This document shows, one piece after another, positions 1 through 64,000 of a DNA stretch of 64,000 nucleotides. The stretch is taken from positions 7,987 to 71,986 of the forward strand of contig JBGTCV010000089.1 in assembly GCA_041748655.1 (NCBI GenBank), written 5' to 3'. The translations under genes were made by a program, and so were the position numbers. The stretch's first letter is position 1, and the number at the start of each line of letters is the position of its first letter. The notes beneath the pieces were generated by a model, which worked only from the letters and a program-made list of their open reading frames with translations, searched no databases and was not told where the DNA came from. Source of the DNA: Candidatus Promineifilaceae bacterium. Its GTDB lineage: Bacteria; Chloroflexota; Anaerolineae; Promineifilales; Promineifilaceae.

Positions 1-160
1 AGCGTGGCCAGACAACCAGCAGGAAACCCGGCTCATCACCGCCGCCTACGTCAAGGTGCGCTACGGCGAACTGCCGGAAACCGAACAGGAGCTAGAGGCG
101 ATCAAAGCCGCCTGGCGCACCCTGGAACAAACCCAACCCACCGAAGTAATTGACGATTAA
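1..160 (+). CDS. 3' fragment of a membrane protein ending in a DUF4129-like C-terminal domain; paralog of the next gene
   Basis: Translation in frame 2 ends ...ITAAYVKVRYGELPETEQELEAIKAAWRTLEQ, which closely parallels the C-terminus of ORF 167-1687 (ITHAYVRVRYGESPETKAEFEAIKSAWERMKE). Stop TAA at 158-160. Confidence 0.45.
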   Translation, partial: AWPDNQQETRLITAAYVKVRYGELPETEQELEAIKAAWRTLEQTQPTEVIDD

Positions 161-166
161 TAATCA

Positions 167-1687
167 ATGACAAACGCACTGACCGCAGCCACACGCCCGC
201 CCCAACAAACGCTGATTCTAGCCTGGGCCTACGTCCGGCGCGAGCTGGTTTTTATCAGCTGGGCGCTGATGGAGGTGGCGCTTCTCACCCCGCTCAGTCT
301 GGCCATTTTGCCCTGGGCCGATGAATGGTGGGGCCGACAGCGGCTCTTTGTGGGTCTGCTGCTACTGCTGTTGGCTGGTTTTTATCTGGCTCGGTTTCTA
401 AGCTGGCTCAAGCTGCCAGACCGGGATCAGCGGAATATTTTGGTAGGGACGGGGGCGATCATCCTCTTTTTTGCCCTGCGCAACATCAACTACCAGCCAG
501 AAGGATTGTTCAATTTCAGCTGGATTGGGCAAAGCTTCCGCAATCTGGCCATTGCCGGCAGCAATTTATGGCTGCGCGATCTCTTTTTGCTGATGTTAAC
601 GGCCGTTTCCTGGTGGCGTGGCTTAACGTTGCTCAATCGAGAGATCGACGTAGTGCGGGTTGGGCAGCGGTTCCGCGTGGGCGGGCTGTACATTGCGCCG
701 CTGGTCGTTTTGCTGGCGGCGCTGCGGCTGGATTGGTCGGTGCTGCCTTTTTTACTCTTCTTTTTTGCGGTAAGTCTAACGGCCGTTGCCCTCACCCGCG
801 CCGAATCGATTGAAAAAGAGCAAATGGCCGTGCTCACCTCACTGTCGCCCCGCTGGTTTGGCCTGGTGGTATCGCTGAGTGTGCTAACGACGTTTGTGGG
901 GGGTGGAACGGCCGTCTTTCTCAGCGGCATGTCGGGCGATCTGTTAGGTCGCTGGCTGGCCCCCTTTTGGAACGCGCTGCGCTGGGGCGGGGCCACCATT
1001 GGCCTCACCGCCAGCTACATCATCTCACCCTTTCTAAACAGGCTCGAAGCGTTTTTCCAACTGATCATCCGCATTTTCCAGGCTGGCTTTGCCGCACTGT
1101 TTGTGCCAAACGCAGACGCTCAGGAGGCGTCGGATGGCTTTGAAGATTTTATGGAAGCGTTCAATGAATGGCTGTTAACGCAGGAGCCGGGTGAAGCGGG
1201 GGCGGGATTGTTGAGCGGCGTTAATTGGCGGCTGGTGATCATTGGCGTTGTGCTGCTCATCGCCCTGATCATTTTTGTGCAGTTTTATCGCAAAAATCTG
1301 GTGGCACAGGGCAGCGGCCGTTTCGGCCAGCTTCTGGTTGATGCCACCAATCGACTCATCCCCACCGGATTGCGGCGCCGCAAAGAAAAAGGTAAAAATC
1401 AGGATTGGCGCGGCTGGCGAACGGCCGTTTCCATCATCAAAATTTACCAGCAAATGACCCAGATCAGCAGCGAGATCGGCTACCCACGCGGCGCGTCTGA
1501 AACCCCGTACGAATATCTGCAAACCCTGGCCCGGCTGTGGCCAGACCACAAAGCCGAGGCTCAGCTCATCACCCACGCCTACGTCCGGGTGCGCTACGGC
1601 GAATCCCCTGAAACCAAAGCCGAGTTTGAAGCGATCAAATCTGCCTGGGAACGGATGAAGGAAACGGCCGTTGCACTACCCCAATAA
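167..1687 (+). CDS. Polytopic membrane protein with a DUF4129-like C-terminal domain
   Basis: 506 aa with many hydrophobic helices. The C-terminal soluble tail contains the conserved W...RYG motif. It is a tandem paralog of the upstream fragment. Confidence 0.55.
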   Translation: MTNALTAATRPPQQTLILAWAYVRRELVFISWALMEVALLTPLSLAILPWADEWWGRQRLFVGLLLLLLAGFYLARFLSWLKLPDRDQRNILVGTGAIILFFALRNINYQPEGLFNFSWIGQSFRNLAIAGSNLWLRDLFLLMLTAVSWWRGLTLLNREIDVVRVGQRFRVGGLYIAPLVVLLAALRLDWSVLPFLLFFFAVSLTAVALTRAESIEKEQMAVLTSLSPRWFGLVVSLSVLTTFVGGGTAVFLSGMSGDLLGRWLAPFWNALRWGGATIGLTASYIISPFLNRLEAFFQLIIRIFQAGFAALFVPNADAQEASDGFEDFMEAFNEWLLTQEPGEAGAGLLSGVNWRLVIIGVVLLIALIIFVQFYRKNLVAQGSGRFGQLLVDATNRLIPTGLRRRKEKGKNQDWRGWRTAVSIIKIYQQMTQISSEIGYPRGASETPYEYLQTLARLWPDHKAEAQLITHAYVRVRYGESPETKAEFEAIKSAWERMKETAVALPQ

Positions 1688-1759
1688 ACATTTGCCACAG
1701 AGCAAAGGGAGGTTTTTAGAGCATTAGATCTCCCCTACCCTCTGTGGCTCAACCCTCTT

Positions 1760-2389
1760 TTAGTTACTCAGCATCGGCGCTTTGCGCAGCCATGTATCTG
1801 ACTGCACCTGATCCAGCATGAACCGGGCAAAATCCGCCCGCGCCAGCTGGGTTCCCGGCCCCTGTCCCGCATAGCCCACCTTCAGCTTGCCCGTTCCCTG
1901 GTTGTCGTTCAAGCGCGGCGCTCGCGCCAACGTCCACGCCAGATCGCTGCCACGAATAGCGGCCACCATCCCCTGGCTGTCGGCCAAAACGTGTTTGGCA
2001 AACAGGCGCAGCGCCAGCCCAAACAAACGGCCTACCAGCTGCGGTCTGTCATTGGGATCGGCCACACCAGCCCCCGTCGCCGCAATCAGGCGAGAAACCC
2101 CGGCGGATTTCATGGCGGCCACAATGTGGGTCATGCCTGCGGTTAACGGCCGTTCCGGACTGTTACTCGTTGGGCCTAAGCCGCTAATCACCGCATCGGC
2201 CCCGGCCACGGCCTTCGCAATTTTTTCTGCCTCAGCCATTTCACCCTGAATCACGGTCAGCCGCTCTTGGGACTGCGTGATCTTAGCGGGATTCCGTACA
2301 AAAACAGTCACCTCATAGCCATCGGCCAAAGCCTGCCTGACCAGTTCTCGTCCCGTGCCGCCGGTTGCCCCAAAAATTGTTAATTTCAT
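1760..2389 (-). CDS. NAD(P)H-binding oxidoreductase (atypical SDR / flavin reductase-like)
   Basis: N-terminal MKLTIFGATGGTGRELVRQAL Rossmann motif. The 209-aa size is typical of the NAD(P)H-binding PF13460 family. Confidence 0.8.
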   Translation of the reverse strand: MKLTIFGATGGTGRELVRQALADGYEVTVFVRNPAKITQSQERLTVIQGEMAEAEKIAKAVAGADAVISGLGPTSNSPERPLTAGMTHIVAAMKSAGVSRLIAATGAGVADPNDRPQLVGRLFGLALRLFAKHVLADSQGMVAAIRGSDLAWTLARAPRLNDNQGTGKLKVGYAGQGPGTQLARADFARFMLDQVQSDTWLRKAPMLSN

Positions 2390-2410
2390 GCTTGTTTACC
2401 TCCAGAATTG

Positions 2411-3277
2411 TTATTTGTCGTCACTCTTTTGCCACAGGGCTGCGTGGTCGATGATAAATTGGCGCATGGTGATGGGCGGGCGGTTGAGCAAGACGGCCGT
2501 ATCCTCCGTCACCTCCTCTGCCAGACCAAACCGCGTCGTCAAATAGATCGTCGTCACCACTGCCACATATCCCAGTGGATGGCCCCGCCGCCACAGACGC
2601 CAGGCAAAGCGCAAAAAGTTGGGATTACTGTAGCGAATCGGCCGTTGCAGCACCGTCCCCATCAGCGCAGCAACTTCCGCATAATCCAGCGCCTCAGCCC
2701 CGGTCAGCGGATAAGCTCGCTGCTCATGTCCCGGTTCCGTTAACACCCGCGCCGCCACCGCCGCAATGTCCCGCGCATCAATGAACGCCGTCTTGCCCTG
2801 GCCCGCTGGCACAAAAATGTCATTCTCATCCCGGATATCCTGCAAATGGGTGGTGCTTAGATTCTGCATAAAAAAGCCGCAGCGCAGCAGCGTATAGGGT
2901 ACCGGGCCAGCCTTTAGCAGCGTCTCTACCTTGGCATGTGGCACAAACCCATTCTTCTCTGCTCCGAGCAGCGACAAAAAAACAATGTGCTGCACACCCA
3001 CCCCCGCCGCATAATCGATCACCGGTTTCATATCTCGCGCTACGTTGGAAATATGCGGCGGGCGCAGCAAAAAGAGCTTGACCACACCCTCAAAAGCCGC
3101 CGCATACGTGGCCGGGTCCGTAAAATCAAATACCCAGGCCACCCCTTCCGGTAGTCGTCTCGCCTCAGCCACAGAGGTAACTGCTGCCCGTACCGACTGC
3201 CTGATGGCCTGTAGCTGCCCTACTAACTCACGACCCACATTTCCCGTCGCGCCTGTAATCAAAATCGTTGTGTTCAT
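2411..3277 (-). CDS. NmrA-like / NAD(P)-binding domain protein
   Basis: N-terminal ILITGATGNVGRELVGQL glycine-rich motif. It is about 288 aa, which is NmrA-family size, and is co-directional with the TetR gene upstream. Confidence 0.8.
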   Translation of the reverse strand: MNTTILITGATGNVGRELVGQLQAIRQSVRAAVTSVAEARRLPEGVAWVFDFTDPATYAAAFEGVVKLFLLRPPHISNVARDMKPVIDYAAGVGVQHIVFLSLLGAEKNGFVPHAKVETLLKAGPVPYTLLRCGFFMQNLSTTHLQDIRDENDIFVPAGQGKTAFIDARDIAAVAARVLTEPGHEQRAYPLTGAEALDYAEVAALMGTVLQRPIRYSNPNFLRFAWRLWRRGHPLGYVAVVTTIYLTTRFGLAEEVTEDTAVLLNRPPITMRQFIIDHAALWQKSDDK

Positions 3278-3316
3278 ATTTTTAGACCAGTCTATATAAT
3301 TTGGAGGTAAAAAAAC

Positions 3317-3871
3317 TTAGAGCAATCGTTCAAGCTCTGTTGCGGCATCCAGCAAGGGCGCCACGTTCCGTTCGCTGCGGCTCAGAATGATAGCTCCTTC
3401 AATCAGCGCAATAACCACGGACGCCAGCCGCCGTGCCCGCACCGGTTCATAGCCCGCAGCCAGCAGCTTTTGCTCAATAACGGCCTGCCACGCCTGGTAA
3501 GCAGCAAGGCAGGCGGCGTTGAGCCGTTCATTGGTTGAGGCGGCTTCGAGAGCAACGGCCGTAATCGGCCCACCAGACTGAAACCCGCTCGCCTGCACAT
3601 AATGGGCTAAATTGCGTAAAAATGCCGGAATTGCCTCAGCCGGATTGGTGTAGGCCGCCATACCGGCCTGCAACCTTTCTACAATGATCTTGCTGGTTTG
3701 GGCAATTGCTTCCTCAACCAACCCATCCTTACCATCGGGAAAATAGTAGTAGAGCGACCCCTTCGGCGCACCACTTTCAGCTAAAATCTGATTTAAACCC
3801 GTGGCATGATAACCCTGGATTTCCATCAGTTGACAGGTTGTCTCTATAATTTGATCCCGTTTTGAGCTCAT
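3317..3871 (-). CDS. TetR/AcrR family transcriptional regulator
   Basis: N-terminal HTH with GYHATGLNQILAESGAPKGSLYYYFPDGKDGL, the classic TetR signature. Confidence 0.9.
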   Translation of the reverse strand: MSSKRDQIIETTCQLMEIQGYHATGLNQILAESGAPKGSLYYYFPDGKDGLVEEAIAQTSKIIVERLQAGMAAYTNPAEAIPAFLRNLAHYVQASGFQSGGPITAVALEAASTNERLNAACLAAYQAWQAVIEQKLLAAGYEPVRARRLASVVIALIEGAIILSRSERNVAPLLDAATELERLL

Positions 3872-4013
3872 TTTACCTTCCTCTAAGCTGTAATTATAAC
3901 GACTGGTCTACAAAAAACAACTATTTGCCAGCCACAAATTCTTGGCATTCTCAGCTTGAATACATAGTTAACATAACGTCTCTGTTTCAACAATCTACTT
4001 TACCTAATATGGT

Positions 4014-4042
4014 TTGACAGTCAATTTTCGATATGGTATTAT
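4014..4042 (+). promoter_or_regulatory. Sigma70-like promoter (TTGACA-17-TATTAT) about 135 bp upstream of the roadblock gene
   Basis: A perfect -35 TTGACA at 4014-4019, a 17-nt spacer and TATTAT at 4037-4042 sit within an AT-rich region that is unusual for this GC-rich sequence. Confidence 0.5.
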
Positions 4043-4175
4043 CCACCCGTTCTTGGCTAACATAAAATATAGACTATACCAGAGAAAATTTGCCTGTATT
4101 TTGCAATTAGTTGCGTCACAAACTTAGCAAAAAAGAACAAGTTTCCCCAAATAAGCACGTGTAAGGAGAGTCTGG

Positions 4176-4544
4176 ATGAGATCCCGTACAGAGATGATGG
4201 TTGACCGCTTGAAGGATTTGCAAGCAGGCACGCCAGATATTGAAGCATCGGCCGTTGTAAGTGTAGACGGCCTCATTATGGCATCTTCACTACCTGCTGG
4301 TGTCGATGAGGATCGCATCTCGGCCATGTCTGCCGCCATGCTTTCCCTGGGTGACCGCATCGCTTCCGAGTTACAGCGCGGTCGCCTGGAGCAGGTTCAC
4401 ATTCGCGGGACAGACGGTATCATCGTCCTCCGCGCTATTGGCGACGACGCCGTACTCACCGTACTCGCCCGCGCCCAGGCCAAATTAGGCCTTATTTTTC
4501 TGGATATGGGACGCGCCGCCGAAGATTTGGAACGTCTCCTCTAA
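4176..4544 (+). CDS. Roadblock/LC7 (MglB-like) domain protein
   Basis: 122 aa. The pattern ASAVVSVDGLIMASSLP...IRGTDGIIVLRAIGDDAVLTVLAR is characteristic of the Roadblock/LC7 fold family. Confidence 0.75.
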   Translation: MRSRTEMMVDRLKDLQAGTPDIEASAVVSVDGLIMASSLPAGVDEDRISAMSAAMLSLGDRIASELQRGRLEQVHIRGTDGIIVLRAIGDDAVLTVLARAQAKLGLIFLDMGRAAEDLERLL

Positions 4545-4630
4545 TGGTGTCATGAAGCGAAAAACGTTCAAGCGAATAAAACCTTCGCAGCGAACAAGGA
4601 ATTCGCACAGCGAATGGTAGTAAAAATTTA

Positions 4631-4676
4631 GGTGGGGCATGTCACCCAAGATGACATGCCCCACCTCTTTTTTTTG
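4631..4676 (+). terminator. Rho-independent terminator
   Basis: GC-rich perfect stem GGTGGGGCATGTCA / TGACATGCCCCACC followed by a run of 9 T; 87 nt after the roadblock stop. Confidence 0.6.
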
Positions 4677-4684
4677 GGTATTGA

Positions 4685-6416
<1,732 letters not shown>

Positions 6417-6454
6417 CTACAATTCCTTCAAAAACAGTGAAGGAAGGTAAAAAA

Positions 6455-7009
6455 ATGTCTACAAATGTAAGCGGACGTGAGGAAACAATTACTTTGGGCG
6501 GGGGCTGCTTTTGGTGTTTGGAGGCGGTTTTTGACGAAATGCGCGGGGTGACGGACGTATTGTCTGGCTACGCGGGCGGGCACGTGGCCAACCCCACCTA
6601 CCGCGCGGTATGTGCCGAAACAACGGGGCACGCGGAGGTAGTGCAGGTGCGCTTCAATCCAGAAATCATCTCATTGAAAGAGCTGCTGTCGGTTTTCTTC
6701 ACCATTCACGACCCCACGACGCTCAACCGGCAGGGGGCGGATGTGGGCACGCAGTACCGTTCGGCAATCTATTACAACAGCGAGGCGCAGCGGGAAACGG
6801 CCGTAACCCTCATCAATGAACTTAACGAAGCCAGCATCTGGCACAACCCCATCGTGACGGAAATTGCGCCCATCGATACGTTTTACGTGGCTGAAGATTA
6901 CCATCAAAATTATTATGTCAACAATCCAGACCAGGGCTACTGCCGCGTTGTGGTCGCCCCCAAAGTGGCCAAATTCCGGCAAAAGTTCAGCCATCTGCAA
7001 ATCAGGTAG
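6455..7009 (+). CDS. msrA: Peptide-methionine (S)-S-oxide reductase
   Basis: GGGCFWCLEAVF active-site motif. An AGGAAGG RBS precedes the ATG at 6455. Confidence 0.9.
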   Translation: MSTNVSGREETITLGGGCFWCLEAVFDEMRGVTDVLSGYAGGHVANPTYRAVCAETTGHAEVVQVRFNPEIISLKELLSVFFTIHDPTTLNRQGADVGTQYRSAIYYNSEAQRETAVTLINELNEASIWHNPIVTEIAPIDTFYVAEDYHQNYYVNNPDQGYCRVVVAPKVAKFRQKFSHLQIR

Positions 7010-7077
7010 CAGCAACAAACTTGGGCTATTCGCCGCTAAAATGGGGAACGGCCGTACCAATCACCAATCCCAAATCG

Positions 7078-8085
7078 TCAGTCGTTAATCGAAAACGGCC
7101 GTTTCGCCGTCACCACCGCTCGAACGGGAGCCGGATACCCTTCCACCGTCCGGCTGCGGTCTTGCGAGTCCAAAAAATCGGGCAGGGAGTTGAAGGTCAT
7201 CCAATCGGTGGTGCGCTGCTCGGCGATAGTGGTGGGGGTCACATCCAGCACCGCTGCCTGCTGAAAGCCAGCCTGGCGCAGCCAGCCCAGCAGCGTCGGC
7301 ACGGTGGGAATCGCCCAGACGTTGCGCATCTGGGCATACCGCCCCTTTGGCACCAACACCTCGCCCGCCTCACCATCAATGATCAACGTTTCCAGCACCA
7401 GCTCACCGCCGGGGCGCAAACAGTCACGCAAGGTGAGTAAATGCTCCAGCGGCACACGACGATGGTACAGCACCCCCATCGAAAAGACGGTGTCGAACGC
7501 CGCCAAATGTGGCGGCAGCGCTTCAATGCCCAGCGGCAGCACAAAATTGGGCAGCGCTGCCCCGATGAGCTGGCGCACGGCCTGAAACTGGGCCACATAC
7601 GGCAAGAAAGGGTCTAGACCGATGACCAGCCCGGCTCCACTGCCAACCATGCGCCAGCCGTAGTAGCCGTTGCCGCAGCCCACATCCAGGATGAGACGGC
7701 CGTCCAGCGGCGCAATCCCGTCCTTCAACCTATCCCACTTCCAATCGGAGCGCCATTCGGTGTCGATATGCAGGCCGAACAGGTGAAATGGCCCCTTGCG
7801 CCAGGGATGCAGCAGGCGCAGCAGCTGCGCCAGCCGGGCCAACTCGTCTGCGGCCAAATCGCCCGGCTGGCCCACGATAACGCCATCTTGCAGATTGAGG
7901 CTTGAGGGAGTGACAGCGGGCAGGTTACTTAAAACAGTGCGCCATTCGGGTAAACGGCCGTGTTGCCCCTCATCCAGCGCCGCCGCCACCTGCCCTGGCA
8001 GATGCTCTAACCAACCAGCCAGCTGAGGATAATGACACATCGAGGCAAAAAGCGTTTCGTAATGGATCAAATCAGGCTTCTCCAT
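7078..8085 (-). CDS. cmoB: tRNA U34 carboxymethyltransferase
   Basis: Long blocks are near-identical to enterobacterial CmoB: WRKGPF, IDTEWRSDWKWDR, LDVGCGNGYYGWRM, DTVFSMGVLYHRR, VEGYPAP. Confidence 0.9.
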   Translation of the reverse strand: MEKPDLIHYETLFASMCHYPQLAGWLEHLPGQVAAALDEGQHGRLPEWRTVLSNLPAVTPSSLNLQDGVIVGQPGDLAADELARLAQLLRLLHPWRKGPFHLFGLHIDTEWRSDWKWDRLKDGIAPLDGRLILDVGCGNGYYGWRMVGSGAGLVIGLDPFLPYVAQFQAVRQLIGAALPNFVLPLGIEALPPHLAAFDTVFSMGVLYHRRVPLEHLLTLRDCLRPGGELVLETLIIDGEAGEVLVPKGRYAQMRNVWAIPTVPTLLGWLRQAGFQQAAVLDVTPTTIAEQRTTDWMTFNSLPDFLDSQDRSRTVEGYPAPVRAVVTAKRPFSIND

Positions 8086-8093
8086 ATGGGATT

Positions 8094-8172
8094 TGTAATT
8101 GAGTAACCGGGTAATTGGGTAATTGAACCAACAGCATAATTACCCAATTACTCAATTACCTAATTACCCTTT
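8094..8172. repeat. Family A heptamer-iterated palindromic element, copy 2 (between cmoA and cmoB)
   Basis: GTAATTGAGTAACCGGGTAATTGGGTAATTGAACC...AATTACCCAATTACTCAATTACCTAATTACC. It overlaps the cmoA stop and ends 8 bp before the cmoB start. Confidence 0.7.
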
Positions 8173-8892
8173 CACCGCCAGCAGCGAGACAAAGTTAAAC
8201 GCCTGAAACCACAAATCGGCCGAAGCAAAGCCCGCCCGACGCAGCCGCGCCTGATGCTGTGGCACCGTTTCGGCGATGAGCACGTTTTCCAGCGCCGTCC
8301 GCTTCTGGCTGATTTCCAGCTCGCTGTAGCCGTTGGCCCGCTTGAAGTCGTGATGCAGCGTCACCAGCCGCTGGTTCAGTTCCGGCGGCTCAAACAGCAC
8401 CTTTTCCGACAAGATCAGCACGCCACCGGGCAGCAGCCCCTCATAAATGCGCTGAATCAGCTCATCGCGCAGCGACAGCGGCACAAACTGGAAGGTAAAG
8501 TTCAGCACCACCACGGAGGCATTGTTGATGGGAATCTGGCCAATATCGGCTTCGACCAGATCAACGGGCAGGCCCGGCCCGGAACGGCCGATTATTTCGC
8601 GGCACTTTTCAATCATGGCGGCGGAATTGTCAACGGCCGTAATGCCACACCCCGGCTGCTGAATCTGTTCCCGCAGCACCAGCGTCACCGCCCCCAGCGA
8701 ACAGCCCAGATCATACACCGTGCTGTGCGGCTGGGCATACCGGCTGGCAATCTGCCCGATGAGCGGCAGCAGCAGCGTGTAGCCTGGCACCGACCGTTCA
8801 ATCATGTCCGGGAAAACAGCCACGACGGCCTCGTCAAATTCAAATGGAGCGATTTTTTCTTTTATTGTGGCGTAAATTTTATCTTGACCCAT
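8164..8892 (-). CDS. cmoA: Carboxy-S-adenosyl-L-methionine synthase
   Basis: VFPDMIERSVPGY, VYDLGCSLGA, HHDFKRANGYSELEISQKR and LWFQAFNF blocks match CmoA; it lies immediately upstream of cmoB. Confidence 0.9.
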   Translation of the reverse strand: MGQDKIYATIKEKIAPFEFDEAVVAVFPDMIERSVPGYTLLLPLIGQIASRYAQPHSTVYDLGCSLGAVTLVLREQIQQPGCGITAVDNSAAMIEKCREIIGRSGPGLPVDLVEADIGQIPINNASVVVLNFTFQFVPLSLRDELIQRIYEGLLPGGVLILSEKVLFEPPELNQRLVTLHHDFKRANGYSELEISQKRTALENVLIAETVPQHQARLRRAGFASADLWFQAFNFVSLLAVKG

Positions 8893-9005
8893 AAATTTTC
8901 TCTATCGAACAGTTAACTGTTCAGCCCAATCCAGAACAAGCATGTTATAATGATTTTCGTGGCACTCTTTTGGCCAACAACCGGAAGCTGGTAGGATCAA
9001 CAATT

Positions 9006-9230
9006 ATGACACAAATCGAGTTGCAGGATGCTAAAGAACAGTTTATGAAGCTGGTTGAAAGGGCTGCCAGTGGCGAAGAAATTGTGATCTATAAAAACAA
9101 GCGCCCTTTTGTCAAGCTGCTGCCCATTGACCACGTCCCTCACCAACGCGAGTTTGGCAGTGCCAAGGGACTTATCCAAATGGCCGATGATTTTGATGAA
9201 CCTCTTGCAGATTTTGAGGAGTACATGTAG
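9006..9230 (+). CDS. Type II antitoxin (Phd/YefM-like, VapB-type partner)
   Basis: 74 aa with a characteristic acidic C-terminus DDFDEPLADFEEYM. Its stop overlaps the GTG start of the downstream PIN gene. Confidence 0.7.
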   Translation: MTQIELQDAKEQFMKLVERAASGEEIVIYKNKRPFVKLLPIDHVPHQREFGSAKGLIQMADDFDEPLADFEEYM

Positions 9231-9631
9231 TGCGCTTTCTGTTAGATACACATGCATTTCTCTGGTTCATCGGCGGCGATGAACGCCTTCCCTCATCCGC
9301 TCGCACGCTGATTGCTGATATGGAAAATGAAATCTTCCTGAGCGTGGCCAGCTTGTGGGAAATCGCCATAAAAGTCAGCCTTAAAAAGCTCACGTTGGGC
9401 GCCCCTTTCGCTGAATTACTCCCCGGACAGATCATCAAGAATGAAATTACCGTACTGCCAATTGATTTGGAAGCATTAACCCTCGTAACCAGCTTACCAT
9501 TCCACCATCGCGATCCGTTTGACCGCCTGATGATTGCCCAGGCGCTTACCCAAGATGTGCCGATTATCAGCCGTGACGAGCTGTTTTCAGCCTATCAGGT
9601 CAAATGCATCTGGGATACTCAAGCTAGCTAA
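9230..9631 (+). CDS. vapC: PIN-domain toxin VapC
   Basis: MRFLLDTHAFLWFIGGDERL N-terminus with the acidic PIN residues D6 and E (SLWEIAIK); 133 aa. Confidence 0.85.
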   Translation: MRFLLDTHAFLWFIGGDERLPSSARTLIADMENEIFLSVASLWEIAIKVSLKKLTLGAPFAELLPGQIIKNEITVLPIDLEALTLVTSLPFHHRDPFDRLMIAQALTQDVPIISRDELFSAYQVKCIWDTQAS

Positions 9632-11727
9632 AACGCCAATAAATCCTCAATTTTTTGCCGAATTAAATCGACCGTCGGCACAACGCCCTCCATAAGCGAG
9701 GTGCTAAACGGCACGGGCGCAGCGGGAGCCGTCACTCGTTCCACCGGCGCGTCCAAATCCAGAAAGGCTTCGGCGACAACCGTGGCGGCGATTTCTGCGC
9801 CAAAGCCGCCCAGGCCAATATCCTCATGCACAATCAGGCAGCGGGACGTTTTTTGCACGGAGTTGAGCACCATCTCCACATCCCAGGGCACCAGCGTGCG
9901 CAAATCGATAATCTCGATGCTGGCATCTACGCCCTGCACCGCCTGCTCGCACCGCTCCACCATCGCCCCCCAGGTAACAATGGTTAAATCGCTGCCCGTG
10001 GTGATTTGTTTAGCCTGGCCAAAGGGGAGCAGGTAGTCGTCGCCGGGATACGGCCGTCTCGCCCAACCCGCATCCAACATGGCCCGATGCTCAAAAAAGA
10101 TGACGGGATCGTTGCCGCGCATGGCAGTACGCAGCAGGCCCACCGTGTCTTCCGCGTTGGAGGGAACCGCCAGCAGCCAGCCGGGCTGGTGGGCAAAAAT
10201 CACCTCACTGGTGACACTGTGCCACGGATCGCCAATCTTGCGATAGCCGCCGGGGATACGGACGATGATCGGGGCAGCAAAACGGCCGTTTGTCCGCCAG
10301 CGCACCGTGCCGCAATTATTGATCTGCTCCGTCGCCGGATCGGCATATTTGCGGAACTGGATTTCCGGCACGGGCACCAACCCCGCATACGCCAGCCCCA
10401 CCGAGCGGCCGATGATGCCCTCTTCGTTCAGGCTGGTATCGAAGACGCGGTCATCGCCGTACTTGGTTTGCAGGCCCAGCGTAGCGGCATGGACGCCCCC
10501 TTTCAGCCCCACGTCCTCGCCAAAGACCAGCAGGCGCGGGTTCAGCGCCAACTCCACGTCCAGCGTGCGCCGGATGGCTTCGATCATGTTGATGCGGCGT
10601 GGATCGGGGGGTTCCGCAACGGCCGTTCCCCCCGGCAGCTCTATCCCCTCAGCCACCAGACCGCCCACTTCCTGCGGCCGTTCCGGGTCGGAAAAGACAT
10701 ATTTTGTCACCGTGGCCGGATCGCCCTGCGGCTGGCGCAGCGCTTCGTCCCGCGCCTTCATCACGTCCCGCTTCGCCTGGTTACGCAAATTTTCCCACTC
10801 ATTTTCGCGCATCAGGGCAGGCACCAGATAGTCGTGCAGTCTGGTGATGGGGTCCTGCTTCCACTCGTCCGCCAGCTCTTTTTCGCCCTTGTACGCCTGG
10901 TTATCGACGCTGGAATGGCCAGAGAGCCGGGGCATCGTCAGGCGCAGCAGGCCGGGTCCATTGCCAGCGCGCAGTTCACGAACGGCCGTATGCACCAGTT
11001 CGGCCGTTTCTGCGGGGTTCGTGCCGCTGCCGTCCCAAATGGCCAGGTTTTTGAACGAGGCGAGATTGGCGGCGATATTGCTGCCCGGCGTTTGGGCTGG
11101 CCCTTTCACCGAAATGGCGTAGCCGTTGTCCTCGATGACAAACAGCAGGGGCAGCTCCAGCGTGGTGGCAATCGTCAGCGCACTCCAAAAGCCGTTGGTG
11201 GCCACAGAGCCATCGCCGCCAAACACCACCGAGATGCTGTCATCGACAGCGGCCGTTTTTAACGTCTCTTTGTGGTAGCGGATTCCCTGGGCCCAGCCCA
11301 CCGCCGGGGTGTACTGCGACCCCACATCGCCGGCCATCGGCAGCACCAGGGCCCGCTTGCGCCGGGGCAGATGGAACACCACGCCCACGTCTCGCCCGCC
11401 GCTCAGGCTGCCCGTGCGGGCCATGTCGGAGGCCAGCGCTTCCACCAACGTCAGACCAGAACCGAGCATAAACGGCCGTGAGCGGTAGTAGGCGCTGGCG
11501 GCGTCATACGGCCGATCCAGCAGCTGGCTAATGAGCAGCTGCCCCAGCTCATGCCCCCGCGCCGAAAATTGGTAAGTGACGAGGCCTTGCGGGGTGAGTT
11601 CGTTTTCTTCCAGTTCGTCCAAAATGCGGGAGGCCAATGCCAGCCGGGCGACTTCGTGCCAATCAAATGCGGGGTGCAGCTTGTTCAAGTGAGGTCTCTC
11701 CTGATTGAATCGTGAAAAGCGGAACAC
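9628..11727 (-). CDS. Fused 2-oxoacid dehydrogenase E1 component (alpha and beta subunits in one polypeptide, TPP-dependent)
   Basis: The N-terminal half resembles E1-alpha (TPP-binding GDG...N region). The C-terminal half has transketolase-like pyrimidine-binding and C-terminal domains (FGEDVGLKGGV, IIVRIPGG). 699 aa. Confidence 0.75.
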   Translation of the reverse strand: MFRFSRFNQERPHLNKLHPAFDWHEVARLALASRILDELEENELTPQGLVTYQFSARGHELGQLLISQLLDRPYDAASAYYRSRPFMLGSGLTLVEALASDMARTGSLSGGRDVGVVFHLPRRKRALVLPMAGDVGSQYTPAVGWAQGIRYHKETLKTAAVDDSISVVFGGDGSVATNGFWSALTIATTLELPLLFVIEDNGYAISVKGPAQTPGSNIAANLASFKNLAIWDGSGTNPAETAELVHTAVRELRAGNGPGLLRLTMPRLSGHSSVDNQAYKGEKELADEWKQDPITRLHDYLVPALMRENEWENLRNQAKRDVMKARDEALRQPQGDPATVTKYVFSDPERPQEVGGLVAEGIELPGGTAVAEPPDPRRINMIEAIRRTLDVELALNPRLLVFGEDVGLKGGVHAATLGLQTKYGDDRVFDTSLNEEGIIGRSVGLAYAGLVPVPEIQFRKYADPATEQINNCGTVRWRTNGRFAAPIIVRIPGGYRKIGDPWHSVTSEVIFAHQPGWLLAVPSNAEDTVGLLRTAMRGNDPVIFFEHRAMLDAGWARRPYPGDDYLLPFGQAKQITTGSDLTIVTWGAMVERCEQAVQGVDASIEIIDLRTLVPWDVEMVLNSVQKTSRCLIVHEDIGLGGFGAEIAATVVAEAFLDLDAPVERVTAPAAPVPFSTSLMEGVVPTVDLIRQKIEDLLAF

Positions 11728-11865
11728 AGGGGGGCACAGAGCTGCACAAAGAATCTCTGTGTAACTCCGTTTAGCTCTGCGAAACTCTGTGTTCCTAAAA
11801 ATCGTTCAACTATCGTTGTTAATGGGTTGCGGGGAATGTTACAACAAAAACGGCCGTTTCTAAAA

Positions 11866-12273
11866 TCAAGGTTGGTGCGTGGGGATGACGGCCGTTCCCC
11901 TTTCCAACTGTTCCTGATCCAAAGATACTAACTCCGCGCCCAACTGTTCAGCGACGGCGACGTAAAGCGCGTCACAACCCCGCAGCCGATGCCTGGCGGC
12001 AATTTCCGCCGCCCGAACGCCGAGAAAATCATCCACAAGAACCAACTCAATCACGCCTAACGCCTGTATCTGGGCCAGAACATCTTCGGCCAGTTGCGTA
12101 TCACCGGTTGACCGGCTAATCGCGCCCACTACTTCTGCCAAAAATGGCAGTGGCGCTGCCAAAGGCGTGCCGCTGGCCAAAGCATCGTTGTACCATTTCT
12201 GGCTGGCCGCATGATTTGGCTCTTCTTTTTTCAACATGGCCACGTACACAGATGCATCCAAAACAACGGTCAT
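11866..12273 (-). CDS. vapC: PIN-domain toxin VapC
   Basis: MTVVLDASVYVAML N-terminus with the conserved Asp. 135 aa. There is a 4-bp ATGA overlap with the upstream antitoxin gene. Confidence 0.8.
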   Translation of the reverse strand: MTVVLDASVYVAMLKKEEPNHAASQKWYNDALASGTPLAAPLPFLAEVVGAISRSTGDTQLAEDVLAQIQALGVIELVLVDDFLGVRAAEIAARHRLRGCDALYVAVAEQLGAELVSLDQEQLERGTAVIPTHQP

Positions 12274-12545
12274 AAATCACGCCTCTGCTCTTGAACGGCT
12301 TCGACCGCAGAAAGCGGCGACTGCCACGCTTTGGAAACCCGCTCCGCCATTTTGTTTAATTCGCTCATTAGATGATTGATTTCTGATTCGTCGTATTTGC
12401 GGGGTTGTTCTTCGGCTAACGGCCGTAACACCGCCACCGGCTCGCCATGCAGCGTCACCACGTACTCAGCCCCCTCTTCCCGCACCGCCCGCACAATCTT
12501 CGAGGCATTATTCCTCAATTCCCGAATCCCGATTTTTTTTGCCAT
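12270..12545 (-). CDS. Phd/YefM family antitoxin
   Basis: MAKKIGIRELRNNASKIVRAV...EYVVTLHGEPVAVLRPL matches the Phd/YefM fold signature. Confidence 0.75.
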   Translation of the reverse strand: MAKKIGIRELRNNASKIVRAVREEGAEYVVTLHGEPVAVLRPLAEEQPRKYDESEINHLMSELNKMAERVSKAWQSPLSAVEAVQEQRRDL

Positions 12546-12779
12546 TTCGCCTCCAGAGCAGACCCCAAGGGTTTGCTATCGTTAATTGTGCCTGCTTAAA
12601 GAAAACCCTTGGGGTCTTCACAACTAGCAAAATTGTAGCTACATGTAGCCACAAGTCAATCCCCCTGCCACACAAACCGGGGCATTTCAGTAGTCCAATT
12701 TTAGGACGCGGACCAGCGCAGATGACGCGGAAGGTTGCTTATTATCTGCGCTCGTCCGCGTTCATCCGCGTCCTATTGG

Positions 12780-15578
12780 CTAATCATGTGGACTTTTTGA
12801 AAAACCCTGCCCCACAAACCAACGACGCACCAACTCAATTTGAAAGCGCAAGCCGTCGCCGTGTGGCTCGATGAGTTCGCGCTGCTGGAGTTGGGTGATG
12901 GTTTGGTTGAACACGGCCGTTTCCACCCCACCCATCTCCCTCTCCAACTCGCTGCGCGAAACCGCCTGCTTTTCGCCAGCCTTGGCCAGCAAGTGCAGCA
13001 CCTCCCCCCCTACCCCGTCCGCCTGGTTGCGCATGTCGGCGAAGAAAAAGCTGCCGTGCATGAGCGCTTCGGGTACGGCCGTCTCCACATCCGCCACCGT
13101 GGCCAAGCGACGCTGCGCCGGGGGCTGTTCGTTTTTCAGGGCCACAATCTCGGCGCAAAGGAGCTGCACCAGAAACGGATGCCCCCGCGTCAGGTCCAGC
13201 ACCCGCTGGCTGGCGGCCGGTTCGTAGCGCAGGGCAAAGTTCTGCACCGGCGCTTCCACCAGCTGCCGCGTCTCGTCCGGGTGCAAAGTGCCGATGTGTA
13301 CCACCTGCACGTTGATCAGGTAGCTGGACCAGCGCGAAAATTCGGCCAGCGTGTGCGAGCCGGAAAGCAGCACCTTAAATTGGGGCCGGTGCTGGATCAG
13401 ATGGCGCAGCATCCCCAGCACAATTTCCTCATCAAAACGGTGCAAGGACAGCACCCGCTCCAGCGCCTCAAATTCGTCCAGCATCAGCAGCGCGGTTTGG
13501 CCACCCAGCGCCGCCTCCACCCCGTCCAGCCATTCGTCAAAGCGGGTGAACGGGTCGTCGTGCAGCTGCTCACGGCTGAGCGGCGGCAGCGCCACGCCCC
13601 GCTGCCGTTTGGCCGACTGCACCATGCTGCGGGCCACGTTGTACAAAAAGCCCGCCTCATCCTGCGCCCGCGAAGCCGGGCCCTGCAAATCGACAAACAG
13701 CGGCACGATACTGCTGGGCAGCAGCCGCCCCAAATTATTGAGCAGCGACGTTTTGCCCACACGCCGCTGGCCGTAGAGCAGCAGCGGCGGCTGGCGGCGG
13801 TCGAGCAGCAGCTGCTCAATCCGGCTGCTCACGTCCTGCCGCCCGATGAAAATCGCCTGCTCCGCCGTCAGCGGCACGCCGATGATGTATGGGCTGTCGA
13901 TCTCCTGGCGCAGTTCGGCTTCCTCGGCCAATCGCGCCCCCTTTTCGCCGATGATCTGCCGCCAGCTGGCTGCAATCGGGCGGAAGCGGGCGGCGTATGG
14001 CTCATTGCTGCGCGTTAATTCCCGAAGGAGCCCATCCAGCCGGTCCTCGACGGCGTGCAGGGCGAGGCGCCGGTTGTAGGCGCTCTCCTGCTGCAAGGCG
14101 GCGGCCACGTCGCTGCTGAGGCGGCTGAAGCTGCGCAGCAGGGCGCTGGCCGGGCCAACCAGATCCCCCGCCGCCAAACCGGGATGCACTTCGGCGATCT
14201 GAACAGCCGTTTTACACCGTTCCAACTGCCGCGCATCCAGCTCAATCTGGGCCGCCTGGGCTGCCCAACGCTGCCGCGTACTGCTCAAATAGGCCATTGC
14301 CGTGCGCCCTTCAGCCAGATTTTTTTGGATGGTGAGCAAAATATGGGCATCTAAATTCAGCAGCGGCAGCCGCTGAAACTCGTCCCAAAAGGCGGAATGC
14401 CAGCGCAGCAGCGGCCGTTTCTCTTTCTGGTCCGCCCGCTGCACATCCAGTTGGTACAAAATTCGGTTCCAGACCAGCAAAAAGGGGTAAAGCAGCACTG
14501 GCCGCCACCACGCCAGGGTCAATCCCAGCAAAATTCCGGCCAGACCAAACCACAAAAATGGCCCGTACGCCGTCCCCTCGGTGGCAAACAAAAAGAGACC
14601 CGCGCCGCTGCCCAGCGATCCGGCCAGCCCGCCCGCCCAGGTACCCGCAATCTTCTCGGCCAGGACGTAGGGCAGGGCAAAGAGTGCCGCCACAAAAGCG
14701 ATAAAGGCCAGCGCCTGGACCAGGCCACCCACGACTGCCGATGCATCGGCTTGTGTACTTGGTAACCCACCTGCCAGCCAGACGGCCGTTCCCACCAGCA
14801 ATCCCGCCAAACCACCCCGCCGCCAGCTCTGGCTGCGCCAGCCCACGGCCAGGCCAAACGGCAGCGCCGTCAGCAGCGCCGTCGCCCAGACCCCTTCCAG
14901 CAGCCGCGCCAAAAAGCCCGCCGCCAGCCCGATGAAGATGCCCACCACCATGCCGCTCACCTGCCGCAAAACGGAGACGCCGGGAACGGCCGTTTCCTGC
15001 ACCATCTCTTCCCGCGTTACCCCCACCCCCACGCCATAGGCCAACCCACCCGCCAGCCCGCTGGTCAGGCCGATCAGGCTGCTCACCACCACGTCTACCG
15101 CCAGGGGTACGCCGTTCAGCGTTAGATCGCCCGCCGCCCGCAGCAGCAGCGCCCCGCCCAACCCCAGCGTAAAACCGGTGGCCATGCCCACCGTCACGCC
15201 AATGGCCACGCTGCCCGCAATGCTGGCCGCCAGCCCCACAATCAGCCCCACGGCCACGCCCAGCATGACGCCCAGCAACAGCGTGTTAGACGGCACACCC
15301 AGCAGCCAGAGCAGCAGCCCCAGCAGCAGCCCAACCAGCAGGGGCCAGGCGAAAAAAGTCATGAGGAGGAAGCGGAGAACGGCCGTATTGCCCCACTGCT
15401 GCCGCTGCAAATCGGCCAGGCTAAAATAGGGGGAGAGGGTACTGTCGAGCCGTTTCAGGTGGTTGCGCCAGGCCGAAGGGTGAAAAAAAAGCCAAAACAG
15501 CAGCCGCACGCTGCCGGTCAGCAAATTGCCGGGCAGGGTTGGGGCGTCGGTGTAGCGGTCGCGTAAGGTATCACTCAT
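12780..15578 (-). CDS. Polytopic membrane protein fused to a coiled-coil region and a PF01637-type (archaeal-ATPase-like) P-loop NTPase domain with a C-terminal winged-helix-like tail
   Basis: The N-terminal ~400 aa are glycine-zipper-rich TM helices. The middle is Q/A/R-rich coiled coil. The motif IFIGRQDVSSRIEQLL...LLLYGQRRVGKTSLLNNL is the FxGRExEL ... GxRRxGKTSLL signature of the ATPase_2 family. Walker B LLMLDEFE. Confidence 0.6.
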   Translation of the reverse strand: MSDTLRDRYTDAPTLPGNLLTGSVRLLFWLFFHPSAWRNHLKRLDSTLSPYFSLADLQRQQWGNTAVLRFLLMTFFAWPLLVGLLLGLLLWLLGVPSNTLLLGVMLGVAVGLIVGLAASIAGSVAIGVTVGMATGFTLGLGGALLLRAAGDLTLNGVPLAVDVVVSSLIGLTSGLAGGLAYGVGVGVTREEMVQETAVPGVSVLRQVSGMVVGIFIGLAAGFLARLLEGVWATALLTALPFGLAVGWRSQSWRRGGLAGLLVGTAVWLAGGLPSTQADASAVVGGLVQALAFIAFVAALFALPYVLAEKIAGTWAGGLAGSLGSGAGLFLFATEGTAYGPFLWFGLAGILLGLTLAWWRPVLLYPFLLVWNRILYQLDVQRADQKEKRPLLRWHSAFWDEFQRLPLLNLDAHILLTIQKNLAEGRTAMAYLSSTRQRWAAQAAQIELDARQLERCKTAVQIAEVHPGLAAGDLVGPASALLRSFSRLSSDVAAALQQESAYNRRLALHAVEDRLDGLLRELTRSNEPYAARFRPIAASWRQIIGEKGARLAEEAELRQEIDSPYIIGVPLTAEQAIFIGRQDVSSRIEQLLLDRRQPPLLLYGQRRVGKTSLLNNLGRLLPSSIVPLFVDLQGPASRAQDEAGFLYNVARSMVQSAKRQRGVALPPLSREQLHDDPFTRFDEWLDGVEAALGGQTALLMLDEFEALERVLSLHRFDEEIVLGMLRHLIQHRPQFKVLLSGSHTLAEFSRWSSYLINVQVVHIGTLHPDETRQLVEAPVQNFALRYEPAASQRVLDLTRGHPFLVQLLCAEIVALKNEQPPAQRRLATVADVETAVPEALMHGSFFFADMRNQADGVGGEVLHLLAKAGEKQAVSRSELEREMGGVETAVFNQTITQLQQRELIEPHGDGLRFQIELVRRWFVGQGFSKSPHD

Positions 15579-15588
15579 TTCGGTTATC

Positions 15589-15652
15589 GGTAGGTCAGTA
15601 TTCAGTAGGTCAGTATTCAGTAGGTCAGTATTCAGTGGGTCAGTATTCAGTA
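15589..15652. repeat. 4.3 tandem copies of a 15-mer (plus-strand GTAGGTCAGTATTCA) starting 11 bp upstream of the membrane-ATPase start codon
   Basis: Perfect 15-nt periodicity; one copy has a single A to G change. Confidence 0.85.
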
Positions 15653-15838
15653 GAATGGCAGCTTCTTGGAAAAGTCTGTTTTCTTTTTAATGGGACACAG
15701 ATGGTTCGGCTGCGCTCACCACAAGCTTTCACAGATGAACACAGATTTTACTCAATTTTAGGTCAAATCTGTGTCCATCTGTGTGCGCAACTTGCGCCCA
15801 TCTGTGTCCAATTTTTCTTTCTCCGACAGGCCGCTAAC

Positions 15839-15890
15839 ACTGATAACTGATTACTGACCACTGATTACTGCTCACTGATTACTACTCACC
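15839..15890. repeat. About 3 tandem copies of a related 15-mer (CACTGATTACTGNNC) in inverse orientation to the 15589 array; overlaps the SARP gene stop
   Basis: The reverse complement CAGTAATCAGTG is close to the TCAGTATTCAGTAG unit of the other array. Confidence 0.75.
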
Positions 15891-17513
15891 GGCCATCCGC
15901 CGCAGCGGTTCCAGCTGGCGCAGCGCTTCTTCGCGCCAATCATCGCCCGTCTCGCCTTCGCTGAGGCTGAGCAGCCGCTCGCGGCACAAGATTTGCAGCG
16001 GCATGGGCCAACGGCCGCTTTCCATCAAAATCCAATCCACATCCCTGGGCGCAAATTTGAGCGGTGCGGTGGCGATCAGGCTGCGTGCCCCTTCTTCGGA
16101 GAGTGGGCCGAGAACGGCCGTATAGCCAAAAATGTTAAAAAAGGGTGATCCCAATCCCTGATGCTGGGCCAGTACGTCCGGCGGCTGGGCGCTGGAAAGC
16201 ACAAAACCGAGATTGCCGTCCACCTGATTGGTTGCCAGGGAGCGCAAACTTTCCCAAAAGGCATCATCCAGCTCCGGGTAGCGGGTTAGGGCCACCCCAA
16301 TTTCGTCGAACAAAATAACGGTGGGCTGGTTGAGCTGCTCGCTCACCACGTCCATAAAATTTTCCAAATCGCACGATTCAGGCACATCCAATTCCATTTC
16401 GGTCAGCAGCGTGCGCAGCAGCGTCTCCTGCCGCCCCAGCCGCGCATCCTGGAAATCCACAAAAATCCAGCGGGTGCCGCTCGCCTGCGGCAGCCAATCG
16501 GCCAGCCGCAAATAATGCAGCAGCGATGTCTTGCCGCTGCGGCGCGGCCCGATGATCGCCGCGTTTTGCAGCGGGCGCTGCCGCAGCATCAGCCCCAGCC
16601 GCTTCAGCTCCCGCTCCCGGCCAAAAAATTGCGCCGGATTGGTGATGGGCGGCCCAGCGATAAAGGGTGATTTGGTGACAGGGTGACGGCGTTCTGCGAA
16701 CGCTTGTGGCATGGTAACATTTTGTCCGGTCACCTTGTCAAATTCCCCACTGCGGATTTGCTGGTGGAGGACGGCCGTTTCCGCCGAAACCGCCACCCCC
16801 AGCTCAGCAGCCAGCAGCTGCTGGCACTGCTCAAACTGGTGCAGCGCGGCCGGGCGCTGGCCAGAAAGGGCCAACAGCTGCATCAGCAGGCGGTGGCTCG
16901 CCTCGCGGGTTGGTTCCAGAATGAGCAGCTGGCGGGCGGCGGCCACCCCCTCGTCGTACCGGCTTTGCTGCCGCAGCTGGCTGGCCCAGGCGTCGTGGGC
17001 GATAACGGCCTGGTTGTGGAACCAGCCGCGCTGTTCTTGCAGCCAGTTGTCGAATTCTGGAGCCTGCCGGATGTAAAACTCCTGCAAAAATTCACCGCGA
17101 TAGAGCTGAACGGCCGTTTGCCAGCCCCCGCGCTCTTTTTCGCCAATGTGAATGGTTTGTTGGAAAACGGCCGTGTCCAGCCAAACGGCCGCATCCGGGT
17201 TCAACCCCACGGTTTGATGGCTGATTTGCAGGTACGGCGCCAGCAGCTGGCGCAGCCTGAGGATGACGCCGCGCAGGTTGCGCCGGGCGTCGGACTCGGG
17301 CAGTTCGCCCCAGAGCAGGTTGGCTAAGGTGTGGCGGGAATGGGAACGGCCTGCACTGAGCGGCTCAACGGAGTTGAGCCTGCCGAAGTGGCCGCTCACC
17401 GCCAGGTAACACAACAGCGCCTGCGCCTTGCCCGAATCCAGCCCGATCAACGGTTCATCATCGATTGTGATCTGTAATGGCCCCAGCAGAGCCAGTTTCA
17501 GTACTTTTGTCAT
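15882..17513 (-). CDS. SARP (AfsR/DnrI/RedD)-family transcriptional regulator fused to a PF01637-type P-loop NTPase domain
   Basis: The N-terminal LALLGPLQITIDDEPL OmpR-type winged helix is followed by a BTAD-like helical region. Then FFGRERELKRLGLMLRQRPLQNAAIIGPRRSGKTSLLHYL (ATPase_2 signature) and Walker B ILFDEIG. Confidence 0.8.
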   Translation of the reverse strand: MTKVLKLALLGPLQITIDDEPLIGLDSGKAQALLCYLAVSGHFGRLNSVEPLSAGRSHSRHTLANLLWGELPESDARRNLRGVILRLRQLLAPYLQISHQTVGLNPDAAVWLDTAVFQQTIHIGEKERGGWQTAVQLYRGEFLQEFYIRQAPEFDNWLQEQRGWFHNQAVIAHDAWASQLRQQSRYDEGVAAARQLLILEPTREASHRLLMQLLALSGQRPAALHQFEQCQQLLAAELGVAVSAETAVLHQQIRSGEFDKVTGQNVTMPQAFAERRHPVTKSPFIAGPPITNPAQFFGRERELKRLGLMLRQRPLQNAAIIGPRRSGKTSLLHYLRLADWLPQASGTRWIFVDFQDARLGRQETLLRTLLTEMELDVPESCDLENFMDVVSEQLNQPTVILFDEIGVALTRYPELDDAFWESLRSLATNQVDGNLGFVLSSAQPPDVLAQHQGLGSPFFNIFGYTAVLGPLSEEGARSLIATAPLKFAPRDVDWILMESGRWPMPLQILCRERLLSLSEGETGDDWREEALRQLEPLRRMAGE

Positions 17514-17537
17514 GCGAATTGCGGGAAAAAACAGTCA

Positions 17538-17559
17538 GGATCAACGCTGGATCAACGCT
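17538..17559. promoter_or_regulatory. Tandem 11-bp direct repeat GGATCAACGCT x2, 25-45 bp upstream of the SARP start codon (divergent region shared with the TadE-like gene)
   Basis: Exact 11-bp period direct repeat, the spacing typical of SARP/OmpR-type binding sites. Confidence 0.35.
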
Positions 17560-17747
17560 AAAATGACAGCCCTTTGTTAATCTATACCCAGTGACTTAAT
17601 AAATTGCGCTTATTCCCTATGAAGGCAAAACGAAACGCACCCATAAAACCGTGCGTTTTGCTACCCTCACACGTCAATCCAGTATACCGGAAACAGCAGC
17701 TTGATGGAACTGATGGCCAACCAACAGATGCAAAGTGAACTGAAATC

Positions 17748-19832
17748 ATGATCAAATTCAAAAAACGATTCAAAGACTCCCCCGGACAAGCCCTGGTCGA
17801 ATTCGCCCTCATTATCTCTGTCCTCCTGGCGATGATCTTTTTGATTATTGAAAGCGCCCGCATTTTGTGGGCCTGGAACACCGTGCAAAACGCCGCCCGA
17901 GAAGGCGCGCGCTACGCCATCACCGGGCAGGCCGAAGGGCCAGATTGTCCCGTTGATTTTGGTCAGCCCAAATTTGTAGATGGTGGGCGTGATGTTTGTA
18001 CCAATTTACGGGTTGCTTCCATCATTAACAGAACCCACACCAGCCTGTCTGGCTTACCCTTAAACGAAGAGTCCGTTACGTTTGAAGATGGTCAATATTA
18101 CAATATTGAAATTTGGGGCGTGGATGAGTTTGGGCAGTTGCAATACGATTTTGGCGGCATCCCCAGCAATCCGGTTATTGTGCGCGTCACCTATCGGGTG
18201 CCCATCATCACCCCGTTCTTTTCAGCTATTTTGCCTTCTATTCCCGTATTCGGGCAGGAAACCTTGAACAATGAAACGTTTGGCCAGTTGGGTGGCGCCA
18301 GCAGCAGCGAAGGGGCCGCCCTGCCGCCAAACCTGCCACCGGTACCCACGCCGGGCGTTACCCCTTCGCCCACGCCTACCCCCCTCCCAACCGACACGCC
18401 AACGCCGGGGCCAACCGAGACCGCCTCCAGCACGCCAACCTTTACCCCAACCCCGCGCTGTGATCTGGAGTTTGAAGGAGGAGCCATTGCCGGGAATAAC
18501 TTTGTTTTTGTGACGGGTGATGTAGGCATTAACGTGACCATTATTAACCTTTCCACCGGGCAAACCCTGGGCTCGGGCACGCTGGGTGGACCGTTTAATG
18601 GACATGCCTGCGCAGGTTTTAGCGCCATCATTTTAAATCCGGCACTGACGGTGGCCAATCTGGGCCATGTGTTGGTAGCGCAGCAAACAGACGATAGCAC
18701 CAACAACGACACAACGATTGTCGTGGGCACGCCGCCAACGGCTACTCCGTCGCCTACACAAACCCTGGTGCCCACCAGCACCCCCAGCCCCACGCCGCCG
18801 CCAACGCTCACGCCCACGCCCAGCGGCCCATATATCACCATTGCGCCCAACTGTGGGCCGGGGCCCAACATTCAATTTATCTTGCAGGCATACAACTGGC
18901 CTGTTAATCAGTCGGTCACTTTTTTCTGGGAAGGTGTTTCCCAGGCGACCTATCAGGCAAACGCGCACACCGGCACGTTTACGCTGGGCTGGTCCTTCTC
19001 TGGGCTTGGCAATGGCACTTATACGGCCAGCGCCCGGTCTGGCGTCAATGGGGCAACCGCCTCGGCGCTTTATACCGTCCCCTGCGCAGGGCAGCCCACG
19101 CCGACAGGGGCGCCAACAAACACACCGGTTCCTGCTGATCTGGTAGCCATTGGCCCCCCCACCCTGCTGAGCACCCCCCCCATTGTGGCCTACCAGCCGG
19201 TGCAGTTCTCCGTCAACATCACCAATACGGGTGACATCGCCGTAAATAACCAATTCTTTGTCGATATTTATCTGGATCCCACCACCATTCTGGCGGATCG
19301 CATTCCGCTGACGGAGAGTGATGGTTATTCGGCCGTGAGTGGCCTGCCCGGTGGCGAAAGCCGAACGGTCATCATCAACGCCCCGTTTGGCTTTGAGAAC
19401 AGCCCAACCAACCATCAGGTGTATGGCATGGTTGATTCGGTTTTGCAGATTCAGGAAGTGAGCGAAACAAACAACGTCACCAATCCGCGCACGGTGTTGA
19501 ACGTTACCCCGGCAGCGACACCCACACCCACACCCACGCCAAACATCGTTGGGGATAGTGAGATTAGCGGAGTGGTATTCGCACTTAGAGGGACTTACCT
19601 AAGACAATTCCGAGCCGATGTTTTCTTAACTGACGAAAGCACTTCCCAAATAGTAAGTAGAACAACTACAGATGAAAATGGTTTCTACATTTTTGATACC
19701 GTTCCGGTCGGAACATACACCGTGCACGCCTGCATAGTGATTGACAATTCACAATATTTTGGCCTTCGTACTGGTCGAACACCGCCTAATCCGTATGTAG
19801 ATATTTTTGCTGCACCAGGAGCTTGCCCTTAA
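17748..19832 (+). CDS. Giant TadE-like (Flp pilus assembly pseudopilin-like) protein with Pro/Thr linkers, a CARDB-like domain and a C-terminal carboxypeptidase-regulatory-like domain
   Basis: N-terminal GQALVEFALIISVLLAMIFLIIESARILWAWNTVQNAAREGARYAITG is the TadE signature. PT-rich linkers. VAYQPVQFSVNITNTGDIAVNNQFFVDIYLD resembles CARDB. C-terminal FLTDESTSQIVSRTTTDENGFYIFDTVPVGTYTVHA. Confidence 0.7.
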   Translation: MIKFKKRFKDSPGQALVEFALIISVLLAMIFLIIESARILWAWNTVQNAAREGARYAITGQAEGPDCPVDFGQPKFVDGGRDVCTNLRVASIINRTHTSLSGLPLNEESVTFEDGQYYNIEIWGVDEFGQLQYDFGGIPSNPVIVRVTYRVPIITPFFSAILPSIPVFGQETLNNETFGQLGGASSSEGAALPPNLPPVPTPGVTPSPTPTPLPTDTPTPGPTETASSTPTFTPTPRCDLEFEGGAIAGNNFVFVTGDVGINVTIINLSTGQTLGSGTLGGPFNGHACAGFSAIILNPALTVANLGHVLVAQQTDDSTNNDTTIVVGTPPTATPSPTQTLVPTSTPSPTPPPTLTPTPSGPYITIAPNCGPGPNIQFILQAYNWPVNQSVTFFWEGVSQATYQANAHTGTFTLGWSFSGLGNGTYTASARSGVNGATASALYTVPCAGQPTPTGAPTNTPVPADLVAIGPPTLLSTPPIVAYQPVQFSVNITNTGDIAVNNQFFVDIYLDPTTILADRIPLTESDGYSAVSGLPGGESRTVIINAPFGFENSPTNHQVYGMVDSVLQIQEVSETNNVTNPRTVLNVTPAATPTPTPTPNIVGDSEISGVVFALRGTYLRQFRADVFLTDESTSQIVSRTTTDENGFYIFDTVPVGTYTVHACIVIDNSQYFGLRTGRTPPNPYVDIFAAPGACP

Positions 19833-21176
19833 ATGAAAAAGAGAGTGGTCTATTTAACTTTTGCATTTGCATTACTAATGGTTTTCAGCCAAATAAATAT
19901 CGGTACGGCCGTTGCTGAACCGGATGCCCCCTTGGCCCCTTCTGCGGCGCCAAACTGGAATAATTTGGGAGTGATCTCCCAAAGCAGCGGTATTACATCT
20001 GCTATTACCCCGGCTATTGCTGCTTCCAGTACTGGAAGCAAGGTGATTGTTGTTTACAACGGGGTTATTAATAACAATCTAGATAATCAAGATGTGTTCT
20101 ATACAACTTCGACTAATTACGGCGCAACCTGGCCAACAAAAGCTCGCATACATCAAAGCATCGGAGACCAATTAAATTCCACCTTTGTAGATGTGACAAT
20201 TAGCCCGAATAATAAAGGACATGCTGTTTGGATCGAAAAACTTAACAGCATTCCCAGGCTTGCATACAAATATGAAGACAACTGGGGCAATAACACCACA
20301 AATCTGGTGATAATTTCTTCAGTGCCATCATTAACAGACACATTATCAGAACCTAAAATTGTCGCCAAAAGCAATAATCGGCTCGACGTTGTTTGGGCAG
20401 AAGGCACAGCTGCGACAGACATCAATATTTTTCATGCTTACTCCACTAATGGTGGTAGCAGCTTCACTGGTAAAACGGCCGTTGCCCAAACAATCCCTTC
20501 CTCCAGATCGCCGAGTATAGCAATTGACGCTGCAGGAAATTACCACCTTGTCTGGGAAGAATTAACCAACCCCTCCAGGATTTTATATTCTCGTGGGGTA
20601 CCATCTGGCAATAGCGTCATCTGGTCTGTTCCACCGATAAACATTTCAGTCAGGAGTATTCCAGGCAATACCACGGCCGCAAGGCAACCCAAAATATATG
20701 CCGACGGGAACGTCCTGCATGTAACATACGCTAATTTTATCAACAAGCAGCAGCAATTTGTTCACCATTTACAGTGCAATTCAGGCTGTACCAATGCAGC
20801 AAATTGGGTGTCGGTGGGTAATCCGATCTCTGGACAAGTTCTTTCAGCAAAAGCATCAGATCCATTTGACCTTATTTCTACCATTGGCCAGATTGGAAGA
20901 TGCACCTATGTTTATTTCCACGGCATCCAGGGTGACAGCAGTAATGAAAATAACCGGGAAAGAATTTGGGGCACAAATAGCTGTGGCAACTGGGCAGCCA
21001 GCGTACGTGATCACGTGACGACAGCGGACGTACGCTCGATCAATCCGGCAATGGTTTCGGCAAATAATTGGTGGCTGTTTATGGCTTATGAACAAGTAAA
21101 TACCAATGCAAGTCTGCGAGAAATTTATTTTGTGCGCAACCAACCGGCTATTTATTTGCCGACAATATTAAAGTAA
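19833..21176 (+). CDS. Secreted BNR/Asp-box repeat protein (sialidase-like beta-propeller)
   Basis: Signal peptide followed by Asp-box-like repeats TSTNYGATW, YSTNGGSSF and further S-x-x-G-x-x-W motifs. Confidence 0.5.
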   Translation: MKKRVVYLTFAFALLMVFSQINIGTAVAEPDAPLAPSAAPNWNNLGVISQSSGITSAITPAIAASSTGSKVIVVYNGVINNNLDNQDVFYTTSTNYGATWPTKARIHQSIGDQLNSTFVDVTISPNNKGHAVWIEKLNSIPRLAYKYEDNWGNNTTNLVIISSVPSLTDTLSEPKIVAKSNNRLDVVWAEGTAATDINIFHAYSTNGGSSFTGKTAVAQTIPSSRSPSIAIDAAGNYHLVWEELTNPSRILYSRGVPSGNSVIWSVPPINISVRSIPGNTTAARQPKIYADGNVLHVTYANFINKQQQFVHHLQCNSGCTNAANWVSVGNPISGQVLSAKASDPFDLISTIGQIGRCTYVYFHGIQGDSSNENNRERIWGTNSCGNWAASVRDHVTTADVRSINPAMVSANNWWLFMAYEQVNTNASLREIYFVRNQPAIYLPTILK

Positions 21177-21182
21177 TCAACC

Positions 21183-21860
21183 ATGAATCGATTAGAGTGG
21201 ATTTTAGGCATTATTTTGGTGGTTTTACTACTGGTGGTAGGGGCGCTGTCGCTGACCTTCTGGTTCCGCAATGACCGCACGGCCGTTTCCTCCCCCAACA
21301 CCGCCGCCAATTCTGCCACCATCATCGCCCAGCGCGCCGACGACATCGCCCCTACGCCGGAATACGACGGCCGTTCCGCCATTGTCGCCTACGCTGCTGC
21401 TCAAAACCGGGCACTGGAGTGGCAGCCAGACGCCCAGCTGCTCAACACCCAGGCCACCTGGCCCCAGGGAGCTACCGCCGACTATTTGCGCCAGGGCACA
21501 GAAAGCTGGGGCTTTACCTTTTACTCGCCCGCTGCCGGGCGCATCGCCCTCTTTTCGGTGGTGGCAGACCAGGTTTCCCTGATCACCGAAGGGGACCACA
21601 CCCAAACCGAGCCGCTCCTTTCGGCCAGCGGCTGGAATCTGGACAGCCACGAAGCGGTTCGTGTTTTCCTGGCGGGTGGTGGCAGTACGTTTATGGCCGA
21701 ACAGGGAGTCACAACCATGACAATGGCTTTATTGGCGAGTGATGGGGAGGAAAACGGCCGTCTCGAATGGCAGCTCGCTCTCTTTTCACTCCAAACCGGA
21801 CAGGCCTTCACCATGCGGCTAGATGCCACTTCCGGTGAAATCCTCTCCACCAACCCGTAA
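21183..21860 (+). CDS. Membrane-anchored hypothetical protein (single N-terminal TM, extracytoplasmic domain)
   Basis: LGIILVVLLLVVGALSLTFWF TM helix. No recognizable family. Confidence 0.4.
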   Translation: MNRLEWILGIILVVLLLVVGALSLTFWFRNDRTAVSSPNTAANSATIIAQRADDIAPTPEYDGRSAIVAYAAAQNRALEWQPDAQLLNTQATWPQGATADYLRQGTESWGFTFYSPAAGRIALFSVVADQVSLITEGDHTQTEPLLSASGWNLDSHEAVRVFLAGGGSTFMAEQGVTTMTMALLASDGEENGRLEWQLALFSLQTGQAFTMRLDATSGEILSTNP

Positions 21861-21915
21861 TCGTCAGGCTTATCGTAAATCTAAAATCGTAAATCGTAAA
21901 TTCAGAGGCAAAACA

Positions 21916-23178
21916 ATGAAACAGCAACAAACAACCCCAAAACAGTCTCAACGCGGCCAAAGTCTGGTCGAAGTCGCCCTCTTTTTCCCCATCTTTATCC
22001 TGTTACTGGCGGGGCTGGTCGAGGTTTCCCAGCTGCTGGTCACCCAAAACCGGGTCAGCAGCGCCGCCCGCGCCGCTACCCGCTTCGCCTCCAATGGTGG
22101 GCAGGATGAAGGGATTCCCACCTCCGTCCTCAACACCGTTACCCAGACGCTGGAAATTGACGAAAATGTTTGGGATATCTGGAGCATCCGGGCTACTGTC
22201 AATGCCAACGGCTCAGATTTTGTACAGTGGCAGTTTACCCACGTCTATGGCGTCTCCAACACGGTTCGTGCCCCATCGGTAAGTGAGCAAGCGATTCGCA
22301 CCCGCGTACTGGAAGAACTCCAGCGGGATGAACTTGATAACCCGTCAAATACCATCGCACAAAATCTGCAGATCGTGGGCACCTACGCCATTCATGACGT
22401 CGATTCCATCCTGGGATTGGATGCCATGTCCCAACTGGCTGGCTTCTCTTCTATCAACGCCCTCAGCGTCATGCGCATTACCACCAATACCCAGAATGTC
22501 ACCAATGGCTGTTCCGCCTTTCCTATTGCGGTTGAAGAAGGTGCACGTTCTGTCACTAATCCTTTGCTTGGCGGTTCAAATCCATACCCAAGCAATTTCT
22601 CCTATCCGCCCAATCCTCCAGTTTATAATTCCTTTGCTAATCACCGGGACGATACACCACTGCTGCACGCACGAGAAGGGGATGTTTTCCGAATTTGGAA
22701 TGGCGCGGGCAGCGGCAACTTTGGCTGGTTGGTCTGGAATACCGGGGTCTCGGCCAATGCAAACACCCTGGCCAACAGCCTGTCGTGGCCGGGGGACAGT
22801 ACCAATTACAACCCCTGCAGCGGTCCCGGCTGCCCTGGGGGCCAAGGCATCCCTGGTTCCGGATTTGATACAAACGTGCCCGGCTATATTGAACCCGACG
22901 ACCCCACTGATCAGTCCCTGCACATAAATGATTGGGTGGCAGGCAGTACGGGAACTGTAAGTTCCAACGACGTAAATACCATCCTTAAAGGGCATATAGA
23001 CCGGGGGCGGACCCTACGGGTGATTGTTTGGAAGGCACCGGCCACCGGCACCGGCAGCAACGTCCGGTATCAAATCTCGGGCTTCGCTATCGTTCGTCTG
23101 ATTGGTTACCATCTTCAACAAGATTGGATTCTGGCCGAGTTCATCCGCTGGGACGACTCCTGCGGCCAGCTAAATTAA
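21916..23178 (+). CDS. TadE-like pseudopilin-like protein with a large C-terminal extracellular domain
   Basis: From the internal Met: MKQQQTTPKQSQRGQSLVEVALFFPIFILLLAGLVEVSQLLVTQNRVSSAARAATRFAS is TadE-like. The longer upstream ORF extension overlaps the previous gene. Confidence 0.65.
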   Translation: MKQQQTTPKQSQRGQSLVEVALFFPIFILLLAGLVEVSQLLVTQNRVSSAARAATRFASNGGQDEGIPTSVLNTVTQTLEIDENVWDIWSIRATVNANGSDFVQWQFTHVYGVSNTVRAPSVSEQAIRTRVLEELQRDELDNPSNTIAQNLQIVGTYAIHDVDSILGLDAMSQLAGFSSINALSVMRITTNTQNVTNGCSAFPIAVEEGARSVTNPLLGGSNPYPSNFSYPPNPPVYNSFANHRDDTPLLHAREGDVFRIWNGAGSGNFGWLVWNTGVSANANTLANSLSWPGDSTNYNPCSGPGCPGGQGIPGSGFDTNVPGYIEPDDPTDQSLHINDWVAGSTGTVSSNDVNTILKGHIDRGRTLRVIVWKAPATGTGSNVRYQISGFAIVRLIGYHLQQDWILAEFIRWDDSCGQLN

Positions 23179-23297
23179 CGAATCACGACGCCTTTCGTGC
23201 CACGCGCGGCGTGGTACGAAAGGCCAAGATGCTCTGCATCATATAACAGATATTAATCGAACCAAAAATCGTCGGATGATCAAACAGGGTTAAGCAT

Positions 23298-25223
23298 ATG
23301 AACCGTATCAAACAGTTTATCCAACAAAAACAGCAGGCCAATGACCAGGAAAAAGGGCAAAGCATCGTTCTCATCGCCCTGATGATGGTGGCCATCATCG
23401 CCTTCGTCGGCATTGCCGTCGATGTCGGCTTCATCTTCGCCCGTGGCTCCCAGCTTCAGGCCGCCATCGACTCGGCTGCGTTGGCGGGTGTCGTCGAACT
23501 CCCTGGCTGGAGCGAAGGTAATGCAGGCAATCCAGCTCTGGAAGGAAACGCCCGCACCAGATCGGCCCAATTCCTCAACGCCAACAACATGCCTGTTTCG
23601 GTCACCGCCTCCATCAACATCCCTAACAACATCGATGTCTCCACCACGCCGCTGGGCGCTACCCAATACGCCGTCACCGCTACCTGGCCTGTGGAAACCT
23701 ACTTTCTTAAAGTGATCGGCTTCCGCGAACCGATCAACCTGACCCGCTCCGCTACCGCCGCCATTTTCTCGCTGGCCGATATTTACGCCAGCCGCCGGGT
23801 GGAAGATGGCGTCCTCAGCACCTCCAACCAGGGCATCTTTGGCCCCGCCTCCTGCACCCACATGGGCGACCCGTTCTCCCCCATCATCAGCGCCTGGGAA
23901 CCCGGCCCCTATACCTACACTTACCGTATCTACATTCCGCCCAACTACAGCCACAATGTGGTGCGTGTGGAGCTGTTCGACCCAGACTCGATCAATACAG
24001 CTCTCAACACAGCCACCATTAACCGCTCCTTCACAGCAATCAACAATGGATTGGGCGCAATTGATTCCAAAACGTGCGGCACGCATGGCGGCAACGCAAG
24101 CCAGCATCAGCCCTGCCTGCTGCGTACCGATGAACTTACTTTAGTCAATAATGCACCAAATCTGGATTTAGACCAGGTGAACCCCTACTGGTTTGTTCGC
24201 ATTGATGAAAACCGTCGGCCGCCTACTACCCCGGGAGGCGGCTGTGGCGAAAATGGCTACAGGGTAGAAAACAACACCCAAACCCGCTACAGCCTCTCTT
24301 ACTTCGCCCAAACGCCAGGAAGTTCACCTGTAAAGATCCCCCTCGTCAGCTACTTCGGCCAGACTGGTGATGCACGCGACACGGTCATGTATGGCGGCTC
24401 TCCTGGAGACCATCTAACCGATTTACGCTGGGTTTCGCCGGGAACGGCCGTTCCCTTCTCCACCGTCGATGATCCCGGCGTGGCCGTACCCGCCACGCCC
24501 CAAACCATTAGCAGCTTTGAAGTCAACCTCACCACCGACGTGCCCAACATGGTGGTAGACCAAAATACCGGCGCGCGGTATATCTACCTGGACGTACAGG
24601 CGATGAGCGGCTCTTCGGAAAATGGCTTTGAAGTGTGGGCCGGCCCCCCCACTTACGTCAATACCGTCCCCAGCGACGTCAACGCCCGCAACCTGCACAT
24701 TCTCAACAACCCGGGTGCCCACTCGTCCCAAGGCGTCACCGTTTACGGCCTGGGCAACCTGCCCATGAACTCCAACTTTGGCGAGATCGTTGATGTACCG
24801 CTGCTTTACGTCGGCCCCGATATGATTGGCCAATCTATCCAGGTGAGTATGTTCGATACAGATTCTGGGGCGGCTCCTCCTCTCGTCTTTTACTTCGACT
24901 CGCTTGCCTTTACCCCCAGCACCACCAATCCGCTGGGCTATAATCCTGCCCTAACCGACTGGGCCCGTTCTTTTCACGTGAGTGGGCAGCCAGACCCAGA
25001 AGGCCAAACCTTCCCCTGCGTGCTAGGCAGTTGTGATAATCGCTGGGTCAATTACACAATTACCGTTCCAGGTAATACTGACAACTGCGATTACAACAAT
25101 CAAACCATGGCCGACTGTACCCCCTTCTTTGGTGGTCGTCTTATCGCCCGCTACCGTGCCGGTTTCTCAGACACCTACGGCTGGCAAATCAGGCTCGAGG
25201 GGCTGCCCTATTTGGTGAAATAA
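23298..25223 (+). CDS. TadG-like (putative Flp pilus-assembly TadE/G-like, PF13400-type) protein with a large C-terminal domain
   Basis: N-terminal QEKGQSIVLIALMMVAIIAFVGIAVDVGFIFARGSQLQAAIDSAALAG. 641 aa. Confidence 0.65.
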   Translation: MNRIKQFIQQKQQANDQEKGQSIVLIALMMVAIIAFVGIAVDVGFIFARGSQLQAAIDSAALAGVVELPGWSEGNAGNPALEGNARTRSAQFLNANNMPVSVTASINIPNNIDVSTTPLGATQYAVTATWPVETYFLKVIGFREPINLTRSATAAIFSLADIYASRRVEDGVLSTSNQGIFGPASCTHMGDPFSPIISAWEPGPYTYTYRIYIPPNYSHNVVRVELFDPDSINTALNTATINRSFTAINNGLGAIDSKTCGTHGGNASQHQPCLLRTDELTLVNNAPNLDLDQVNPYWFVRIDENRRPPTTPGGGCGENGYRVENNTQTRYSLSYFAQTPGSSPVKIPLVSYFGQTGDARDTVMYGGSPGDHLTDLRWVSPGTAVPFSTVDDPGVAVPATPQTISSFEVNLTTDVPNMVVDQNTGARYIYLDVQAMSGSSENGFEVWAGPPTYVNTVPSDVNARNLHILNNPGAHSSQGVTVYGLGNLPMNSNFGEIVDVPLLYVGPDMIGQSIQVSMFDTDSGAAPPLVFYFDSLAFTPSTTNPLGYNPALTDWARSFHVSGQPDPEGQTFPCVLGSCDNRWVNYTITVPGNTDNCDYNNQTMADCTPFFGGRLIARYRAGFSDTYGWQIRLEGLPYLVK

Positions 25224-25407
25224 CCCACCAGCAGGAATACCAATGTCTTAAAGACATTGGTATTCCTTTGTAGTACACTGTTTTTTATTTGTACTGGAAT
25301 TTACTCAGGTGCAAGGCACTGGCCTCGGGAGTTTCAATTGGTTGGAACCGTTTGGCCAGTGCCTCGCACCACTCTTACTGGAATTTAATGAATCAAAAGG
25401 CATCTCA

Positions 25408-26838
25408 ATGAAATCAACTCACCAACGCACCCACAACCAACCCGCAGAAGCGGGGCAGGGCTTTGTAGAATATGCACTCATTCTCATTCTTGTCGGCCTG
25501 GCCGTGGTGCTCGTCGTCAGCCTGATGCAGCCAGCCATTGGGGATGTTTTTTCGCGCTTTGTGGCCCAGGCACCGGTGGCTCCCCCCTCGCTGCTGAACT
25601 ACACGCCGCCGCCAACCTTTACCAGCACGCCCACCGTAGATCCGCTGGCATCGCCTACGCCCATTCCGTCAATCACCCTGGTACCCAGCCAGACGCCCAC
25701 GGCCACCACCACCTCTGCGCCCAGCAGCACGCCAACCGCCACCTCAACCGCTACGGCCACGGCCACGGTGCCCTGTGCCTACCCGGCGCACACGCTGCCG
25801 GCCAACGGCATGGTGCGCGTAGAGATGGAAAACTTCCGCTGCGGCGGCCCTGGGGTGGCCTTCTTTGACAACGACGGCGGCCCGGGCAGCAGCCCCTACC
25901 GCACCGACGTCGGCAAAGACGGACCCGACCTGGAAACCACATCCGACACCGGCGGCGGTTACAATGTGGGCTGGGTGAGCGACGGGGAGTGGCTGGAGTA
26001 TCAGGTTAATGCCCCGCAAACGCTGGGCTACACCTTTCTAATTCGCCACGCTTCCAACCAAAACACCAACCCGCGCATTCGCATTACCGTCTCGCAGGGC
26101 CAGCTGCAGTACAATTCCGTTATTTATACGCTGGGACCCACCAACGGCTGGCAAGATTGGAAAAGTACCATGATCGGCCCGATTACGCTGTTTGCCGGCA
26201 GCAACACCGTGCGCATTACCATGGAAACCGGCTCGGGCAACTACAATTATTTTGAAGTTCACACGTACGTACCCACGGCCACACCCACACCGGTAACGCC
26301 AACGCCGACATCAACCAGCACGCCAACGGCCACCAACACGCCGACGGCAACACCCAGCTTACAGCTGTACCTTGAAGCTGAATCAGGAAACGGCCTTACT
26401 GGCTCGTGGTTTACAGCTAATAGTAGTTCTGCTTCAGGTGGTAAATATATCTATTGGGGAGGCAGCACTAACACGAGTACTACTCCGCCGACTAACCAGG
26501 TGACCTATTCATTTAACGCACCAAGCGCGGGCTTGTACCGGGTTTATCTTCGGGTAAATAATTCAGGCAGCGCCAATCGTGATTCAGTTTGGGTCAGGAT
26601 TGATGGCGCAACGGTTAACCAATCACAAAATATTACCCGTTCTGATGGGTGGGTAAATTTCAACAATATGGTCCTGGCAAACTCCTTTAACTGGAGACAG
26701 GTTCACAATGGTGACAGCGGTAATGCGTTGGTCCAGTTCTATCTACCGGCTGGATCCCACACGTTACGCTTTGCCTATCGAGAGGCACAGACCTGGATTG
26801 ACCGAATATTCATAACAAACACGAGTAGTTTGCCTTAG
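25408..26838 (+). CDS. Flp-type pilin-like N-terminus fused to two CBM-like (CBM6/35-like) beta-sandwich domains through PT-rich linkers
   Basis: AEAGQGFVEYALILILVGLAVVLVVS matches the Flp prepilin G/xxxxEY processing motif. Two ~130-aa modules (GMVRVEMENF...WLEYQVNAP...; LYLEAESGNGL...YRVYLRV...) resemble carbohydrate-binding modules. Confidence 0.55.
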   Translation: MKSTHQRTHNQPAEAGQGFVEYALILILVGLAVVLVVSLMQPAIGDVFSRFVAQAPVAPPSLLNYTPPPTFTSTPTVDPLASPTPIPSITLVPSQTPTATTTSAPSSTPTATSTATATATVPCAYPAHTLPANGMVRVEMENFRCGGPGVAFFDNDGGPGSSPYRTDVGKDGPDLETTSDTGGGYNVGWVSDGEWLEYQVNAPQTLGYTFLIRHASNQNTNPRIRITVSQGQLQYNSVIYTLGPTNGWQDWKSTMIGPITLFAGSNTVRITMETGSGNYNYFEVHTYVPTATPTPVTPTPTSTSTPTATNTPTATPSLQLYLEAESGNGLTGSWFTANSSSASGGKYIYWGGSTNTSTTPPTNQVTYSFNAPSAGLYRVYLRVNNSGSANRDSVWVRIDGATVNQSQNITRSDGWVNFNNMVLANSFNWRQVHNGDSGNALVQFYLPAGSHTLRFAYREAQTWIDRIFITNTSSLP

Positions 26839-26860
26839 GGGCGTCTAAAATTTACAGGCT

Positions 26861-26895
26861 GAGATTGGGCCAATCTTAAAGATTGGCCCAATCTG
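26861..26895. repeat. Perfect palindrome AGATTGGGCCAATCT-TAA-AGATTGGCCCAATCT (family C); likely a bidirectional terminator between convergent genes
   Basis: A 15-bp arm inverted repeat; the same motif recurs at 28081-28195. Confidence 0.6.
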
Positions 26896-26948
26896 AAAAT
26901 GCGCGTATAGATTGCGTCAGCTTCTCAAGCTGGCGCTTTTTTTTGTTT

Positions 26949-28040
26949 TCAGGTGTAGTTTTCGCCGGCCAGAAAACCTTCGAGCATGGTGCAGACGGTG
27001 TTGATGGCTTCGTGGCGGGCTTCGTAGCGACGGCCGTTTACACTCAATGTCACATGCACCAGCCGGGCCAGCCGCAGCGCGTCCAGGTGGTGAATAACGG
27101 TGGGCGGGCGCAGCCGCAGGCGGCGGGCCAGTTCGGCGGGCGTCAGCGGCTCCTCAGACAGGTAGCGCAAAATGCGCAGCCGGGTAGGGTCGGCCAACGC
27201 TTTAAGCATCTGGTAGAGCAGCTCCGGCACCACTTCACCCGGCACCAGCGAAACGCCATCCGGGCGACCACCAAACATAAACAGCCACCGCTTCTTATCC
27301 TCAGAAAAAGGGACAAACATGGAAAGCGGCGTACTCCAAAAGGAAGGAATCATCACCAGTTCTGCCATCTCTTCGGTCTGGTCAAGCTCAAAGCGCAGCC
27401 CCTGCGACAGTTCGTTGAGCAAGTCGGCCAGGGGCAGCTGGTTTGCCAGTGCTTTAGCCTCGGCCACGCGAACCTGCAACGGCTCCAGGATGCGGGCTTC
27501 TTCTTCCTTAAAGAAGACATCGTAATAAATTTCCAGGGCATTGAGCATTTTTTGGCTGTATTCAGCAACATTGGCCCAGACATCAAGGATCGTCACCAGC
27601 TCATCGTCTGTTTTTTTCTTGCTTTTGCCGGTTTCTTCCTTATGGTGTTTGGTGTACAGGTCTCGCAGCGTCTCTTTATCTTTGGGCTGCCACAAACCGC
27701 TTTCGGCCACCCCAAACAGCAGCGCCTGTATGGGGTGGCTCATATGGCAGGTAGCCAGTTCCTGCAATCGTTGTTCGGCGGGAATGGCGGCCAGCTTTTG
27801 CAAGATGGCGGCGCTGTCTTTGGGGCCGCTCTGGCTGGCCAGCCAGGGAATGGCCCAAAAGTGATGCTTTTCGGTGGCATCTTGCAAAAATTCGCGCTGC
27901 TCCACCGGCAGGCGGGAACGAACGCCCGCTGCCCAGGAGCCTCTCAAACCATAGCGAGCCGGATCGTGTAACACGTTCAGGCTGGTAAAAAGATCATATG
28001 CTGTACCGATATCCCAGGTTAACTGCGGTGTTTTTGCCAT
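26949..28040 (-). CDS. ArsR-family HTH transcriptional regulator with a large N-terminal domain of unknown function
   Basis: C-terminal ADPTRLRILRYLSEEPLTPAELARRLRLRPPTVIHHLDALRLARLV is an ArsR HTH. Confidence 0.75.
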   Translation of the reverse strand: MAKTPQLTWDIGTAYDLFTSLNVLHDPARYGLRGSWAAGVRSRLPVEQREFLQDATEKHHFWAIPWLASQSGPKDSAAILQKLAAIPAEQRLQELATCHMSHPIQALLFGVAESGLWQPKDKETLRDLYTKHHKEETGKSKKKTDDELVTILDVWANVAEYSQKMLNALEIYYDVFFKEEEARILEPLQVRVAEAKALANQLPLADLLNELSQGLRFELDQTEEMAELVMIPSFWSTPLSMFVPFSEDKKRWLFMFGGRPDGVSLVPGEVVPELLYQMLKALADPTRLRILRYLSEEPLTPAELARRLRLRPPTVIHHLDALRLARLVHVTLSVNGRRYEARHEAINTVCTMLEGFLAGENYT

Positions 28041-28080
28041 TACAAATTTATTCCTGCGCTCTCTTCTTGTAAATTTTTCT

Positions 28081-28195
28081 CACCTGTAGTAACTACTCAG
28101 CCAGATTGGGCCAATTTTCTCTGGTAATGGGGGCAGTGGCGGCCACAAATTGGCCCAATCTCCAGAGAGGCTTAGTAGTTACCACCTGTAGTTAT
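28081..28195. repeat. Family C inverted-repeat element (CACCTGTAGTAACTACT...CAGATTGGGCCAATT // AATTGGCCCAATCT...AGTAGTTACCACCTGTAG) between the ArsR and MFS genes
   Basis: Shares the ATTGGGCCAAT core with the 26861 palindrome. Confidence 0.55.
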
Positions 28196-28244
28196 AAACC
28201 AGATAGGCAGTCTGGGGCAATAAATTCTTACTGCCCTCACACGG

Positions 28245-29762
28245 TCACTCCGGTTTTCTCATTTCCGGCGGATATTCTGCGCCAATCTGGCGCAGTTCTA
28301 TAGAGATTGCCTTGAGGGCAGCCAGCGTTTGGGGCGTAACGGCCGTTTGCCGGAGCATCTGGCGTTGTTGGGTCAGTTCATGGAGGCGTTGGGTGAGTAC
28401 GGCCGTTTGCACCACCACCGCATGATCCACCAGCATCTCCTCCGCATTCCGCACCGCCGGGAACAGATACCCCCCAAAGCCAACCGCCACCCCCACCAGC
28501 CCGGCCAGCACAAACATCAGCCCCATGCCCGCCCCGGCCCCCGTGCCTACCAGCCAGCCAAACAGCGGCGTCAACGCCCCATCCGGCTGCATCGCCGGTT
28601 CAAACAGATTGTCCGCCAGCGGCCCAGCCATCGCCGTGGCCACCGGAGCGGTAATCTGGGCAATGAGGCGACGCACCGCAAAAACGCGCCCCTGCACATC
28701 TGGGGCCACCTTCGCCTGCCAGATCGCCTGATTAGAGCCGTTGAGAATCGGCATGACAAACTGCCCGGCAAAGGCAGCCAGCGCCCAAATCATAACCCCT
28801 TGCCCAATACCCATCAACGCCTGGCCAAAAATACTGATCGCCACCATCCCCAGCAGCACCCCGTTCACCTTGCGCCTTGGCCCGCCCCAGACGCTCAACA
28901 GCAGGCCGCCAATGACGCCGCCCACCGCCCCCAGCGACTGCACGCTGGCCAGTGCAATCTCGTTGTTGCCCGTGCGGGCCAAAATCATGGGCACCAGCAC
29001 GGCAAAACCAATCATATAGAGGAAGTTGACGCAGAAGAAGACCATTTGCAGACCCAGCAAACTCGGCCGTTCTACTATATAGCGGAAGCCATAGGCCGAC
29101 TCGTGCAGCAGGCTGCCCTGCCCCGTGCGCCCTCCTGGAGCGACCTCTGGCTGGGGAATATGCACAAAAATCAAGGCGAAAATAGCAAAAAAGACCGTAA
29201 CCACGTCGATGCTCATGATGCCTACCAGCCCCAGCGGCCCCAGCAGCGCCCCGGCAAAAGCGGGCGCCAAAATGCCAGACGCGGAACCAGCCAAAGACAA
29301 CATGCCTGCGGCACGGCCGTATTGCTCTTTGGGCAGCATCATCGTCACCGCAGCAGAATAGGCCGGAAACTGGAACGCATTCCCCGCCCCCGCCACCAAA
29401 TTGGCCAGATAGATGTGCCAGATTTGCAAATTGTCTGCCGCCAGCAATGCCAGCAAAATGATGGTGGCCACCCCCGCCAGCAAATCACTGACAATCATCA
29501 CCGTTTTGCGGTTGGCCCGATCCACAATCGCTCCGGCAATGGGGCTAAACAGCACGCTGGGCGCCATAAAAAAGAAGATCGCCCAGGTAAGCGCCGTCGC
29601 TTCACCCGTCTGCTGAAAAATCCAGAAGGAAATAGCAAAGTTGGTCATCCCCGTGCCCAGCATCGACACAACCTGACCCAGCCAAACAACCACAAAACCA
29701 CGCATACCAGACGGCTTCCCGGGTGGCCCTGCCGAAGGTCTAAAAAATCTCGTCATTCCCAT
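28245..29762 (-). CDS. MFS transporter (EntS/MFS_1-like, 12+ TM)
   Basis: Typical MFS hydrophobicity pattern; GxLaDrxgrk-like motif (IAGAIVDRANRKTVMIVSD). Confidence 0.9.
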   Translation of the reverse strand: MGMTRFFRPSAGPPGKPSGMRGFVVVWLGQVVSMLGTGMTNFAISFWIFQQTGEATALTWAIFFFMAPSVLFSPIAGAIVDRANRKTVMIVSDLLAGVATIILLALLAADNLQIWHIYLANLVAGAGNAFQFPAYSAAVTMMLPKEQYGRAAGMLSLAGSASGILAPAFAGALLGPLGLVGIMSIDVVTVFFAIFALIFVHIPQPEVAPGGRTGQGSLLHESAYGFRYIVERPSLLGLQMVFFCVNFLYMIGFAVLVPMILARTGNNEIALASVQSLGAVGGVIGGLLLSVWGGPRRKVNGVLLGMVAISIFGQALMGIGQGVMIWALAAFAGQFVMPILNGSNQAIWQAKVAPDVQGRVFAVRRLIAQITAPVATAMAGPLADNLFEPAMQPDGALTPLFGWLVGTGAGAGMGLMFVLAGLVGVAVGFGGYLFPAVRNAEEMLVDHAVVVQTAVLTQRLHELTQQRQMLRQTAVTPQTLAALKAISIELRQIGAEYPPEMRKPE

Positions 29763-29839
29763 ACTCCTGCTATAAAAAATTTGGCATGGTTCATTTCAAG
29801 CTAAAGCTGCTTTACAAATTTAATTAATAAGAAGACATG

Positions 29840-29919
29840 TCATGCTGAGGTCCTCCGAAGCATCCCGTTCCTCTGGTCAGAGCGGGATGCTTCGCTCCGA
29901 AGACTACGCTCAGCATGAC
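29840..29919. other. Long imperfect hairpin (about 30-bp arms) in the MFS-MBL intergenic region
   Basis: GTCATGCTGAGG..CCGAAGCATCCCG ... CGGGATGCTTCG..CTCAGCATGAC. Confidence 0.5.
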
Positions 29920-30112
29920 AATGCAGCGTAAATTTGTCAAAATCGTTTCGGCAGAAATGGACCATGCTAAAATTTCAGGGCCACCAAGGACACCAAATAA
30001 CATCAAAGTGGGGAAGGCGAGAACCAGCCTGGACCCAAACCCCTTTTTGTCCATTGCAACGGCCGGTTCCCACCATTCCCAAGAGAAGAGGAAAAGCATG
30101 TATCTGAGATAC

Positions 30113-30745
30113 TCACATATCCCAGGTAGCATCACCAAAAAAATCGCCGTGATCTTTTGCCAAAAACGCTTCAATCTGGGCCCGGCGGTCACCCAGGCGG
30201 AAGTGGGGTCCATGCCCCGGATAGCAAACCGTGTCGTCTGGCCACGGCAGCACCACATTGCGAAGTGTAATCAGGGTCGTTTTGAACCCTTCGGCCGACC
30301 AGGTGCGCCCCGGCCCGCCATCAAAAATGGTGTCACCCACGATAATGCGGTGGTCATCTTCTAAAATAAAGCAAATCTGGTCGCCGATGTGGCCAGGCGC
30401 ATAGGCCACCCGCAGCGTGTGCTGCCCCACCGTGAACGTATCCCCGTCCCGCAGCCAGCGGTCGGCCTGAATATCCTGACCGCCTGGCTCGTGTGGGCCG
30501 TCGTTGCACAGTACCGGCACGCCCAGCGCTTCACGCATGGCAGCCAACGCCCCAATATGATCGATATGGGTGTGGGTGAGCAAAATGGCCACCGGCTGGC
30601 TGTCTCCCAACATTTCCTGCAAAGTTTCCGGGTCGTCGCCAGGGTCGATAAGGACGCTCTGGCCTGTGGCTGGGCAGATAAGAGCGTAGGTGTTCATGCC
30701 CCACGGCCCTACCTGGCGGCTTACAATGTTCAATTGTGACATCAC
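30113..30745 (-). CDS. MBL-fold metallo-hydrolase (glyoxalase II-like)
   Basis: LTHTHIDHIG (HxHxDH) motif; 210 aa. Confidence 0.85.
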   Translation of the reverse strand: MMSQLNIVSRQVGPWGMNTYALICPATGQSVLIDPGDDPETLQEMLGDSQPVAILLTHTHIDHIGALAAMREALGVPVLCNDGPHEPGGQDIQADRWLRDGDTFTVGQHTLRVAYAPGHIGDQICFILEDDHRIIVGDTIFDGGPGRTWSAEGFKTTLITLRNVVLPWPDDTVCYPGHGPHFRLGDRRAQIEAFLAKDHGDFFGDATWDM

Positions 30746-31276
30746 GCACTCCTTTTGGGTCTATCATCAAAACCTGGGGATGAATCCCCAGGCTATGTTT
30801 AGGGATTTATCTCCAGGCTATTATGCCCCCAGCTACGACCCTGGGCTATGACGAAAAACGTGCTTGTGAACCTGCTTCAACAGGTTTTTATCTCAACCTC
30901 GGGTTTCAACCGGGTCTTGGATCAGGCAGCCTTTGGTTTGCAAACTGGCTGTGCGGCACGGGACTTCAGGTTTTTTCCCAGGGCAATAAACAGTTCCCCA
31001 CTGGCCAAAAACAGCTCATCTTTACGGCTTCTGGCTGCTGTACGGTTTTGGGGGACTGGAAACGGCCGTATCCGCCCATTTTCAACCAATCGTTCCTTCT
31101 GATACAAATGATTCAATTCATACAATATGTCTGGGTGCACTTGATAATTCATTGCTTCCTCCTACCGCCAGATGCGGCTGTCAAAATTGGTGCTTTTCGC
31201 TTTAATTCCATTCTTATCTGGCCAATCGTTTGGCCAGCTTCGGCCAACCTGATAAAATCACTTACGTTAGGCCGAT

Positions 31277-31326
31277 GTCTAAGATGTTAGATAGTTATCT
31301 AATGCATTAGATGATAATCTAACTCA
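31277..31326. promoter_or_regulatory. Two adjacent TAGAT-N-ATCTA type palindromes (AGATAGTTATCT and TAGATGATAATCTA); candidate operator pair
   Basis: Seen directly in the sequence. They lie in the divergent region upstream of the SPFH gene (+) and the small ORF 30922-31152 (-). Confidence 0.3.
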
Positions 31327-31501
31327 TTTATTTTGTCAACCATTTTGACAAAATTTGCTCTTTTGCTTCCCCCTCACAGCTTCAAAACAACGCCCTACAG
31401 TTTTCTGACAACCCCTACAAAAGCTTGGACTTTGTAACTTCGGCGTTTACAATGCTGGCAAGCGTGTTTCTACAATTCATTTCCACTTTAGGGAGGTAAA
31501 T

Positions 31502-32500
31502 ATGAATCTCAGGCAACCCTTGATTTTTGCCGCAGCAATTTTGTTTGTTGGTTTCACTACTGTTGCTGCTTATCAGGCATTTGGCTTTTTAGGCATCTTT
31601 ATTGTGTTGATGATAACCCTCCTTTTTGCCATGGCTGTCATGCTTAACTTGGGCAAAGCCAAATTGGTTGACGAAATGGAAGTGGGCGTTATTTTCAACC
31701 AGTTCAACAACAGTTTCTCCCGCTTTGTCGTTGGCAAAGACCCCAACCAGATTCGTCATTTTCACAACCAACATACGCCAGGCTGGTTTCAGTTTGGCCA
31801 TCGGGTATTGAGCATCAACGACCCGTATTATGAGCGTCTGAAATGGTATGAAGAAGTTCGCGACACAATCTCCAAAAAATCACAAACGGCCAAAGGGAAG
31901 CTGGAGAATTTGCGCACCGCTGATGGCATTCCCGTCACCATTTCCTGGAAGGTTTCCTACACGGTTGATGTTGGTCTGATCAGCAAAGATAAAAATCTGG
32001 AATACAAAATGGCGCGGACATTGCCTAAACATTCCGGGAACGTGGTTACAGGCAAAGTTGAGCGGTCTATCAAACACCTGGTGGAGTTAAAAACGATCCA
32101 GGAACTGTATAGCCCTGGCGCAATTCAAGCAATGGAACAAGAGATCTGCCAACGAGCTTCCCGGCAGCTCAGCCATCCCGTCAATTTGGGCTTTCAGGAA
32201 ATTAAACCAAAAGACGTATTTTTAGGACCGGTAGAAATGCCGCCCAAGGTAGAAAAAGCGCTGGAACTGGCGCATCAACGCAAGATTCAGACGGAAATGG
32301 TGGCGGGGGCGCTGGAACGTCTACAACTGGCAGTAGGCAGCTTCTCTACAGAGGATGTGCGCCGCCTGTCGGAGCTGGAACGGCTGCGCATTTTGGATGA
32401 TAAAGATGTGAAAGCACTGTACCTTTCGGATGCGTTTGTACACCGCGAGTCGGTGAAGGTGCGGCACGGGGTAAACGGCCGTTCCCCATCAAAATCATGA
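31502..32500 (+). CDS. SPFH/band-7 (stomatin/prohibitin-like) domain membrane protein
   Basis: N-terminal TM helices, then EVGVIFNQF...PGWFQFGHRVLSIN...TADGIPVTISWKVSYTVD fits the SPFH core pattern, followed by a coiled-coil tail. Confidence 0.5.
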   Translation: MNLRQPLIFAAAILFVGFTTVAAYQAFGFLGIFIVLMITLLFAMAVMLNLGKAKLVDEMEVGVIFNQFNNSFSRFVVGKDPNQIRHFHNQHTPGWFQFGHRVLSINDPYYERLKWYEEVRDTISKKSQTAKGKLENLRTADGIPVTISWKVSYTVDVGLISKDKNLEYKMARTLPKHSGNVVTGKVERSIKHLVELKTIQELYSPGAIQAMEQEICQRASRQLSHPVNLGFQEIKPKDVFLGPVEMPPKVEKALELAHQRKIQTEMVAGALERLQLAVGSFSTEDVRRLSELERLRILDDKDVKALYLSDAFVHRESVKVRHGVNGRSPSKS

Positions 32501-32527
32501 GACTCAATAATGACTCTACCGAAAAAA

Positions 32528-32610
32528 CTAACCGCAGAGGACGCAGAGGGCACGGAGAATAAATAATACCAGAGTAAACCTCAGCGTTCTCCGCGCTCTC
32601 TGCGGTGAAA
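32528..32610. repeat. Family B palindromic element (ACCGCAGAGGACGCAGAGGGC ... CTCCGCGCTCTCTGCGG)
   Basis: Recurs at 43328-43396, with a degenerate copy at 48421-48460. Confidence 0.6.
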
Positions 32611-33051
32611 AAGACCTTTTTTAAGTAATTTACAGGGGGTTGGCGATGGGCGATTTACCCAATTGCCAATCCCCTGCCTCTTTAATCTACCCCTGGGCCG
32701 TGGTGAGAAACGGCCGTTTTCCCCAAAACTTAACCAAACGTTTACATGGTGTTAGCCTTCCCTTAACCTGCTCACTATGATTTTACAAGCAGCACGGTTG
32801 CCCCCAAAGGTGCGCGTGATATAATGCCCTTCGGTTCTGCAAAGAAAAGTTCGTCACAGGATCAAATGAGTGAATTTATTCAAGAAAACATCCATGCAAA
32901 GAAACTATCTTGTAGATTCAAAGCAAATAAACCCATGCTTGATCTTCGTTCCGCTATTCAATCCCATCCAACCAAGAGCTATTTGTAAGGCAGAGGCACG
33001 TTAAAACAGCATCAGTTAGCTGCTGCCGTTCAACAAAAGTCGGAGCTATCT

Positions 33052-34770
33052 ATGAGCGATAGGGCAATTAGTTCCCAACCAGAATCGAAAGCGCAGCAAC
33101 AACTCAATGTGGGAATTTTCTCAGGTCGGCGTGGGGCTAAAAGGCGAGAAGCGCTTCTGGCGTATCTGTTTTTGTCACCTGCCATCATCATCATCGGCAT
33201 ATTTGGTTTGTTTCCCCTAATATTTTCTGCTTACCAGAGCACCCGCGCTGGTCTGAACAATGTTGTAGGGCGTCCAGACGGTCTGGGACAATATGTAAGA
33301 GCCATTGACAACCTGGCGTATGTGCTGGCCTTCTGGATTGCGCTCTTTTTTGTGTTTGTTGCTATCCAGCAAATTAGCGAAATCAGGGCAACGTCCCGAG
33401 CCAAAGGTGAAAATCCGTGGCGCTGGCTGCTGCCGGGGGTACTGGGCGGTGTCGGGCTGGCTTTACTGCTTTGGCTAATATTTGTGTTTATGCCTGGCCT
33501 GCTGGAGATTGGGGAAAAGATGGGCGGGTTTACGGCACAAGAGCGGGAGGAGCTGTTTCCCGTCTTTTTACGAGAGGCATGGCGCGCGCCGGGAGTGGCT
33601 TCAACCTTTTATTACGCGCTGCTTGCCCTTATTTTGAGTAGTCTGGCTACAACTTACCTGCGTCACAACAGCCCACCAACCATTCGAGACACCTTTTATA
33701 CGGGCAAGTGGACAACGGCCGTTCTTCTAACCCTTCTCGCCACAGCCCTCGCCTGGTTTACCTATTCCGAAATCCAGAAAACATATGCCGCCGCTCTGGA
33801 AGCTGGCGAACCGCTCTCGCTATGGGCTCAACTGGTCACCATTAGCGCCGGTTTTGTCCTGCTGCTGTTCTCCTGGCTCATCTGGCGCACCGCCGCCCAG
33901 CGGGATTCTAACCTGCAAACCGGGCTGCGCTTCCTCGCTGGCATCCTTCTGATGATAGGCGGCTGGGTACTCATCGGCGAACTGCCCGCCGCGATTGCTG
34001 AGGGGAACAAGGCGTGGTGGGTCGGTTTGCGCACCACCATATTTTATGCGGTTGGCACGCTGCCTATTCAACTTTTTTTAGGGCTTATTCTGGCAACGCT
34101 GCTCTTTCAGGATATTAAAGCCAAAGGGCTGCTGCGGATGGTCTACTTTTTGCCCTATATCACACCGGCTGTGGGCGCAGCGGCCGTTTTCCGGGTGCTC
34201 TTTTCTGGCAATGCCAACGGACTCATCAACACCCTGATGGCCTCAATCGGGATGAAACCATTGGGCTGGCTCAACGAATCAAAAGGCATCAACCAGCTAA
34301 TCGGCAGCGCCCTCAACTTTGACGTGGCAAGTTGGGCTGCGGGGCCCAGCCTGGCTCTGGTTGTCGCCATTATCTTTGGCATCTGGAAGTTTACCGGCTA
34401 CAACGTCGTTTTCTTCCTGGCCGGTCTGAGCAATATCTCTCGCGAATATTACGAAGCCGCCTCCATGGACGGTGCCGGACGCTGGTCACAGTTCCGTCAC
34501 ATCACCCTGCCGCTGCTCTCCCCCATTACCTATTTTCTGACAATTTTTGGTGTTATTGGCACCTTTAAAGCGTTCAACACCATCTATGTGCTGCGTACCC
34601 AGGCGTCATTAGGCACAATGGATACCGCCAGCCTGGTTATTTTCGACGCTTTTAACCGGGATACACGCATGGGGTATGCCGCCGCGCTGGGCATTATCCT
34701 GCTGCTCATTATCCTGAGCGCCACTGCTTTGTTAGACCGCTTTGCAAAAGGGAAAGTATTCTATGGCTAA
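33052..34770 (+). CDS. Carbohydrate ABC transporter permease (MalF/UgpA-type) with a ~270-aa N-terminal multi-TM extension
   Basis: C-terminal [27 protein letters not shown]-loop and binding-protein-dependent permease core. 572 aa, about twice the usual length. Confidence 0.85.
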
Positions 34771-35647
34771 CGAAACAATGATCCCCACCCAGCAAACACC
34801 CAGAGCCGCTCGCACTGGCTTCAACTGGGCAAGGTTCTTCACCTATCTGATACTCATCCTGGGCGCAACCGTCGCTATCATCCCTTTTCTGGCCACGGTT
34901 AGCATCTCACTTATGAACCTGACCGAGGCCACAAGCCAGACATTGCTGCCCAAAACACCGCAGTGGGGCAATTATCTTCAAGCCTGGGACGAAGCAGACT
35001 TTTCAAGATTCTTTTTCAACAGCCTGAAAATTGCCCTCATTACCGTCGCAGGCGAAGTGGTATTTGGGGTTTTGGCCGCATATGCCTTTGCCCGCATGGA
35101 GTTCCCCGGTAAAAATCTGCTCTTTGGTCTCTTTTTGGCCACGCTTACCCTGCCCCAGGCCATCACCTGGGTACCGAACTTCCTGACAGTCGCCTGGCTG
35201 GGTAAAGTCACGCCAATTCAGTGGATTGATAGCTGGCCAGCCTTAACGGTTCCTTTTATGGCCAGTGCTTTCGGCATCTTTTTGCTGCGCCAATTTTTCC
35301 AGCAAATTCCAGATGAACTATGGGATTCTGCCCAAATCGATGGCGCGGGTCATTTGCGTTACCTGCTGCAAATTGTGGTGCCGCTCTCTAAAGCCCCTAT
35401 CCTCATCCTGGCGCTTTTTGGCTTTTTAGGCAGTTGGGACAGCCTGGCCTGGCCCATTCTGGTGACTCGCTCGCTTGCATGGCGTCCAATTTCATATGGG
35501 CTACAAAGTTTCTTGCAGGAAGCTGGCAGTTTTGTCCATTTACAAATGGCAGGAGCTGTTATTACGATGTTACCAATTTTAATCATCTACTTCTTTACCC
35601 AGCGCCAATTCATAGAGGCGATGACCCGGTCTGGTTTAAAAGGGTAA
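34763..35647 (+). CDS. Carbohydrate ABC transporter permease (MalG/UgpE-type)
   Basis: [29 protein letters not shown]-loop; overlaps the upstream permease by 8 bp. Confidence 0.85.
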
Positions 35648-35912
35648 CCATCACCCAATTTATCATTGAAAACCTATTGTTGACCAAAATTTTTTGCAAG
35701 GAGGTGATGCTATCGGTAAATGTAAAAGCTGGGCAAAATAGCTTGACTAAGGTGAATTTATAACCCGTTCGCTGCGGGTAAAAAATCACGATACGCCCTT
35801 AGTTAGTACTATTTTTTGCCTGGAAAATTTCATCAATGATTACAGATTAAAGAATAGTTACCAATCTGTAATTAACTTTTTTTAAAATGAGTTAGTTTCG
35901 AGGAGAAGACAA

Positions 35913-37442
35913 ATGTCTAAAAAATATGTGAAATGGTTCATGCTTCTGGCCTTAATTGTGCCCATGTTCCTGGTTGCCTGTGGCGGCGCTGCAGAAGAAC
36001 CAGTTCAGGATGCTGTCGCAACTGTCCAAGAGACAGTTGCTGATGTAACTGAAGAAGCTGAAGAAGTCATGGAAGAGACTGAAGAAGTGGCTGAAGAGGT
36101 CATGGAAGAGGCTGAAGAAGTTGAAGAGGTTATGGAAGAGGTGATGGAGCCGTGTGCGCCAGCCAGCGATGGACCGCTTGCCGGTGTTGATCCACGTGGC
36201 CAAACGGTTGTCTGGTGGCACAATCACAGTGGCAGCCGTGAAGGCAGATTGATTGAGATCATTGATGATTTCAATGCAGACAACGAATGTGGCATCACGT
36301 TGGAACCACTGAATCAGGGTGGTTACAATGATATTCGTAACGCTGTAAACGCCAGCGTCGCGGCTGGTGAAGTGCCTGCCGCTCTCGTCGTTGGGTACCA
36401 GAACGACCAGGCTTTCTACCAACTCAACAACACCCTGGTTGACCTGAATGAATATCTGACCGATCCACACTGGGGGCTTTCGTCTGATGAGCAAGCAGCT
36501 TTTTACCAAAGCTTCTTTAACCAGAGCATTCACGTCGCTTTTGACGATCAACGCTTAGGCTTCCCGCCCAATCGTTCGATTGAACTGCTGCACTACAACA
36601 AAACTTACCTGGAAGAGCTGGGCTACGATGCGCCGCCAGCAACCCCAGAAGAATTTGTAGAGATGTCTTGTGCGGCCGCTGCGGCCAGCGCCAGCGGTGT
36701 TGGTGGCTATGTACTGCGAGATGATGCTTCGGCAATGGCTGCCTGGACCTATGCTTATGGTGGCGACATCCTGAATGCAGATGGCACTGAGTATGTTTAC
36801 AATGGTGCCGCTACCGTTGCGGCTATGGAAATGCTGCAAGAACTGGCCAATCCAGGTGAAGATGGCCTGGTTTGTGCTTACTTCTCTGATGGCTTCCCCA
36901 ACCCTGAGGTTGCCAACCGGAATGCTTTGTTCGCGATGGGCTCCAGCTCGGGTATCCCGTTCTACGAGGGTGACTTTGCAACGGTAGCTAGCGAAGCTGG
37001 CCGCGACGTAGACGAGTATGCTGTCGCAGCTATTCCCCACACCACGCCAGACCCGGTTATGAATATCTACGGTGGCGATGTGATGATTGTGCGTACCACA
37101 CCAGAACAGCAGCTGGCTGCCTGGGAGTTTGTGAAATGGTTTACCTCTCCAGAGATTCAGGCGCGCTGGGCTGTTGCCAGCAACTACTTCCCAACCAACT
37201 CCGGTAGTGTTGAATTCCTCGGTGATTACACGGCAGAAAATCCGGTTTATGGCCAGGCTTTGGAGCTGCTGCAATATGGCGCGTTTGAACCACAGCTGAT
37301 CTCTTATCAATCTGTGCGCGATGCAGCGCAGCAGGCTTACAATGTCATTATTCAGGGTGGCGATGTTCAGGCTACGCTGGATGATCTGACTGAGCTAGCG
37401 AATGAGCTGCAAGCTGAGCTGTTGGAAGAAATTGGTAATTAG
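35913..37442 (+). CDS. ABC transporter extracellular solute-binding lipoprotein (family 1, sugar-type) with an acidic Glu-rich linker
   Basis: Lipobox LVACGG. EEVMEE repeats. SBP_bac_1-like body. Confidence 0.85.
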
Positions 37443-37676
37443 TCGTTAGGATAATGAGGTTGATGGGAAACGGCCGTTTCCCACCAGCAGTTGCGAAACA
37501 AATAACAGGGCAGGGTACCAACAATCATCCTGCCCTGTTATGTACCACCAGAATCTACCCATTTGTCACCATTTCGCCCCATGATATAATCTCAGGGTAG
37601 TTACTGTCATTTCGCCCATTGTTACAATTTTTAGCAAGCTTTTGGGCTTTCCCTTGTGTTTTTTAAGGAGGAATCG

Positions 37677-38861
37677 ATGAAAACACGACATATGTTGAAG
37701 CTTTTGGTCGGTGTGTCTGCGCTTCTGTTCATCATTGCAGCCTGTACACCCCAATCTGTTGAAGTTACCCGCGTCGTAACCCAAACAGAACAAATTGAAG
37801 TCCCCGTTGAAGTTGAAGTCCCCGTTGAAGTAACCCGCGTCGTTACCGAAACAGAAACTATTGTAGAAGAAGTCATGTCCGAAGAAGCAGTGCTTGGCTC
37901 TGAAGAGCGCCCCATCAAGGTATTGTTTGTGCCTTCAGTAGACGTTGACCAGATTATCACTGGTGGTGAAGTTTTAGCCAATGCCCTCAATGAAGCAACC
38001 GGAATGAACTTCGTCGTGAGCGTACCTACCAGCTACGCAGCCACCATTGAAGAAATGTGTGCCTCCCCCGACGACACCATTGGCTTTATTCCCGCTCAGG
38101 GTTACGTCTTGGCCAATAACCGCTGTGGTGTTACCGTTGGTGGCGCGGCCGTTCGCTTTGGCCTCTCCTGGTATGCTGCCCAATATGTTGTGCCGTTCGA
38201 TAGTCCAGCTGAATCTCTGGAAGATTTGGAAGGCGCCACCTGGTGTATTCCTGACTTCGGCTCTACTTCCGGCTATCTCTACCCCAGCGCTGAATTCGCC
38301 GCTTTGGGCGTTGAGACGGGTGAGGTTATCGAGGCTGGCGGACACAATGGTTCAATGTTAGGCGTCGTGAATGGCGATTGTGATTTTGGTACAGCATTCT
38401 TCAGCCCGCCGCTGCTGCCCAACTATGCTCGTGAATGGGCCTATGGCGTAGATGATCCAGAAATCTGGCGTGAGATTGATGAGAGCCCGGTACGGAATGA
38501 CGCAGGTCGTACCTTTGTCGGTGGTGATCCGGCTGACGGTGGCTATCGTATTCTGGACGCACGCACTTCCGTTATGGAAACTGCACCAGACATCTTCGAC
38601 CAAACCCGTATTCTGGCCATTACAGACCGCATCCCCAATGATACGGTTTCGTTTGGCCCAGAATTCCCGCTTAACACCGCCAATAGAATTGTCAACGCTT
38701 TGATCGAGTTCACGGCATCTGAAGCGTGTGCAGAGTCAATCTGCTCTGAAGATTTCTATAGCTGGACCGGCCTGGAAGCGGTTACCGACAGCTTCTATGA
38801 TCCGGTACGCTCTGCTATGGACTTCCTCGGCATCACCGAAGAAGATATTCTGGGAGGCTAA
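37677..38861 (+). CDS. phnD: Phosphonate/phosphite/phosphate-type ABC transporter substrate-binding lipoprotein
   Basis: AAGGAGG RBS before ATG 37677. Lipobox IIAACT. PhnD/SsuA-family body (KVLFVPS...GFIPAQGYVLAN...DLEGATWCIP...GSTSGYLYP). Confidence 0.8.
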   Translation: MKTRHMLKLLVGVSALLFIIAACTPQSVEVTRVVTQTEQIEVPVEVEVPVEVTRVVTETETIVEEVMSEEAVLGSEERPIKVLFVPSVDVDQIITGGEVLANALNEATGMNFVVSVPTSYAATIEEMCASPDDTIGFIPAQGYVLANNRCGVTVGGAAVRFGLSWYAAQYVVPFDSPAESLEDLEGATWCIPDFGSTSGYLYPSAEFAALGVETGEVIEAGGHNGSMLGVVNGDCDFGTAFFSPPLLPNYAREWAYGVDDPEIWREIDESPVRNDAGRTFVGGDPADGGYRILDARTSVMETAPDIFDQTRILAITDRIPNDTVSFGPEFPLNTANRIVNALIEFTASEACAESICSEDFYSWTGLEAVTDSFYDPVRSAMDFLGITEEDILGG

Positions 38862-38883
38862 ACAAATCATTAGCTTCTAATGG

Positions 38884-38925
38884 AAGCCGGACGGGCAGCA
38901 CTGTTCGTCCGGCTTCTTTATTTAC
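38884..38925 (+). terminator. Rho-independent terminator-like hairpin after phnD
   Basis: GAAGCCGGACG...CGTCCGGCTTC stem followed by TTTATTTAC. Confidence 0.5.
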
Positions 38926-39147
38926 TCACTTGTGTTACTTGCTCTAGACCCCAAGGGTCTCTAAAAGAATAGCTTCCCGGATTAGGCGAGTGAGCAATCC
39001 CTCTCTAATTCTCCACTCTCTAATCTCAACACGTAAGTGTTCAGGTGCAACGCACTTTTTCCAGAGTAATGCGCAACAACGATGTCGTTTACAAGTGCGT
39101 CGCACCTCTAGGAATCTCATTTTCGTTCCTTAAGGCCTTAAATTCTC

Positions 39148-39900
39148 ATGTTAAAAATCCAGAATCTGACAAAAGTTTACGAAGATGGCACTGTAGCGCT
39201 CAAAGACGTTAGTTTTGAAGTGCCAGATGGTGAATTTGTGGCCGTGATCGGCTTAAGCGGCTCCGGTAAAAGCACGCTGCTGCGCTGCATCAACCGGCTG
39301 ATTGAACCCACCTCCGGCCACATGTGGTGGAATGGCATCGAACTTTCGGAAGTGTCTGGCGAAGAGCTGCGCCGGGCGCGCCGCCAGATTGGCATGATTT
39401 TTCAACATTTCAATCTGGTCAACCGTTCCACGGTATTGACCAACGTCCTCAGTGGGCGGCTGGGTTACGTCAATCCCATCGCCAGCGTTTTGGGACGCTT
39501 CCCAGCGGCCGATATTCAACGCGCCCACGCCAGCCTGGACCGCGTAGGCATTCGCGACAAGGCGGAAAATCGAGCCGATGAGCTAAGCGGTGGCCAGCGG
39601 CAGCGGGTGGGTATTGCCCGCGCCCTGATGCAGGAGCCCAAAATGATTTTGGCCGATGAGCCGGTAGCCAGCCTGGATCCGGCGCTGGCGCACAGCATTA
39701 TGCGCCATTTACAGCAGATCAATCGCGAAGACAAAATCACGGTTTTATGCAGCCTTCACTTTTTGGATTTGGTGCAGCAGTACAGCACACGGGCTATTGC
39801 TCTGAATGAAGGTCGTTTGGTCTTCGACGGCACGCCAAAAGAAATTGATGACGCGAAATTTATTGAGATTTACGGCCGTGAAGCAGAGCGGATCGGTTAA
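39148..39900 (+). CDS. phnC: Phosphonate ABC transporter ATP-binding protein
   Basis: MLKIQNLTKVY...GLSGSGKSTLLRCINRL Walker A; LSGGQRQRVGIARAL signature; 250 aa. Confidence 0.9.
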   Translation: MLKIQNLTKVYEDGTVALKDVSFEVPDGEFVAVIGLSGSGKSTLLRCINRLIEPTSGHMWWNGIELSEVSGEELRRARRQIGMIFQHFNLVNRSTVLTNVLSGRLGYVNPIASVLGRFPAADIQRAHASLDRVGIRDKAENRADELSGGQRQRVGIARALMQEPKMILADEPVASLDPALAHSIMRHLQQINREDKITVLCSLHFLDLVQQYSTRAIALNEGRLVFDGTPKEIDDAKFIEIYGREAERIG

Positions 39901-39972
39901 CCGTAATCGGTAATCGGTGAATGGCGCATGGAGATATTGCCGATAACGAATTACGGCATACCAATTACCGAC
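39897..39972. repeat. TAATCGG heptamer-iterated inverted repeat (family D) between phnC and phnE
   Basis: CCGTAATCGGTAATCGGTGAAT...CCGATAACGAATTACGG...CCAATTACCGACC; a related copy lies at 46271-46310. Confidence 0.55.
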
Positions 39973-39994
39973 CAAGAACTCTAAAGAGCGATCC

Positions 39995-41665
39995 ATGAAA
40001 AATGAGAAAAACAACGGCCGTTTCCCTCAATGGTGGAAAACGGCCGCTATCATCCTGGTGATTTTTTTGCTTTATGCCTATGGCCTTCAGGTAACAAAGG
40101 TTAATCTGCGGGAACCCTTGCAGCCCAGGCGGCAAGAAAATCTGGTGAGCTTGCTGCGCAGCTTTGCCCGGCCAGAACTGTTTGACTATGAAACGGAGAC
40201 GCGGCGTACGGCCGTTTCCCTGCGTATGCCCTGCCCTGAAACAATTAGAGGCTCCCAGGTCTCCTTTGAGGGGCGGCAGCTGCTGATGACGCCCAACTGC
40301 GCCACCACCACCCAGGATCCGATCACCATTATTGGCAGCGGTTTCCTGCCCAATGCAGAAATAATCATTGCCTGGATCCCGCTCGGTGCCACCACCTCCC
40401 GCCGCATTATGTCCTTTAAGGCAAGTGCTGCCGGTGACTTCAATGTCACCTTCACCATGCCAGATATTCGCCCCAGCGAAGAAGCACAAAGGCTGGAAGT
40501 TGTTGAAATCGTAGACCGCAGCATTGTAGGGCTAAGCGCCACCACCTATGAAGCGCTGGATAAAATCGTCGAGACCGTCCTAATGGCTTTGATGGCCTCC
40601 ACCATCGGCACACTGATCTCTATACCCCTTTCCTTCATTGCTGCCCGCAATTTGATGCAAAACGTGAAAGCGCCGATGACGAGCATCATGTCTGGGCTTA
40701 TTTTGCTGCCCATTTTTGGCGGACTGGCATTCTGGCTGGGGCGGCTGCTGGTGGGGCCGCTGCTGAGTGCAGACAGTACGGTTTTATCCTCTATGCAAAC
40801 TGGTTTAGCGCCGTTGGGCTTTGTCGGCAACTTTATTTTTGTGCTATTTGAGCTGATCATTCTGCTGCTGCCCCTGACGCTGGGATTTGCCGGCGCACTG
40901 CTGGCAAATCTGGTAGGCAGCCGGTTTGGGGAGCAAGTTACCATGCGGCTGCCAGAAGCGACGGTCCGCATTTTGACCTTTGCGACGACTTTGTTGGGAA
41001 CGGCCGTACTCTTCATCCTCATCTCCTACTGCCTGATCTGGATCAATCTGCTCGGCATTCGTGAATTTTTCCCCGAAACAATTCAGGAACAAATCGCCCA
41101 ATTTGCCCTGCCTGGGCTTGGCCTGGGCTTGCTGGCAGCGTTGTGGACCTTACGTGCTCCGGCCAAGCACCATTACCCCATCGGCCTGGTCATCTATAAC
41201 ATCACCCGTACCATCTTCAACGCCGTCCGTTCCATTGAACCGTTGATGATGGGCTTTGTCTTTGTGGTTTGGGTAGGGCTGGGGCCGTTTGCCGGTATCA
41301 TGGCACTCACCCTGCACTCCATGGCGGACCTGGGCAAACTGTTCTCTGAAGAAGTAGAAAATATCGATGAAGGGCCCGTGGAGGCAATTACCGCCACCGG
41401 AGCCAGCCAGCTGCAACGCATCGTTTACGCCGTTGTGCCTCAAATTACGCCGCACTACATCGCCTACATCTTTTACCGCTGGGATATTAACGTGCGTATG
41501 TCCACCATCATCGGTTTTGTGGGCGGCGGGGGCATCGGCTTTGTGCTGCAACGGAATATCAACCAGCTGCTCTACTCACGGGCGGCCGTGATGGTAATAG
41601 CTATCGCCATTGTTGTCATCGTGTTGGATAACGTCAGCGCCAAGGTACGCAGCCGCATTATCTAA
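39995..41665 (+). CDS. phnE: Phosphonate ABC transporter permease with a ~280-aa N-terminal extension (one TM plus an extracytoplasmic beta-rich domain)
   Basis: The C-terminal half has the PhnE core: IGLVIYNITRTIFNAVRSIEPLMMGFVFVVWVGLGPFAGIMAL...YRWDINVRMSTIIGFVGGGGIGFVL. Confidence 0.85.
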   Translation: MKNEKNNGRFPQWWKTAAIILVIFLLYAYGLQVTKVNLREPLQPRRQENLVSLLRSFARPELFDYETETRRTAVSLRMPCPETIRGSQVSFEGRQLLMTPNCATTTQDPITIIGSGFLPNAEIIIAWIPLGATTSRRIMSFKASAAGDFNVTFTMPDIRPSEEAQRLEVVEIVDRSIVGLSATTYEALDKIVETVLMALMASTIGTLISIPLSFIAARNLMQNVKAPMTSIMSGLILLPIFGGLAFWLGRLLVGPLLSADSTVLSSMQTGLAPLGFVGNFIFVLFELIILLLPLTLGFAGALLANLVGSRFGEQVTMRLPEATVRILTFATTLLGTAVLFILISYCLIWINLLGIREFFPETIQEQIAQFALPGLGLGLLAALWTLRAPAKHHYPIGLVIYNITRTIFNAVRSIEPLMMGFVFVVWVGLGPFAGIMALTLHSMADLGKLFSEEVENIDEGPVEAITATGASQLQRIVYAVVPQITPHYIAYIFYRWDINVRMSTIIGFVGGGGIGFVLQRNINQLLYSRAAVMVIAIAIVVIVLDNVSAKVRSRII

Positions 41666-41752
41666 AATAGACATTATTGGGATTAACGCAGATTAAAGGC
41701 AAAAAATCTGCGAAATCTGCGTTAATGTGCGGATTATTTTTAGAGGAATTGT

Positions 41753-43324
41753 ATGACCAAGCGGAAACAGGACGAGAAAACACCAGCCAGACAAGCGCTG
41801 CAAACCTTTTTGGCGTTTGTGCTTTTATTTTTGCTCTACGCTGTTGCTGTGCAGGTAACAGAAATCGATCTGGGCAGGCTGCGATCAGAGACTCGGCAGA
41901 CCCAGCTGGTTGGCGTGCTGCGTTTTCTGGCAGACCCGGCGATTACCCAACCAGACCTCATCGACCCGTTGTTTGTAGAGGAAACGGAACCCTATAGCCT
42001 GACCGAAACCAGCGTCAACACATTAAGCCTCATTGTAGAAACAATTTTTATGGCGCTGTTGGCAACGACGGTTGGTACGCTGCTGGCCATTCCCGTTTCC
42101 TTTTTAGCCGCTCGCAACCTGATGCTGGAAGTCACTTCCCCGCTGGCCAGCTTTATGCTCGGTCTGGCGCTGCTGCCGTTGGGCGGGGCGCTGGGGCTGC
42201 TGGGTGCACGACAAATGGTGAGTTTTGCCGTTAACTTTAACCAGCAGCCAACCACGGCGCTGGCCATGCTGCTGGTAGCCGTGACTATCATCTGGGGGCT
42301 GCGGCGCTTTGGGCCACCCATCATTACGGAACAAAAACGCTCGACGAGGGAAACGGCCGTTGCCATCGGCGAACTAATCCTGTTTATCTTGCTCACCCTC
42401 TTTAGTCTGGCGCTCCTGGTCACGCTGGGTCAGGTCACAGGCACCTGGCTCACCGCCCAGCTGAATGCCGCAGCCTTTCCCCTGGGCAGCTTTACGGTGA
42501 ACTTTAGCTTTGTGGGCAACTTCTTCAATATTGTCGCCGATTTTCTTAGCCTGGTTTTACCGGTATTCACTGCGCTGCTGGCCGGTTTTGTGGCCATGCT
42601 GTTTGGCAGCCGGTACGGGCAAGAAGCGGTGCTGCGCCTTAGCGGCACGCCCGCCCGAACGTTAACGGCCGTTTGCACCTTTGTCGGAACGGCCGTCCTT
42701 GTCTACGGCATTGGCACCATCCTGAACTGGCTGTACCTGTTCGACAATCCGGCCAACTGGACCACCATTCCCGCCCTGGCGCTGGGTGGTGCAGCAGCAG
42801 TTGGCTCGTTGTTTGTGGCCCCGAAACGGCCGTTTCGCATCGGGTTTGCCATCTACACCCTGGCCCGCGGCATCTTCAACACCCTGCGCTCCATCGAGCC
42901 GCTCATCATGGCCATCGTCTTTGTGGTCTGGGTTGGCCTGGGGCCGTTTGCCGGGGTGATGGCCCTGACGCTGCACACCATCGCCGCCCTGGGCAAGCTG
43001 TTCTCCGAACAAATTGAAGGCATCGACGAAGGCCCCATCGAAGCCGTCACCGCCACTGGCGCCAATCGGCTGCAAACCATTGTTTTTGCCGTGATTCCGC
43101 AAATTATTCCCCCCTACATCGCCTACACGCTCTACCGTTGGGACATCAACGTGCGCATGTCCACCATCATCGGTTTTGTGGGTGGCGGCGGCATCGGCTT
43201 TCTGCTCAGCCAGAGCATTCGCCTGCTGCGCTACCGCGAAGCCAGCGTCATGATGCTGGCCATCGCCATCGTGGTTTCGCTGCTGGATTACCTTAGCTCC
43301 AGCGTGCGCCGCCGCATAATCTAA
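41753..43324 (+). CDS. phnE: Phosphonate ABC transporter permease, second copy, with an N-terminal multi-TM extension
   Basis: Same PhnE core blocks as the first copy: YTLARGIFNTLRSIEPLIMAIVFVVWVGLGPFAGVMAL...YRWDINVRMSTIIGFVGGGGIGFLL. Confidence 0.85.
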   Translation: MTKRKQDEKTPARQALQTFLAFVLLFLLYAVAVQVTEIDLGRLRSETRQTQLVGVLRFLADPAITQPDLIDPLFVEETEPYSLTETSVNTLSLIVETIFMALLATTVGTLLAIPVSFLAARNLMLEVTSPLASFMLGLALLPLGGALGLLGARQMVSFAVNFNQQPTTALAMLLVAVTIIWGLRRFGPPIITEQKRSTRETAVAIGELILFILLTLFSLALLVTLGQVTGTWLTAQLNAAAFPLGSFTVNFSFVGNFFNIVADFLSLVLPVFTALLAGFVAMLFGSRYGQEAVLRLSGTPARTLTAVCTFVGTAVLVYGIGTILNWLYLFDNPANWTTIPALALGGAAAVGSLFVAPKRPFRIGFAIYTLARGIFNTLRSIEPLIMAIVFVVWVGLGPFAGVMALTLHTIAALGKLFSEQIEGIDEGPIEAVTATGANRLQTIVFAVIPQIIPPYIAYTLYRWDINVRMSTIIGFVGGGGIGFLLSQSIRLLRYREASVMMLAIAIVVSLLDYLSSSVRRRII

Positions 43325-43327
43325 GTT

Positions 43328-43396
43328 TTTACCGCAGAGGGCGCAAAGAACGCAAAGTTCTTTTATCTCCGCGCTCTCTGCGTCCTCTGCGGTAAA
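43328..43396. repeat. Family B palindromic element, copy 2
   Basis: TACCGCAGAGGGCGCAAAGAACGCAAAG...CTCCGCGCTCTCTGCGTCCTCTGCGGTAAA. Confidence 0.6.
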
Positions 43397-43413
43397 TTTC
43401 TTGGGAGCTTTTC

Positions 43414-44229
43414 ATGGATTTTGCCGAACTGAATCAACTGCGCGAGATGGTGGTGACAACGGCCGTCACCGCCGGAAAACTGGCCCGCGAGATGTGGTCC
43501 CAGCCGCGCCAGGTCAGCCAGAAAGGGTTTCGCGACCTGGTGACCGATGCCGACATCGCCACCCAGCAGTGCATCACCGACGCCGTGCAGGCACGCTACC
43601 CCGACCACGGCTTCCTGACCGAAGAGGAAGACAGCCAGCTGCCCGCCGCCGGGCCTATCATCTGGATCATCGATCCGGTTGATGGCACCACCAACTACAG
43701 CCGCCAGATACCCGAATTTTGCATCTCCATCGCCGCCTGCCGCCCCACCCCCGGCGGCTACGAACCACTGGCCGCCGCCATCTACGACCCAATGCGCGAC
43801 GAGCTGTTCAGCGCCGCCAAAGGGCAAGGCGCCACGCTGCAAATTGGCCGAGCCGCTCCTACGCCCATGCAAGTGAGCGCCATCGCCGCCACGAACGAAG
43901 CGGTCATGGCCATCGACTGGAGCGCTTCGAGCCGGTCGCGGGTGGACATCATGAGCCTGATCAACAAGCTGGCGGAAAGTTCGTTTACGCTGCGGGCCAT
44001 CGGCACGGCCGCGCTGGCCATGGCCTGGGTGGCTGCGGGCCGGGTGGATGGCTACCTGAACCTGCGGCTGCGTCCGTGGGACGTGGCCGCCGCCCTGCTG
44101 CTGCTGCAAGAAAGCGGCGGCACGATTGTGCAGCCCGGCGGCGAGCCAATTGTGTGGGATACGGCGGGGATGGCGTGTGTGGCGAGTAACGGCCGTCTTC
44201 AACTGAATCTAGCGTCACCTCAGAATTAA
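43414..44229 (+). CDS. Inositol monophosphatase family protein (SuhB/IMPase-like)
   Basis: DLVTDADIATQ...FLTEEE...WIIDPVDGTTNY metal-binding motifs. Confidence 0.85.
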   Translation: MDFAELNQLREMVVTTAVTAGKLAREMWSQPRQVSQKGFRDLVTDADIATQQCITDAVQARYPDHGFLTEEEDSQLPAAGPIIWIIDPVDGTTNYSRQIPEFCISIAACRPTPGGYEPLAAAIYDPMRDELFSAAKGQGATLQIGRAAPTPMQVSAIAATNEAVMAIDWSASSRSRVDIMSLINKLAESSFTLRAIGTAALAMAWVAAGRVDGYLNLRLRPWDVAAALLLLQESGGTIVQPGGEPIVWDTAGMACVASNGRLQLNLASPQN

Positions 44230-44363
44230 GAGATTTGAGATTAGAGATTGTTTCAATCTCCAATCTCTTCTCCATCACGATTAGGCAAAATGTCCAATTT
44301 GTAACGGCCGTTTCCAGACAAAAATCAGTTGTCAACGCCCCCGCATAGAGTACAATCCAACTC

Positions 44364-45218
44364 ATGCGCTGGCCACCCTACAAACACGTTTTCTTCGACT
44401 GCGACTCCACCCTTACCACCGTAGAAGGGATCGATGTATTGGCCGAGACCGCCGGTAAAAAGTGGCGTGTCGAAGTCCTTACCAATGCCGCCATGGACGG
44501 TAAGCTCGACCTGGAAGACGTCTACGCCAAACGGCTGCAGGCCGTCCGCCCCACCCACGAACAAATCCAGCAAATTCGCGCCGTTTACAAACGAAACATC
44601 GTCGAAGACGCCCAGGCCGTCATTACCGCCCTGCAATTTTTAGGGCATCAAGTTTACATTATCAGCGGCGGTCTGGCCGAACCAGTGGAACAGTTTGGCC
44701 TGTTTCTGGGCGTACCCAAGCAAAATATCCGCGCTGTACAGGTGGATTACGACAGGCTGGCAGGGGATTGGTGGTACGCTGAAACTGATTTCCAAAAGCC
44801 GAGGCGCGAACGGTACATCGATTACGAAGTCGGGGCGCTGACGGTGAGTGATGGCAAAGCGCAAATTGTAAAAGAACTGTTGGGAACGCAAAACGGCCGT
44901 TCCCTTCTCATCGGCGACGGCAGCAGCGATCTCCTCGCCAGCCACACGGTAGACCTGTTCGTGGGCTATGGCGGCGTGGTGCAGCGGCAGCGCGTCAAGG
45001 CAGAATCACCCGCCTTCCTGCATACCCCCAGCCTCGCCCCCCTGCTGCTGCTGGCCGCAGGCCCAGCTGCTATCCGGCAGGTAAAAGGCACACCGCATGA
45101 AGCCGTTTTCCAAAAAGCATTTACCCTAAACAATATAGGAGCGATTGATTTTAACCATGAGCGACTCAAAGAGAAATTCCAACAAGCATGTCAAGCTGTA
45201 CATTCCCGGGCCGACTGA
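44364..45218 (+). CDS. HAD-IB family phosphatase (phosphoserine phosphatase-like)
   Basis: HVFFDCDSTLTTVEGID (DxDxT motif I); LIGDGSSDL (motif IV). Confidence 0.6.
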   Translation: MRWPPYKHVFFDCDSTLTTVEGIDVLAETAGKKWRVEVLTNAAMDGKLDLEDVYAKRLQAVRPTHEQIQQIRAVYKRNIVEDAQAVITALQFLGHQVYIISGGLAEPVEQFGLFLGVPKQNIRAVQVDYDRLAGDWWYAETDFQKPRRERYIDYEVGALTVSDGKAQIVKELLGTQNGRSLLIGDGSSDLLASHTVDLFVGYGGVVQRQRVKAESPAFLHTPSLAPLLLLAAGPAAIRQVKGTPHEAVFQKAFTLNNIGAIDFNHERLKEKFQQACQAVHSRAD

Positions 45219-46269
45219 AGTTCGGCCAGAAATTCTAGACGCCCAAACCGAATGGATGGTGGGCCACCGGATGCCTGAATGCATCGATCTGGTCGGCCGC
45301 ATTCAGCCCAAACTGCAAAAAGTGTTCGCCACCAACCGGCGCATCCTCATCAGCGCTTCCTCCGGTACCGGCTTCTGGGAAGGCGCCATCCGCAACTGCA
45401 CCGACAAGAAGGTGCTCAACTGCGTCAACGGCGCGTTCAGCGACCGCTGGCGCGATGTCACCGAGCTGAACGGCAAGGACAACGAAGTGCTGGAAGTGGA
45501 ATGGGGTCAGCCCATCCTGCCAGAAATGGTCGTCGAACGTCTGGCCAAAGGTGGCTTCGACGCCGTCACCCTGGTACACAACGAAACCAGCGCCGGGGTG
45601 GAAAGCCCCATCAAAGAGATTGCCGAAGCCATTCGCCGCCTGCCCGATGGCAACGACATCATGATCCTGGTAGACAGCGTCAGCGGCCTTTCCGGGGCGC
45701 GCCTGGCGTTCGACGCCTGGGATCTGGACGTGGTGCTCACCTCCAGCCAAAAAGCGTTTGCCCTCCCAGCCGGGCTGGCGTTCTGCGCCGTTTCCGAACG
45801 GGCCATGGCCAAAGCCGCCACCGTCAAAAATCGCGGCTACTACTTCGATTTCATCACCCTGGACAAGTCTATGGCCAAAAACCAGACGCCGGCCACGCCT
45901 GCCATCTCCCTGCTCTTTGCCCTGGATCGCCAGCTGGACGACATGATGGTCGAAGGGATGGAAGGCCGCTTTGCCCGCCACCTGGCCATGCGCGACATGA
46001 CCATCGCCTGGGCCAAAAGCCACGGCTTTGAGCTGCTGGCCCCCGAAGGGTACGAATCACCCACCGTGACCTGCATCAAGAACAACAAGGGCATCGACAT
46101 CTCGGCCCTAAACAGCTTCCTGCGCGAACGGGGCATGATTCTGTCCAACGGTTACGGCAGCCGCCTGAAAAACGTCACCTTCCGCATTGCCCACATGGGT
46201 GACATGCAGCCATCGGACATGGAAGAGCTGTTCAGCAACGTGGATGAATATTTAGCCCAAAGCGCCTAA
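45157..46269 (+). CDS. Class V aminotransferase (serine-glyoxylate / alanine-glyoxylate / phosphoserine aminotransferase type, PLP-dependent)
   Basis: KLYIPGPTEV N-terminal motif; SSQKAF PLP-lysine region. The start overlaps the end of the HAD gene. Confidence 0.8.
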   Translation: MSDSKRNSNKHVKLYIPGPTEVRPEILDAQTEWMVGHRMPECIDLVGRIQPKLQKVFATNRRILISASSGTGFWEGAIRNCTDKKVLNCVNGAFSDRWRDVTELNGKDNEVLEVEWGQPILPEMVVERLAKGGFDAVTLVHNETSAGVESPIKEIAEAIRRLPDGNDIMILVDSVSGLSGARLAFDAWDLDVVLTSSQKAFALPAGLAFCAVSERAMAKAATVKNRGYYFDFITLDKSMAKNQTPATPAISLLFALDRQLDDMMVEGMEGRFARHLAMRDMTIAWAKSHGFELLAPEGYESPTVTCIKNNKGIDISALNSFLRERGMILSNGYGSRLKNVTFRIAHMGDMQPSDMEELFSNVDEYLAQSA

Positions 46270-46501
46270 AACCTGTAATCGGTTATCGGCATACGGTTAT
46301 TGGTATTGCCTGGCCTTTGTAAGATAAAAATGGAGTGAAAAGCCGGGAAATCAGATTTTCCGGCTTTTTTATGTTTACCTATTGACAGGTATATGCGAAC
46401 TATGCTACGTTTCCTCCCTGTCCTTCATTATCATTATCGTGAAGTCCGATTTACACCATCCATGCGACAAAACCATCAGCAGCAAAATAAAAGGACGTTG
46501 A

Positions 46502-47110
46502 ATGATTCAAGCAGTAATTTTTGATGTGGGTGGCGTTTTGCTGCGTACCGAAGATCGTGCTCCCCGGCAGCAGTGGGAAGCCCGGTTGGGTCTGGCCCCT
46601 GGCGGGGCGGCAGCGCTGGTGTTTGACAGTGAAATCGGCCAAAAAGCGCAGCGCGGCGAGATTAGCGAGCCTGAGCTGTGGGGCTGGATTGGCTCGCACT
46701 TGAACCTGTCGCCGGATGAAACGGCCGCTTTCCGCATCGGCTTCTGGGCTGGAGATCAACTGGACACCGGCCTTGTCGCCTTTATTCGTCAGCTCAAAAG
46801 CCGCTACCAAACTGCCATCATCAGCAACTACGCCAGCAATTTACGCCCCGAACTCACCCACCTGTTCGGCATCGCCGACGCCTTTGATGAGATCATCATC
46901 TCCTGCGAAGAAAAAGTGATGAAGCCAGACCCTGAAATCTTTCACCGGGCGCTGCGGCGGCTGGGTCGCGCCCCGGAAGAAGCGGTCTTCATCGACGACT
47001 TCCGGCACAACATCGAAGCGGCCGAGGCAGTGGGGCTGGCCGCCGTTCACTTTCAGCCAGGGCTGGATTTGCCACTCGCCTTGCAGCAGTTAGGCGTTTT
47101 GTTAGGTTAG
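46502..47110 (+). CDS. HAD-IA family hydrolase
   Basis: MIQAVIFDVGGVLL (DxG motif I); FIDDFRHNIEAA (motif IV). Confidence 0.8.
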   Translation: MIQAVIFDVGGVLLRTEDRAPRQQWEARLGLAPGGAAALVFDSEIGQKAQRGEISEPELWGWIGSHLNLSPDETAAFRIGFWAGDQLDTGLVAFIRQLKSRYQTAIISNYASNLRPELTHLFGIADAFDEIIISCEEKVMKPDPEIFHRALRRLGRAPEEAVFIDDFRHNIEAAEAVGLAAVHFQPGLDLPLALQQLGVLLG

Positions 47111-47301
47111 CTGATAACCTATTCCATATCATTATTAACCACTTTTATCACCTTACAAGTCAGATGCTTGCACGCTGAACAAGAATTTTTAACGCAAAGA
47201 TGCAAAGGAACAAAGCCGCAAAAGGTTTTCTTGGCATCTTTACCTACTTTGCGCCTTTGCGTTAATTTTTTTCTGGCTTGTCCAGTTTAGGAGAATATTT
47301 C

Positions 47302-48411
47302 ATGGCAAAGGCACCCCTTTTTCAGAATGATCCGCGCTGGGAAAACAGCATTATGGGTTTTGGAAAGACGGAAACGATTGGCAAATTGGGCTGCCTGGTT
47401 ACCAGCCTGGCGATGGTGGGCAACCATTTTGGCGGCAACGAAACGGTGGCCTCTTTTAACGAGAAGATGAAGCAAAATAACGGCTTCCAGGGGCCGTGGG
47501 TGAAGGCGTTTCAGATCACCTCGGTTTTTCCCAACGTCCGGTACCAAAAGCGAATTGAGTGCAACAACCAGGATGCGCCGCTGGTTGAAATTGACGCCGC
47601 CCTTGAAGCCGGATCATTGGCCGTGGTGCGGGTGGATTATTCGCCCGCGCCGGGTATTCAAAGCCATTGGGTAGTGGTACATAAAAAAGATGGCAGCGAT
47701 TACAAAATGTGGGACCCGCATAACAGCCCAGACAAGCCATCGACAGTGGTAGGGCGCTTTGGCTTTGCCGGAACGGCCGAAAAAATCATCCAGGAAATCA
47801 TCTTTTTTGGCGAAGGGACATTGGCTGAATCCAAGCCGAGCAGCAGCAGCAAACCCGCGCCACAGCCAACGGTCAGTACGGCCGTTCCCACCCCCACCCC
47901 AGAAACTGACGCTCTCATTGTAGCCCCCACCATCAACGGCCTAACAATGCGCGACCAGCCCAAAATTTCCGGCTCCAACGTGCTGAAATATTTGCCCCAA
48001 AGCAGCAAGCTGGTGGTGCTGGAGGATGCCGCCACCACCCAAACAAAAATTGGCAAGCGCAACAACTGGTTCCGGGTGCGCGAGATTGAAGGGAAAGAGG
48101 GATATGTGGCGGCGTGGTATGTAACGGCCGTTTCCAACCCAGCCCTGGGCGCTCACAAAACCAGCCAGGCGCATCAGCCCTCCACCCCCACCAAACTGGT
48201 CGTCAAAACCAGCGGCTCCAGCGTTTCGCTGCGCACCGAACCCCGCGTAGCCAGCAGCACGCTGATTACCTACCTGCCCTTTGGCACCGAACTGCTGGTG
48301 ATTGAAGATGGCGACGCCAGCAAGATTGGCCAGCAAAACCAGTGGCTGAACGTGCAAACAGTTACCGGGCGTAAAGGGTACGTAGCGGCCTGGTTTGTGC
48401 AAAAAGTTTAG
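47302..48411 (+). CDS. Papain-like (C39-like) cysteine peptidase domain followed by two bacterial SH3 (SH3b) domains
   Basis: AGGAGA RBS. GKLGCLVTSLAMVGNHFG is a catalytic-Cys region. Two ~65-aa repeats (LTMRDQPKISGSNV...GYVAAWYV; VSLRTEPRVASS...GYVAAWFV) are typical of SH3_3. Confidence 0.55.
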   Translation: MAKAPLFQNDPRWENSIMGFGKTETIGKLGCLVTSLAMVGNHFGGNETVASFNEKMKQNNGFQGPWVKAFQITSVFPNVRYQKRIECNNQDAPLVEIDAALEAGSLAVVRVDYSPAPGIQSHWVVVHKKDGSDYKMWDPHNSPDKPSTVVGRFGFAGTAEKIIQEIIFFGEGTLAESKPSSSSKPAPQPTVSTAVPTPTPETDALIVAPTINGLTMRDQPKISGSNVLKYLPQSSKLVVLEDAATTQTKIGKRNNWFRVREIEGKEGYVAAWYVTAVSNPALGAHKTSQAHQPSTPTKLVVKTSGSSVSLRTEPRVASSTLITYLPFGTELLVIEDGDASKIGQQNQWLNVQTVTGRKGYVAAWFVQKV

Positions 48412-48458
48412 AATGAAAATTTTACCGCAGGGGGCGCAAAGATCGCAGGGGTAAACCC

Positions 48459-49622
48459 ATGTCAGCTTTGGAAAACCAGCTTAAGCAATATCGATTGGGC
48501 TTGATCGCCTCAGGTTTGTTAAATGTCGTTTTGATTGTACTGCTGCTGGTTTCCCGGAGCAGTGGTAGCGAAACGGCCGTTTCCCCCAACACGACCAGCA
48601 GCCCAGAAGTCGCCGCCCTGCCCAGCGCCACGGCCACAAATCCCTCACCAACCGAAACGGCAGCCAGCCTCCCCACACCAACCGCAACCTTGATACGTAC
48701 GGCCACACCTTTGCCCACAGACGAGCCAACGGCCGTTCCCACCGAGCCACCCGCTCCCACCGCAACGATACCCCCAACGCCAACAGTTCAACCCACAAAC
48801 GTACCCGGCCCCGACTGGCTGCGCTACTACAACCAGTTCCGCACCCAGTCTGGCCTGCCGCAATTGTCTGAAAACAGCACCTGGTCCGCAGGCAGCCTGG
48901 CCCACAGCCAATATATGATGTCCAACAGCCTGAGCATCCATGCCCAGGACCCCAATAAGCCAGGCTATTCCACCACCGGCAACGATGCGGGACAAAATGG
49001 CAACATCGCCATCAGCGGTTGGGAAGGTGCGTCTGATTTATGGTTCATTGATTACTGGATGACGGCCCCCTTCCACGCTGTGCCCATGCTCAATCCCCGC
49101 CTCACCCAGACTGGCTTTGGCGTTTTTCGTGATGCCAGCCACAGCTTCAAGATGACGGCCACAATTGATGTTTCCAATAAGCGCGATTTAGGCGAGATGC
49201 CTGCAGGCATCACCTACCCCGTCACCTATCCTCAAGACGGTGGCGAAGTTTGGGTGCTTAACTATACCCTGCCCGAATTCCCCAATCCGCTGACGGCATG
49301 TAATGGCCTACAAAAACCCACCGGCCCACCCCTCATCCTGCAGATTGGGGATGGCAGCCTGGTGCCCAGCGTCACGCAAACCGCGCTCACCAGCAGCGAT
49401 GGCACCACCCTAACCCACTGCGTCATCGACGAGACGCGCTACGTCAACAGCAACCAATTCCAGCAGGATCAAGGACGCAACATTTTGGACAAGCAAGACG
49501 CGATTGTATTGATTCCGGCACGGCCGTTTACCGTCGGCGAAACCTACACCGCCAGCGTCACGGTCAACGGCGAGACGATCGAATGGTCGTTTACGGCCGT
49601 TTCGCCCCCCACAGATTATTGA
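48459..49622 (+). CDS. Membrane-anchored CAP (SCP/PR-1-like) domain protein with a PT-rich linker
   Basis: N-terminal TM, Pro/Thr linker, then LRYYNQFRTQSGLPQL...AHSQYM...GHYTQ-like CAP motifs (WMTAPFHAVPMLNP). Confidence 0.55.
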   Translation: MSALENQLKQYRLGLIASGLLNVVLIVLLLVSRSSGSETAVSPNTTSSPEVAALPSATATNPSPTETAASLPTPTATLIRTATPLPTDEPTAVPTEPPAPTATIPPTPTVQPTNVPGPDWLRYYNQFRTQSGLPQLSENSTWSAGSLAHSQYMMSNSLSIHAQDPNKPGYSTTGNDAGQNGNIAISGWEGASDLWFIDYWMTAPFHAVPMLNPRLTQTGFGVFRDASHSFKMTATIDVSNKRDLGEMPAGITYPVTYPQDGGEVWVLNYTLPEFPNPLTACNGLQKPTGPPLILQIGDGSLVPSVTQTALTSSDGTTLTHCVIDETRYVNSNQFQQDQGRNILDKQDAIVLIPARPFTVGETYTASVTVNGETIEWSFTAVSPPTDY

Positions 49623-49669
49623 GATTGGGGACTGGAGAAGAGATTGAGCAAATCTCCAATCTCTAGTCT

Positions 49670-51559
49670 CTAATCTCCCCCCAAAACATCCATCACATTC
49701 GCCACCAGATCATACCGCCCAAACGCGGGCATGAGGTAGACGCCCTGGGTAAACGGCCGTAATTCCCCCAAAATCTCCTGCGCAATGGCCACCCCCTCCT
49801 GCGGCGGATCGCTGGCCTCGGCCATGCGCTGGCGCAGCGGCTCGGGAATAGACATGCCGGGCACTTCGTGATGGAGAAATTCAGCATTACGGCCGTTGTA
49901 CAACGGCTTCACCCCCACAATTAACGGCAGTATCTTTTCCTCGTAAGTGGCTTCGTACAAATCGACAAACTGCCTGGCCGCCGCCGGGTCAAACACCGGC
50001 TGCGTCAGGGCAAAATCTGCCCCGTTGCGGATTTTGCGGCGCAGCAGGGTCATCTCCCGCTCCGGATCGCTGGGCGTCAAATTAAGGGCGCAGCCCACCA
50101 TAAAATTGGTCGGCTGGTCGATGGAGTTGCCCGCCTTATCCAGCCCGCTGTTAAACTGCTGCTTGATCAAATGAATAAGACCCGTCGGCACAATGTCGTA
50201 GCCGTCCATCGCTTCGGGATAATCCCCGATTTTGGTCGGATCCCCCATCGTCACAAACAGGTTGCGGATGCCCATGGCATATGCCGCCAGCAAATCCCCC
50301 TGAATGCGCAATAAATTGCGCCCTCGTGTGGGAAAATGCAGCACCGTCTCCAGCCCGACCGCTTTTTGCACCAAGTGGGCCGCCGCCCAGGCGCTCATGC
50401 GCATCCGGGCCAGCGGGCTGTCGGCCAGGTTCAGCAGATTAGCCCCGGCTTCCTTGAGCATGTGCGCCCCCTCGATGAGGCGCTGGGTGGCAATGCCTTT
50501 GGGCGGGCTCATTTCCACGGTGATGACATAACGGCCGTTTGCCAAATTTTGGGCCAGCTGGGTAGGCGGATCGAGAACGGCCGTTGTCTGCTCCGCCTGG
50601 GTCATCACCTGAATCACCGGCAGCTCGATAGGCGACGGGCCGGGATGGTCCAGCGCGTGGCGCATGGCGGCGATGTGGGCCTCGTTGGTACCGCAGCAGC
50701 CACCCACCAGCACCGCCCCAGCCTGAACCAGCGCGTGGGTGTATTGGCCAAAATAGTCTGGCGTGGCCGGGTAGAGCACCCGCCCTCGCTCCGTTTGCTC
50801 TGGCCAACCGGCGTTGGGCGCGGCTGCCAGCAGCTTGTCTGGCACGATCTGGCGCATCATCAGCAGCAGGCGCAGCACCTGGGCCGGGCCGCCGCTGCAA
50901 TTGACGCCAATGGCGTCTACGTCCAGCGCCGCCAGCCGCTGGGCCACCACGTTGGGGGTGTGGCCCAGCAGGGTGCGGTCGTCGCGAGTGAAGGTCATCT
51001 GGCAAACGATGGGCAAATTGGGAGCCAGTTCGCGAGCAACGGCAACGGCCGTTTCCATTTCGTGTAAATCAGACATCGTTTCCAGCACCAGCAGATCGAT
51101 GCCGCCGTCCGCTGAGCCTGCGACAGTGGCCGTTAGCAGCGCCTCGATTTGCTCCCGAAAGGCGTCGGCCGCTTCGGCCAGGGTGACGCGCCCCAGCGGA
51201 GCCAATCGCACCCCCAGCGGTCCCACCGACCCCGCCAGCCACACTTCGCGAAAGGCGCTGTTCATAACGCGACGGGCAATGTTAACGGCCGTCTGGTTAA
51301 CCTCACGCACCTGCTGCTGCAAGCCATATTCCGCCAGCTTAAACCGGTTGGCCCCAAAGCTGTTCGTCTCGATGATGTCGGCCCCGGCCTCGATGTAGGC
51401 GCGGTGGATATCGGCCACAATGGCAGGCCGGGTGAGGTTGATGCCGTCGAAGCTGGTATCCATGGGAACACCCCGGCTGTGCAGCAGCGTGCCCATTGCC
51501 CCATCAAACAAAAACGGCCGCTCACGCAGCCGAGAAACAAACGTTTTTCTATCCATCAA
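49670..51559 (-). CDS. Bifunctional homocysteine S-methyltransferase / 5,10-methylenetetrahydrofolate reductase (YitJ-like)
   Basis: N-terminal FLFDGAMGTLL...IIETNSFGAN matches the Hcy-binding (MetH N-terminal-like) domain. The C-terminal ~300 aa match MetF (VTMGDP...FALTQPVFD). Confidence 0.85.
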   Translation of the reverse strand: MMDRKTFVSRLRERPFLFDGAMGTLLHSRGVPMDTSFDGINLTRPAIVADIHRAYIEAGADIIETNSFGANRFKLAEYGLQQQVREVNQTAVNIARRVMNSAFREVWLAGSVGPLGVRLAPLGRVTLAEAADAFREQIEALLTATVAGSADGGIDLLVLETMSDLHEMETAVAVARELAPNLPIVCQMTFTRDDRTLLGHTPNVVAQRLAALDVDAIGVNCSGGPAQVLRLLLMMRQIVPDKLLAAAPNAGWPEQTERGRVLYPATPDYFGQYTHALVQAGAVLVGGCCGTNEAHIAAMRHALDHPGPSPIELPVIQVMTQAEQTTAVLDPPTQLAQNLANGRYVITVEMSPPKGIATQRLIEGAHMLKEAGANLLNLADSPLARMRMSAWAAAHLVQKAVGLETVLHFPTRGRNLLRIQGDLLAAYAMGIRNLFVTMGDPTKIGDYPEAMDGYDIVPTGLIHLIKQQFNSGLDKAGNSIDQPTNFMVGCALNLTPSDPEREMTLLRRKIRNGADFALTQPVFDPAAARQFVDLYEATYEEKILPLIVGVKPLYNGRNAEFLHHEVPGMSIPEPLRQRMAEASDPPQEGVAIAQEILGELRPFTQGVYLMPAFGRYDLVANVMDVLGGD

Positions 51560-51639
51560 TTAACTCTTTGGAAGATGCGTGAAACGTGATTGGCAACCCC
51601 CGGTTGCTTCACGTTTCACGCTTCACGTTTCCCTGTTCT

Positions 51640-52713
51640 TTAATTTCCACCGTTGTAAAACAGCTCCTGAATCAGCACCGCAGCTTTCTGGTTATCCAAA
51701 ACCAGCACCGCCGCCCCGGCTTCCGTACGGAAGCTGGATACATAATCATAGTCCAACACATCGTTACGAATATTTTCTGAATCAACACTGTTGGCGGCTG
51801 TGGCCAGACGAATCATCTGCTCCAGGCTAAGATCGGTGCGGACGCCATTTTCCACCTGCCGGTACAGGTTGCCAGCCTGGGCAATCATACCGGTAAAGCC
51901 AAGCGCGGTCACTTTTTGCCTTACGGCCAGTAAAAGCTGCTGCTGGCGGGCAGCCCGGCCAAAATCGCTATCCTGATGGCGGGTGCGGGCATATTTTAGC
52001 GCCGTTTCCCCATCAAAATGTTGCAAACCGGCCGGAATAAAGAGGGGATCAAAGCCATAATTCATGTCAGGGTAGGTTGGATCATTAATAGCCACCGGCA
52101 CAAACACATCGATGCCGCCCAATGCATCGACCCCTTTGGTAACAGCACTAAAATCAACCAGAATGTAATGATTGACGGGTACACCAAGATTGTATTCAAC
52201 CGTTTGCATGGCCAGCGCCGCGCCGCCCGCCGGATTGTTTCCCGTCGATCCATAAACAAAGGCGGTGTTAATACGGTCCCGCCCTCGTCCGGGAATGAGG
52301 ACATACAAATCACGCGGAATAGACAAGATCGAAACGGATTCGGTTACGGGATCGAGTGAAATCAGCATCATGGTATCGGTGCGAGAGATGAACGCTTCGC
52401 CGGGGCGGCGGTCGATGCCCATGAGCAGGATGTTAACCCGTTCGCTGCCCCCCCACGGTTCGCTGGTAGGAATGAGGGTGGGGGTTGGCTGGCCTGGCGG
52501 CAGGGTGGGTACGTCGGATGGGCCAGTCTGCTCCAGCGACAAATCGACCCCGGCAATAGCGGCAACGGATTGCTCCAGCGGGTTCAGTGGTCGGTTCCAC
52601 ATGACCTGAAAGGTGAAGTAGGCAAAAATAACGACCGCAATGCCAGAAAAGACGAAGGCTATGGAAAGCAAATAGGTCAGCCAATTAGGTAAAATAGGTT
52701 GTGAGGTTCGCAA
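51640..52713 (-). CDS. LCP (LytR-CpsA-Psr) family cell-envelope phosphotransferase
   Basis: N-terminal TM. RVNILLMGIDRR...RTDTMMLISLDP...ILSIPRDLYV LCP core. Confidence 0.85.
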   Translation of the reverse strand: MRTSQPILPNWLTYLLSIAFVFSGIAVVIFAYFTFQVMWNRPLNPLEQSVAAIAGVDLSLEQTGPSDVPTLPPGQPTPTLIPTSEPWGGSERVNILLMGIDRRPGEAFISRTDTMMLISLDPVTESVSILSIPRDLYVLIPGRGRDRINTAFVYGSTGNNPAGGAALAMQTVEYNLGVPVNHYILVDFSAVTKGVDALGGIDVFVPVAINDPTYPDMNYGFDPLFIPAGLQHFDGETALKYARTRHQDSDFGRAARQQQLLLAVRQKVTALGFTGMIAQAGNLYRQVENGVRTDLSLEQMIRLATAANSVDSENIRNDVLDYDYVSSFRTEAGAAVLVLDNQKAAVLIQELFYNGGN

Positions 52714-52942
52714 TACAAACTCCTAAAGATAGCATAGCCAATAAATTATTTTAAACAGGCTGCATTATACACGGAAACGGCCGTCTCGCAGGGCAAAAAA
52801 GTGGTGATTTCCCTACGTTTACCCTCATTTTATCTGGCTGAAAGATGTTAACAAAATAGAAAATGTAGTTAAAAAACGTTGACTTACGGCCGTTTTACGA
52901 TAGATTTGCCTTATACCTGATTTCAAGGACTGTGAGAAACTT

Positions 52943-53968
52943 ATGAATCCACTAACCCCCAAAATTGTAGATAAATTCGGCCGTGCCATCCGGGATTTGC
53001 GCATTTCTGTCATTGATAAATGTAACTTCCGCTGCCCCTACTGCATGCCCGCCGAAATTTTCGGCGCAGATTACAACTTCCTCACCAACGACCAGCTGCT
53101 GAGCGATGATGAAATTGTGCGGTTGGCGGGGCTGTTTGCCCAACTGGGCGTCACCAAGTTTCGCCTGACGGGGGGCGAGCCCCTGATTCGGCCCAACCTG
53201 CCCGCGCTCATCGCCCGGCTGGCCCAGATTCCTGGCATCGAAGATTTGGCGCTGACGACCAACGGCTACTACCTCGCCAAACAGGCCGTGGCGCTGAAGG
53301 AAGCGGGCCTGCACCGGCTGACGATTAGTTTGGACTCGCTGGACAATGAGGTGTTTCAGGTGTTAAACGGCCGTCGCTCCACCGTAGACCACGTTTTAAA
53401 TGGCCTGGCCGCCGCCGAAGCTGCCGGCTTCAAAAAGATAAAAATTAACTGCGTCGTCAAAAAAGGGGTCAATGACCATACCCTGGTCGATTTAGCCCGG
53501 CACTTCAAAGGCAGTGGCCACATCCTGCGCTACATCGAGTACATGGACGTGGGCAATCTGAACGGCTGGAAGCTGGATGATGTGGTGACAGCCGAGGAAA
53601 TTCTGGCCAAAATCGATGCCGCAATGCCCCTCCAGCCTGTGGCCCCGAACTACCAGGGAGAAGTGGCCAACCGCTACCGTTACCTGGACGGTGAAGGCGA
53701 AATTGGCGTTATCGCCTCGGTAACAAAGCCGTTCTGCGGAGACTGCACCCGCGCCCGCCTTTCCAGCGCCGGAGAGTATTACACCTGCCTCTTTGCCCAC
53801 AACGGCACCGATTTACGCGCCCCGCTGCGCGAAGGTGCCAGCGATAACGAGATGCTCCAGCGCATCGGCGGCGTTTGGGAACGCCGCACCGACCGCTACT
53901 CTGAGCTGCGCACCTCCTTCACCCGCCTCCCCGCCAAAGGCGCGGAGATGTACCGGTTGGGTGGGTAA
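52943..53968 (+). CDS. moaA: GTP 3',8-cyclase (molybdenum cofactor biosynthesis, radical SAM)
   Basis: LRISVIDKCNFRCPYCMP CxxxCxxC cluster; C-terminal second Fe-S cysteines CGDCTRARLS. Confidence 0.9.
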   Translation: MNPLTPKIVDKFGRAIRDLRISVIDKCNFRCPYCMPAEIFGADYNFLTNDQLLSDDEIVRLAGLFAQLGVTKFRLTGGEPLIRPNLPALIARLAQIPGIEDLALTTNGYYLAKQAVALKEAGLHRLTISLDSLDNEVFQVLNGRRSTVDHVLNGLAAAEAAGFKKIKINCVVKKGVNDHTLVDLARHFKGSGHILRYIEYMDVGNLNGWKLDDVVTAEEILAKIDAAMPLQPVAPNYQGEVANRYRYLDGEGEIGVIASVTKPFCGDCTRARLSSAGEYYTCLFAHNGTDLRAPLREGASDNEMLQRIGGVWERRTDRYSELRTSFTRLPAKGAEMYRLGG

Positions 53969-54049
53969 CTAAAAACGACTTGTAGGCCAATCTGACCCTC
54001 CCTCGCCCTGGGTGGCCTCATTGTTCAGGATGTGTAAAATTAAGCTGTC

Positions 54050-57000
54050 ATGTTGCTTGTTTTTCGTCTCCTGACCCAATTTTGGCAGCGGCACAAACGG
54101 CATTTTCTTCTTTGGACGGGGCTCGTGCTGCTCACCTTTAGCACCATTTTGCTAGGGATCGATCGTTTGCCTGGCGGCGATTTCTCCGGCCAATTCCACG
54201 CCTTCGCTCTGTTTCAGGCGCGTGAAATAGCAGCGGGACGGTTACCCCTTTGGTCCCCCGGCAGCTACGGCGGCTTTCCCTTTGTGGCCGATCCGCAAGC
54301 GGCCGTTTTTTATCCTCTGCGCTGGCTGACCATTCTTGTCTCTCTGCCCTGGGGATACTCCTACTATTTGCTCGAGTTAGAAGCCATCCTTCATATCTGG
54401 CTGGCCGGGTTGTTTACCTATCTGCTGGCCTATGACCTCCTGCGGAGACGAGATGCAGCGCTTGTCAGCGGCATCATTTTTGGGCTGGGTGGCTACCTTA
54501 CTTCTTACCCACTCCTCCAATTGGCCATTTTAGAAACGATCACCTGGCTGCCGTTGGTTTTGCTGTTGGTGCGCCGGGCGTTGGCTGAAGAGACGGCTGT
54601 TCAGTTACGGCCGTTACTCATCGCCGCTCTCGTTTTGGGAATCGCCTTCACAGCGGGTCATCCGCAAACATTTTTGCAAATAAGCTACCTTACGTTGGTC
54701 TATGCTCTCTACCTGACCTGGCAGCGAGGTTGGTCAGCCGGAACGATCCTAAAAGCAGGCGTTATCACCGGAGCCGTGACGCTGGGCACAGCAGTCACCT
54801 GGCTGCCGATAGCGGCCTACACCCAGGCCAGTTCCCGCGCCGCCGTCGATTACAGTTTTGTGGCCGGGGGACTGCCTTTGGAAGATTTTCTCCAACTGTT
54901 TCTCCCGGGGACAATCTCCTTCTGGACCCCTGTAACCATAGGGACGGGCTCGCTGCTGCTGGTGCTTTTGGCCTGGCATGGCCGGGCCAGCTGGCGCGGT
55001 ACAGAGGCTGGATTTTGGGCAGGAACGGCCGTTGTCGCCGCTATCCTGTCATTGGGAGACAAAGGCTTTCTTTTTGCCATCCTTTACAAGCTGCTACCTG
55101 GCATGACTTTGTTCCGCTCTCAAGAGCGCTGGCTGGTATTCTTTAGCTTTAGCCTGGCGCTGCTGGCTGGATTTGGCCTGGTGATATGGCAAAACTGGAC
55201 GGCAGCCCGGCTAAAAACGGCCGTACGGCACTGGGCTATGGTGCTGCTGCTGCTGTTGTTGGGAACGGCCGTTAGCTTCCTGCTGGCTCCCTCCCTCACC
55301 TCACGCGACTGGCAACCCATCCTGCTGCAACGATTGTCCCTGCTGCTGGCTTTTGCTCTGCTCTTGTTTAAGCTGCGTTGGCCCAGGCTGCAATTCTGGC
55401 TGATTGCCCTACTGCTGGCTAGTGATTTGTATCTGACTACCCACGCCAGCCTGAACCGGGTGCGGCAGTCGCCCCAGGTATTTTGGCCGCAACCGGCCTG
55501 GCTCGATGTTTTGCAAAACGAAACGGCCGTTGGTCGGATCGATTCCCGCCTTATTTTTTGGAGCAATGTTGGCGAAATATACAATCTGGCCGATATTCGC
55601 GGTATCAGCCCATTGAAATATAAAAAGCTGGCCCAGCTGGAAAACCTGCCCCTGCCCCAGCGTTGGGCCTTGCTCAACGTTACCCATACTTTGCAGAAAC
55701 ATCCAGAACCGGACGTAGCGCTGACCCCTTTGGGTACGATCACCGAATCTATTGTGCCAGATGAACCGCTGCAAGCAACGCTGTACCGCCTGGATGCACC
55801 CCAGCCGTACGCCTGGATGATCTATGAGCTGTTGACCGCGCCGGATGATTCAACCGCCTTCGACCTTATCGCCGCGCCAGAATTTGATCTCAACCAACGA
55901 GTGGTTATCATCAACGCAAATGTTGCGGGGGTACAGCTACCTACCGAACCGCCTACGGTGGTCATACGGGAACGTCGCGCCGGATTTACCCAGCTGGAAG
56001 TCACAACCCAAACGGCTGGCATTTTGGTGCTGAGCGAATGGGATATGCCGGGCTGGCAGGTGCGGGTGAACGGCACAACCAGCGAAAGATTGACCGTCAA
56101 CTACGCTTTTCAGGGCGTGTGGCTGCCGCCGGGTACGCACACCGTTGTTTGGCGCTATCAGCCGTGGCAGGTAACGGCGGGCATTGTTGTTTCACTGCTC
56201 ATGGTGGGGGGAACGGCCGTCTTCCTCCAGCAACCCCGCACGTTTTCAGCTACCCCTCGGCGAGCTATACGGCTGCCCCAGCCCGTTTTCCTACGATTTA
56301 ATCTGCACCAAACCGACTCAAATCGATCCTGGCGCTGGTTTTTGCTGCTGCTAACTCTAGCCAGTTGGGCTGTTCGCCTCTTCAGCACTGCCAGCCAGGA
56401 GCTGCGCGGTGATGAAGGCTTCAGCTTTATGTTCGCCAGCTTACCCTTCAACCAGATTATTCCTCAGCTGCTTCCCGTAGGTGAACCACATTCGCCGCTG
56501 CATTACTTGCTGCTACATGGATTAATGGCCATCGCCGGGCAAAGCGAGTTTGTTATGCGGCTGCCCGCTCTTATTCCCGGCGTGCTGCTCATTCCCCTGA
56601 TGGCAGAATGGGGGCGGCTGGTGGCTGGACGGCGGGTTGGGGGAGTGGCGGCTTTGTTAACGGCCGTTTCTCAATCCCTCATTTGGCTCTCCCAAGACGT
56701 GCGCAACCAATACGCTGTCGCCATCTGCTTCACCGTGCTGGCCAGCATTTTATTAATCCGCGCCTGCCAACAACCACAACCATTTTGGCTGTGGCTAGGT
56801 TACGCGCTGGCGGCAGCCGCAGCGGCACATGGCCATTATTACGCCATCTTCGCTCTGGTTGCGCACGGGGCTTACATCTGGTTTCAACCCAAACGCTGGC
56901 AGCATTTACTTGCCTGGATGGCAGCAGGTGCGGTAGCAGCGTTACTGTTTTTGCCCTGGCCAATCATTACCTGGTCACAGTTAAGCGCCAAACATCTTTC

Positions 57001-58198
57001 CGAAACGCTCCACATCGCTTTACTCAACCATTTGCTAAGCATTGGGGAAATGTTGACTGTAGGCCCCGCTTTTGATCTGCCTCTGGCCCGGTGGGTGGTG
57101 TTGGCAGCCATTGGGCCACTGCTGGTAGGGTGGCTGTGGTGCTACCGCCGACAGCCGGCCTGGGCCTGGACCACGGCCGTCTGGTTGAGCAGCGCGACCT
57201 GGATAATCTATCTTCTGCGCTTCCGCCGCTCTATCTTCAATGATTATTACCTGTCGGTCATTGCCCCCGGCTGGTGGCTGCTAATTGCCATTGGTCTGGT
57301 CTCCCTGTGGCAGCAGCGGCGAATCTTGCTGGCTGCTGGTGGCTTGACCATTTTATTAGCCGCTAATTTGTTGAGCCTGGTTCATTATTACGCCCAACCA
57401 GAGGAATACCAGCGGTTTTTGGGGTATCGGGAGGTAGCAGACGTGTTGTCGGCAACAGAACAACCGGAAGATCTACTGCTGCTGCATTCACCGGACCCTG
57501 CTTTTGATTATTACTTGCGCAGCCTGAATCTGCCCCAAACACGCCAGCCAGAAACGTTTGGGATGTCTACGGCCGTTCTTGAAGCTAAAATCGCCGATCT
57601 GGCAGCAAGCTATGACCGCATCTGGTTTGTGCCAGTAGACGATAATATTGTGGACCCAACGGCCATTATCCCACGCTGGCTGGATTATCATCTACTGCAT
57701 GAGCTGGATCTGACTTTGCATAAACTACATTTACAGGCGTTCCGCCCCATCAGCAGCGTGGATACGGTTCTGCTGCCGCTCGACAAAAATCTGCACGATT
57801 GGCTGACATTGGTGGGATTTTACCTGACGGTAAACGGCCGTCCTATCGAGGTAGAATCATTTATCACTGCGCCTGGCGACACCATAACCCTCACGCTCGT
57901 CTGGCAAACACAGCAGAGCGTTCCGGCCGATTTCACCATCTTCGTCCACTTAATGGGCGAAGATGGCCAGCTCGTAACACAACAAGACAATATGCCTTTA
58001 TTCAACACACGCCCGACAACAGGTTGGCAGCCTGGGGAACGGTTCATCGACCGGTATGAATTGGTAATCCCAGAAAATGCACCGGGGCAGTCTGCGATGC
58101 TGCTGGTGGGGATGTATGATGCTGCAACGGGGGAGCGGCAATCGTTTGGCCAGGGAGAAACGGCCGTACCGCTGGGGATGGTGATGATACGGCCGTAA
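54050..58198 (+). CDS. Giant polytopic membrane protein: N-terminal YfhO-like GT-C module fused to a C-terminal PMT/ArnT-like (GT39/GT83-type) GT-C module
   Basis: The N-terminal half resembles the YfhO family (LWSPGSYGGFPFVADPQAAVFYP). At about residue 780, LRGDEGFSFMFA...HSPLHYLLLHG resembles the dolichyl/undecaprenyl-phosphate sugar-dependent PMT_2/ArnT family. Dozens of TM helices. Confidence 0.65.
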   Translation: MLLVFRLLTQFWQRHKRHFLLWTGLVLLTFSTILLGIDRLPGGDFSGQFHAFALFQAREIAAGRLPLWSPGSYGGFPFVADPQAAVFYPLRWLTILVSLPWGYSYYLLELEAILHIWLAGLFTYLLAYDLLRRRDAALVSGIIFGLGGYLTSYPLLQLAILETITWLPLVLLLVRRALAEETAVQLRPLLIAALVLGIAFTAGHPQTFLQISYLTLVYALYLTWQRGWSAGTILKAGVITGAVTLGTAVTWLPIAAYTQASSRAAVDYSFVAGGLPLEDFLQLFLPGTISFWTPVTIGTGSLLLVLLAWHGRASWRGTEAGFWAGTAVVAAILSLGDKGFLFAILYKLLPGMTLFRSQERWLVFFSFSLALLAGFGLVIWQNWTAARLKTAVRHWAMVLLLLLLGTAVSFLLAPSLTSRDWQPILLQRLSLLLAFALLLFKLRWPRLQFWLIALLLASDLYLTTHASLNRVRQSPQVFWPQPAWLDVLQNETAVGRIDSRLIFWSNVGEIYNLADIRGISPLKYKKLAQLENLPLPQRWALLNVTHTLQKHPEPDVALTPLGTITESIVPDEPLQATLYRLDAPQPYAWMIYELLTAPDDSTAFDLIAAPEFDLNQRVVIINANVAGVQLPTEPPTVVIRERRAGFTQLEVTTQTAGILVLSEWDMPGWQVRVNGTTSERLTVNYAFQGVWLPPGTHTVVWRYQPWQVTAGIVVSLLMVGGTAVFLQQPRTFSATPRRAIRLPQPVFLRFNLHQTDSNRSWRWFLLLLTLASWAVRLFSTASQELRGDEGFSFMFASLPFNQIIPQLLPVGEPHSPLHYLLLHGLMAIAGQSEFVMRLPALIPGVLLIPLMAEWGRLVAGRRVGGVAALLTAVSQSLIWLSQDVRNQYAVAICFTVLASILLIRACQQPQPFWLWLGYALAAAAAAHGHYYAIFALVAHGAYIWFQPKRWQHLLAWMAAGAVAALLFLPWPIITWSQLSAKHLSETLHIALLNHLLSIGEMLTVGPAFDLPLARWVVLAAIGPLLVGWLWCYRRQPAWAWTTAVWLSSATWIIYLLRFRRSIFNDYYLSVIAPGWWLLIAIGLVSLWQQRRILLAAGGLTILLAANLLSLVHYYAQPEEYQRFLGYREVADVLSATEQPEDLLLLHSPDPAFDYYLRSLNLPQTRQPETFGMSTAVLEAKIADLAASYDRIWFVPVDDNIVDPTAIIPRWLDYHLLHELDLTLHKLHLQAFRPISSVDTVLLPLDKNLHDWLTLVGFYLTVNGRPIEVESFITAPGDTITLTLVWQTQQSVPADFTIFVHLMGEDGQLVTQQDNMPLFNTRPTTGWQPGERFIDRYELVIPENAPGQSAMLLVGMYDAATGERQSFGQGETAVPLGMVMIRP

Positions 58199-58234
58199 CG
58201 CATTAGAAAAGTTCCACAGGAAATCTTACATGCC

Positions 58235-59191
58235 TCATTTTTCGTCGGGGAAGCCCCACTTTTTGTCTACCAGGTACAACGGCCGTCCCTTCACCTCGTC
58301 ATAAATTCGGCCCAAATATTCACCGATGATCCCCAGGCTAATCAGCTGTACGCCGCCCAAAAAGAGCACCGACACCAGCGTGGTGGCCTGGCCAAGCAGC
58401 GGATTTTCCGGGCCAAAAAGCCGAATCAAGATCACTGCCAAAATCGACAATCCGCTGATAATGGCAATGATGAAACCGAGGTAAGTAGCCAATTGCAGCG
58501 GTAAATAGGAGAAGCTGGTAATGGCATCCAGCGCAAAGGGCAGCATCTGGCGCACGCTGCCAAATTTGGACTCCCCGGCAAAGCGGCTGGCCCGCTCATA
58601 CTCCACGCCGGTTTGTTTGAAGCCCACCCAGGGAATCATGCCGCGCAAAAAGCGGTTGCGCTCTGGCATGTTGTTGATGGCATTCACCACCCGCCGGTCC
58701 ATCAGGCGAAAATCCCCTGTGTCCAGCGGAATGTCAATATTGGTGATGCGCCGAATCAGCCGGTAGAAAACTTTGGCGGTAAACTGCTTGAACCAGGTTT
58801 CCCCCACCCGGCTGGCACGCACCCCGTACACCACTTCGTACCCCTCACGCCATTTGGCGATCATCTTCGGGTACAGTTCGGGTGGGTCCTGCAAATCAGC
58901 GTCGGTGAGAATGACGGCATCCCCCTGAGCGTGGTTCAGCCCGGCGGTGACGGCCACCTGGAAGCCAAAATTGCGCGAGAAGCTGATCCCTTTGACACGC
59001 GAATCCTTCTGGTGCAGTTCGGCAATCACCTCGGCCGAGCGGTCCCGGCTGCCGTCGTTGACCAGCACCAGTTCCCACGGCTCGCCAAAGGCGTCCAGCA
59101 CCTGACTCACGCGGCGATACAGCTCGTTCAGCACCGCTTCTTCATTGTAAACAGGTGAAACGATGGAGATAGTTGGTTTTGTTTGATCCAT
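58235..59191 (-). CDS. GT2 polyprenyl-phosphate sugar synthase (CsbB/GtrB/ArnC-like) with C-terminal TM helices
   Basis: [11 protein letters not shown]...[10 protein letters not shown]...[11 protein letters not shown]2 DXD motifs; two C-terminal TM helices typical of GtrB/DPM1-like enzymes. Confidence 0.85.
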
Positions 59192-59271
59192 TTTTCTACT
59201 TGAAAGATTGGGGAGAGAGAAGTGATAAGTGATAAGCCCACTTTTTACTTTTCACTTTTCACTTTTTACTC

Positions 59272-60543
59272 TTAATCCCCCTGTTTATTAAAAATACGCT
59301 CTACGGCCGTAATCTCCGGCGCAATTGTCACGGCCTGGCCCACTGATTTCATGGCTGAATTTACATCTTTCAGCCCGCTGCCCGTCAGAATGAGCACCAC
59401 GCGGGCGTCTGGGCCAATCAGGCCGGTTTGGGCCGCTTTCAGGAAGCCTGCGTAAGTAGCGGCCGAGGCGGGTTCGGCAAAAACACCGCTGCCCTGGGCC
59501 AGGGCGGGAATCGCCGCCAGGATTTGCGCATCCGTCACCGTGATGAATGCGCCGTTGGTCTGGCGAACGGCCGTAAACGCCTTAATCCTGTCGCGGGGCA
59601 GCCCGGCACTGATGCTGTCGGCCACCGTGTTGGCCACAATGGGCGGTTTGGTCAGCACATCCTCATTGTTGGCCCAGGCATCGTGCAAATAGGCCGAGCC
59701 TTCTGCCTGCACGCCGATGATTTCGGGCAACGGCCGTTCGGCAGGCAAATAGCCCGCTGCCATCAAATCCCGGACCCCTTTATACACACCACTGATGATG
59801 CAACCATCACCCACGGAGACAAAGAGATGGGTGATGGGGGGCACATTGGCCGCTCGCTGCTGTTTAAGTTGCGCGTACAGCTCAAAACTGACGGTTTTCT
59901 TGCCTTCGGCCATGTACGGATTGTACCCCGTGTTGCGGCAGTACCAGCCAAACCGCTCCGTGGCTTGCAGGCAGAGGTCGAAGGCGTCGTCGTAGGTGCC
60001 TTCCACCAGCAGCACCGTTGCGCCATAAACGAGCAGCTGAGCAATTTTGGCAGCGGGGGCGGAAGCGGGTACAAAAATGACCGTTTTTTGCCCCACGCTG
60101 GCGGCCAATCCGGCCAAAGCAGCAGCGGCGTTGCCCGTACTGGCGGTGGTCACAATCTCGGCCCCTAGCTCCTGGGCTTTCATGATGGCCACGGCGCTGG
60201 CCCTGTCTTTGAGAGAGGCGGTGGGATTACGGCCGTCATCCTTCAGCCACAATTCGGCCACGCCCGCCGCCTGGACCAGACGTGGCGCTTCTTGCAGCGG
60301 CGTGCCGCCTACGATCAGCGGCGGGGCAGGCAGGTTTTCTGCGACAGGTAAAAACGGCCGATAGGCAAACATCCCCCCGCTGGCGGCGGGCAGATGATCC
60401 CCAATTTCGGCGCGTATGGCGTCGTAATCGTACTCCACGTCCAAAATACCCTCGTTGCCGTGGTCGGGGCAAACGTACAGCAGCTCATCGGGCTGGTAAA
60501 CTTTGTGGCAAATGACGCAGCGCAAGCCAGTGACATTTTTCAT
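59272..60543 (-). CDS. thrC: Threonine synthase
   Basis: N-terminal zinc-ribbon cysteines (CVICHKVYQ..CPDHG) and PLP fold (TASTGNAAAALA); 423 aa. Confidence 0.9.
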   Translation of the reverse strand: MKNVTGLRCVICHKVYQPDELLYVCPDHGNEGILDVEYDYDAIRAEIGDHLPAASGGMFAYRPFLPVAENLPAPPLIVGGTPLQEAPRLVQAAGVAELWLKDDGRNPTASLKDRASAVAIMKAQELGAEIVTTASTGNAAAALAGLAASVGQKTVIFVPASAPAAKIAQLLVYGATVLLVEGTYDDAFDLCLQATERFGWYCRNTGYNPYMAEGKKTVSFELYAQLKQQRAANVPPITHLFVSVGDGCIISGVYKGVRDLMAAGYLPAERPLPEIIGVQAEGSAYLHDAWANNEDVLTKPPIVANTVADSISAGLPRDRIKAFTAVRQTNGAFITVTDAQILAAIPALAQGSGVFAEPASAATYAGFLKAAQTGLIGPDARVVLILTGSGLKDVNSAMKSVGQAVTIAPEITAVERIFNKQGD

Positions 60544-60561
60544 CGTGGGTCCTTCCTGATT

Positions 60562-60637
60562 GGTAAGTGGGTAATTAAGTAATTAGGTAATTGAGTAATT
60601 GGCTAAATTACCTAATTACCTAATTACTCAATTACTT
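60562..60637. repeat. Family A heptamer-iterated palindromic element, copy 3 (between the EEP gene and thrC)
   Basis: GGTAATTAAGTAATTAGGTAATTGAGTAATTGG...AATTACCTAATTACCTAATTACTCAATTAC. Confidence 0.7.
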
Positions 60638-60640
60638 CCT

Positions 60641-61411
60641 CTAAATTTCTAAAGTTGCCAACAGCCCCACATGGTCCGACGGATAGAGCGTATCGTCGTC
60701 CGGGGCGGGCAGATCGCAAAAAATACGGGCTTCGGGCACGCGGCGAATGCCGGAGGAGACGAAGATGTAATCCAGGCAGCCAGACCAATCCCACGGTGGC
60801 AGCAGGGCGGTGGGGAAGGTGGCCAACGGCTCAAAGCCATGCCGCAGCTGGTAGGCAGAGCGAAAGCGCTGCTTCATGATCTGGATGGCGGGACCATCAG
60901 GAACCTCGTTGAAATCTCCGGCGACCACCTGGGCAGGGATGGGGCGGCTGTCGGCCAGCCAGCCGGTAAGCATAAGCGCCTGCTCTTGCCGGGCCTGCTT
61001 GTCGGTGGCTGGATGGTGGAAATGGGTGGAGACAAAATCGAGCGGCTGGCGGTTGCTCAGCTCCACGTTGACCCGCAGGGCCACCCGGCCACCGTAGCCC
61101 AAATTGAGGCTGTCCGTGTACAAAATGGGCAGGTTGCTCAGCACGCCAATCCCTTCCAGGTAGCCATAAATGGGGTGCTGCTTGCGGATTTGGATGAGAC
61201 GATACGGCCGTTTCCCTTCCGGCATCCGGGCATTGATCTGGTTGCGAATCCAGCGCCCCTGGGCAATGGGAAAGCTAATCTCTTGCAGGCTGATCAGGTT
61301 GGGCAGCACGTCTAGCAGCTGGGCCACCAGCAAATGACGTCGTTCGCGCCAGCGGTCTGCCCGATTACGTAAATTAATAGTCGCAGCTGTTATCTGTGGC
61401 ATTGCATCCAA
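60641..61411 (-). CDS. Endonuclease/exonuclease/phosphatase (EEP) family protein
   Basis: ATINLRN...LISLQEIS N-terminal EEP motifs; C-terminal SDH catalytic triad region (YPSDHVGL). Confidence 0.75.
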   Translation of the reverse strand: MDAMPQITAATINLRNRADRWRERRHLLVAQLLDVLPNLISLQEISFPIAQGRWIRNQINARMPEGKRPYRLIQIRKQHPIYGYLEGIGVLSNLPILYTDSLNLGYGGRVALRVNVELSNRQPLDFVSTHFHHPATDKQARQEQALMLTGWLADSRPIPAQVVAGDFNEVPDGPAIQIMKQRFRSAYQLRHGFEPLATFPTALLPPWDWSGCLDYIFVSSGIRRVPEARIFCDLPAPDDDTLYPSDHVGLLATLEI

Positions 61412-61433
61412 ATATTGTTCTTCGTGTCACGCA

Positions 61434-62963
61434 TCATTCAAGGTCGATTTCGGTGGTGCCGCTGGGAACGGCCGTTTGAATCGACTGGTTGGCATCCCGC
61501 AGCGTCAGGGTAAAGGGAACGTCGGTGGTCAACCTTAATTTAGTGGCATCGGCCACCATAGACAGCGTGCCGTCTGGCCCCAGCGGGTAATTTTCCACAC
61601 CGTAGGGCAACTCAGACGCCAGCCGCCGATCCCAAAAAACGCGCCGCTGCGGCCAATCGACCGAAATACCAATGACGTCTTCCAGCAAAATAGCGATGGG
61701 GCTTAGGCCAGCCATGCCCACGGGGTCTTTAGCGGCGGGATCGCCGGGAGCGGCCGTTTCCGGGGCATAATTTTCCCAAAAAGCGCCGGTCAGATCATAC
61801 ACCTCGGCCACGTTAGCCAGGTGGTTGACGGCAATTTCATGGGCCAGGCCATGCTGCCCCACCTGGCGCAGGCCGCACAGCACCATAAAGTTGGTGCAGG
61901 GCCAGACGCCGCCGCGCCAAAAGTTGCCTGTTTCAAAGTTGTACCCTTCGCTGTCGGCTGACTGGCTGGGAATGCGGTGGTGCAGCTTGAACGCCCAATT
62001 TTCGCGCAGAGCCTTCACAAACGGCTCCAGCCGCTTTTCCGGAATCAGGCCAGCATCCAGCAGACCCCAGTAAGCGGCGATGCTTTTGATCTGGCTGAAA
62101 CGGCCGTTTGCATCTACATCCTGATAAAATTGGGTCGCTTCATTCCAAAGGGTGCTGTTGATTAATTCCACCAGACGGGCGTGCTCTTCCTCCAGTTCGT
62201 TCGACAACGCCTCCTGGTGTAAAAGCGCGGCCATCTGCGCCAAAACCAGGCTGTTGATGGCTGCCTGAAGCGAAGCATCTACCCAGCTCCAGTGGCGATG
62301 GTGAAAGCGGCTGCTGGGCACGCGGGGCTGGTTGCTCAGCCCGCTGCTGTGCCCGGTGGCCCAATACAGCCCGTTGGGCCAGGTGCGGTTGGCCTGGCAC
62401 CAGCGATGATAGGCCACCAGCGGCGGAAACACTTTCTCCAGGCGGCTATCATCGCCCGTAAACCGGTAATTGCGCCACTCCACCCAGGCCAAAATGTTGG
62501 GGCCGGTGGCGTTGGGGTCGAAGGGATAGAAAAAATCCTCGCCGGTGGTCAGGTCGATTTGGCGGCAAATGAAGCCATCGTTATGCTGTTTGGCGTACAG
62601 ATTGTCCAGGTTGCCCATGAAGTCGAAGGCGCGACGGCCGTATAAGCCAAACTGGGTCATGAAGGCGCTGTCCCACATGAAGAGAAAATCGTCTGTAGCG
62701 GCGTCCAGGAAGTTGGCCACAAAGCCAGACTCCGGCCGGGGCTGGCGCAAATGGTGCCAGGCCAGCTCCCAGGCTCGCCAGTAAAGCCCCACCCATGCGC
62801 TGTGTTCCGGCAGGATGGGCTGCGGCAGCGCTGCTTTGGCCTCGGCAAAGGATGGCCACGCTTGCAAGGCGTACGTCTGTTGTCGAAACTTGTTTTGGGC
62901 GACGAGGGGCTCAGACGGCCGTTCAAATTTAGGATGTGGCTGCGGCATGATGGGATACTCCAC
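61434..62963 (-). CDS. Six-hairpin (alpha/alpha)6 glycoside hydrolase-like protein (GH63/GH37/GH100-like; family not resolved)
   Basis: 509 aa, cytoplasmic, with W/F/Y-rich blocks (FLFMWDSAF, WENYAPETA) reminiscent of (alpha/alpha)6-barrel glycosidases. The assignment is tentative. Confidence 0.45.
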   Translation of the reverse strand: MEYPIMPQPHPKFERPSEPLVAQNKFRQQTYALQAWPSFAEAKAALPQPILPEHSAWVGLYWRAWELAWHHLRQPRPESGFVANFLDAATDDFLFMWDSAFMTQFGLYGRRAFDFMGNLDNLYAKQHNDGFICRQIDLTTGEDFFYPFDPNATGPNILAWVEWRNYRFTGDDSRLEKVFPPLVAYHRWCQANRTWPNGLYWATGHSSGLSNQPRVPSSRFHHRHWSWVDASLQAAINSLVLAQMAALLHQEALSNELEEEHARLVELINSTLWNEATQFYQDVDANGRFSQIKSIAAYWGLLDAGLIPEKRLEPFVKALRENWAFKLHHRIPSQSADSEGYNFETGNFWRGGVWPCTNFMVLCGLRQVGQHGLAHEIAVNHLANVAEVYDLTGAFWENYAPETAAPGDPAAKDPVGMAGLSPIAILLEDVIGISVDWPQRRVFWDRRLASELPYGVENYPLGPDGTLSMVADATKLRLTTDVPFTLTLRDANQSIQTAVPSGTTEIDLE

Positions 62964-63035
62964 TAAAGTTTTTCAACGCCGAGACGGAGAGGCGCAGAGA
63001 AAAGCACACCGGTTTCACCGGGGGTTTGCAGTTGG

Positions 63036-63749
63036 CTAACGATTCACCAGTAGTTCGGCCGTACCGCCCAGCTGGAGACTGTTTTCATTGAAATTCACAA
63101 CGCGAAACGTGTAGCGAATAGCCACATTTTCCTGCAAGGAGCCAATCCAGGTGATTGAATCCCCCAGCGCAAACAGCGGATGCCCGGTCAGGCCCGTCAG
63201 CCGGGCCGAATCTACCTGGCCCTGCGTCGAGATACCATCGTACACTAACGTAGTGCCGGGAATTGTCCAGCCAACCGGCACGTTGTGGGCCATCACGATA
63301 TTGTTATACCGAATGGCATTCGGCCAATCGGGCATTAACGGCAGCGGTGCCGCCACCGGATTCAACACCGTTATTTCCACCGGGCCGGCAACGGGCAGCG
63401 GTCCCAGAAAATCGGGGGCCAGACGCAGGTTATATTTGGCAAAGACACTGGGGGCGACAATGCCGTTCCAGATGAAGGAATCACCGACCCGCTTTTGGGC
63501 CGGTTCGCCATCAATCTTGACGTCGTGCAGGTCGCCGGTTTTGCCCACGTATTGCAGCTGGGAGCCAGGCACCATATTCCCTGGCTCCAGGCTGTAGGAG
63601 TAGGCTGGAATCAAAAAAGTCATGGTATCGCCAGCGGGGGTTGGGGTTACGGCCGTTTCGTCCGAACCGGTACCAGGAATGGTGCAAGCCAGCGCCGCCA
63701 AACACAAAACGAGCCAAAAACCAGCCAGACTTTTAAATGAATGCCTCAT
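63036..63749 (-). CDS. Secreted lipoprotein, hypothetical
   Basis: Signal peptide with lipobox LAALACT; no recognizable family. Confidence 0.4.
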   Translation of the reverse strand: MRHSFKSLAGFWLVLCLAALACTIPGTGSDETAVTPTPAGDTMTFLIPAYSYSLEPGNMVPGSQLQYVGKTGDLHDVKIDGEPAQKRVGDSFIWNGIVAPSVFAKYNLRLAPDFLGPLPVAGPVEITVLNPVAAPLPLMPDWPNAIRYNNIVMAHNVPVGWTIPGTTLVYDGISTQGQVDSARLTGLTGHPLFALGDSITWIGSLQENVAIRYTFRVVNFNENSLQLGGTAELLVNR

Positions 63750-63897
63750 TTTTCCCTCTTAGGAATGCACATTAAAAACTTGCACATCTACCCTCCCCCT
63801 AACCCCCTCCCCCAATGGAGGAGGGCTAGGGAGGGGGAAAACCGTAAGTTATTAAATTTCTGTTCCTTACCACTTTTCACTTATCACTTCTCACTTT

Positions 63898-64000
63898 CTA
63901 ATCAGTTTCAATCGTAATCGTCATGATACGGTCGCCGTCCGGAGCATTGGGGTCTTGTGGATCACGCGGGGTGATGCCTTCAACAACATCCATACCCTCG
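63898..64000 (-). CDS. 3' end of a cyclophilin-type peptidyl-prolyl cis-trans isomerase (partial, continues beyond the window)
   Basis: Reverse-strand translation ...EGMDVVEGITPRDPQDPNAPDGDRIMTITIETD* matches the cyclophilin C-terminus (GMDVV ... P...I.I). Confidence 0.55.
   Translation of the reverse strand, partial: EGMDVVEGITPRDPQDPNAPDGDRIMTITIETD

Follow-up and report, generated by a model that had tools for sequence, protein, structure and literature searches.

The octamer ACGGCCGT is a palindrome of the highly iterated, HIP1-like type, and the window, meaning the whole 64,000-nucleotide stretch analysed (1..64000), is a typical chromosomal sample of the Promineifilaceae clade. It holds 98 exact copies (1.53/kb), which account for 98 of its 143 CGGCCG cores. 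The first-pass annotation had estimated 90-100 copies by eye, and 22/22 of its example coordinates lie no more than 8 bp from an actual copy. The genes present are ordinary chromosomal ones, including pyrG, msrA, cmoA/B, an E1 dehydrogenase, Tad pilins, ABC transporters and a metH-like gene; no DNA methyltransferase, tRNA or Rfam match was found in the window. The explanation we favor as a whole, at a probability of about 0.45, is that ACGGCCGT serves as a HIP1-like, probably methylation-linked "self" tag.

Dinucleotide-preserving shuffles of the window gave a mean of 1.11 copies and a maximum of 4 versus the 98 observed, and Markov models of orders 0 to 4 predicted 1.4, 1.2, 2.2, 4.0 and 9.6. 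The motif is enriched over shuffles and over every Markov order from 0 to 4. Orders 5 and 6 gave 41 and 88 copies, which is circular because these models are made from sub-words of the motif itself. A null preserving protein sequence and codon usage predicted 10.2 to 12.8 in-ORF copies versus 90 observed, and overall observed/expected (O/E) was about 70-88. An excess of some 90-fold over chance holds for this chromosome, for dozens of related species and for their phages. Spacing between copies was irregular (CV 1.12, with variance exceeding the mean across 2-kb bins), which makes a strict spacing rule improbable. A motif-poor stretch spans 33.0-38.9 kb, where 33715..33722 was scored as the sole copy (the one listed below at 37470..37477 also falls within these bounds).

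Copies occurred in all three ORF frames as well as in spacers, as had been claimed: 57 encode TAV, 19 xGR and 14 xRPx, and 8 lie between ORFs, a split that agrees with the 90% coding fraction. They are given here in window order with sequence and position, and those within ORFs are read as TAV where no other peptide is named. The ORF at 167-1687(+) carries TTAACGGCCGTTTC (599..606), CTAACGGCCGTTGC (779..786), GGAACGGCCGTCTT (908..915), CGAACGGCCGTTTC (1421..1428) and GAAACGGCCGTTGC (1664..1671), followed by TTAACGGCCGTTCC (2146..2153, ERPL) in ORF 1760-2389(-), AAGACGGCCGTATC (2493..2500) in ORF 2411-3277(-) and GCAACGGCCGTAAT (3555..3562) in ORF 3317-3871(-). The pyrG gene, 4685-6373(+), contains CAGACGGCCGTCTC (6177..6184, DGR), which is kept in 12/12 close relatives and in 32/35 of the other motif-rich ones, and CAAACGGCCGTTGC (6299..6306), and msrA, 6374-7009(+), contains GAAACGGCCGTAAC (6797..6804). 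After GGAACGGCCGTACC (7048..7055, between ORFs), ORF 7078-8085(-) carries AAAACGGCCGTTTC (7095..7102, KRPF), GAGACGGCCGTCCA (7696..7703, DGR) and TAAACGGCCGTGTT (7954..7961, HGR), ORF 8164-8892(-) carries TCAACGGCCGTAAT (8633..8640), and ORF 9628-11727(-) carries GATACGGCCGTCTC (10050..10057, RRPY), AAAACGGCCGTTTG (10282..10289, NGR), GCAACGGCCGTTCC (10619..10626), CGAACGGCCGTATG (10982..10989) and TAAACGGCCGTGAG (11472..11479, SRPF). Two further spacer copies, AAAACGGCCGTTTC again (11850..11857) and CTAACGGCCGTAAC (12419..12426), flank ATGACGGCCGTTCC (11888..11895) in ORF 11866-12273(-). ORF 12780-15578(-) contains AACACGGCCGTTTC (12913..12920), GGTACGGCCGTCTC (13075..13082), CAGACGGCCGTTCC (14782..14789), GGAACGGCCGTTTC (14986..14993) and AGAACGGCCGTATT (15379..15386), and ORF 15882-17513(-) contains AGAACGGCCGTATA (16114..16121), AGGACGGCCGTTTC (16771..16778), TGAACGGCCGTTTG (17110..17117) and AAAACGGCCGTGTC (17167..17174).

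Further along, GGTACGGCCGTTGC (19905..19912) and AAAACGGCCGTTGC (20475..20482) are in ORF 19833-21176(+); CGCACGGCCGTTTC (21279..21286), ACGACGGCCGTTCC (21367..21374, DGR) and AAAACGGCCGTCTC (21754..21761, NGR) in ORF 21183-21860(+); GGAACGGCCGTTCC (24444..24451) in ORF 23298-25223(+); GCGACGGCCGTTTA (27030..27037, NGR) in ORF 26949-28040(-); and GTAACGGCCGTTTG (28339..28346), AGTACGGCCGTTTG (28399..28406) and GGCACGGCCGTATT (29313..29320, YGR) in ORF 28245-29762(-). ORF 30823-31290(+) has GAAACGGCCGTATC (31062..31069, KRPY), ORF 31502-32500(+) has TAAACGGCCGTTCC (32475..32482, NGR) and ORF 33052-34770(+) has ACAACGGCCGTTCT (33715..33722), with GAAACGGCCGTTTT (32710..32717) and GAAACGGCCGTTTC, a full 14-mer (37470..37477), between ORFs. 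ORF 39148-39900(+) carries TTTACGGCCGTGAA (39872..39879, YGR); ORF 39995-41665(+) carries ACAACGGCCGTTTC (40014..40021, NGR), CGTACGGCCGTTTC (40208..40215) and GGAACGGCCGTACT (41000..41007); and ORF 41753-43324(+) carries GAAACGGCCGTTGC (42353..42360), TTAACGGCCGTTTG (42665..42672), GGAACGGCCGTCCT (42689..42696) and the full 14-mer GAAACGGCCGTTTC (42826..42833, KRPF). In ORF 43363-44202(-) are ACAACGGCCGTCAC (43459..43466, DGR) and GTAACGGCCGTCTT (44189..44196), then GTAACGGCCGTTTC between ORFs (44304..44311), AAAACGGCCGTTCC (44893..44900) in ORF 44640-44945(-), and AGTACGGCCGTTCC (47878..47885) and GTAACGGCCGTTTC (48124..48131) in ORF 47278-48411(+).

The remaining copies begin in ORF 48459-49622(+) with the full 14-mer GAAACGGCCGTTTC (48573..48580), CCAACGGCCGTTCC (48729..48736), GGCACGGCCGTTTA (49520..49527, ARPF) and TTTACGGCCGTTTC (49593..49600), and continue in ORF 49670-51559(-) with TAAACGGCCGTAAT (49753..49760, LRPF), ATTACGGCCGTTGT (49889..49896, NGR), ATAACGGCCGTTTG (50531..50538, NGR), AGAACGGCCGTTGT (50577..50584), GCAACGGCCGTTTC (51045..51052) and TTAACGGCCGTCTG (51285..51292). 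Between ORFs are GAAACGGCCGTCTC (52777..52784) and CTTACGGCCGTTTT (52886..52893), and ORF 52943-53968(+) carries TAAACGGCCGTCGC (53367..53374, NGR). ORF 54050-58198(+) holds GTTACGGCCGTTAC (54607..54614, LRPL), GGAACGGCCGTTGT (55025..55032), AAAACGGCCGTACG (55217..55224), GGAACGGCCGTTAG (55265..55272), GAAACGGCCGTTGG (55523..55530), GGAACGGCCGTCTT (56213..56220), TTAACGGCCGTTTC (56660..56667), ACCACGGCCGTCTG (57173..57180), TCTACGGCCGTTCT (57569..57576), TAAACGGCCGTCCT (57834..57841, NGR), GAAACGGCCGTACC (58160..58167) and GATACGGCCGTAAC (58189..58196, IRP followed by the stop codon). ORF 58235-59191(-) contains ACAACGGCCGTCCC (58279..58286, GRPL), and ORF 59272-60543(-) contains TCTACGGCCGTAAT (59303..59310), CGAACGGCCGTAAA (59567..59574), GCAACGGCCGTTCG (59730..59737, ERPL) and ATTACGGCCGTCAT (60229..60236, DGR). 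Finally, GATACGGCCGTTTC (61204..61211, KRPY) is in ORF 60641-61411(-); GGAACGGCCGTTTG (61468..61475), GAAACGGCCGTTTG (62100..62107, NGR), GCGACGGCCGTATA (62634..62641, YGR) and CAGACGGCCGTTCA (62915..62922, ERPS) are in ORF 61434-62963(-); and GTTACGGCCGTTTC (63649..63656) is in ORF 63036-63749(-).

A force on the DNA itself puts ACGGCCGT at nearly every position that the proteins tolerate. The motif filled 57/60, 19/21 and 13/18 of the peptide-compatible positions (72-95%), and the same peptides are encoded by other codons in motif-poor relatives. Because all frames are used, compatible sites are near saturation and motif-poor relatives choose other codons, ACGGCCGT is a DNA-level signal and not a protein-level one, as first proposed. 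The same force has shifted protein composition, with Thr-Ala-Val being the commonest tripeptide (60 versus 9 expected) and encoded by the motif in 57/60 cases versus 15% expected.

ACGGCCGT is a property of the lineage and not a local one, as the first-pass annotation had suggested. Among 80 related genomes retrieved through pyrG, it was the top 8-mer in 47, at 0.8-2.5/kb, and it was absent or replaced in others. In a rough tree these 47 genomes group as one clade, within the Promineifilaceae (Chloroflexota) and closest to Ca. Leptofilum. Other lineages have dialects with the same or a related core, namely CCGGCCGG, TCGGCCGA, bare CGGCCG and TGCCGGCA. The force also preserves the sites from one species to another: between sequences about 80% identical in nucleotides, 67-100% of ACGGCCGT sites were conserved versus 20-29% for any 8-mer. 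Many of the counts in the analysis are site-by-genome cells and not independent events. Synonymous codon identity in motif-rich relatives was 85-100% within the motif versus 42-68% outside it, and motif-poor relatives had no such inside-versus-outside difference, nor did they conserve the sites well above background.

What the force reads is a strict CGGCCG core and, on its two sides, half-site flanks that are symmetric and independent of each other (GGGAA|ACGG). Variants one change away from the motif had an O/E of 0.4-1.2 in the core and 1.6-5.7 in the flanks, in keeping with the CGGCCG-type target envisaged earlier, as flank variants are tolerated and core variants are not. Peptide-compatible sites had an occupancy of 0.96 when both flanks were present, 0.29-0.46 when one was and 0.07-0.16, equal to baseline, when neither was. 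Flank preferences were symmetric, with no covariation beyond the first flanking position. In the window, A precedes the motif (-1) in 66/98 copies and T follows it (+8) in 58/98. The claims that most copies extend to AACGGCCGTT and many to GAAACGGCCGTTTC were overstated, since only 38/98 copies extend to the former on both sides (0.09 expected) and only 3 of the 98 to the latter.

The force also acts on the hosts' temperate phages and other mobile elements. Temperate phages of these hosts carried ACGGCCGT at 2-3.4/kb, and 43 of 113 viral stretches matched by one 14-mer had at least 0.8 copies per kb, with terminase, portal and integrase genes confirming phage identity. Next to the terminase genes lies a phage family of beta-class amino-methyltransferases whose catalytic motif is S(P/T)PY. 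It is probably of the N4-cytosine type, as labelled by JGI (cytosine-N4-specific), but it may make 6mA instead of 4mC; among solved relatives the best is the adenine methylase M.RsrI. In 18-19 of 21 contigs with a full-length homologue (at least 30% identity), retrieved by protein and not by motif, CGGCCG ranked first in enrichment among the 64 hexamer palindromes (O/E 3.3-12.6). Contigs with more remote beta-class methyltransferases had no CGGCCG enrichment, and a 5-kb contig with a 50%-identical homologue (L218) had no CGGCCG excess. This co-occurrence suggests that the enzyme is specific for CGGCCG, although it could reflect a shared host range rather than the target. 4mC at CGGCCG does occur in environmental bins (Nanomotif supplement). 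Unlike hosts, methyltransferase-bearing phages were enriched in bare hexamers (0.28-0.39 occupancy); the L195 prophage body has 40 octamers among 172 hexamers and its adjacent host flank 9 among 14.

The methyltransferase link raised by the first-pass annotation is supported indirectly, through the phage family; no host DNA methyltransferase was found in the window or in the loci of the 80 relatives except on a foreign island in L048. In the "self"-tag reading, the CGGCCG core would be a DNA methylation target, and the methylated palindrome would be read by a symmetric (dimeric) protein at DNA entry into the cell, recombination or repair. More-tagged DNA may survive or displace untagged alleles more often, and we propose that tags build up to saturation for this reason. 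We further propose that only flanked copies count in the host, the A..T flanks being required by the writer or reader; phages with their own flank-independent CGGCCG methyltransferase would be pushed at bare hexamers too. A function-free conversion drive, instead of selection, would keep ACGGCCGT equally well, as it predicts both site conservation and saturation equally well. As for the biased mismatch repair suggested earlier, a search for the signature of its simple VSP-type form, in which C>T one-off variants would be depleted, did not reveal it.

The searchable literature yielded no prior description of the motif, in line with the earlier impression that it was undescribed for such genomes. 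Its presence at nearly every protein-allowed position makes ACGGCCGT an independent counterpart of cyanobacterial HIP1, a repeat that is itself unexplained. The HIP1-like abundance first noticed holds up, as the density of 1.53/kb is like the 0.3-2.7 per kb of HIP1, and the O/E falls within the HIP1 range of 55-228 (PMC4390886). With methylated HIP1, transformation increases by as much as 100-fold, also for non-homologous DNA (bioRxiv 10.1101/2024.09.10.611283), and the "self"-tag role that ACGGCCGT may have parallels the current proposal for methylated HIP1 in cyanobacterial transformation.

Exact counting gave 98 copies of ACGGCCGT in the 64,000 bases of the window, or 1531 per Mb, in line with the 90-100 copies in 64 kb claimed by the first-pass annotation, whose example positions all lie within 8 bp of a true copy. 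Dinucleotide-preserving shuffles contained a mean of 1.11 copies and a maximum of 4 (n = 100), and Markov models of orders 0-4 predicted 1.4 to 9.6 copies, so the excess holds against Markov expectation as well. The factor by which observed copies outnumber expected ones (O/E) was 69-88 relative to composition or shuffles and 10 relative to the order-4 model; that orders 5 and 6 come near the count found is due solely to their use of sub-words of the motif. No other 8-mer is close in abundance, and the runners-up are words that overlap ACGGCCGT. The motif is a short, perfect palindrome whose density and excess fall within the range of HIP1 (300-2700 per Mb, O/E 55-228; PMC4390886), as the annotation had proposed. 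The window contains 143 CGGCCG hexamers, 98 of them with A...T flanks. Longer forms had been overstated: extension to AACGGCCGTT, attributed to most copies, is two-sided in 39% (38 observed against 0.09 expected), and GAAACGGCCGTTTC, said to be frequent, has only three copies.

Copies are spread along the full 64 kb, in all three frames and in spacers. The gene content is that of an ordinary chromosome, with pyrG, msrA, cmoA/cmoB, an E1 dehydrogenase, STAND/BTAD regulators, Tad-type pilins, ABC transporters, a metH-like gene, moaA and glycosyltransferases. No DNA methyltransferase or Vsr gene was found in the window, and tRNA and Rfam scans of it returned no match. Two stretches are motif-poor. 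One (window positions 17748-26838) holds a Tad-pilin/CARDB/CBM gene group with a single copy in four genes totalling ~6.9 kb, and the other (33052-38861) holds ABC-transporter and solute-binding genes with one copy in 5.8 kb and a lower GC3 (0.50-0.60); both are possibly younger DNA or DNA under different constraints. The adjacent genes for two large regulators, a STAND NTPase (932 aa) and a BTAD-AAA protein (543 aa), at 12780-17513 carry nine copies, all in the Thr-Ala-Val frame. Because GC3 is high (~0.7), long ORFs also occur antisense to real genes, for example at 4757-6400 on the minus strand and at 12840-14018 and 28329-29804 on the plus strand; these are not extra genes.

Ninety copies in the window (92%) lie within ORFs and eight between them, in agreement with a coding density of 90%. 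The in-ORF copies are read as Thr-Ala-Val (ACG GCC GTn, frame 0) in 57 cases, as x-Gly-Arg in 19 and as x-Arg-Pro-x in 14. A compositional, codon-usage or protein-motif artefact, in which the tripeptide or its codons are simply favored, would fit the dominance of frame 0 (57/90) and the fact that ACG and GCC are common codons. However, resampling of synonymous codons with proteins and codon usage held fixed yielded only 10 to 13 in-ORF copies against the 90 observed, and the remaining two frames are also near saturation, with ACGGCCGT occupying 57/60, 19/21 and 13/18 of the peptide-compatible positions in the three frames. Thr-Ala-Val is the most frequent tripeptide of the window proteins (60 against 9 expected), whereas its five permutations, the reversed order among them, occur 4 to 19 times each. 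Furthermore, 57 of its 60 occurrences are spelled with the motif, where codon usage predicts 15%, and in motif-poor relatives the tripeptide is scarce and spelled otherwise. These observations refute the artefact, to which we assign virtually no probability. The protein-preserving null, the near-full occupancy and the tripeptide excess therefore place the force on the DNA, where it is strong enough to distort proteins, and the annotation's reading of a DNA-level rather than protein-level signal is borne out.

The motif is also maintained between species. In close relatives (~80% nucleotide identity), the aligned position still carries the motif for 67-100% of the copies in the window, against 20-29% retention for any 8-mer, these counts being site-by-genome cells and not independent events. 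At conserved amino acids, the share of identical codons is 85-100% within the motif, compared with 42-68% elsewhere. This difference is absent from motif-poor relatives, in which the same peptide is often present in another spelling, or other residues take its place. Sites are thus conserved beyond codon and amino-acid conservation, the same outcome as in the codon-conservation tests that Xu et al. applied to HIP1 (PMC5861425).

An identical copy of the region was found in one run-level assembly only (Logan SRR28170463). Relatives were 80 Chloroflexota genomes retrieved by CTP synthase, each sampled over ~20 kb around one gene; the nearest (90-92% amino-acid identity in CTP synthase) are Candidatus Leptofilum species and other Promineifilaceae from activated sludge. 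Among palindromic 8-mers, ACGGCCGT ranks first in 47 of the 80 loci, with densities of 0.8 to 2.5 per kb, and the pooled motif-rich loci, window included, contain 1384 copies in 863 kb. In a rough tree, a single-gene neighbor-joining sketch, the 47 genomes form one large clade that includes the window. In nested Promineifilum-like loci (L052, L065, L071 and L079), the bias toward the octamer has been lost, but CGGCCG is still ~4-6-fold enriched. Other lineages use dialects: CCCGGCCGGG in locus L053, with 44 CCGGCCGG in 21.6 kb; TCGGCCGA in L077; CGGCCG with no flank preference in L059, at 6.2 per kb (87 in 14 kb); and TGCCGGCA in L064 and L074 (34 in 21.6 kb and 16 in 16 kb), where CGGCCG is nearly absent, with one copy each. 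Some related lineages have no enriched palindrome. The shared clade and the dialects of other lineages therefore make the enrichment a heritable genomic property and not a local one, removing the concern that it might be confined to the window. In the window the motif occupies coding and non-coding DNA in all frames, and across the relatives' loci it is lineage-wide. The avoidance expected at the target of an active Type II restriction-modification system was not seen: CGGCCG is over-represented 6.5-fold in hosts and 7-12-fold in phages, and nearly absent only in L064 and L074. We put the probability that ACGGCCGT is a HIP-type, DNA-level palindrome maintained across the lineage at about 0.9.

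The pooled relatives (863 kb) define what is recognized. One-base variants inside CGGCCG are at or under expectation (O/E 0.4-1.2), while outer A/T variants of the octamer are enriched (O/E 1.6-5.7), in keeping with the CGGCCG-type target suggested in the annotation. Measured independently of amino-acid composition, the occupied fraction of peptide-compatible sites is 0.96 with both flanks (T-A-V), 0.29-0.46 with one fitting flank and 0.07-0.16 for the bare hexamer in hosts, the last being the baseline of motif-poor relatives. Flanks past the octamer are symmetric (GGGAA-ACGGCCGT-TTCCC), most strongly in intergenic copies, and mirrored positions do not covary beyond the first. Symmetric, graded flanks that do not covary suggest two additive half-sites and a symmetric protein reader, not selection for a hairpin. 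The same observations bear on the possibility that the copies descend from a small mobile or REP/MITE-like repeat, which the palindromic sequence and the 14 bp reached by some intergenic copies might suggest. Such repeats lie outside genes and are imperfect palindromes of at least 20-40 bp, whereas 90 of the 98 copies here lie in ORFs in proportion to coding density, their information is limited to ~10-18 bp with unrelated flanks beyond, and orthologous positions are kept between species. We rejected this origin along with the hairpin, and its probability is negligible.

DNA of recent arrival was found in one relative, where a two-gene insertion (locus L048, 10139-12078) with a GC content of 0.50, against 0.59-0.63, lies between an LPG-synthase-like gene and an E1 dehydrogenase gene. 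The island has no copy of ACGGCCGT in 2 kb, and its flanks have ~2 per kb. Of its two genes, one is for a beta-class TSPPY DNA methyltransferase and the other is a 315-aa ORF, possibly a restriction enzyme, for which no match was found in Pfam, NCBIfam, PADLOC or PDB. A regex scan of all the relatives' loci for DNA methyltransferases returned this island only, and its enzyme was rejected as the conserved writer of the motif because the island is low in GC, motif-free and foreign.

Viral contigs, in contrast to the island, can be rich in the motif. One 14-mer search matched 113 stretches, of which 43 have at least 0.8 ACGGCCGT per kb. The motif-rich phage contig L169 encodes a terminase, a portal protein and two DNA methyltransferases (72-998 and 9695-10996), a DPPY adenine-type enzyme and an S(P/T)PY member. 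Additional, unrelated beta-class methyltransferases are present in contigs L191 and L139, and a C5-cytosine methyltransferase in L158. A further contig labeled viral (IMGVR_UViG_3300033417_000002, 1-13185) has 3.7 ACGGCCGT per kb and encodes a ParA-like protein, a translocase resembling FtsK/SpoIIIE, a lytic transglycosylase and an ATPase; it has the look of a conjugative element or plasmid, not of a phage.

A beta-class methyltransferase with the catalytic motif S(P/T)PY is common to two of these viral contigs (74% identity). Its family is small (68 proteins), with PF01555 in 68/68, invariant S44, P46 and Y47, and an FCGAGT motif C-terminal to the catalytic motif, and it matches PADLOC MTase_II; domain and motif order are those of beta-class N4/N6 amino-methyltransferases. 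The gene adjoins terminase genes in temperate phages with integrases. The enzyme's best relative of solved structure is the 6mA methylase M.RsrI, whereas the JGI label of the family is cytosine-N4-specific. Judged by the serine-type motif and this label, the phage enzyme is probably an N4-cytosine methyltransferase, although M.RsrI points to 6mA. Neither solved structures nor family libraries yielded a target specificity.

Contigs carrying this methyltransferase were retrieved by protein and so were not selected for the motif. Those of the closer homologues have 2-3.4 ACGGCCGT per kb and up to 9 CGGCCG per kb. Where the homologue reaches 30% identity or more, CGGCCG leads the enrichment ranking of the 64 hexamer palindromes in 18-19 of the 21 contigs, some of which have no enrichment of the octamer. 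The CGGCCG excess is absent from contigs of remote beta-class methyltransferases, and the pattern fails in one 5-kb contig (L218), which has a 50%-identical homologue but no such excess. Bare-hexamer occupancy is raised in the methyltransferase phages (0.28-0.39), unlike in hosts. The association between enzyme and motif may partly reflect shared host range. A prophage in GCA_014584575.1 (L195, JACTMP010000070.1, 1-20816) encodes an integrase, HicAB, a terminase and the S(P/T)PY methyltransferase. This locus has 186 CGGCCG in 20.8 kb, at 9.8 per kb inside the prophage, with 40 octamers to 172 hexamers in the phage body and a host-like, octamer-dominated 9 to 14 in the adjacent 3.3 kb of host DNA. 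A metagenome scan with the methyltransferase alignment found nine loci only, and a search for phages of the TGCCGGCA dialect, meant to show whether the enzyme differs between dialects, gave only chance matches, mostly to unrelated high-GC contigs. A distant homologue lies in a phage-like region (L203, 16154-20361) with a prokaryotic ubiquitin-like cluster (Prok_Ub, Prok-E2, JAB, ThiF). In another viral contig of GC 0.47 (IMGVR_UViG_3300012887_000002, L235, 1-12304), GCCGGC is enriched 12-fold, CGGCCG 9-fold and TGGCCA 6-fold.

A force on DNA thus recognizes a CGGCCG core with soft symmetric flanks, saturates and preserves the positions that permit it, shifts between dialects and acts on phages as well. 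The explanation we favor, at somewhat under even odds, is that the motif is a methylation-linked tag of self. The core would be a methylation target, and the methylated palindrome would be read as self when DNA enters the cell, recombines or is repaired; the methylated core would be what counts, with the writer setting which copies are marked. This reading is suggested by a core that is a classical Type II site with flanks varying among lineages, as in the HIP1 variants around CGATCG (PMC4390886), by phages that pair an orphan methyltransferase with a higher, flank-independent load of the core, and by the effect of methylated HIP1 on transformation of Synechococcus, which rises up to 100-fold, non-homologous DNA included (bioRxiv 10.1101/2024.09.10.611283). 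The current proposal that HIP1 serves as a signal for uptake or recombination points the same way. Methylation at CGGCCG, as 4mC and 5mC, exists in unrelated bins (Nanomotif supplement). A fuller version, which we offer tentatively, is a second, independently evolved HIP system in which methylated palindromes with a CGGCCG core would form a quantitative mark of self, deciding what becomes of DNA that enters or recombines in Promineifilaceae cells. Temperate phages would counterfeit the mark with more copies and their own flank-independent CGGCCG methyltransferase, probably of the N4-cytosine type, and the flanks A..T, C..G, T..A or none would be co-evolving writer and reader specificities.

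The main alternative is a drive free of function, in which motif-specific repair or gene conversion, of a very-short-patch-like kind or by biased mismatch correction, turns near-matches into ACGGCCGT and restores mutated copies, the motif being a by-product. It would explain conservation and the near saturation of peptide-compatible sites in all frames equally well. It also fits the lack of copies in the recently inserted island, the build-up of the motif in phages and mobile elements replicating in these cells, the graded half-site dependence, which resembles an enzyme recognition profile, and the mild depletion of core one-off variants (O/E 0.4-1.2, against 1.2-1.4 for most variants in motif-poor genomes, range 0.1-1.4). 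However, a Dcm/Vsr-type mechanism should deplete C>T one-off variants, and that signature was not found in the 863 kb of pooled relatives or among orthologous differences: C>T variants are the commonest core variants (O/E 1.0-1.2), and differences at orthologous sites are spread across all three cytosines. Nor does a drive account for bare CGGCCG being enriched in the methyltransferase phages but not in hosts. The effect of Vsr repair on the frequency of CCWGG is small, and we know of no repair drive that yields an octamer excess of ~90-fold. We regard this explanation as rather unlikely, though a serious one.

An uptake signal of the USS/DUS type, in which a competence receptor prefers the unmethylated motif and uptake with recombination drives its accumulation, has parallels in the density of ~1.5/kb, the intragenic location, the effects on peptides, the weak extended flanks, the dialects, the positional conservation and the absence from a fresh island, and HIP1 itself has recently been put forward as an uptake sequence (10.64898/2026.06.24.733823). 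Known uptake sequences are asymmetric, though, with a 9-12-mer core, while ACGGCCGT is a perfect palindrome with symmetric flanks; moreover, a drive on chromosomal alleles does not predict phages that carry more of the motif than their host and bring a methyltransferase. We think this improbable. A site for an abundant, symmetric chromosome-organizing or nucleoid protein, selected for chromosome structure independently of methylation, would suit the footprint-like consensus GGGAAACGGCCGTTTCCC, which is symmetric, ~18 bp long and additive in its half-sites, and a nucleoid-related role has been argued for HIP1 (Xu et al. 2018, PMC5861425). It leaves unexplained both the bare-hexamer enrichment of the methyltransferase phages and the fact that flanks changed repeatedly while the restriction-site-like core stayed constant, and the spacing of copies is irregular; its chances appear slim.

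In the searchable literature, which excludes subscription journals, no report was found of ACGGCCGT, of CGGCCG over-representation in Chloroflexota or of a HIP-like element there, and searches on Promineifilaceae palindromes and metagenome methylation motifs returned nothing on this phenomenon. We class it as a second HIP system, in which core, phylum and, probably, the methylation chemistry are different and to which phages add a further dimension. HIP1 was recognized about 30 years ago, its function is still under debate, and to our knowledge it has so far been found only in cyanobacteria. An independent instance in another phylum, with another core, several dialects, dozens of sequenced genomes and matching phages, makes a comparative problem of what was a curiosity of one lineage: genes for methyltransferases, competence, recombination or repair can be sought that co-vary with motif and dialect in two unrelated systems. 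Many Promineifilaceae genomes come from long reads that carry methylation signal. The motif has visibly reshaped the proteome, and provides a very strong k-mer signature for use in binning and in linking phages and plasmids to Promineifilaceae hosts in metagenomes of activated sludge. The self-tag reading predicts that these bacteria would be transformed poorly by unmethylated or motif-free DNA.

Like ACGGCCGT, HIP1 (GCGATCGC) is an octamer palindrome with O/E in the tens to hundreds, lies in genes and spacers, is conserved in its sites and codons beyond codon-level expectation, and has a palindromic consensus longer than the 8-mer, with an inner hexamer resembling a Type II restriction or methylation site (PMC4390886, PMC5861425). 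HIP1 proper is defined by GCGATCGC or a derivative with a CGATCG/GATC core in cyanobacteria; here the core is CGGCCG and the host belongs to the Promineifilaceae in the Chloroflexota. HIP1 has the host methyltransferases DmtA and DmtC, m5C/m6A orphans, whereas the enzyme linked to ACGGCCGT is a phage amino-methyltransferase, probably N4-cytosine. One-off variants are common for HIP1 and rare for ACGGCCGT, and we found no report for HIP1 of the near-saturation of compatible codons or the higher phage density seen here. In atypical cyanobacteria the HIP variants TCGATCGA, GGGATCCC, CAGGCCTG and a GGCGCC-type switch flanks or the whole palindrome while the phenomenon persists, which parallels ACGGCCGT, CCGGCCGG, TCGGCCGA, bare CGGCCG and TGCCGGCA in Promineifilales. 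The former are rare exceptions in one phylum, and the latter were seen in uncultured genomes at one locus each.

The USS of Pasteurellaceae and the DUS of Neisseriaceae occur about once per kb, are mostly intragenic, reshape peptides, combine a strict core with soft flanks, have dialects and are rare in recent acquisitions, all of which was likewise seen for ACGGCCGT. They are, unlike it, asymmetric, and they have no link to methylation; nor would they be expected to reach a higher density in phages. In the Dcm/Vsr system, a methylated palindrome, CCWGG, is raised in frequency by repair bias, but the effect is small and predicts a depleted T-containing one-off variant, which ACGGCCGT does not show. 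Chi is, similarly, an over-represented "self" octamer that modulates DNA-end processing, although it is asymmetric, orientation-dependent, far less enriched and unmethylated; the effect of HIP1 on homologous recombination has been called reminiscent of Chi (Kamoku and Nielsen, 10.1101/2024.09.10.611283).

Follow-up and report, generated by a model that had tools for sequence, protein, structure and literature searches.

A two-gene NTPase locus in Candidatus Promineifilaceae as a probable, apparently undescribed signalling module from membrane to output

Paired NTPases, in which one partner senses and the other gives the output, are known from sensor and helper NLRs (NAIP-NLRC4 and the plant sensor NLRs with their NRC helpers), and MalK and MalT divide the work in the same way. 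The archaeal ATPase_2 proteins (PF01637), of which PAB2304 (2qen) and SSO1545 (2fna) are, we take it, the solved representatives, carry an N-terminal FxGRxxEL motif and a GxP motif; they stand alone, fused neither to a membrane nor to a DNA-binding domain, and their function is not known. In the described nSTAND1 proteins one chain joins an effector to the NTPase and to a sensor at the C-terminus, either FGS or repeats (PMC8195603; PMC7159879). The large SARPs of Streptomyces with AfsR-type architecture (SARP-NOD-TPR) begin with a winged helix and a BTAD followed by a P-loop NOD, and in AfsR this NOD gates the SARP domain via ATP (PMC10936776). Known SARPs sit as side-by-side dimers on 11-bp direct repeats, and in Streptomyces the distance from the SARP box to the -10 element is typically 8 bp (PMC10936776).

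The DNA analysed here, referred to as the window, is a 64,000-nucleotide stretch of a Candidatus Promineifilaceae (Chloroflexota) contig. Two co-directional genes had been delineated in it by a first-pass annotation, and both open reading frames were confirmed (Table 1). We call them gene A, encoding a SARP-NTPase, and gene B, encoding a polytopic membrane NTPase. Our main reading, to which we give a probability of roughly 55%, is that they form a two-protein NTPase signalling module converting a membrane cue into a swappable output, here transcription of a pseudopilin-like operon. No published description of the A-B pair was found in a literature search of limited extent.

Table 1. Positions of the two genes, their domains and the neighbouring elements within the window.
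Feature	Position	Strand	Details	Basis
Gene B, polytopic membrane NTPase	12780..15578	minus	932 aa; stop codon 12780-12782	ORF
B residues 1-380	14439..15578	minus	N-terminal segment and transmembrane bundle	hydropathy, GxxxG, AF2
B residues 381-557	13908..14438	minus	juxtamembrane helical domain (LLRWHSAFWDE...SRQRWAAQAAQIELDAR)	conservation, AF2 model
B residues 558-932	12783..13907	minus	linker with SPYIIGVPL motif, NTPase, helical domain, winged helix (NOD module)	
A-B spacer	15579..15881	.	303 nt, palindromic insertion	
Gene A, SARP-NTPase	15882..17513	minus	543 aa; stop codon 15882-15884	ORF, Pfam BTAD
A residues 1-263	16725..17513	minus	SARP domain: OmpR-type winged helix (~1-112), BTAD (~113-263)	profile vs AfsR 8k60, Foldseek
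A residues 264-290	16644..16724	minus	flexible linker closing with SPFIAGPPI motif	pLDDT, ortholog conservation
A residues 291-543	15885..16643	minus	P-loop NTPase and helical lid, without winged helix	
Candidate SARP box	17538..17559	plus	tandem 11-bp direct repeats, GGATCAACGCT x2	intergenic alignment
ATGACA block and -10-like TAATCT	17563..17583	plus	ATGACA 17563-17568, TAATCT 17578-17583; towards Tad-like operon	
Near-invariant CCAGTATACCGGAAAC element	17679..17694	.	consensus AgtAtAc	intergenic alignment
Divergent five-gene TadE-like cluster, putative regulatory target	17748..25223	plus	genes 1-3: TadE-CARDB, 694 aa; 447-aa protein (BNR-like by L001 ortholog); 225 aa; genes 4-5: TadE, 451 aa; Tad/TadG-like, 641 aa	Pfam, synteny

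The N-terminal part of A is AfsR-like, as had been annotated. Its BTAD is recognised by Pfam (E 1.7e-18), a profile built from the orthologs of A aligns with the SARP domain of AfsR (8k60) across positions 5-266 (E 3.8e-15), and AfsR superposes on the AF2 model of A (pLDDT 87.7) with a TM of 0.78-0.80 in Foldseek searches, where EmbR matches too. Pfam Trans_reg_C gave no score in gene A, despite the OmpR-type winged helix. The segment ARRNLRG...LR (residues ~76-88), read as the predicted recognition helix, shows little or no variation among 60 orthologs; orthologs are full length and 53-100% identical. The linker has a pLDDT below 50, yet its residues F284 to I290 scarcely vary, if at all. The NTPase that follows, with Walker A GPRRSGKTS, Walker B ILFDE and a GxP-like motif GRWPMPLQILC, has 2qen as its best structural NTPase match and forms the core that the A family conserves, at the C-terminus of all 220 representatives collected at E <= 1e-30.

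In the model of B (pLDDT 82) a helical bundle precedes a NOD module. Behind a conserved N-terminal segment (YTDAP...LLFWLFFHPSAWRNH), residues ~61-380 are rich in Leu, Gly, Ala and Val and contain 22 GxxxG motifs; 11 long helices are modelled here, at high pLDDT over residues 65-380. The glycine-zipper multi-TM domain of the first-pass annotation was thus recovered from hydropathy, motifs and model, and the bundle is predicted to comprise about ten glycine-zipper-rich transmembrane helices. The invariant residues of this region are chiefly Gly, Trp and Pro, and in cyanobacterial B it turns into a period-4 GVAW repeat. A long coiled coil had also been proposed; residues 381-557 are instead modelled as an all-helical, multi-helix domain, 48-95% identical in nearly all loci and phyla, whereas the transmembrane part is less conserved. 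The NTPase of B (Walker A GQRRVGKTS, Walker B LMLDE, GxP motif RGHPFLVQLLC) is fused to the membrane module near-universally among homologs. Full-length homologs are 57-91% identical to B, and those of other phyla 42-66%.

As judged from profile comparison, the NTPases of A and B are paralogs (hhalign probability 98.5%, E 3.6e-15, 218 columns). Both carry the annotated FxGR...GxRRxGKTSLL signature, neither family varies in its intact Walker A and Walker B motifs, and the motif that precedes the NTPase (SPFIAGPPI in A, SPYIIGVPL in B) is common to the two and disordered in both monomer models. Assignment to PF01637 held at the level of fold, as 2qen and 2fna (archaeal Walker-type/AAA+ ATPases) came top for both domains in the PDB search, followed by NB-ARC, ORC/Cdc6, MalT and CED-4; at the level of sequence it held only in part, A (23.4 bits) and B (17.1 bits) staying below the ATPase_2 gathering cut-off of 33.2. 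B passes Pfam AAA_22 and, narrowly, nSTAND1 (29.1 against a cut-off of 27.1), and NCBI labels some of its homologs 'nSTAND1 domain-containing NTPase'. The domains do not belong to an unrelated family and fall in the ATPase_2 / nSTAND1 / ORC-STAND neighbourhood.

Where the flank upstream of B is 1.6 kb or longer (65 loci), an A-type NTPase gene precedes B on the same strand in 62, and these loci span three phyla: Chloroflexota, filamentous cyanobacteria and giant sulfur bacteria. In 59-60 of the 62 the distance is within 1.5 kb; A frequently overlaps B, with overlapping stop and start codons common at the junctions. The reverse scan from A found B downstream in approximately 18 of 21 loci, and across loci the NTPases of A and B rise and fall together in identity to their counterparts in the window (r = 0.97). 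B stands without A at L013 and at Thiomargarita L038 and L045, three loci that count against our main reading, and a few loci have A without B (L104, L116); the A of L116 has a TIR head as judged by sequence, with no B in the 2.7 kb downstream. A PAS/GAF histidine kinase (L004) or a DDE transposase (L085) can be inserted between the genes. The Oscillatoria locus also encodes a kinase-FGE protein.

B is the constant partner of the pair and the N-terminus of A is swappable. With B adjoining, the heads of A are SARP, HTH, TIR_2, Mrr_cat and EAD2, the last next to a Trypsin-EAD2 gene; a census of 98 representatives, counted over the whole A family, adds CHAT, Pkinase, GerE and EAD1. Relatives thus exchange the DNA-binding head for putative cell-killing enzymes, although the majority of B-linked A proteins have DNA-binding heads rather than toxic ones. 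Several genomes carry two copies that differ in the head of A (L032/L080, L027/L035, L034/L059). The wording 'signalling or possibly defence' of the first-pass annotation consequently reflects a real ambiguity, with TIR, Mrr nuclease, EAD2, CHAT and kinase heads all found in relatives.

The neighbours are as had been described, Phd/PIN toxin-antitoxin genes on one side of the pair and TadE/Tad proteins on the other. SARP-type A is divergent from the five genes of the TadE-like cluster, in the same order, in approximately 25 loci (26-80% identity), and always so in the clade of the window. The 11-bp repeats between them are recognisably conserved in 2-3 copies across 23 non-redundant A-Tad1 intergenic regions, with substitutions in few loci, while the flanks diverge. 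In each of 17 loci the exact tandem motif is found a single time, in that region and nowhere else, and in the window the box is the sole such site; it is absent upstream of SARP-type A where the locus has no Tad cluster. A cognate DNA-binding NTPase, as had been suggested for A, thus finds support in the predicted SARP fold and this candidate box. A canonical sigma-70 promoter was not detected in the A-Tad intergenic region, a point against our main reading. The alignment gives the consensus ..A.TGaCA....T.tg.TAa..T at fixed spacing, and the CCAGTATACCGGAAAC element reads TATACC in the Tad-like direction and TATACT in the A direction, which leaves the main reading untouched. Also counter to it, the -10-like hexamer is 18 bp downstream of the box, not 8 bp as in Streptomyces, and as the box lies 24-46 nt upstream of the start codon of A it could instead be an autoregulatory operator.

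Compared with the nSTAND1 conflict systems (PMC8195603; PMC7159879), the pair has in common the nSTAND1 match of B, the exchange of N-terminal effectors (TIR, EAD, peptidase, kinase), EAD-EAD coupling to an adjoining trypsin gene and a concentration in filamentous or multicellular bacteria. In contrast, it consists of two paralogous NTPases, B constant and with a polytopic membrane domain and A without winged helix, the heads of A are mostly DNA-binding, and the C-terminal sensor usual in STAND proteins, repeat or FGS, is missing from both A and B. The anatomy of A-B matches none of the systems named in these two papers, among which we compared VMAP, iSTAND, FtsH, beta-propeller, GAP1-GTPase, NucA, EACC1-caspase, TRADD-N and the nSTAND2 pair. 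With the AfsR-type SARPs A shares the N-terminal architecture and, as a candidate site, the tandem 11-bp repeats (PMC10936776). It differs from them in having no TPR domain, an NTPase of the ATPase_2/nSTAND1 type without winged helix, a score of 24.6 bits on the NCBIfam AfsR model (cut-off 1430) and a membrane paralog encoded beside it; the neighbouring genes examined showed no antibiotic gene cluster. The NLR pairs and MalK-MalT serve as a working analogy, namely pairs made of two NOD-type proteins or of a NOD regulator with a membrane-associated ATPase, and NB-ARC, NRC, MalT and CED-4 are among the fold matches of A and B. There is no orthology, however; LRR, TPR and WD40 sensors are missing from A and B, B is an integral membrane protein, and the A-B heteromeric contact is one that we infer.

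Under our main reading, a cue would be registered by the membrane and juxtamembrane part of B, an argument by elimination, given that neither protein has a C-terminal repeat or FGS sensor, and would shift the nucleotide or oligomeric state of the B NTPase. The latter would then engage the NTPase of A, either nucleating its oligomerisation, like sensor/helper NLR pairs, or releasing A from sequestration, like MalK-MalT, and in both variants the N-terminal heads of A would be brought together or freed. The two variants are not told apart here, but were B to draw A to the membrane, concurrent DNA binding would be awkward, which favours release. In the window the SARP head would bind the 11-bp repeats as a side-by-side dimer and act from there on the divergent promoter region, switching on the TadE-like pseudopilin/adhesin operon and probably regulating gene A in turn. 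The A-B core of other lineages would drive HTH, TIR, restriction-type nuclease and EAD2 heads, possibly also CHAT or kinase, and the EAD2 head may recruit the trypsin-like protease.

It is also conceivable, if rather doubtful, that the pair serves anti-phage or abortive-infection defence, the NTPases detecting infection, the glycine-zipper domain of B acting as a pore-forming killer and the head of A as a second effector, or as a regulator in the HTH and SARP versions. Glycine zippers are frequent in pore-forming membrane peptides. TIR_2, Mrr_cat and EAD2 on B-adjoining A, with CHAT and kinase heads family-wide, make up the set of effectors known from the NTPase conflict systems of Kaur et al. 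(PMC7159879; PMC8195603), whose distribution in multicellular bacteria is also matched, and the nSTAND1 match of B, the genomes with two differently headed copies and the kinase-FGE protein in Oscillatoria fit as well. Most B-linked heads are nevertheless DNA-binding, a variable sensor domain is absent, and a constant pore-former would make a second, variable effector superfluous. In the clade of the window the locus is single, chromosomal, syntenic and vertically inherited beside housekeeping genes (a ribosomal protein cluster, mraZ, E1 dehydrogenase) and is not a defence island. The juxtamembrane domain and NTPase of B are 48-72% identical between phyla, very high for an arms-race gene; no A or B relatives were found in viral contigs or plasmids, and PADLOC matches are weak and confined to the P-loop (best E 1.8e-5).

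The polarity could be reversed, B being an anti-activator that keeps A inactive and at the membrane by forming an NTPase-NTPase heterodimer with it, much as MalK restrains MalT, until B is lost or modified (membrane damage, proteolysis, growth state) and A self-associates and acts. A transcription factor has to leave the membrane to bind the chromosome, a constant partner for toxic heads (TIR, nuclease) suits a guard or antitoxin-like logic, and the conserved disordered pre-NTPase motif could be a mutual docking element. Sequence data do not tell inhibition from activation, but A occurs without B at L104 and L116, and the TIR-headed A of the latter would be lethal if B were an obligatory inhibitor; we consider this arrangement unlikely. 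Were the adjacency without functional meaning, A would be a stand-alone large SARP regulator and B an unrelated downstream membrane ATPase, an idea to which the insertions at L004 and L085 and the long spacer of the window, whose very stable hairpin is a potential terminator, lend something. It is already contradicted by the co-occurrence in three phyla, often with overlapping codons, by the paralogy and co-inheritance of the NTPases and by the survival of the pairing through a complete change of head, and we hold it to be highly improbable.

The repeat-rich, ordered character of the A-B spacer reported by the first-pass annotation was borne out: a 15-mer is repeated four times in tandem (15590-15653), heptamers follow at 15838-15893, nested inverted repeats lie between these two arrays, and the predicted RNA fold reaches -122 kcal/mol (z-score -11). 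No Rfam family matched the spacer. Orthologous A-B gaps are 0-91 nt or the genes overlap, and the repeat-rich insertion is incidental and confined to the window genome.

The SARP-NTPase gene (A) and the gene of the polytopic membrane NTPase (B) form a pair that is conserved well beyond the window. Scanning a single genome per species yielded 79 B loci, onto which tblastn and ORF calling placed the domains of A and B as well as those of the Tad proteins; 65 of them are non-redundant and, with an upstream flank of no less than 1.6 kb, informative. An A-type NTPase gene lies upstream of B on the same strand in 62 of these 65 loci, in 59-60 of the 62 at a distance of no more than 1.5 kb, and the two genes frequently overlap. 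B without an upstream A occurs only in L013 and, in Thiomargarita, in L038 and L045. A reverse metagenome scan anchored on A, based on alignment of the NTPase part only, found B downstream in approximately 18 out of 21 informative loci. Measured against the window proteins, the identities of the A NTPase and the B NTPase are correlated across loci with r = 0.97. The two-gene module proposed in the first-pass annotation thus recurs in related genomes, and the pairing is both tight and ancient.

The closest homologs of A and B are found in filamentous Chloroflexota (Ardenticatenaceae, Promineifilaceae and 'Ca. Leptofilum'), and filamentous members of this phylum contribute the majority of the B loci. 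Filamentous cyanobacteria (Microcoleus, Oscillatoria, Tychonema, Nostoc, Calothrix, Stigonema, Coleofasciculus and others) account for 17 loci and Thiomargarita, Parabeggiatoa, Marithrix and related bacteria for 12, a tally that reflects pattern-biased scans. A search with the membrane module alone added many filamentous cyanobacteria; the best 120 homologs included no unicellular cyanobacterium, and in them the module is nearly always joined to the NTPase.

The N-terminal part of A resembles AfsR. BTAD is recognised by Pfam (E 1.7e-18), a profile of 60 A orthologs matches the SARP domain of AfsR over positions 5-266 (E 3.8e-15), a profile of A orthologs matches EmbR (E 7e-11), and the AF2 model of A (pLDDT 87.7) superimposes on the AfsR SARP domain with a TM score of 0.78-0.80 (Foldseek). 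The hallmark of the SARP family, an OmpR-type winged helix followed by BTAD, is indeed present, as had been claimed from the sequence. Several P-loop families of Pfam gave matches to A, every one of them under its cut-off. At the structural level the NTPase of A is matched first by the archaeal ATPase 2qen and next by NLRs and Cdc6/ORC.

In B, residues ~61-380 make up a Leu/Gly/Ala/Val block with 22 GxxxG motifs, modelled by AF2 (pLDDT 82) as approximately 11 long helices. For the segment that follows, previously taken for a long coiled coil, conserved helical juxtamembrane domain is the better term. A disordered linker then leads to the NTPase, a helical domain and a winged helix, and the model displays a tripartite arrangement of NBD, helical domain and winged helix with a beta-hairpin. 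B exceeds the Pfam threshold of AAA_22 and narrowly that of nSTAND1 (PF20703; 29.1 vs 27.1 bits, residues 572-907), while A stays under the nSTAND1 threshold. PDB sequence searches with B and with the B family profile returned no match, and NCBIfam and PADLOC offered no informative family for B. The top two Foldseek matches of B are 2qen and 2fna, archaeal ATPases which we take to be the solved PF01637 representatives. The ATPase_2-type label therefore holds at the level of the fold and fails only at the strict Pfam threshold (23.4 bits for A and 17.1 for B vs 33.2 bits); some A and B orthologs carry precomputed PF01637 matches.

The two NTPases are also similar to each other. BLASTP aligns A and B with 39% identity across the SPFIxGxP...FxGR...GxRRxGKTSLL segment, and profile-profile alignment (probability 98.5%, E 3.6e-15) covers 218 columns that span Walker A, Walker B, GPLxxxEAR and GxxP..LQxLC. 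The Walker residues are invariant in the A family and the B family alike. Judged by these alignments, the NTPases of A and B are paralogous.

Coordinates of the A-B module and of the conserved elements between A and the first Tad-like gene (Tad1)
Feature	Position	Strand	Basis or remark
Gene A	15882-17513	minus	ORF, 543 aa
A, winged helix and BTAD	residues 1-263		AF2 model
A, disordered linker	residues 264-290		AF2 model
A, NTPase and four-helix lid, without winged helix	after the linker, to residue 543		AF2 model
Gene B	12780-15578	minus	ORF, 932 aa
B, helical juxtamembrane domain	residues 381-557		conserved
Tandem 11-bp direct repeats GATCAACGCTn x2	17538-17559		alignment footprint; recognisably conserved in 23 regions
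nnAnTG(A/G)CA block	directly after the repeats		alignment footprint
-10-like hexamer TAATCT or TAAGAT	17578-17583		18 bp after the repeats, reads toward the Tad genes
Near-invariant palindromic element CCAGTATACCGGAAAC	17679-17694		alignment footprint

What precedes the NTPase of A varies considerably. An exhaustive search with the A NTPase gave 220 family representatives at E <= 1e-30, in all of which the NTPase is C-terminal and preceded by 25-1030 residues. A Pfam census of 98 A-family representatives, taken irrespective of B adjacency, recorded CHAT (9), BTAD (9), HTH families (approximately 8), TIR_2 (6), Pkinase (5), Trans_reg_C (5; undetected in A of the window), GerE (3) and EAD1 (3). 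The SARP head is limited to the Ardenticatenaceae-like clade; elsewhere, next to B, A genes with a short HTH occur in cyanobacteria, Parabeggiatoa and Anaerolineales. Other B-adjacent heads are TIR_2 (loci L024, L085 and L096), an Mrr-type restriction nuclease (Mrr_cat; L088) and EAD2 (L073). The last locus (7561-12850; from a MAG whose Enterobacteriaceae label looks doubtful) is a three-gene array of Trypsin_2-EAD2, EAD2-A NTPase and B, and is a clean case of effector recruitment via matching EAD2 domains, which is the homotypic EAD coupling described by Kaur et al. (PMC7159879). As the heads vary next to B and only the NTPase part of A is constant, B is the constant component and A the carrier of the output.

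The ordered, repeat-rich spacer between A and B (15579-15881, 303 nt), which the first-pass annotation had noted, is built from tandem 15-mers and heptamers that flank nested palindromes in inverted orientation, and folds with -122 kcal/mol (z-score -11). The orthologous gaps are 0-91 nt long and none of the orthologous loci contains the nested palindrome. An Rfam scan of 12000-18500 gave chance-level matches only, so the spacer is not a known RNA, and scans of the A-B region for terminators and sigma-70 promoters gave nothing above chance. Considered as a repeated mobile element, the central part of the spacer has no second copy within the window. Many intergenic regions are made up of tandem 7-8-nt (in the spacer also 15-nt) repeats followed by their own inverted complement, as at 6361-6415, 8095-8169, 59220-59270 and 60559-60635 and at 15590-15653 / 15838-15893; they would form long regular hairpins and look like a genome-wide class of repeat elements. 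Given the short gaps of the orthologs, the lack of an Rfam family and the similar repeats elsewhere in the window, the spacer is best regarded as a genome-typical repeat insertion that lies outside the module. Its palindrome may terminate or stabilise the A transcript, uncoupling the expression of A and B in this genome only.

The flanks were correctly recognised at first pass as a toxin-antitoxin module on one side and a giant Tad-like cluster on the other: downstream of B there are a Phd/PIN pair and a fused E1 dehydrogenase, and upstream of A, divergently oriented, a cluster of very large TadE/Tad-like proteins. The Phd/PIN pair and the dehydrogenase (11866-12545) occur in the same order in locus L002 (12847-13526), whose B is 68% identical, which makes the toxin-antitoxin pair a stable neighbour and not a recent insertion. 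In the Tad-like cluster (17748-26838), the encoded proteins are unusually large, and their TadE-type N-termini are joined to CARDB and carboxypeptidase-regulatory-like domains; a BNR/sialidase-like protein (according to the L001 ortholog) and a CBM6/CBM35 protein are also encoded there. The ORFs examined at the cluster included neither a pilus ATPase nor a platform gene, and therefore 'pilus' may misname this group of surface proteins.

In approximately 25 loci a SARP-type A gene is divergent from the same five Tad-like genes, and 23 non-redundant A-Tad1 intergenic regions were aligned. Outside the footprint elements listed in the table, these regions are unconserved. The tandem repeat is present in three copies in L018, L078 and L083 and in two elsewhere. 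In 17 loci the exact tandem motif is found a single time each and only within the A-Tad1 region, and the 64-kb window has just one copy; the box is absent upstream of SARP-type A genes without a Tad neighbour (L004 and L026). The repeats are a candidate SARP-type operator that tracks the Tad-like operon. SARP dimers bind two 11-bp direct repeats side by side, their targets being direct repeats with an 11-bp (or 22-bp) period beside the core promoter, the 3' copy being separated from the -10 element by 8 bp, and in AfsR the NOD gates the SARP domain via ATP (PMC10936776). Unlike the Streptomyces boxes with their 8-bp distance, the box in the window lies 18 bp from the -10-like hexamer. The 'ARRNLRG...LR' segment of A, invariant or near-invariant among orthologs, is read as the recognition helix, and such near-invariance fits an invariant box. 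The box is only 24-46 nt upstream of the ATG of A, so that it could just as well serve autoregulation. Scanning of the A-Tad1 region revealed no sigma-70 consensus promoter, as would be expected of an activator-dependent promoter. The TGACA of the footprint was ruled out as a -35 element, being just 9-10 nt from the -10-like hexamer. In our reading, the copy of the A-B module in the window is transcriptional. The presumed Tad1 leader contains a small hairpin, AAAACGCAC...GTGCGTTTT (17628-17662), and the palindromic element, which offers a -10-like hexamer on either strand.

Classical C-terminal sensors (FGS, TPR, WD40 or other repeats) are absent from both proteins, which end right after the NTPase module, and this leaves the N-terminal half of B as the sole candidate input. 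A cue would be registered by the membrane and juxtamembrane part of B, the NTPase of B would contact that of A, and the heads of A would be activated by induced proximity or by release; a conserved, disordered motif preceding the NTPase in A and B is a plausible docking element. By analogy with NAIP-NLRC4 or with sensor/helper NLRs, B may activate A. It may instead sequester A in the manner of MalK-MalT, but an obligatory inhibition by B is argued against by a TIR-type A in locus L116 that has no B within 2.7 kb downstream.

Heads of the TIR, nuclease, protease and CHAT types, coupling via EAD, the distribution in multicellular bacteria and several copies per genome with differing heads speak for defence and place the family in the world of conflict systems. 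A typical mobile defence island, however, fits poorly with the predominance of DNA-binding heads, with the 48-72% identity of the juxtamembrane and NTPase parts between phyla, with the stable synteny with housekeeping neighbours and with the histidine kinases or cyclases inserted at or beside some A-B loci; PADLOC was negative as well, and no relatives of B were found in viral contigs or plasmids. We read A-B as a generic signalling core, wired by different lineages to transcription or to suicide effectors. A bolder and rather doubtful proposal, to which we give a probability of about 0.2, is that in filamentous multicellular bacteria, and specific to them, the pair serves as a conserved system for the surveillance of cell integrity or membrane state, a bacterial counterpart of sensor/helper NLR pairs. 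Membrane-bound B would register envelope damage or change and activate A by NOD-NOD hetero-oligomerisation, and A would either kill the cell (TIR, nuclease or protease heads) or, with SARP/HTH heads, reprogramme transcription, here of a surface pseudopilin/adhesin operon. Filaments could then respond to, or sacrifice, compromised cells.

AfsR (SARP-NOD-TPR) has a C-terminal TPR, whereas A stops at residue 543, behind the NTPase lid; its score is 24.6 bits against the NCBIfam AfsR cut-off of 1430. With the conflict systems of Kaur et al. (2020, 2021) the A-B module shares a constant NTPase core, variable effectors and EAD coupling, represented in the A family by TIR_2, Mrr_cat, EAD2, EAD1, CHAT and Pkinase. 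Text searches of these papers (PMC7159879, PMC8195603) turned up no polytopic-membrane NTPase that has a variable-head NTPase as its partner, and, as far as they show, A-B is identical to none of the VMAP, iSTAND, FtsH, beta-propeller, GAP1, NucA, EACC1, TRADD-N and nSTAND2 pair systems. Likewise, no account of a polytopic-membrane NOD with a variable-head NOD partner was found in the text of these two Aravind-group papers, which define the systems and nSTAND1, of a 2026 survey of STAND NTPases and of a bacterial NACHT paper, nor did keyword searches retrieve one. PADLOC-DB 2.0 gave only P-loop-region matches to the candidate systems PDC-S27 and PDC-S01 (best E 1.8e-5, partial coverage) and no full-length significant component match.

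STAND/NLR-type NTPases play a central part in the immunity of animals, plants, fungi and bacteria and in their regulated cell death. Nearly all known bacterial representatives are single chains with a C-terminal sensor. Unlike these, the A-B module divides the task between two paralogous NTPases; it keeps the constant partner in the membrane, serves both transcriptional and lethal outputs with the same core, and is common to the three great filamentous lineages, namely Chloroflexota, cyanobacteria and giant sulfur bacteria. Homologs exist in Nostoc and Calothrix, and certain Nostoc strains can be manipulated genetically. Were the proposed coupling correct, the pair would offer a tractable system for communication within NOD pairs, a candidate membrane-state sensor of multicellular bacteria, and a specific prediction of regulator, operator and operon for a large surface-protein cluster of wastewater Chloroflexota.

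Some of the homologous loci have additional genes, those of signalling proteins among them. In the Nostoc loci L064 and L070 the A-B gap is approximately 700 nt and contains, on the opposite strand (~9500-9670), a conserved 56-aa ORF with a hydrophobic centre, which could be a small membrane protein or mere conservation between close relatives. In L004/L005 (5911-9327), A and B are separated by a PAS/GAF histidine kinase. In the A-less Thiomargarita loci (L045, 6409-9822; L038, 8832-12260) B is preceded by a dCache-HAMP-kinase-receiver-adenylate cyclase and followed by a periplasmic-binding/MscS/cNMP-binding channel. Three genes are found upstream of the HTH-A/B pair of Oscillatoria sp. PCC 10802 (L054, 2728-12352), coding for a 540-aa B paralog that has the membrane and juxtamembrane parts but lacks the NTPase, a fusion of a protein kinase with an FGE-sulfatase domain, and a protein similar to major vault protein/SPFH. 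The transmembrane region of B in this strain is a near-perfect period-4 GVAW/GVAF repeat.

Follow-up and report, generated by a model that had tools for sequence, protein, structure and literature searches.

Cyanobacterial STRRs are short tandem heptamers that occur in several families per genome, lie mostly between genes and have been described as direct arrays. SARP boxes are also heptameric direct repeats, with a spacing of 11 bp (one helical turn), and they overlap the -35 element and lie about 8 bp upstream of the -10 element, their cognate regulators having an OmpR-type winged-helix domain for DNA binding. Direct repeats of the heptamer TAACTGA are found in marine Beggiatoaceae, some Cyanobacteria and Bacteroidetes (MacGregor 2015, PMC4679880), where they are intergenic, oriented towards a start codon and end 0-1 nt before it, usually without a ribosome-binding site; some arrays may reach into the 3' end of the preceding ORF, and the survey contained one inverted case among 170 sets (PMC4679880). 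Heptamer arrays adjoining start codons alter reporter expression in Nostoc (bioRxiv 10.1101/2022.06.06.494920). Decades after they became known, STRRs and TAACTGA repeats still lack an agreed function. The small dispersed repeats (SDR) of Nostoc, as Elhai is said to have described in 2008, insert into other repeats or hairpins while the secondary structure is preserved. REP, BIME and REPIN sequences are abundant proteobacterial extragenic palindromes that often lie between co-transcribed genes, form DNA or RNA hairpins and occur in composite or mosaic arrangements, the proposed roles being mRNA stabilisation and translation control of the upstream gene (PMC3116915, PMC3733652, PMC8266576). A REP or REPIN is recognised as an imperfect palindrome of 20-40 nt that has a high copy number and is accompanied by a RAYT (TnpA-REP) gene in the genome, and a MITE by its terminal inverted repeats, its target-site duplication and several copies with internal sequence in common.

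The window, that is, the whole 64-kb stretch of Chloroflexota DNA analysed here, contains a spacer of 303 bp (15579-15881) between a SARP-like gene and a STAND-ATPase gene, and the nearest described relatives of its repeats are the TAACTGA and STRR heptamers. Like TAACTGA repeats, the window heptamers are intergenic and directed towards the STAND start, 1 nt from its ATG and without a canonical ribosome-binding site, and one block reads TAACTGA TTACTGA CCACTGA on the plus strand. Unlike them, the units are TWACYGA variants in a 7/8 alternation, lacking the two or more tandem exact TAACTGA copies by which such sets are recognised, the host belongs to the Chloroflexota, and the array is paired with an inverted copy as a hairpin that has a second repeat family nested inside. 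As with STRRs, there are several short-heptamer families per genome, mostly intergenic and of similar density (1.95 period-7/8 blocks per 10 kb in filamentous cyanobacterial loci versus 2.04 here), but unit sequences and phylum are different and the inverted pairs of the window form hairpins. The palindromes of the window are abundant, extragenic and composite, as in REP, BIME and REPIN; REP arms, however, are unique sequences of 20-40 nt, whereas the arms here are made of 7-10-nt units in tandem, one architecture is common to many unit families, and neither a transposase nor a RAYT/TnpA(REP) or Y1 transposase was found among the 46 window proteins scanned. Heptameric direct repeats next to the gene for a BTAD-family regulator resemble SARP boxes, from which they differ in their periods (7/8/15 or 10), in the lack of a promoter context, in units that are not conserved with the regulator and in the occurrence of the same repeats throughout the genome and in other phyla. 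Inverted arms with internal subrepeats are shared with eukaryotic foldback elements, insertion into another hairpin with SDRs, and a presence or absence that varies between relatives with MITEs, foldback elements and SDRs; in the spacer, however, a target duplication is not visible, the internal sequence is not conserved between copies and a transposase is not known, and membership in these groups cannot be claimed. Literature searches with the literal repeat sequences returned no matches.

Structure of the SARP-STAND spacer

The upstream gene of the pair (15882-17513, minus strand) encodes a SARP-like protein of 543 aa with BTAD (Pfam, 1.7e-18) and AAA ATPase (AAA_16/AAA_22) domains and a weak wHTH signal, the Trans_reg_C match (E 0.02, 15.4 bits) lying below the cut-off of 26.2. 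The downstream gene (12780-15578, minus strand) encodes a STAND ATPase of 932 aa, assigned from its ORF and Pfam matches; its N-terminal half is hydrophobic, and it has an nSTAND1/AAA_22 NTPase domain. The original prediction described the repeats as lying upstream of the ATPase start and at the 3' end of the SARP gene; since both genes are on the minus strand, both descriptions are correct.

The ordered repeat architecture that had been noted is real. The spacer is one compound palindrome that folds into a single nested hairpin on either strand, with RNA folds of -134.7 kcal/mol (z -10.35) for the minus and -134.5 kcal/mol (z -12.37) for the plus strand and a DNA fold of -68.7 (z -9.2). It is a hairpin within a hairpin of about 300 bases, built from two kinds of short tandem-repeat hairpin.

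The outer arm adjoining the STAND start, which is the 3' arm in the mRNA (15580-15654), consists of one older unit and four 15-nt (7+8) units. Four perfect 15-mers had been reported for 15589-15652; the tandem array is there, three of its copies of GTAGGTCAGTATTCA being identical (15590, 15605, 15620) and the fourth near-perfect with one A-to-G change (15635). Four matches compare with 0.49 expected, a number reached in none of 100 shuffles, and TRF gives a period of 15 with 4.3 copies and 95% matches. Each 15-mer is itself an alternation of 7 and 8 nt (TCAGTAT / TCAGTAGG), and a fifth, older-looking unit, TCGGTTATCGGTAGG (15580-15594, reverse complement TAACCGA), lies 1 nt from the ATG. The run appears to be a recent local amplification, its three identical copies pointing to recent slippage.

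The outer arm adjoining the SARP stop, the 5' arm in the mRNA (15838-15893), comprises six to seven heptamers (TRF periods 7 and 14) and includes the stop codon (15882-15884). Its units read CAGTAAT/CAGTGAG on the minus strand and, consecutively, TAACTGA/TTACTGA/CCACTGA on the plus strand; TAACTGA is exact just once (15843-15849, plus strand), with TTACTGA, CCACTGA, ATACTGA and TAACCGA as neighbouring units. This block is complementary to the 15-mers (14-nt arms, 93%), so that a facing, inverse block was rightly seen at 15839-15890, but it is made of heptamers of the ACTGATT type and not of three 15-mers. Both outer arms consist of TAACYGA-like tandem units of 7/8 nt, and while it is true that 15 bp is not a helical repeat, the actual periods are 7, 8 and 10. 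In a CRISPR array, the repeats are 23-50 nt long and alternate with unique spacers of about the same length; the units here are 7-15 nt long and stand head to tail without spacers, as the dismissal of a CRISPR had held.

Between the outer arms lie about 184 nt that occur in the window locus only and are themselves palindromic. In the MFE structures a middle layer is formed by 15655-15688, which pairs imperfectly with 15814-15837 (GCTGCC/AGCGGC, CTTTTCC/GGAGAAAG); according to the alignment it belongs to the window-only insert and is missing from the orthologous spacers. It encloses a "3+3" foldback of CACAGAT decamers (15689-15813; inverted pairs, TRF period 10) around a central loop at 15752-15761. 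The predicted mirror arrangement of three CACAGAT and three ATCTGTG heptamers is present, at 15696, 15730 and 15740 and at 15767, 15777 and 15800, respectively, and accounts for three of the five exact copies of either heptamer in the whole 64 kb. The inner arms are 91% (15730-15751/15762-15783) and 94% (15689-15704/15798-15813) complementary. In one inner arm, units 2 and 3 are separated by a mini-palindrome, GCGCAACTTGCGC (15785-15797; inverted pair and folds), and its mirror position in the other arm (15705-15729) is occupied by an unrelated insert of 25 nt.

The STAND start (ATG codon at 15576-15578; ATGAGTGA(C/T)ACC...) is kept in nine orthologs, whereas the sequence upstream of the start is not. 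GGAG, GAGG and AGGA are absent from the last 20 nt before it (-20 to -4), which is not unusual as just 20 of the 49 window genes, with approximate start calls, have an SD-like motif. Scanning of 15300-16200 gave no sigma-70-like promoter, hence none in the spacer, and the sole terminator-like sites in this region lie inside the STAND gene, none being found in 15579-15881, which lacks the GC-rich stem-loop followed by a U tract of an intrinsic terminator. Classical terminators are present elsewhere in the window, for example at 4622-4680. A TAAAAT hexamer lies 3' of the CACAGAT units on the sense strand. The tRNA/tmRNA scan had no hits, and the window had no Rfam match at gathering score; permissive thresholds returned only sub-threshold look-alikes of miRNA precursors (generic hairpins) in the spacer and the nine related loci.

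Orthologous spacers and sister hairpins

A repeat-armed hairpin is present in the SARP-STAND spacer at all ten orthologous loci. In nine related Ardenticatenales/Promineifilaceae genomes it is a plain hairpin of 41-96 nt, compared with the 303 nt of the window, and its units differ widely between loci (GTAATCN, GTGAAAC, GGAGATT, GATTGGnCCAATC, CCTGATT) although the SARP orthologs in these MAGs are 76-91% identical. The window's outer arms are homologous to this plain hairpin and align with that of three of these loci (L001, L002 and L005; GTAATCN, with CGATTAC/TAACCGA arms), and everything between them is window-only. The arm before the start reads ...TAACCGA-A-ATG in the window and TTACCGA-ATG in L001 and L002, the TAACCGA unit ending 1 nt before the ATG in the former and directly at it (0 nt) in L001, L002 and L005.

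These comparisons document an older hairpin in this stop-to-start spacer throughout the clade, with TAACYGA-like heptamer arms that read GTAATCN after the stop and NGATTAC/TAACCGA up to the start, and the gain of a palindromic segment of about 184 nt in its loop in the window lineage, the core of which is the 3+3 CACAGAT foldback. The ATG-side outer arm would then have been enlarged by replication slippage to give the three identical 15-mers, and complementarity of the arms may have been upheld by intrastrand template switching, by selection or by both. By blastn against about 1 Mb of related DNA the inner 184 nt had no second copy, only short CACAGAT matches being returned, and the proposed search for further copies of the whole unit of about 300 bp likewise yielded none in this DNA. 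No target-site duplication was found around the insert; none is visible because the palindrome continues into the flanks. The suggestion of a miniature inverted-repeat element with internal structure is partly borne out in that the inner segment is absent from orthologs, sits in the loop of an older hairpin and has a core from a widespread foldback family of fixed polarity, but neither a target-site duplication nor a second copy of the whole unit accompanies it. It is nearer the truth than its alternative, a SARP operator.

Hairpins of this kind are found all over the window. A fold z of -3 or lower was obtained for 18 of its 35 intergenic spacers and for none of 35 coding controls, and it has 13 period-7/8 blocks as compared to 0-2 in shuffles (counts for periods 4-6, which are dominated by chance, were left out). 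The unit families of the spacer recur at 6361, 8095, 60559, 39901, 12702, 32531, 41682, 43328, 44229, 49623, 51575 and 59214. A sister hairpin, (GTAATTGN)n / (NCAATTAC)n, fills the cmoA-cmoB spacer (8095-8169), and the same family occurs at 6361-6421 and 60559-60637, the spacer fold z values being -4.1, -5.1 and -7.1. A sister of the outer family (GTAATCG ... CGATAAC/GAATTAC) is located between the genes for an ABC ATPase and for a permease (39901-39976). Immediately downstream of the STAND gene (12702-12775; z -7.0 for the spacer 12546-12779) the inner family has a sister, composed of GGACGCGGAT / GAGCGCAGAT decamers and an inverted partner, and related CGCAGAG/CGCAGAT/CACAGAG hairpins occur at 11728-11865, 32531-32606, about 41682-41727 and 43328-43396. 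Several of the hairpins sit inside ordinary operons (cmoA-cmoB, phosphonate ABC transporter).

With both kinds of hairpin being common between genes, in this and many other bacteria, the spacer is probably not a binding site for the neighbouring SARP regulator. We favour, with moderate confidence, the reading that it combines, one nested in the other, two hairpins of a general intergenic class built from tandem repeats, and that it is not a gene-specific operator. Convergent and divergent spacers contain members of the class as well, so that one RNA role cannot explain all of them. Of the 27 co-directional spacers with strong folds, 12 are more stable as the sense and 15 as the antisense strand, with 124 versus 146 G-U pairs, and neither measure shows an asymmetry of the kind expected from selection at the RNA level. 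Taken as a whole, the class seems to behave as tolerated intergenic DNA of a selfish or neutral kind.

At the locus itself the element is probably transcribed within a bicistronic SARP-STAND mRNA, since the genes are a conserved pair and the spacer contains no promoter-like or terminator-like site. The mRNA would then carry a stem-loop of about 300 nt, at the base of which the SARP stop is brought together with the sequence directly 5' of the SD-less STAND start; most likely, it would protect the upstream message and block the downstream start unless a ribosome ending at the SARP stop opens the stem base, and STAND translation would thereby be tied to SARP translation. Judged from sequence and predicted folds, the hairpin is probably a tolerated intercistronic stem-loop that may couple or limit downstream translation.

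A stronger version, in which the hairpin is a site-specific regulatory RNA selected at this operon junction to couple or attenuate STAND relative to SARP translation, with the repeat families as raw material, appears unlikely to us. It would account for a hairpin that runs from stop to start at each of the ten loci despite complete sequence turnover, for a stem that in most of them ends 2-20 nt before a conserved, SD-less ATG, and for the concerted change of both window arms from CGG/CCG to CAG/CTG. Since about half of the window spacers carry such hairpins, however, persistence at one site is weak evidence, SD-less starts are common in the window, and there is no strand bias that points to an RNA-specific role: the L002 and L005 spacers even fold far better in antisense (-41.7 versus -20.0 and -43.5 versus -35.4 in sense).

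Spread of the CACAGAT foldback

The CACAGAT module of the composite extends well beyond this clade and, in other phyla, adjoins unrelated genes. More than 120 metagenome stretches match the CACAGAT double unit, and of 80 examined, 36 have at least two forward and at least two reverse units; as single 17-mer matches may be due to chance in a collection of this size, only multi-unit or paired cases were counted. The GC content of these loci is between 0.36 and 0.70. A Thiodictyon plasmid has a perfect 3+3 copy between fwdB and fwdA, further foldbacks are found on plasmids of Anabaena and others, and 84 viral-contig stretches match the family, whose taxa (Chromatiaceae, cyanobacteria, Bacteroides) are similar to those of the TAACTGA repeats. 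The polarity is CACAGAT...ATCTGTG in 20 of 20 cases and in each further case found. Many of these hairpins fill a stop-to-start spacer, examples being L102 (7 and 20 nt) and L119 (14 and 11 nt), which speaks for co-transcription, and nested composites occur at four other loci (L148, L105, L151, L126). Direct-only arrays without an inverted partner are numerous, too, and show no bias in orientation relative to downstream starts (27 versus 30), a count by which the pattern of one viral contig (L263) was rejected as a general rule.

We weighed whether the inner 184 nt or their CACAGAT core might be an active non-autonomous transposon (MITE or foldback), with decamer arrays that bind a transposase encoded elsewhere and target hairpin loops. 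Presence in the window and absence from orthologs, an inward-facing polarity that is fixed in every case, a 10-bp spacing of about one helical turn, the distribution over phyla, viral contigs and plasmids, the nesting in loops of other hairpins and an array that may lie inside a MoaA-like ORF (L152) would all suit such an element. We nevertheless regard it as rather improbable, given that target-site duplications and a second whole-unit copy were not found, loop sequences differ between copies, the scanned window proteins include no transposase, and so many arrays are direct-only.

More broadly, and as a tentative possibility, the composite and its relatives may belong to an undescribed class of pan-phylum micro-elements, namely foldback hairpins with arms of two to five tandem 7-10-nt units from a shared repertoire (CACAGAT, CGCAGAG, GTAATTG, GTAATCG, GTGAAAC, GGAGATT and others) and with one polarity. 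They would reside in stop-to-start spacers of Chloroflexota, cyanobacteria and purple sulfur bacteria, as well as of the phages and plasmids of these hosts, and would spread or turn over by lodging in one another's loops. If so, they would represent a new kind of mobile DNA or imply a conserved machinery that reads the hairpins. In this Chloroflexota lineage about half of the intergenic spacers hold the repeats as paired arrays that form hairpins, the sequence and polarity of one decamer family are the same in viral contigs and in genomes of 36-70% GC, and the elements nest within one another; possible origins are thereby narrowed to mobility, template switching or a conserved reader, and the regularities in pairing, polarity and nesting supply concrete patterns for genome-wide surveys.

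Contingency locus and operator

Slippage in the 15-mer array could also be thought to tune or switch STAND expression between cells by copy number, making the spacer a contingency locus (phase variation). Three identical tandem copies do stand directly upstream of the start codon, and TAACTGA arrays are reported to differ between strains by indels in 7-nt steps (PMC4679880). The array here is intergenic and not located between promoter elements, however, and the only other assembly identified by exact protein matches is of the same strain, its contig beginning at 15780 and leaving the 15-mers uncovered; we consider this reading very improbable.

An operator array, bound by the adjacent SARP or by a different DNA-binding protein that controls a STAND promoter, has hardly any chance of being correct: SARPs do bind heptameric direct repeats, the neighbouring gene product has a BTAD domain and a weak wHTH signal and the CACAGAT units have a 10-bp period with the TAAAAT hexamer after them, but unrelated units occupy orthologous spacers in spite of the conserved SARP (76-91% identity), the same construction and unit families recur in unrelated spacers, including the cmoA-cmoB and phosphonate-transporter operons, and beside unrelated genes in other phyla, the periods of 7/8/15 and 10 are not the 11 bp of SARP boxes, the spacer has no promoter-like site, and the Trans_reg_C match is under its cut-off. 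The attractive reading of a SARP operator beside a SARP gene, which had been suggested as a compound regulatory array, is thus removed as unsupported, and in its place stands the testable one of an intercistronic hairpin through which STAND ATPase translation may be tied to that of the partner regulator.

In the same-strain assembly (Logan SRR28170463, 100% identical) contigs stop at 8139, 12783 and 15780, with the 15-mers outside its coverage. We do not take these breaks as proof of multi-copy status; hairpins of this class coincide with two of the short-read contig ends.

Anatomy and folding of the SARP-STAND spacer

The SARP-like gene (15882-17513, minus strand) encodes a 543-residue protein in which the BTAD domain is clear, an AAA ATPase is also present and the N-terminal winged-helix signal is sub-threshold (Trans_reg_C, E 0.02). 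The product of the STAND-ATPase gene, downstream in the pair (12780-15578, minus strand), has 932 residues; its N-terminal half is hydrophobic and it carries an nSTAND1/AAA_22 NTPase. The 303 bp between the two genes (15579-15881) comprise, in the order of transcription, the SARP stop codon TAG amid consecutive heptamers such as CAGTAAT and CAGTGAG, a partly paired linker, GGACACAGATGG, a 13-nt mini-palindrome and ACACAGATGGACACAGAT, a 10-nt loop, ATCTGTGTTCATCTGTG, 25 nt and CCATCTGTGTCC, another linker, four 15-nt units (TGAATACTGACCYAC), and CCGATAACCGA-A-ATG, which includes the STAND start. Outer arms of TAACYGA-like units (15838-15893 and 15580-15654) enclose an inner CACAGAT foldback module (15689-15813).

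Every repeat named in the original prediction was found in the spacer. The tandem 15-mers described there as four perfect copies are indeed four, three identical and the fourth with one change, and the facing block, described as about three inverse 15-mers, exists and is made of six to seven heptamers. The 15-mer was observed four times with 0.49 matches expected, and the spacer holds three of the five CACAGAT and three of the five ATCTGTG copies of the whole 64 kb. Whichever strand is folded, the spacer forms one nested hairpin, the RNA folding energy being -134.7 kcal/mol for the minus strand (z -10.4) and -134.5 for the plus strand (z -12.4), and that of DNA -68.7 (z -9.2). Chance is excluded for both repeats and fold; the repeats described are real, with strong statistical backing. 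The spacer matches no Rfam family, a tRNA scan gave no hit within it, and it contains no promoter-like or terminator-like sites.

As to the surroundings, an E1 dehydrogenase/transketolase-like gene close to the locus has a Phd/YefM-PIN toxin-antitoxin pair on either side (11866-12545 and 8970-9631), and positions 17748-25223 hold a Tad/Flp pilus-like cluster (TadE, CARDB).

Relatives and history of the spacer

Comparison of the SARP protein (top match 91% identity) places the window in Chloroflexota, Ardenticatenales/Promineifilaceae (Ca. Leptofilum and relatives), and the SARP-STAND gene pair is kept in at least 16 genomes. In nine close relatives the STAND ATG is conserved and the spacer measures 41-96 nt, and all nine spacers hold two tandem-repeat blocks inverted to each other, with differing units: GTAATCN/NGATTAC in the orthologous loci L001, L002 and L005, GTGAAAC in L004, GGAGATT in L006, L007 and L008, GATTGGnCCAATC in L014, and CCTGATT within a remnant of GGACGCAGAT in L003. 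These unit families are the ones found at other window sites.

The outer arms are homologous to the hairpin of L001, L002 and L005, which aligns with them, and TAACCGA, the unit touching the ATG, has the form seen in these three loci. Compared with the aligned relatives, about 184-200 nt between the outer arms are present solely in the window. The simplest history suggested by these alignments would be insertion or growth in the loop of an older hairpin, followed by local amplification of the 15-mer. A change from CGG/CCG to CAG/CTG is found in both arms, indicating that complementarity was maintained. The identical 15-mers would be products of replication slippage, the arms may have stayed complementary through intrastrand template switching or selection, and hairpin loops appear to be favoured sites of new modules.

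In two more distant orthologs (53-56% identity; L009:2994-3040 and L010:7594-7650) the gap between SARP and STAND consists of arrayed purine-rich heptamers (GGCGGAA x4; GGGAGAA/GGCAGAA) that look like serial Shine-Dalgarno (SD) motifs. Relatives in filamentous cyanobacteria (Microcoleus, Calothrix, Scytonema, Nostoc) match SARP-like residues ~230-540, the C-terminal half including the AAA ATPase, at 48-65% identity, which hints at gene exchange between the Chloroflexota lineage and filamentous cyanobacteria, both bearing short tandem-repeat arrays.

Generality of the hairpin class

TRF and inverted-repeat scans revealed the same construction, a tandem short unit, a loop and the tandem reverse-complement unit, in many other window spacers: GTAATTGN octamer hairpins at 6361-6421, 8095-8169 and 60559-60637, GTAATCG heptamers at 39901 and 46270, GAGATT at 44229, 49623 and 26862, GTGAAAC at 51575, GTGAAAA at 59214, and CGCAGAG, CGCAGAT or CACAGAG units at 11728, 12702, 32531, 41682, 43328, 47111 and 48412. 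The window contains 13 period-7/8 blocks versus 0-2 in shuffles. Among spacers of at least 40 nt, 18 of 35 reached a fold z of -3 or below versus 0 of 35 length-matched coding controls, the focal spacer being the most extreme. Hairpins lie inside an operon between a cmoA-like gene and cmoB (8086-8163) and in the ATPase-permease gaps of a phosphonate-type ABC transporter (39901-39994, 41666-41752). Since classical U-tract terminators occur separately (e.g. 4622-4680), the repeat hairpins differ from terminators in kind.

Judged by its units and layout, the inner module is a member of a widespread family. In a scan of metagenome contigs at least 120 stretches matched the double unit CACAGATGRACACAGAT, single matches of which could be chance given the collection size; 36 of 80 examined stretches had two or more units in each orientation within 220 nt, typically three decamers against three with a loop of 10-160 nt, and locus GC spanned 0.36 to 0.70. 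The fwdB-fwdA gap of plasmid pTs485 (Ca. Thiodictyon syntrophicum) holds a perfect 3+3 copy, related arrays are borne by plasmids of Anabaena cylindrica, Gloeothece PCC 7424 and Bacteroides finegoldii, and viral contigs gave 84 matching stretches, some contigs with several copies. Polarity is fixed, the CACAGAT arm preceding the ATCTGTG arm in 20 of 20 hairpins and in all further cases; the reverse was never seen among them. Nested composites recur in metagenome loci L148 and L105 (CACAGAT within CACAGAG) as well as L151 and L126. The 28 hairpins classified by gene context were co-directional (9), convergent (3), divergent (1), at contig edges (10) or inside called ORFs (5, possibly spurious calls), several filling the stop-to-start gap nearly exactly. 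The open-access text searched yielded no description of this family or of tandem-repeat-armed hairpins as a class.

Metagenome locus L152 (1100-1200) carries CACAGATGAA x3 and a degenerate inverted partner within an apparent MoaA-like radical-SAM ORF (CNLRCEYC...), which may be an in-frame insertion into coding sequence. On viral contig L263 three ATCTGTG arrays (2760-2830, 5360-5420, 12880-12960) each lie 20-30 nt 5' of a same-strand SD and ATG; the CACAGAT family overall has no such bias (direct-only arrays split 27 versus 30 in orientation relative to starts). Viral contig IMGVR_UViG_3300037461_000754 (L213/L214) carries, next to one another and on one strand, arrays built from many distinct short tandem units (CATTCGTCC, ATCTGTGTCC, CCTTCGTGT, ATCTGCGCC, AATTACCCAT, CGTTCCAA), e.g. 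at 921-1200, 3497-3780 and 6784-7060 of L213.

Known systems and possible effects on expression

The locus is a striking, explicable case of a genome-wide repeat class, akin to heptamer-repeat phenomena. Cyanobacterial STRRs are the same kind of thing as its heptamer repeats. So are the Nostoc heptamer arrays, for which reporter effects were described (bioRxiv 10.1101/2022.06.06.494920). The closest described system is MacGregor's TAACTGA heptamers, tandem intergenic repeats that point at a start codon and stop 0-1 nt short of it, mostly with no RBS, and that have a scattered distribution over Beggiatoaceae, a Chromatiaceae species, cyanobacteria and Bacteroidetes (PMC4679880). The focal outer arm shares their position and orientation with a near-identical unit (TAACCGA, ATACTGA), but it fails the exact-unit criterion (one exact TAACTGA in the outer arms, plus strand), is paired into a hairpin and belongs to a new phylum. 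The best functional analogy is REP/BIME/REPIN, which differ in arm structure and RAYT association; among 46 window proteins scanned there is no transposase or RAYT domain.

The original prediction had weighed an inverted-repeat element with internal structure against a compound regulatory array bound by SARP, and the former is nearer the truth. The SARP-operator reading is not supported by the features tested, as the repeat spacing is wrong, promoter context is absent, the units are not conserved with the conserved regulator, and the same repeats recur in other phyla and next to unrelated genes.

Conservation of the gene pair, together with the absence of promoter and terminator signals, suggests a single SARP-STAND mRNA. 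In it the base of the stem would bring the SARP stop codon together with the 20 nt that precede the STAND start, so that a free ribosome would meet an occluded start and one finishing translation of the SARP gene would open the stem, the proposed net effect being translational coupling plus a protective stem-loop. We hold this effect loosely because there is no sense bias (sense fold favoured in 12 spacers, antisense in 15; 124 versus 146 G-U pairs), the antisense fold is far better in two orthologous spacers (L002, L005), direct-only arrays are unbiased in orientation towards starts, SD-less starts are common among window genes, and class members also occupy convergent and divergent spacers. 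Taken together, the hairpin class therefore resembles selfish or structural DNA that is tolerated and has local expression side-effects. Should the cross-phylum foldback class turn out to be a mobile element in its own right, or a conserved signal, the focal finding would gain importance.

In the same strain, short-read contigs (Logan SRR28170463, 100% identical) stop at window positions 8139, within a GTAATTG hairpin, 12783, at the STAND 3' end 8 nt past the 12702-12775 hairpin, and 15780, within the inner CACAGAT palindrome; repeat hairpins may cause assembly fragmentation. The palindrome ACGGCCGT, often AACGGCCGTT, occurs in 98 copies in 64 kb versus 1.1 expected (~1 per 650 bp), within genes as well as in non-coding DNA (e.g. 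599, 1421, 15379, 16114, 63649), and resembles, here in Chloroflexota, the cyanobacterial highly iterated palindrome HIP1.
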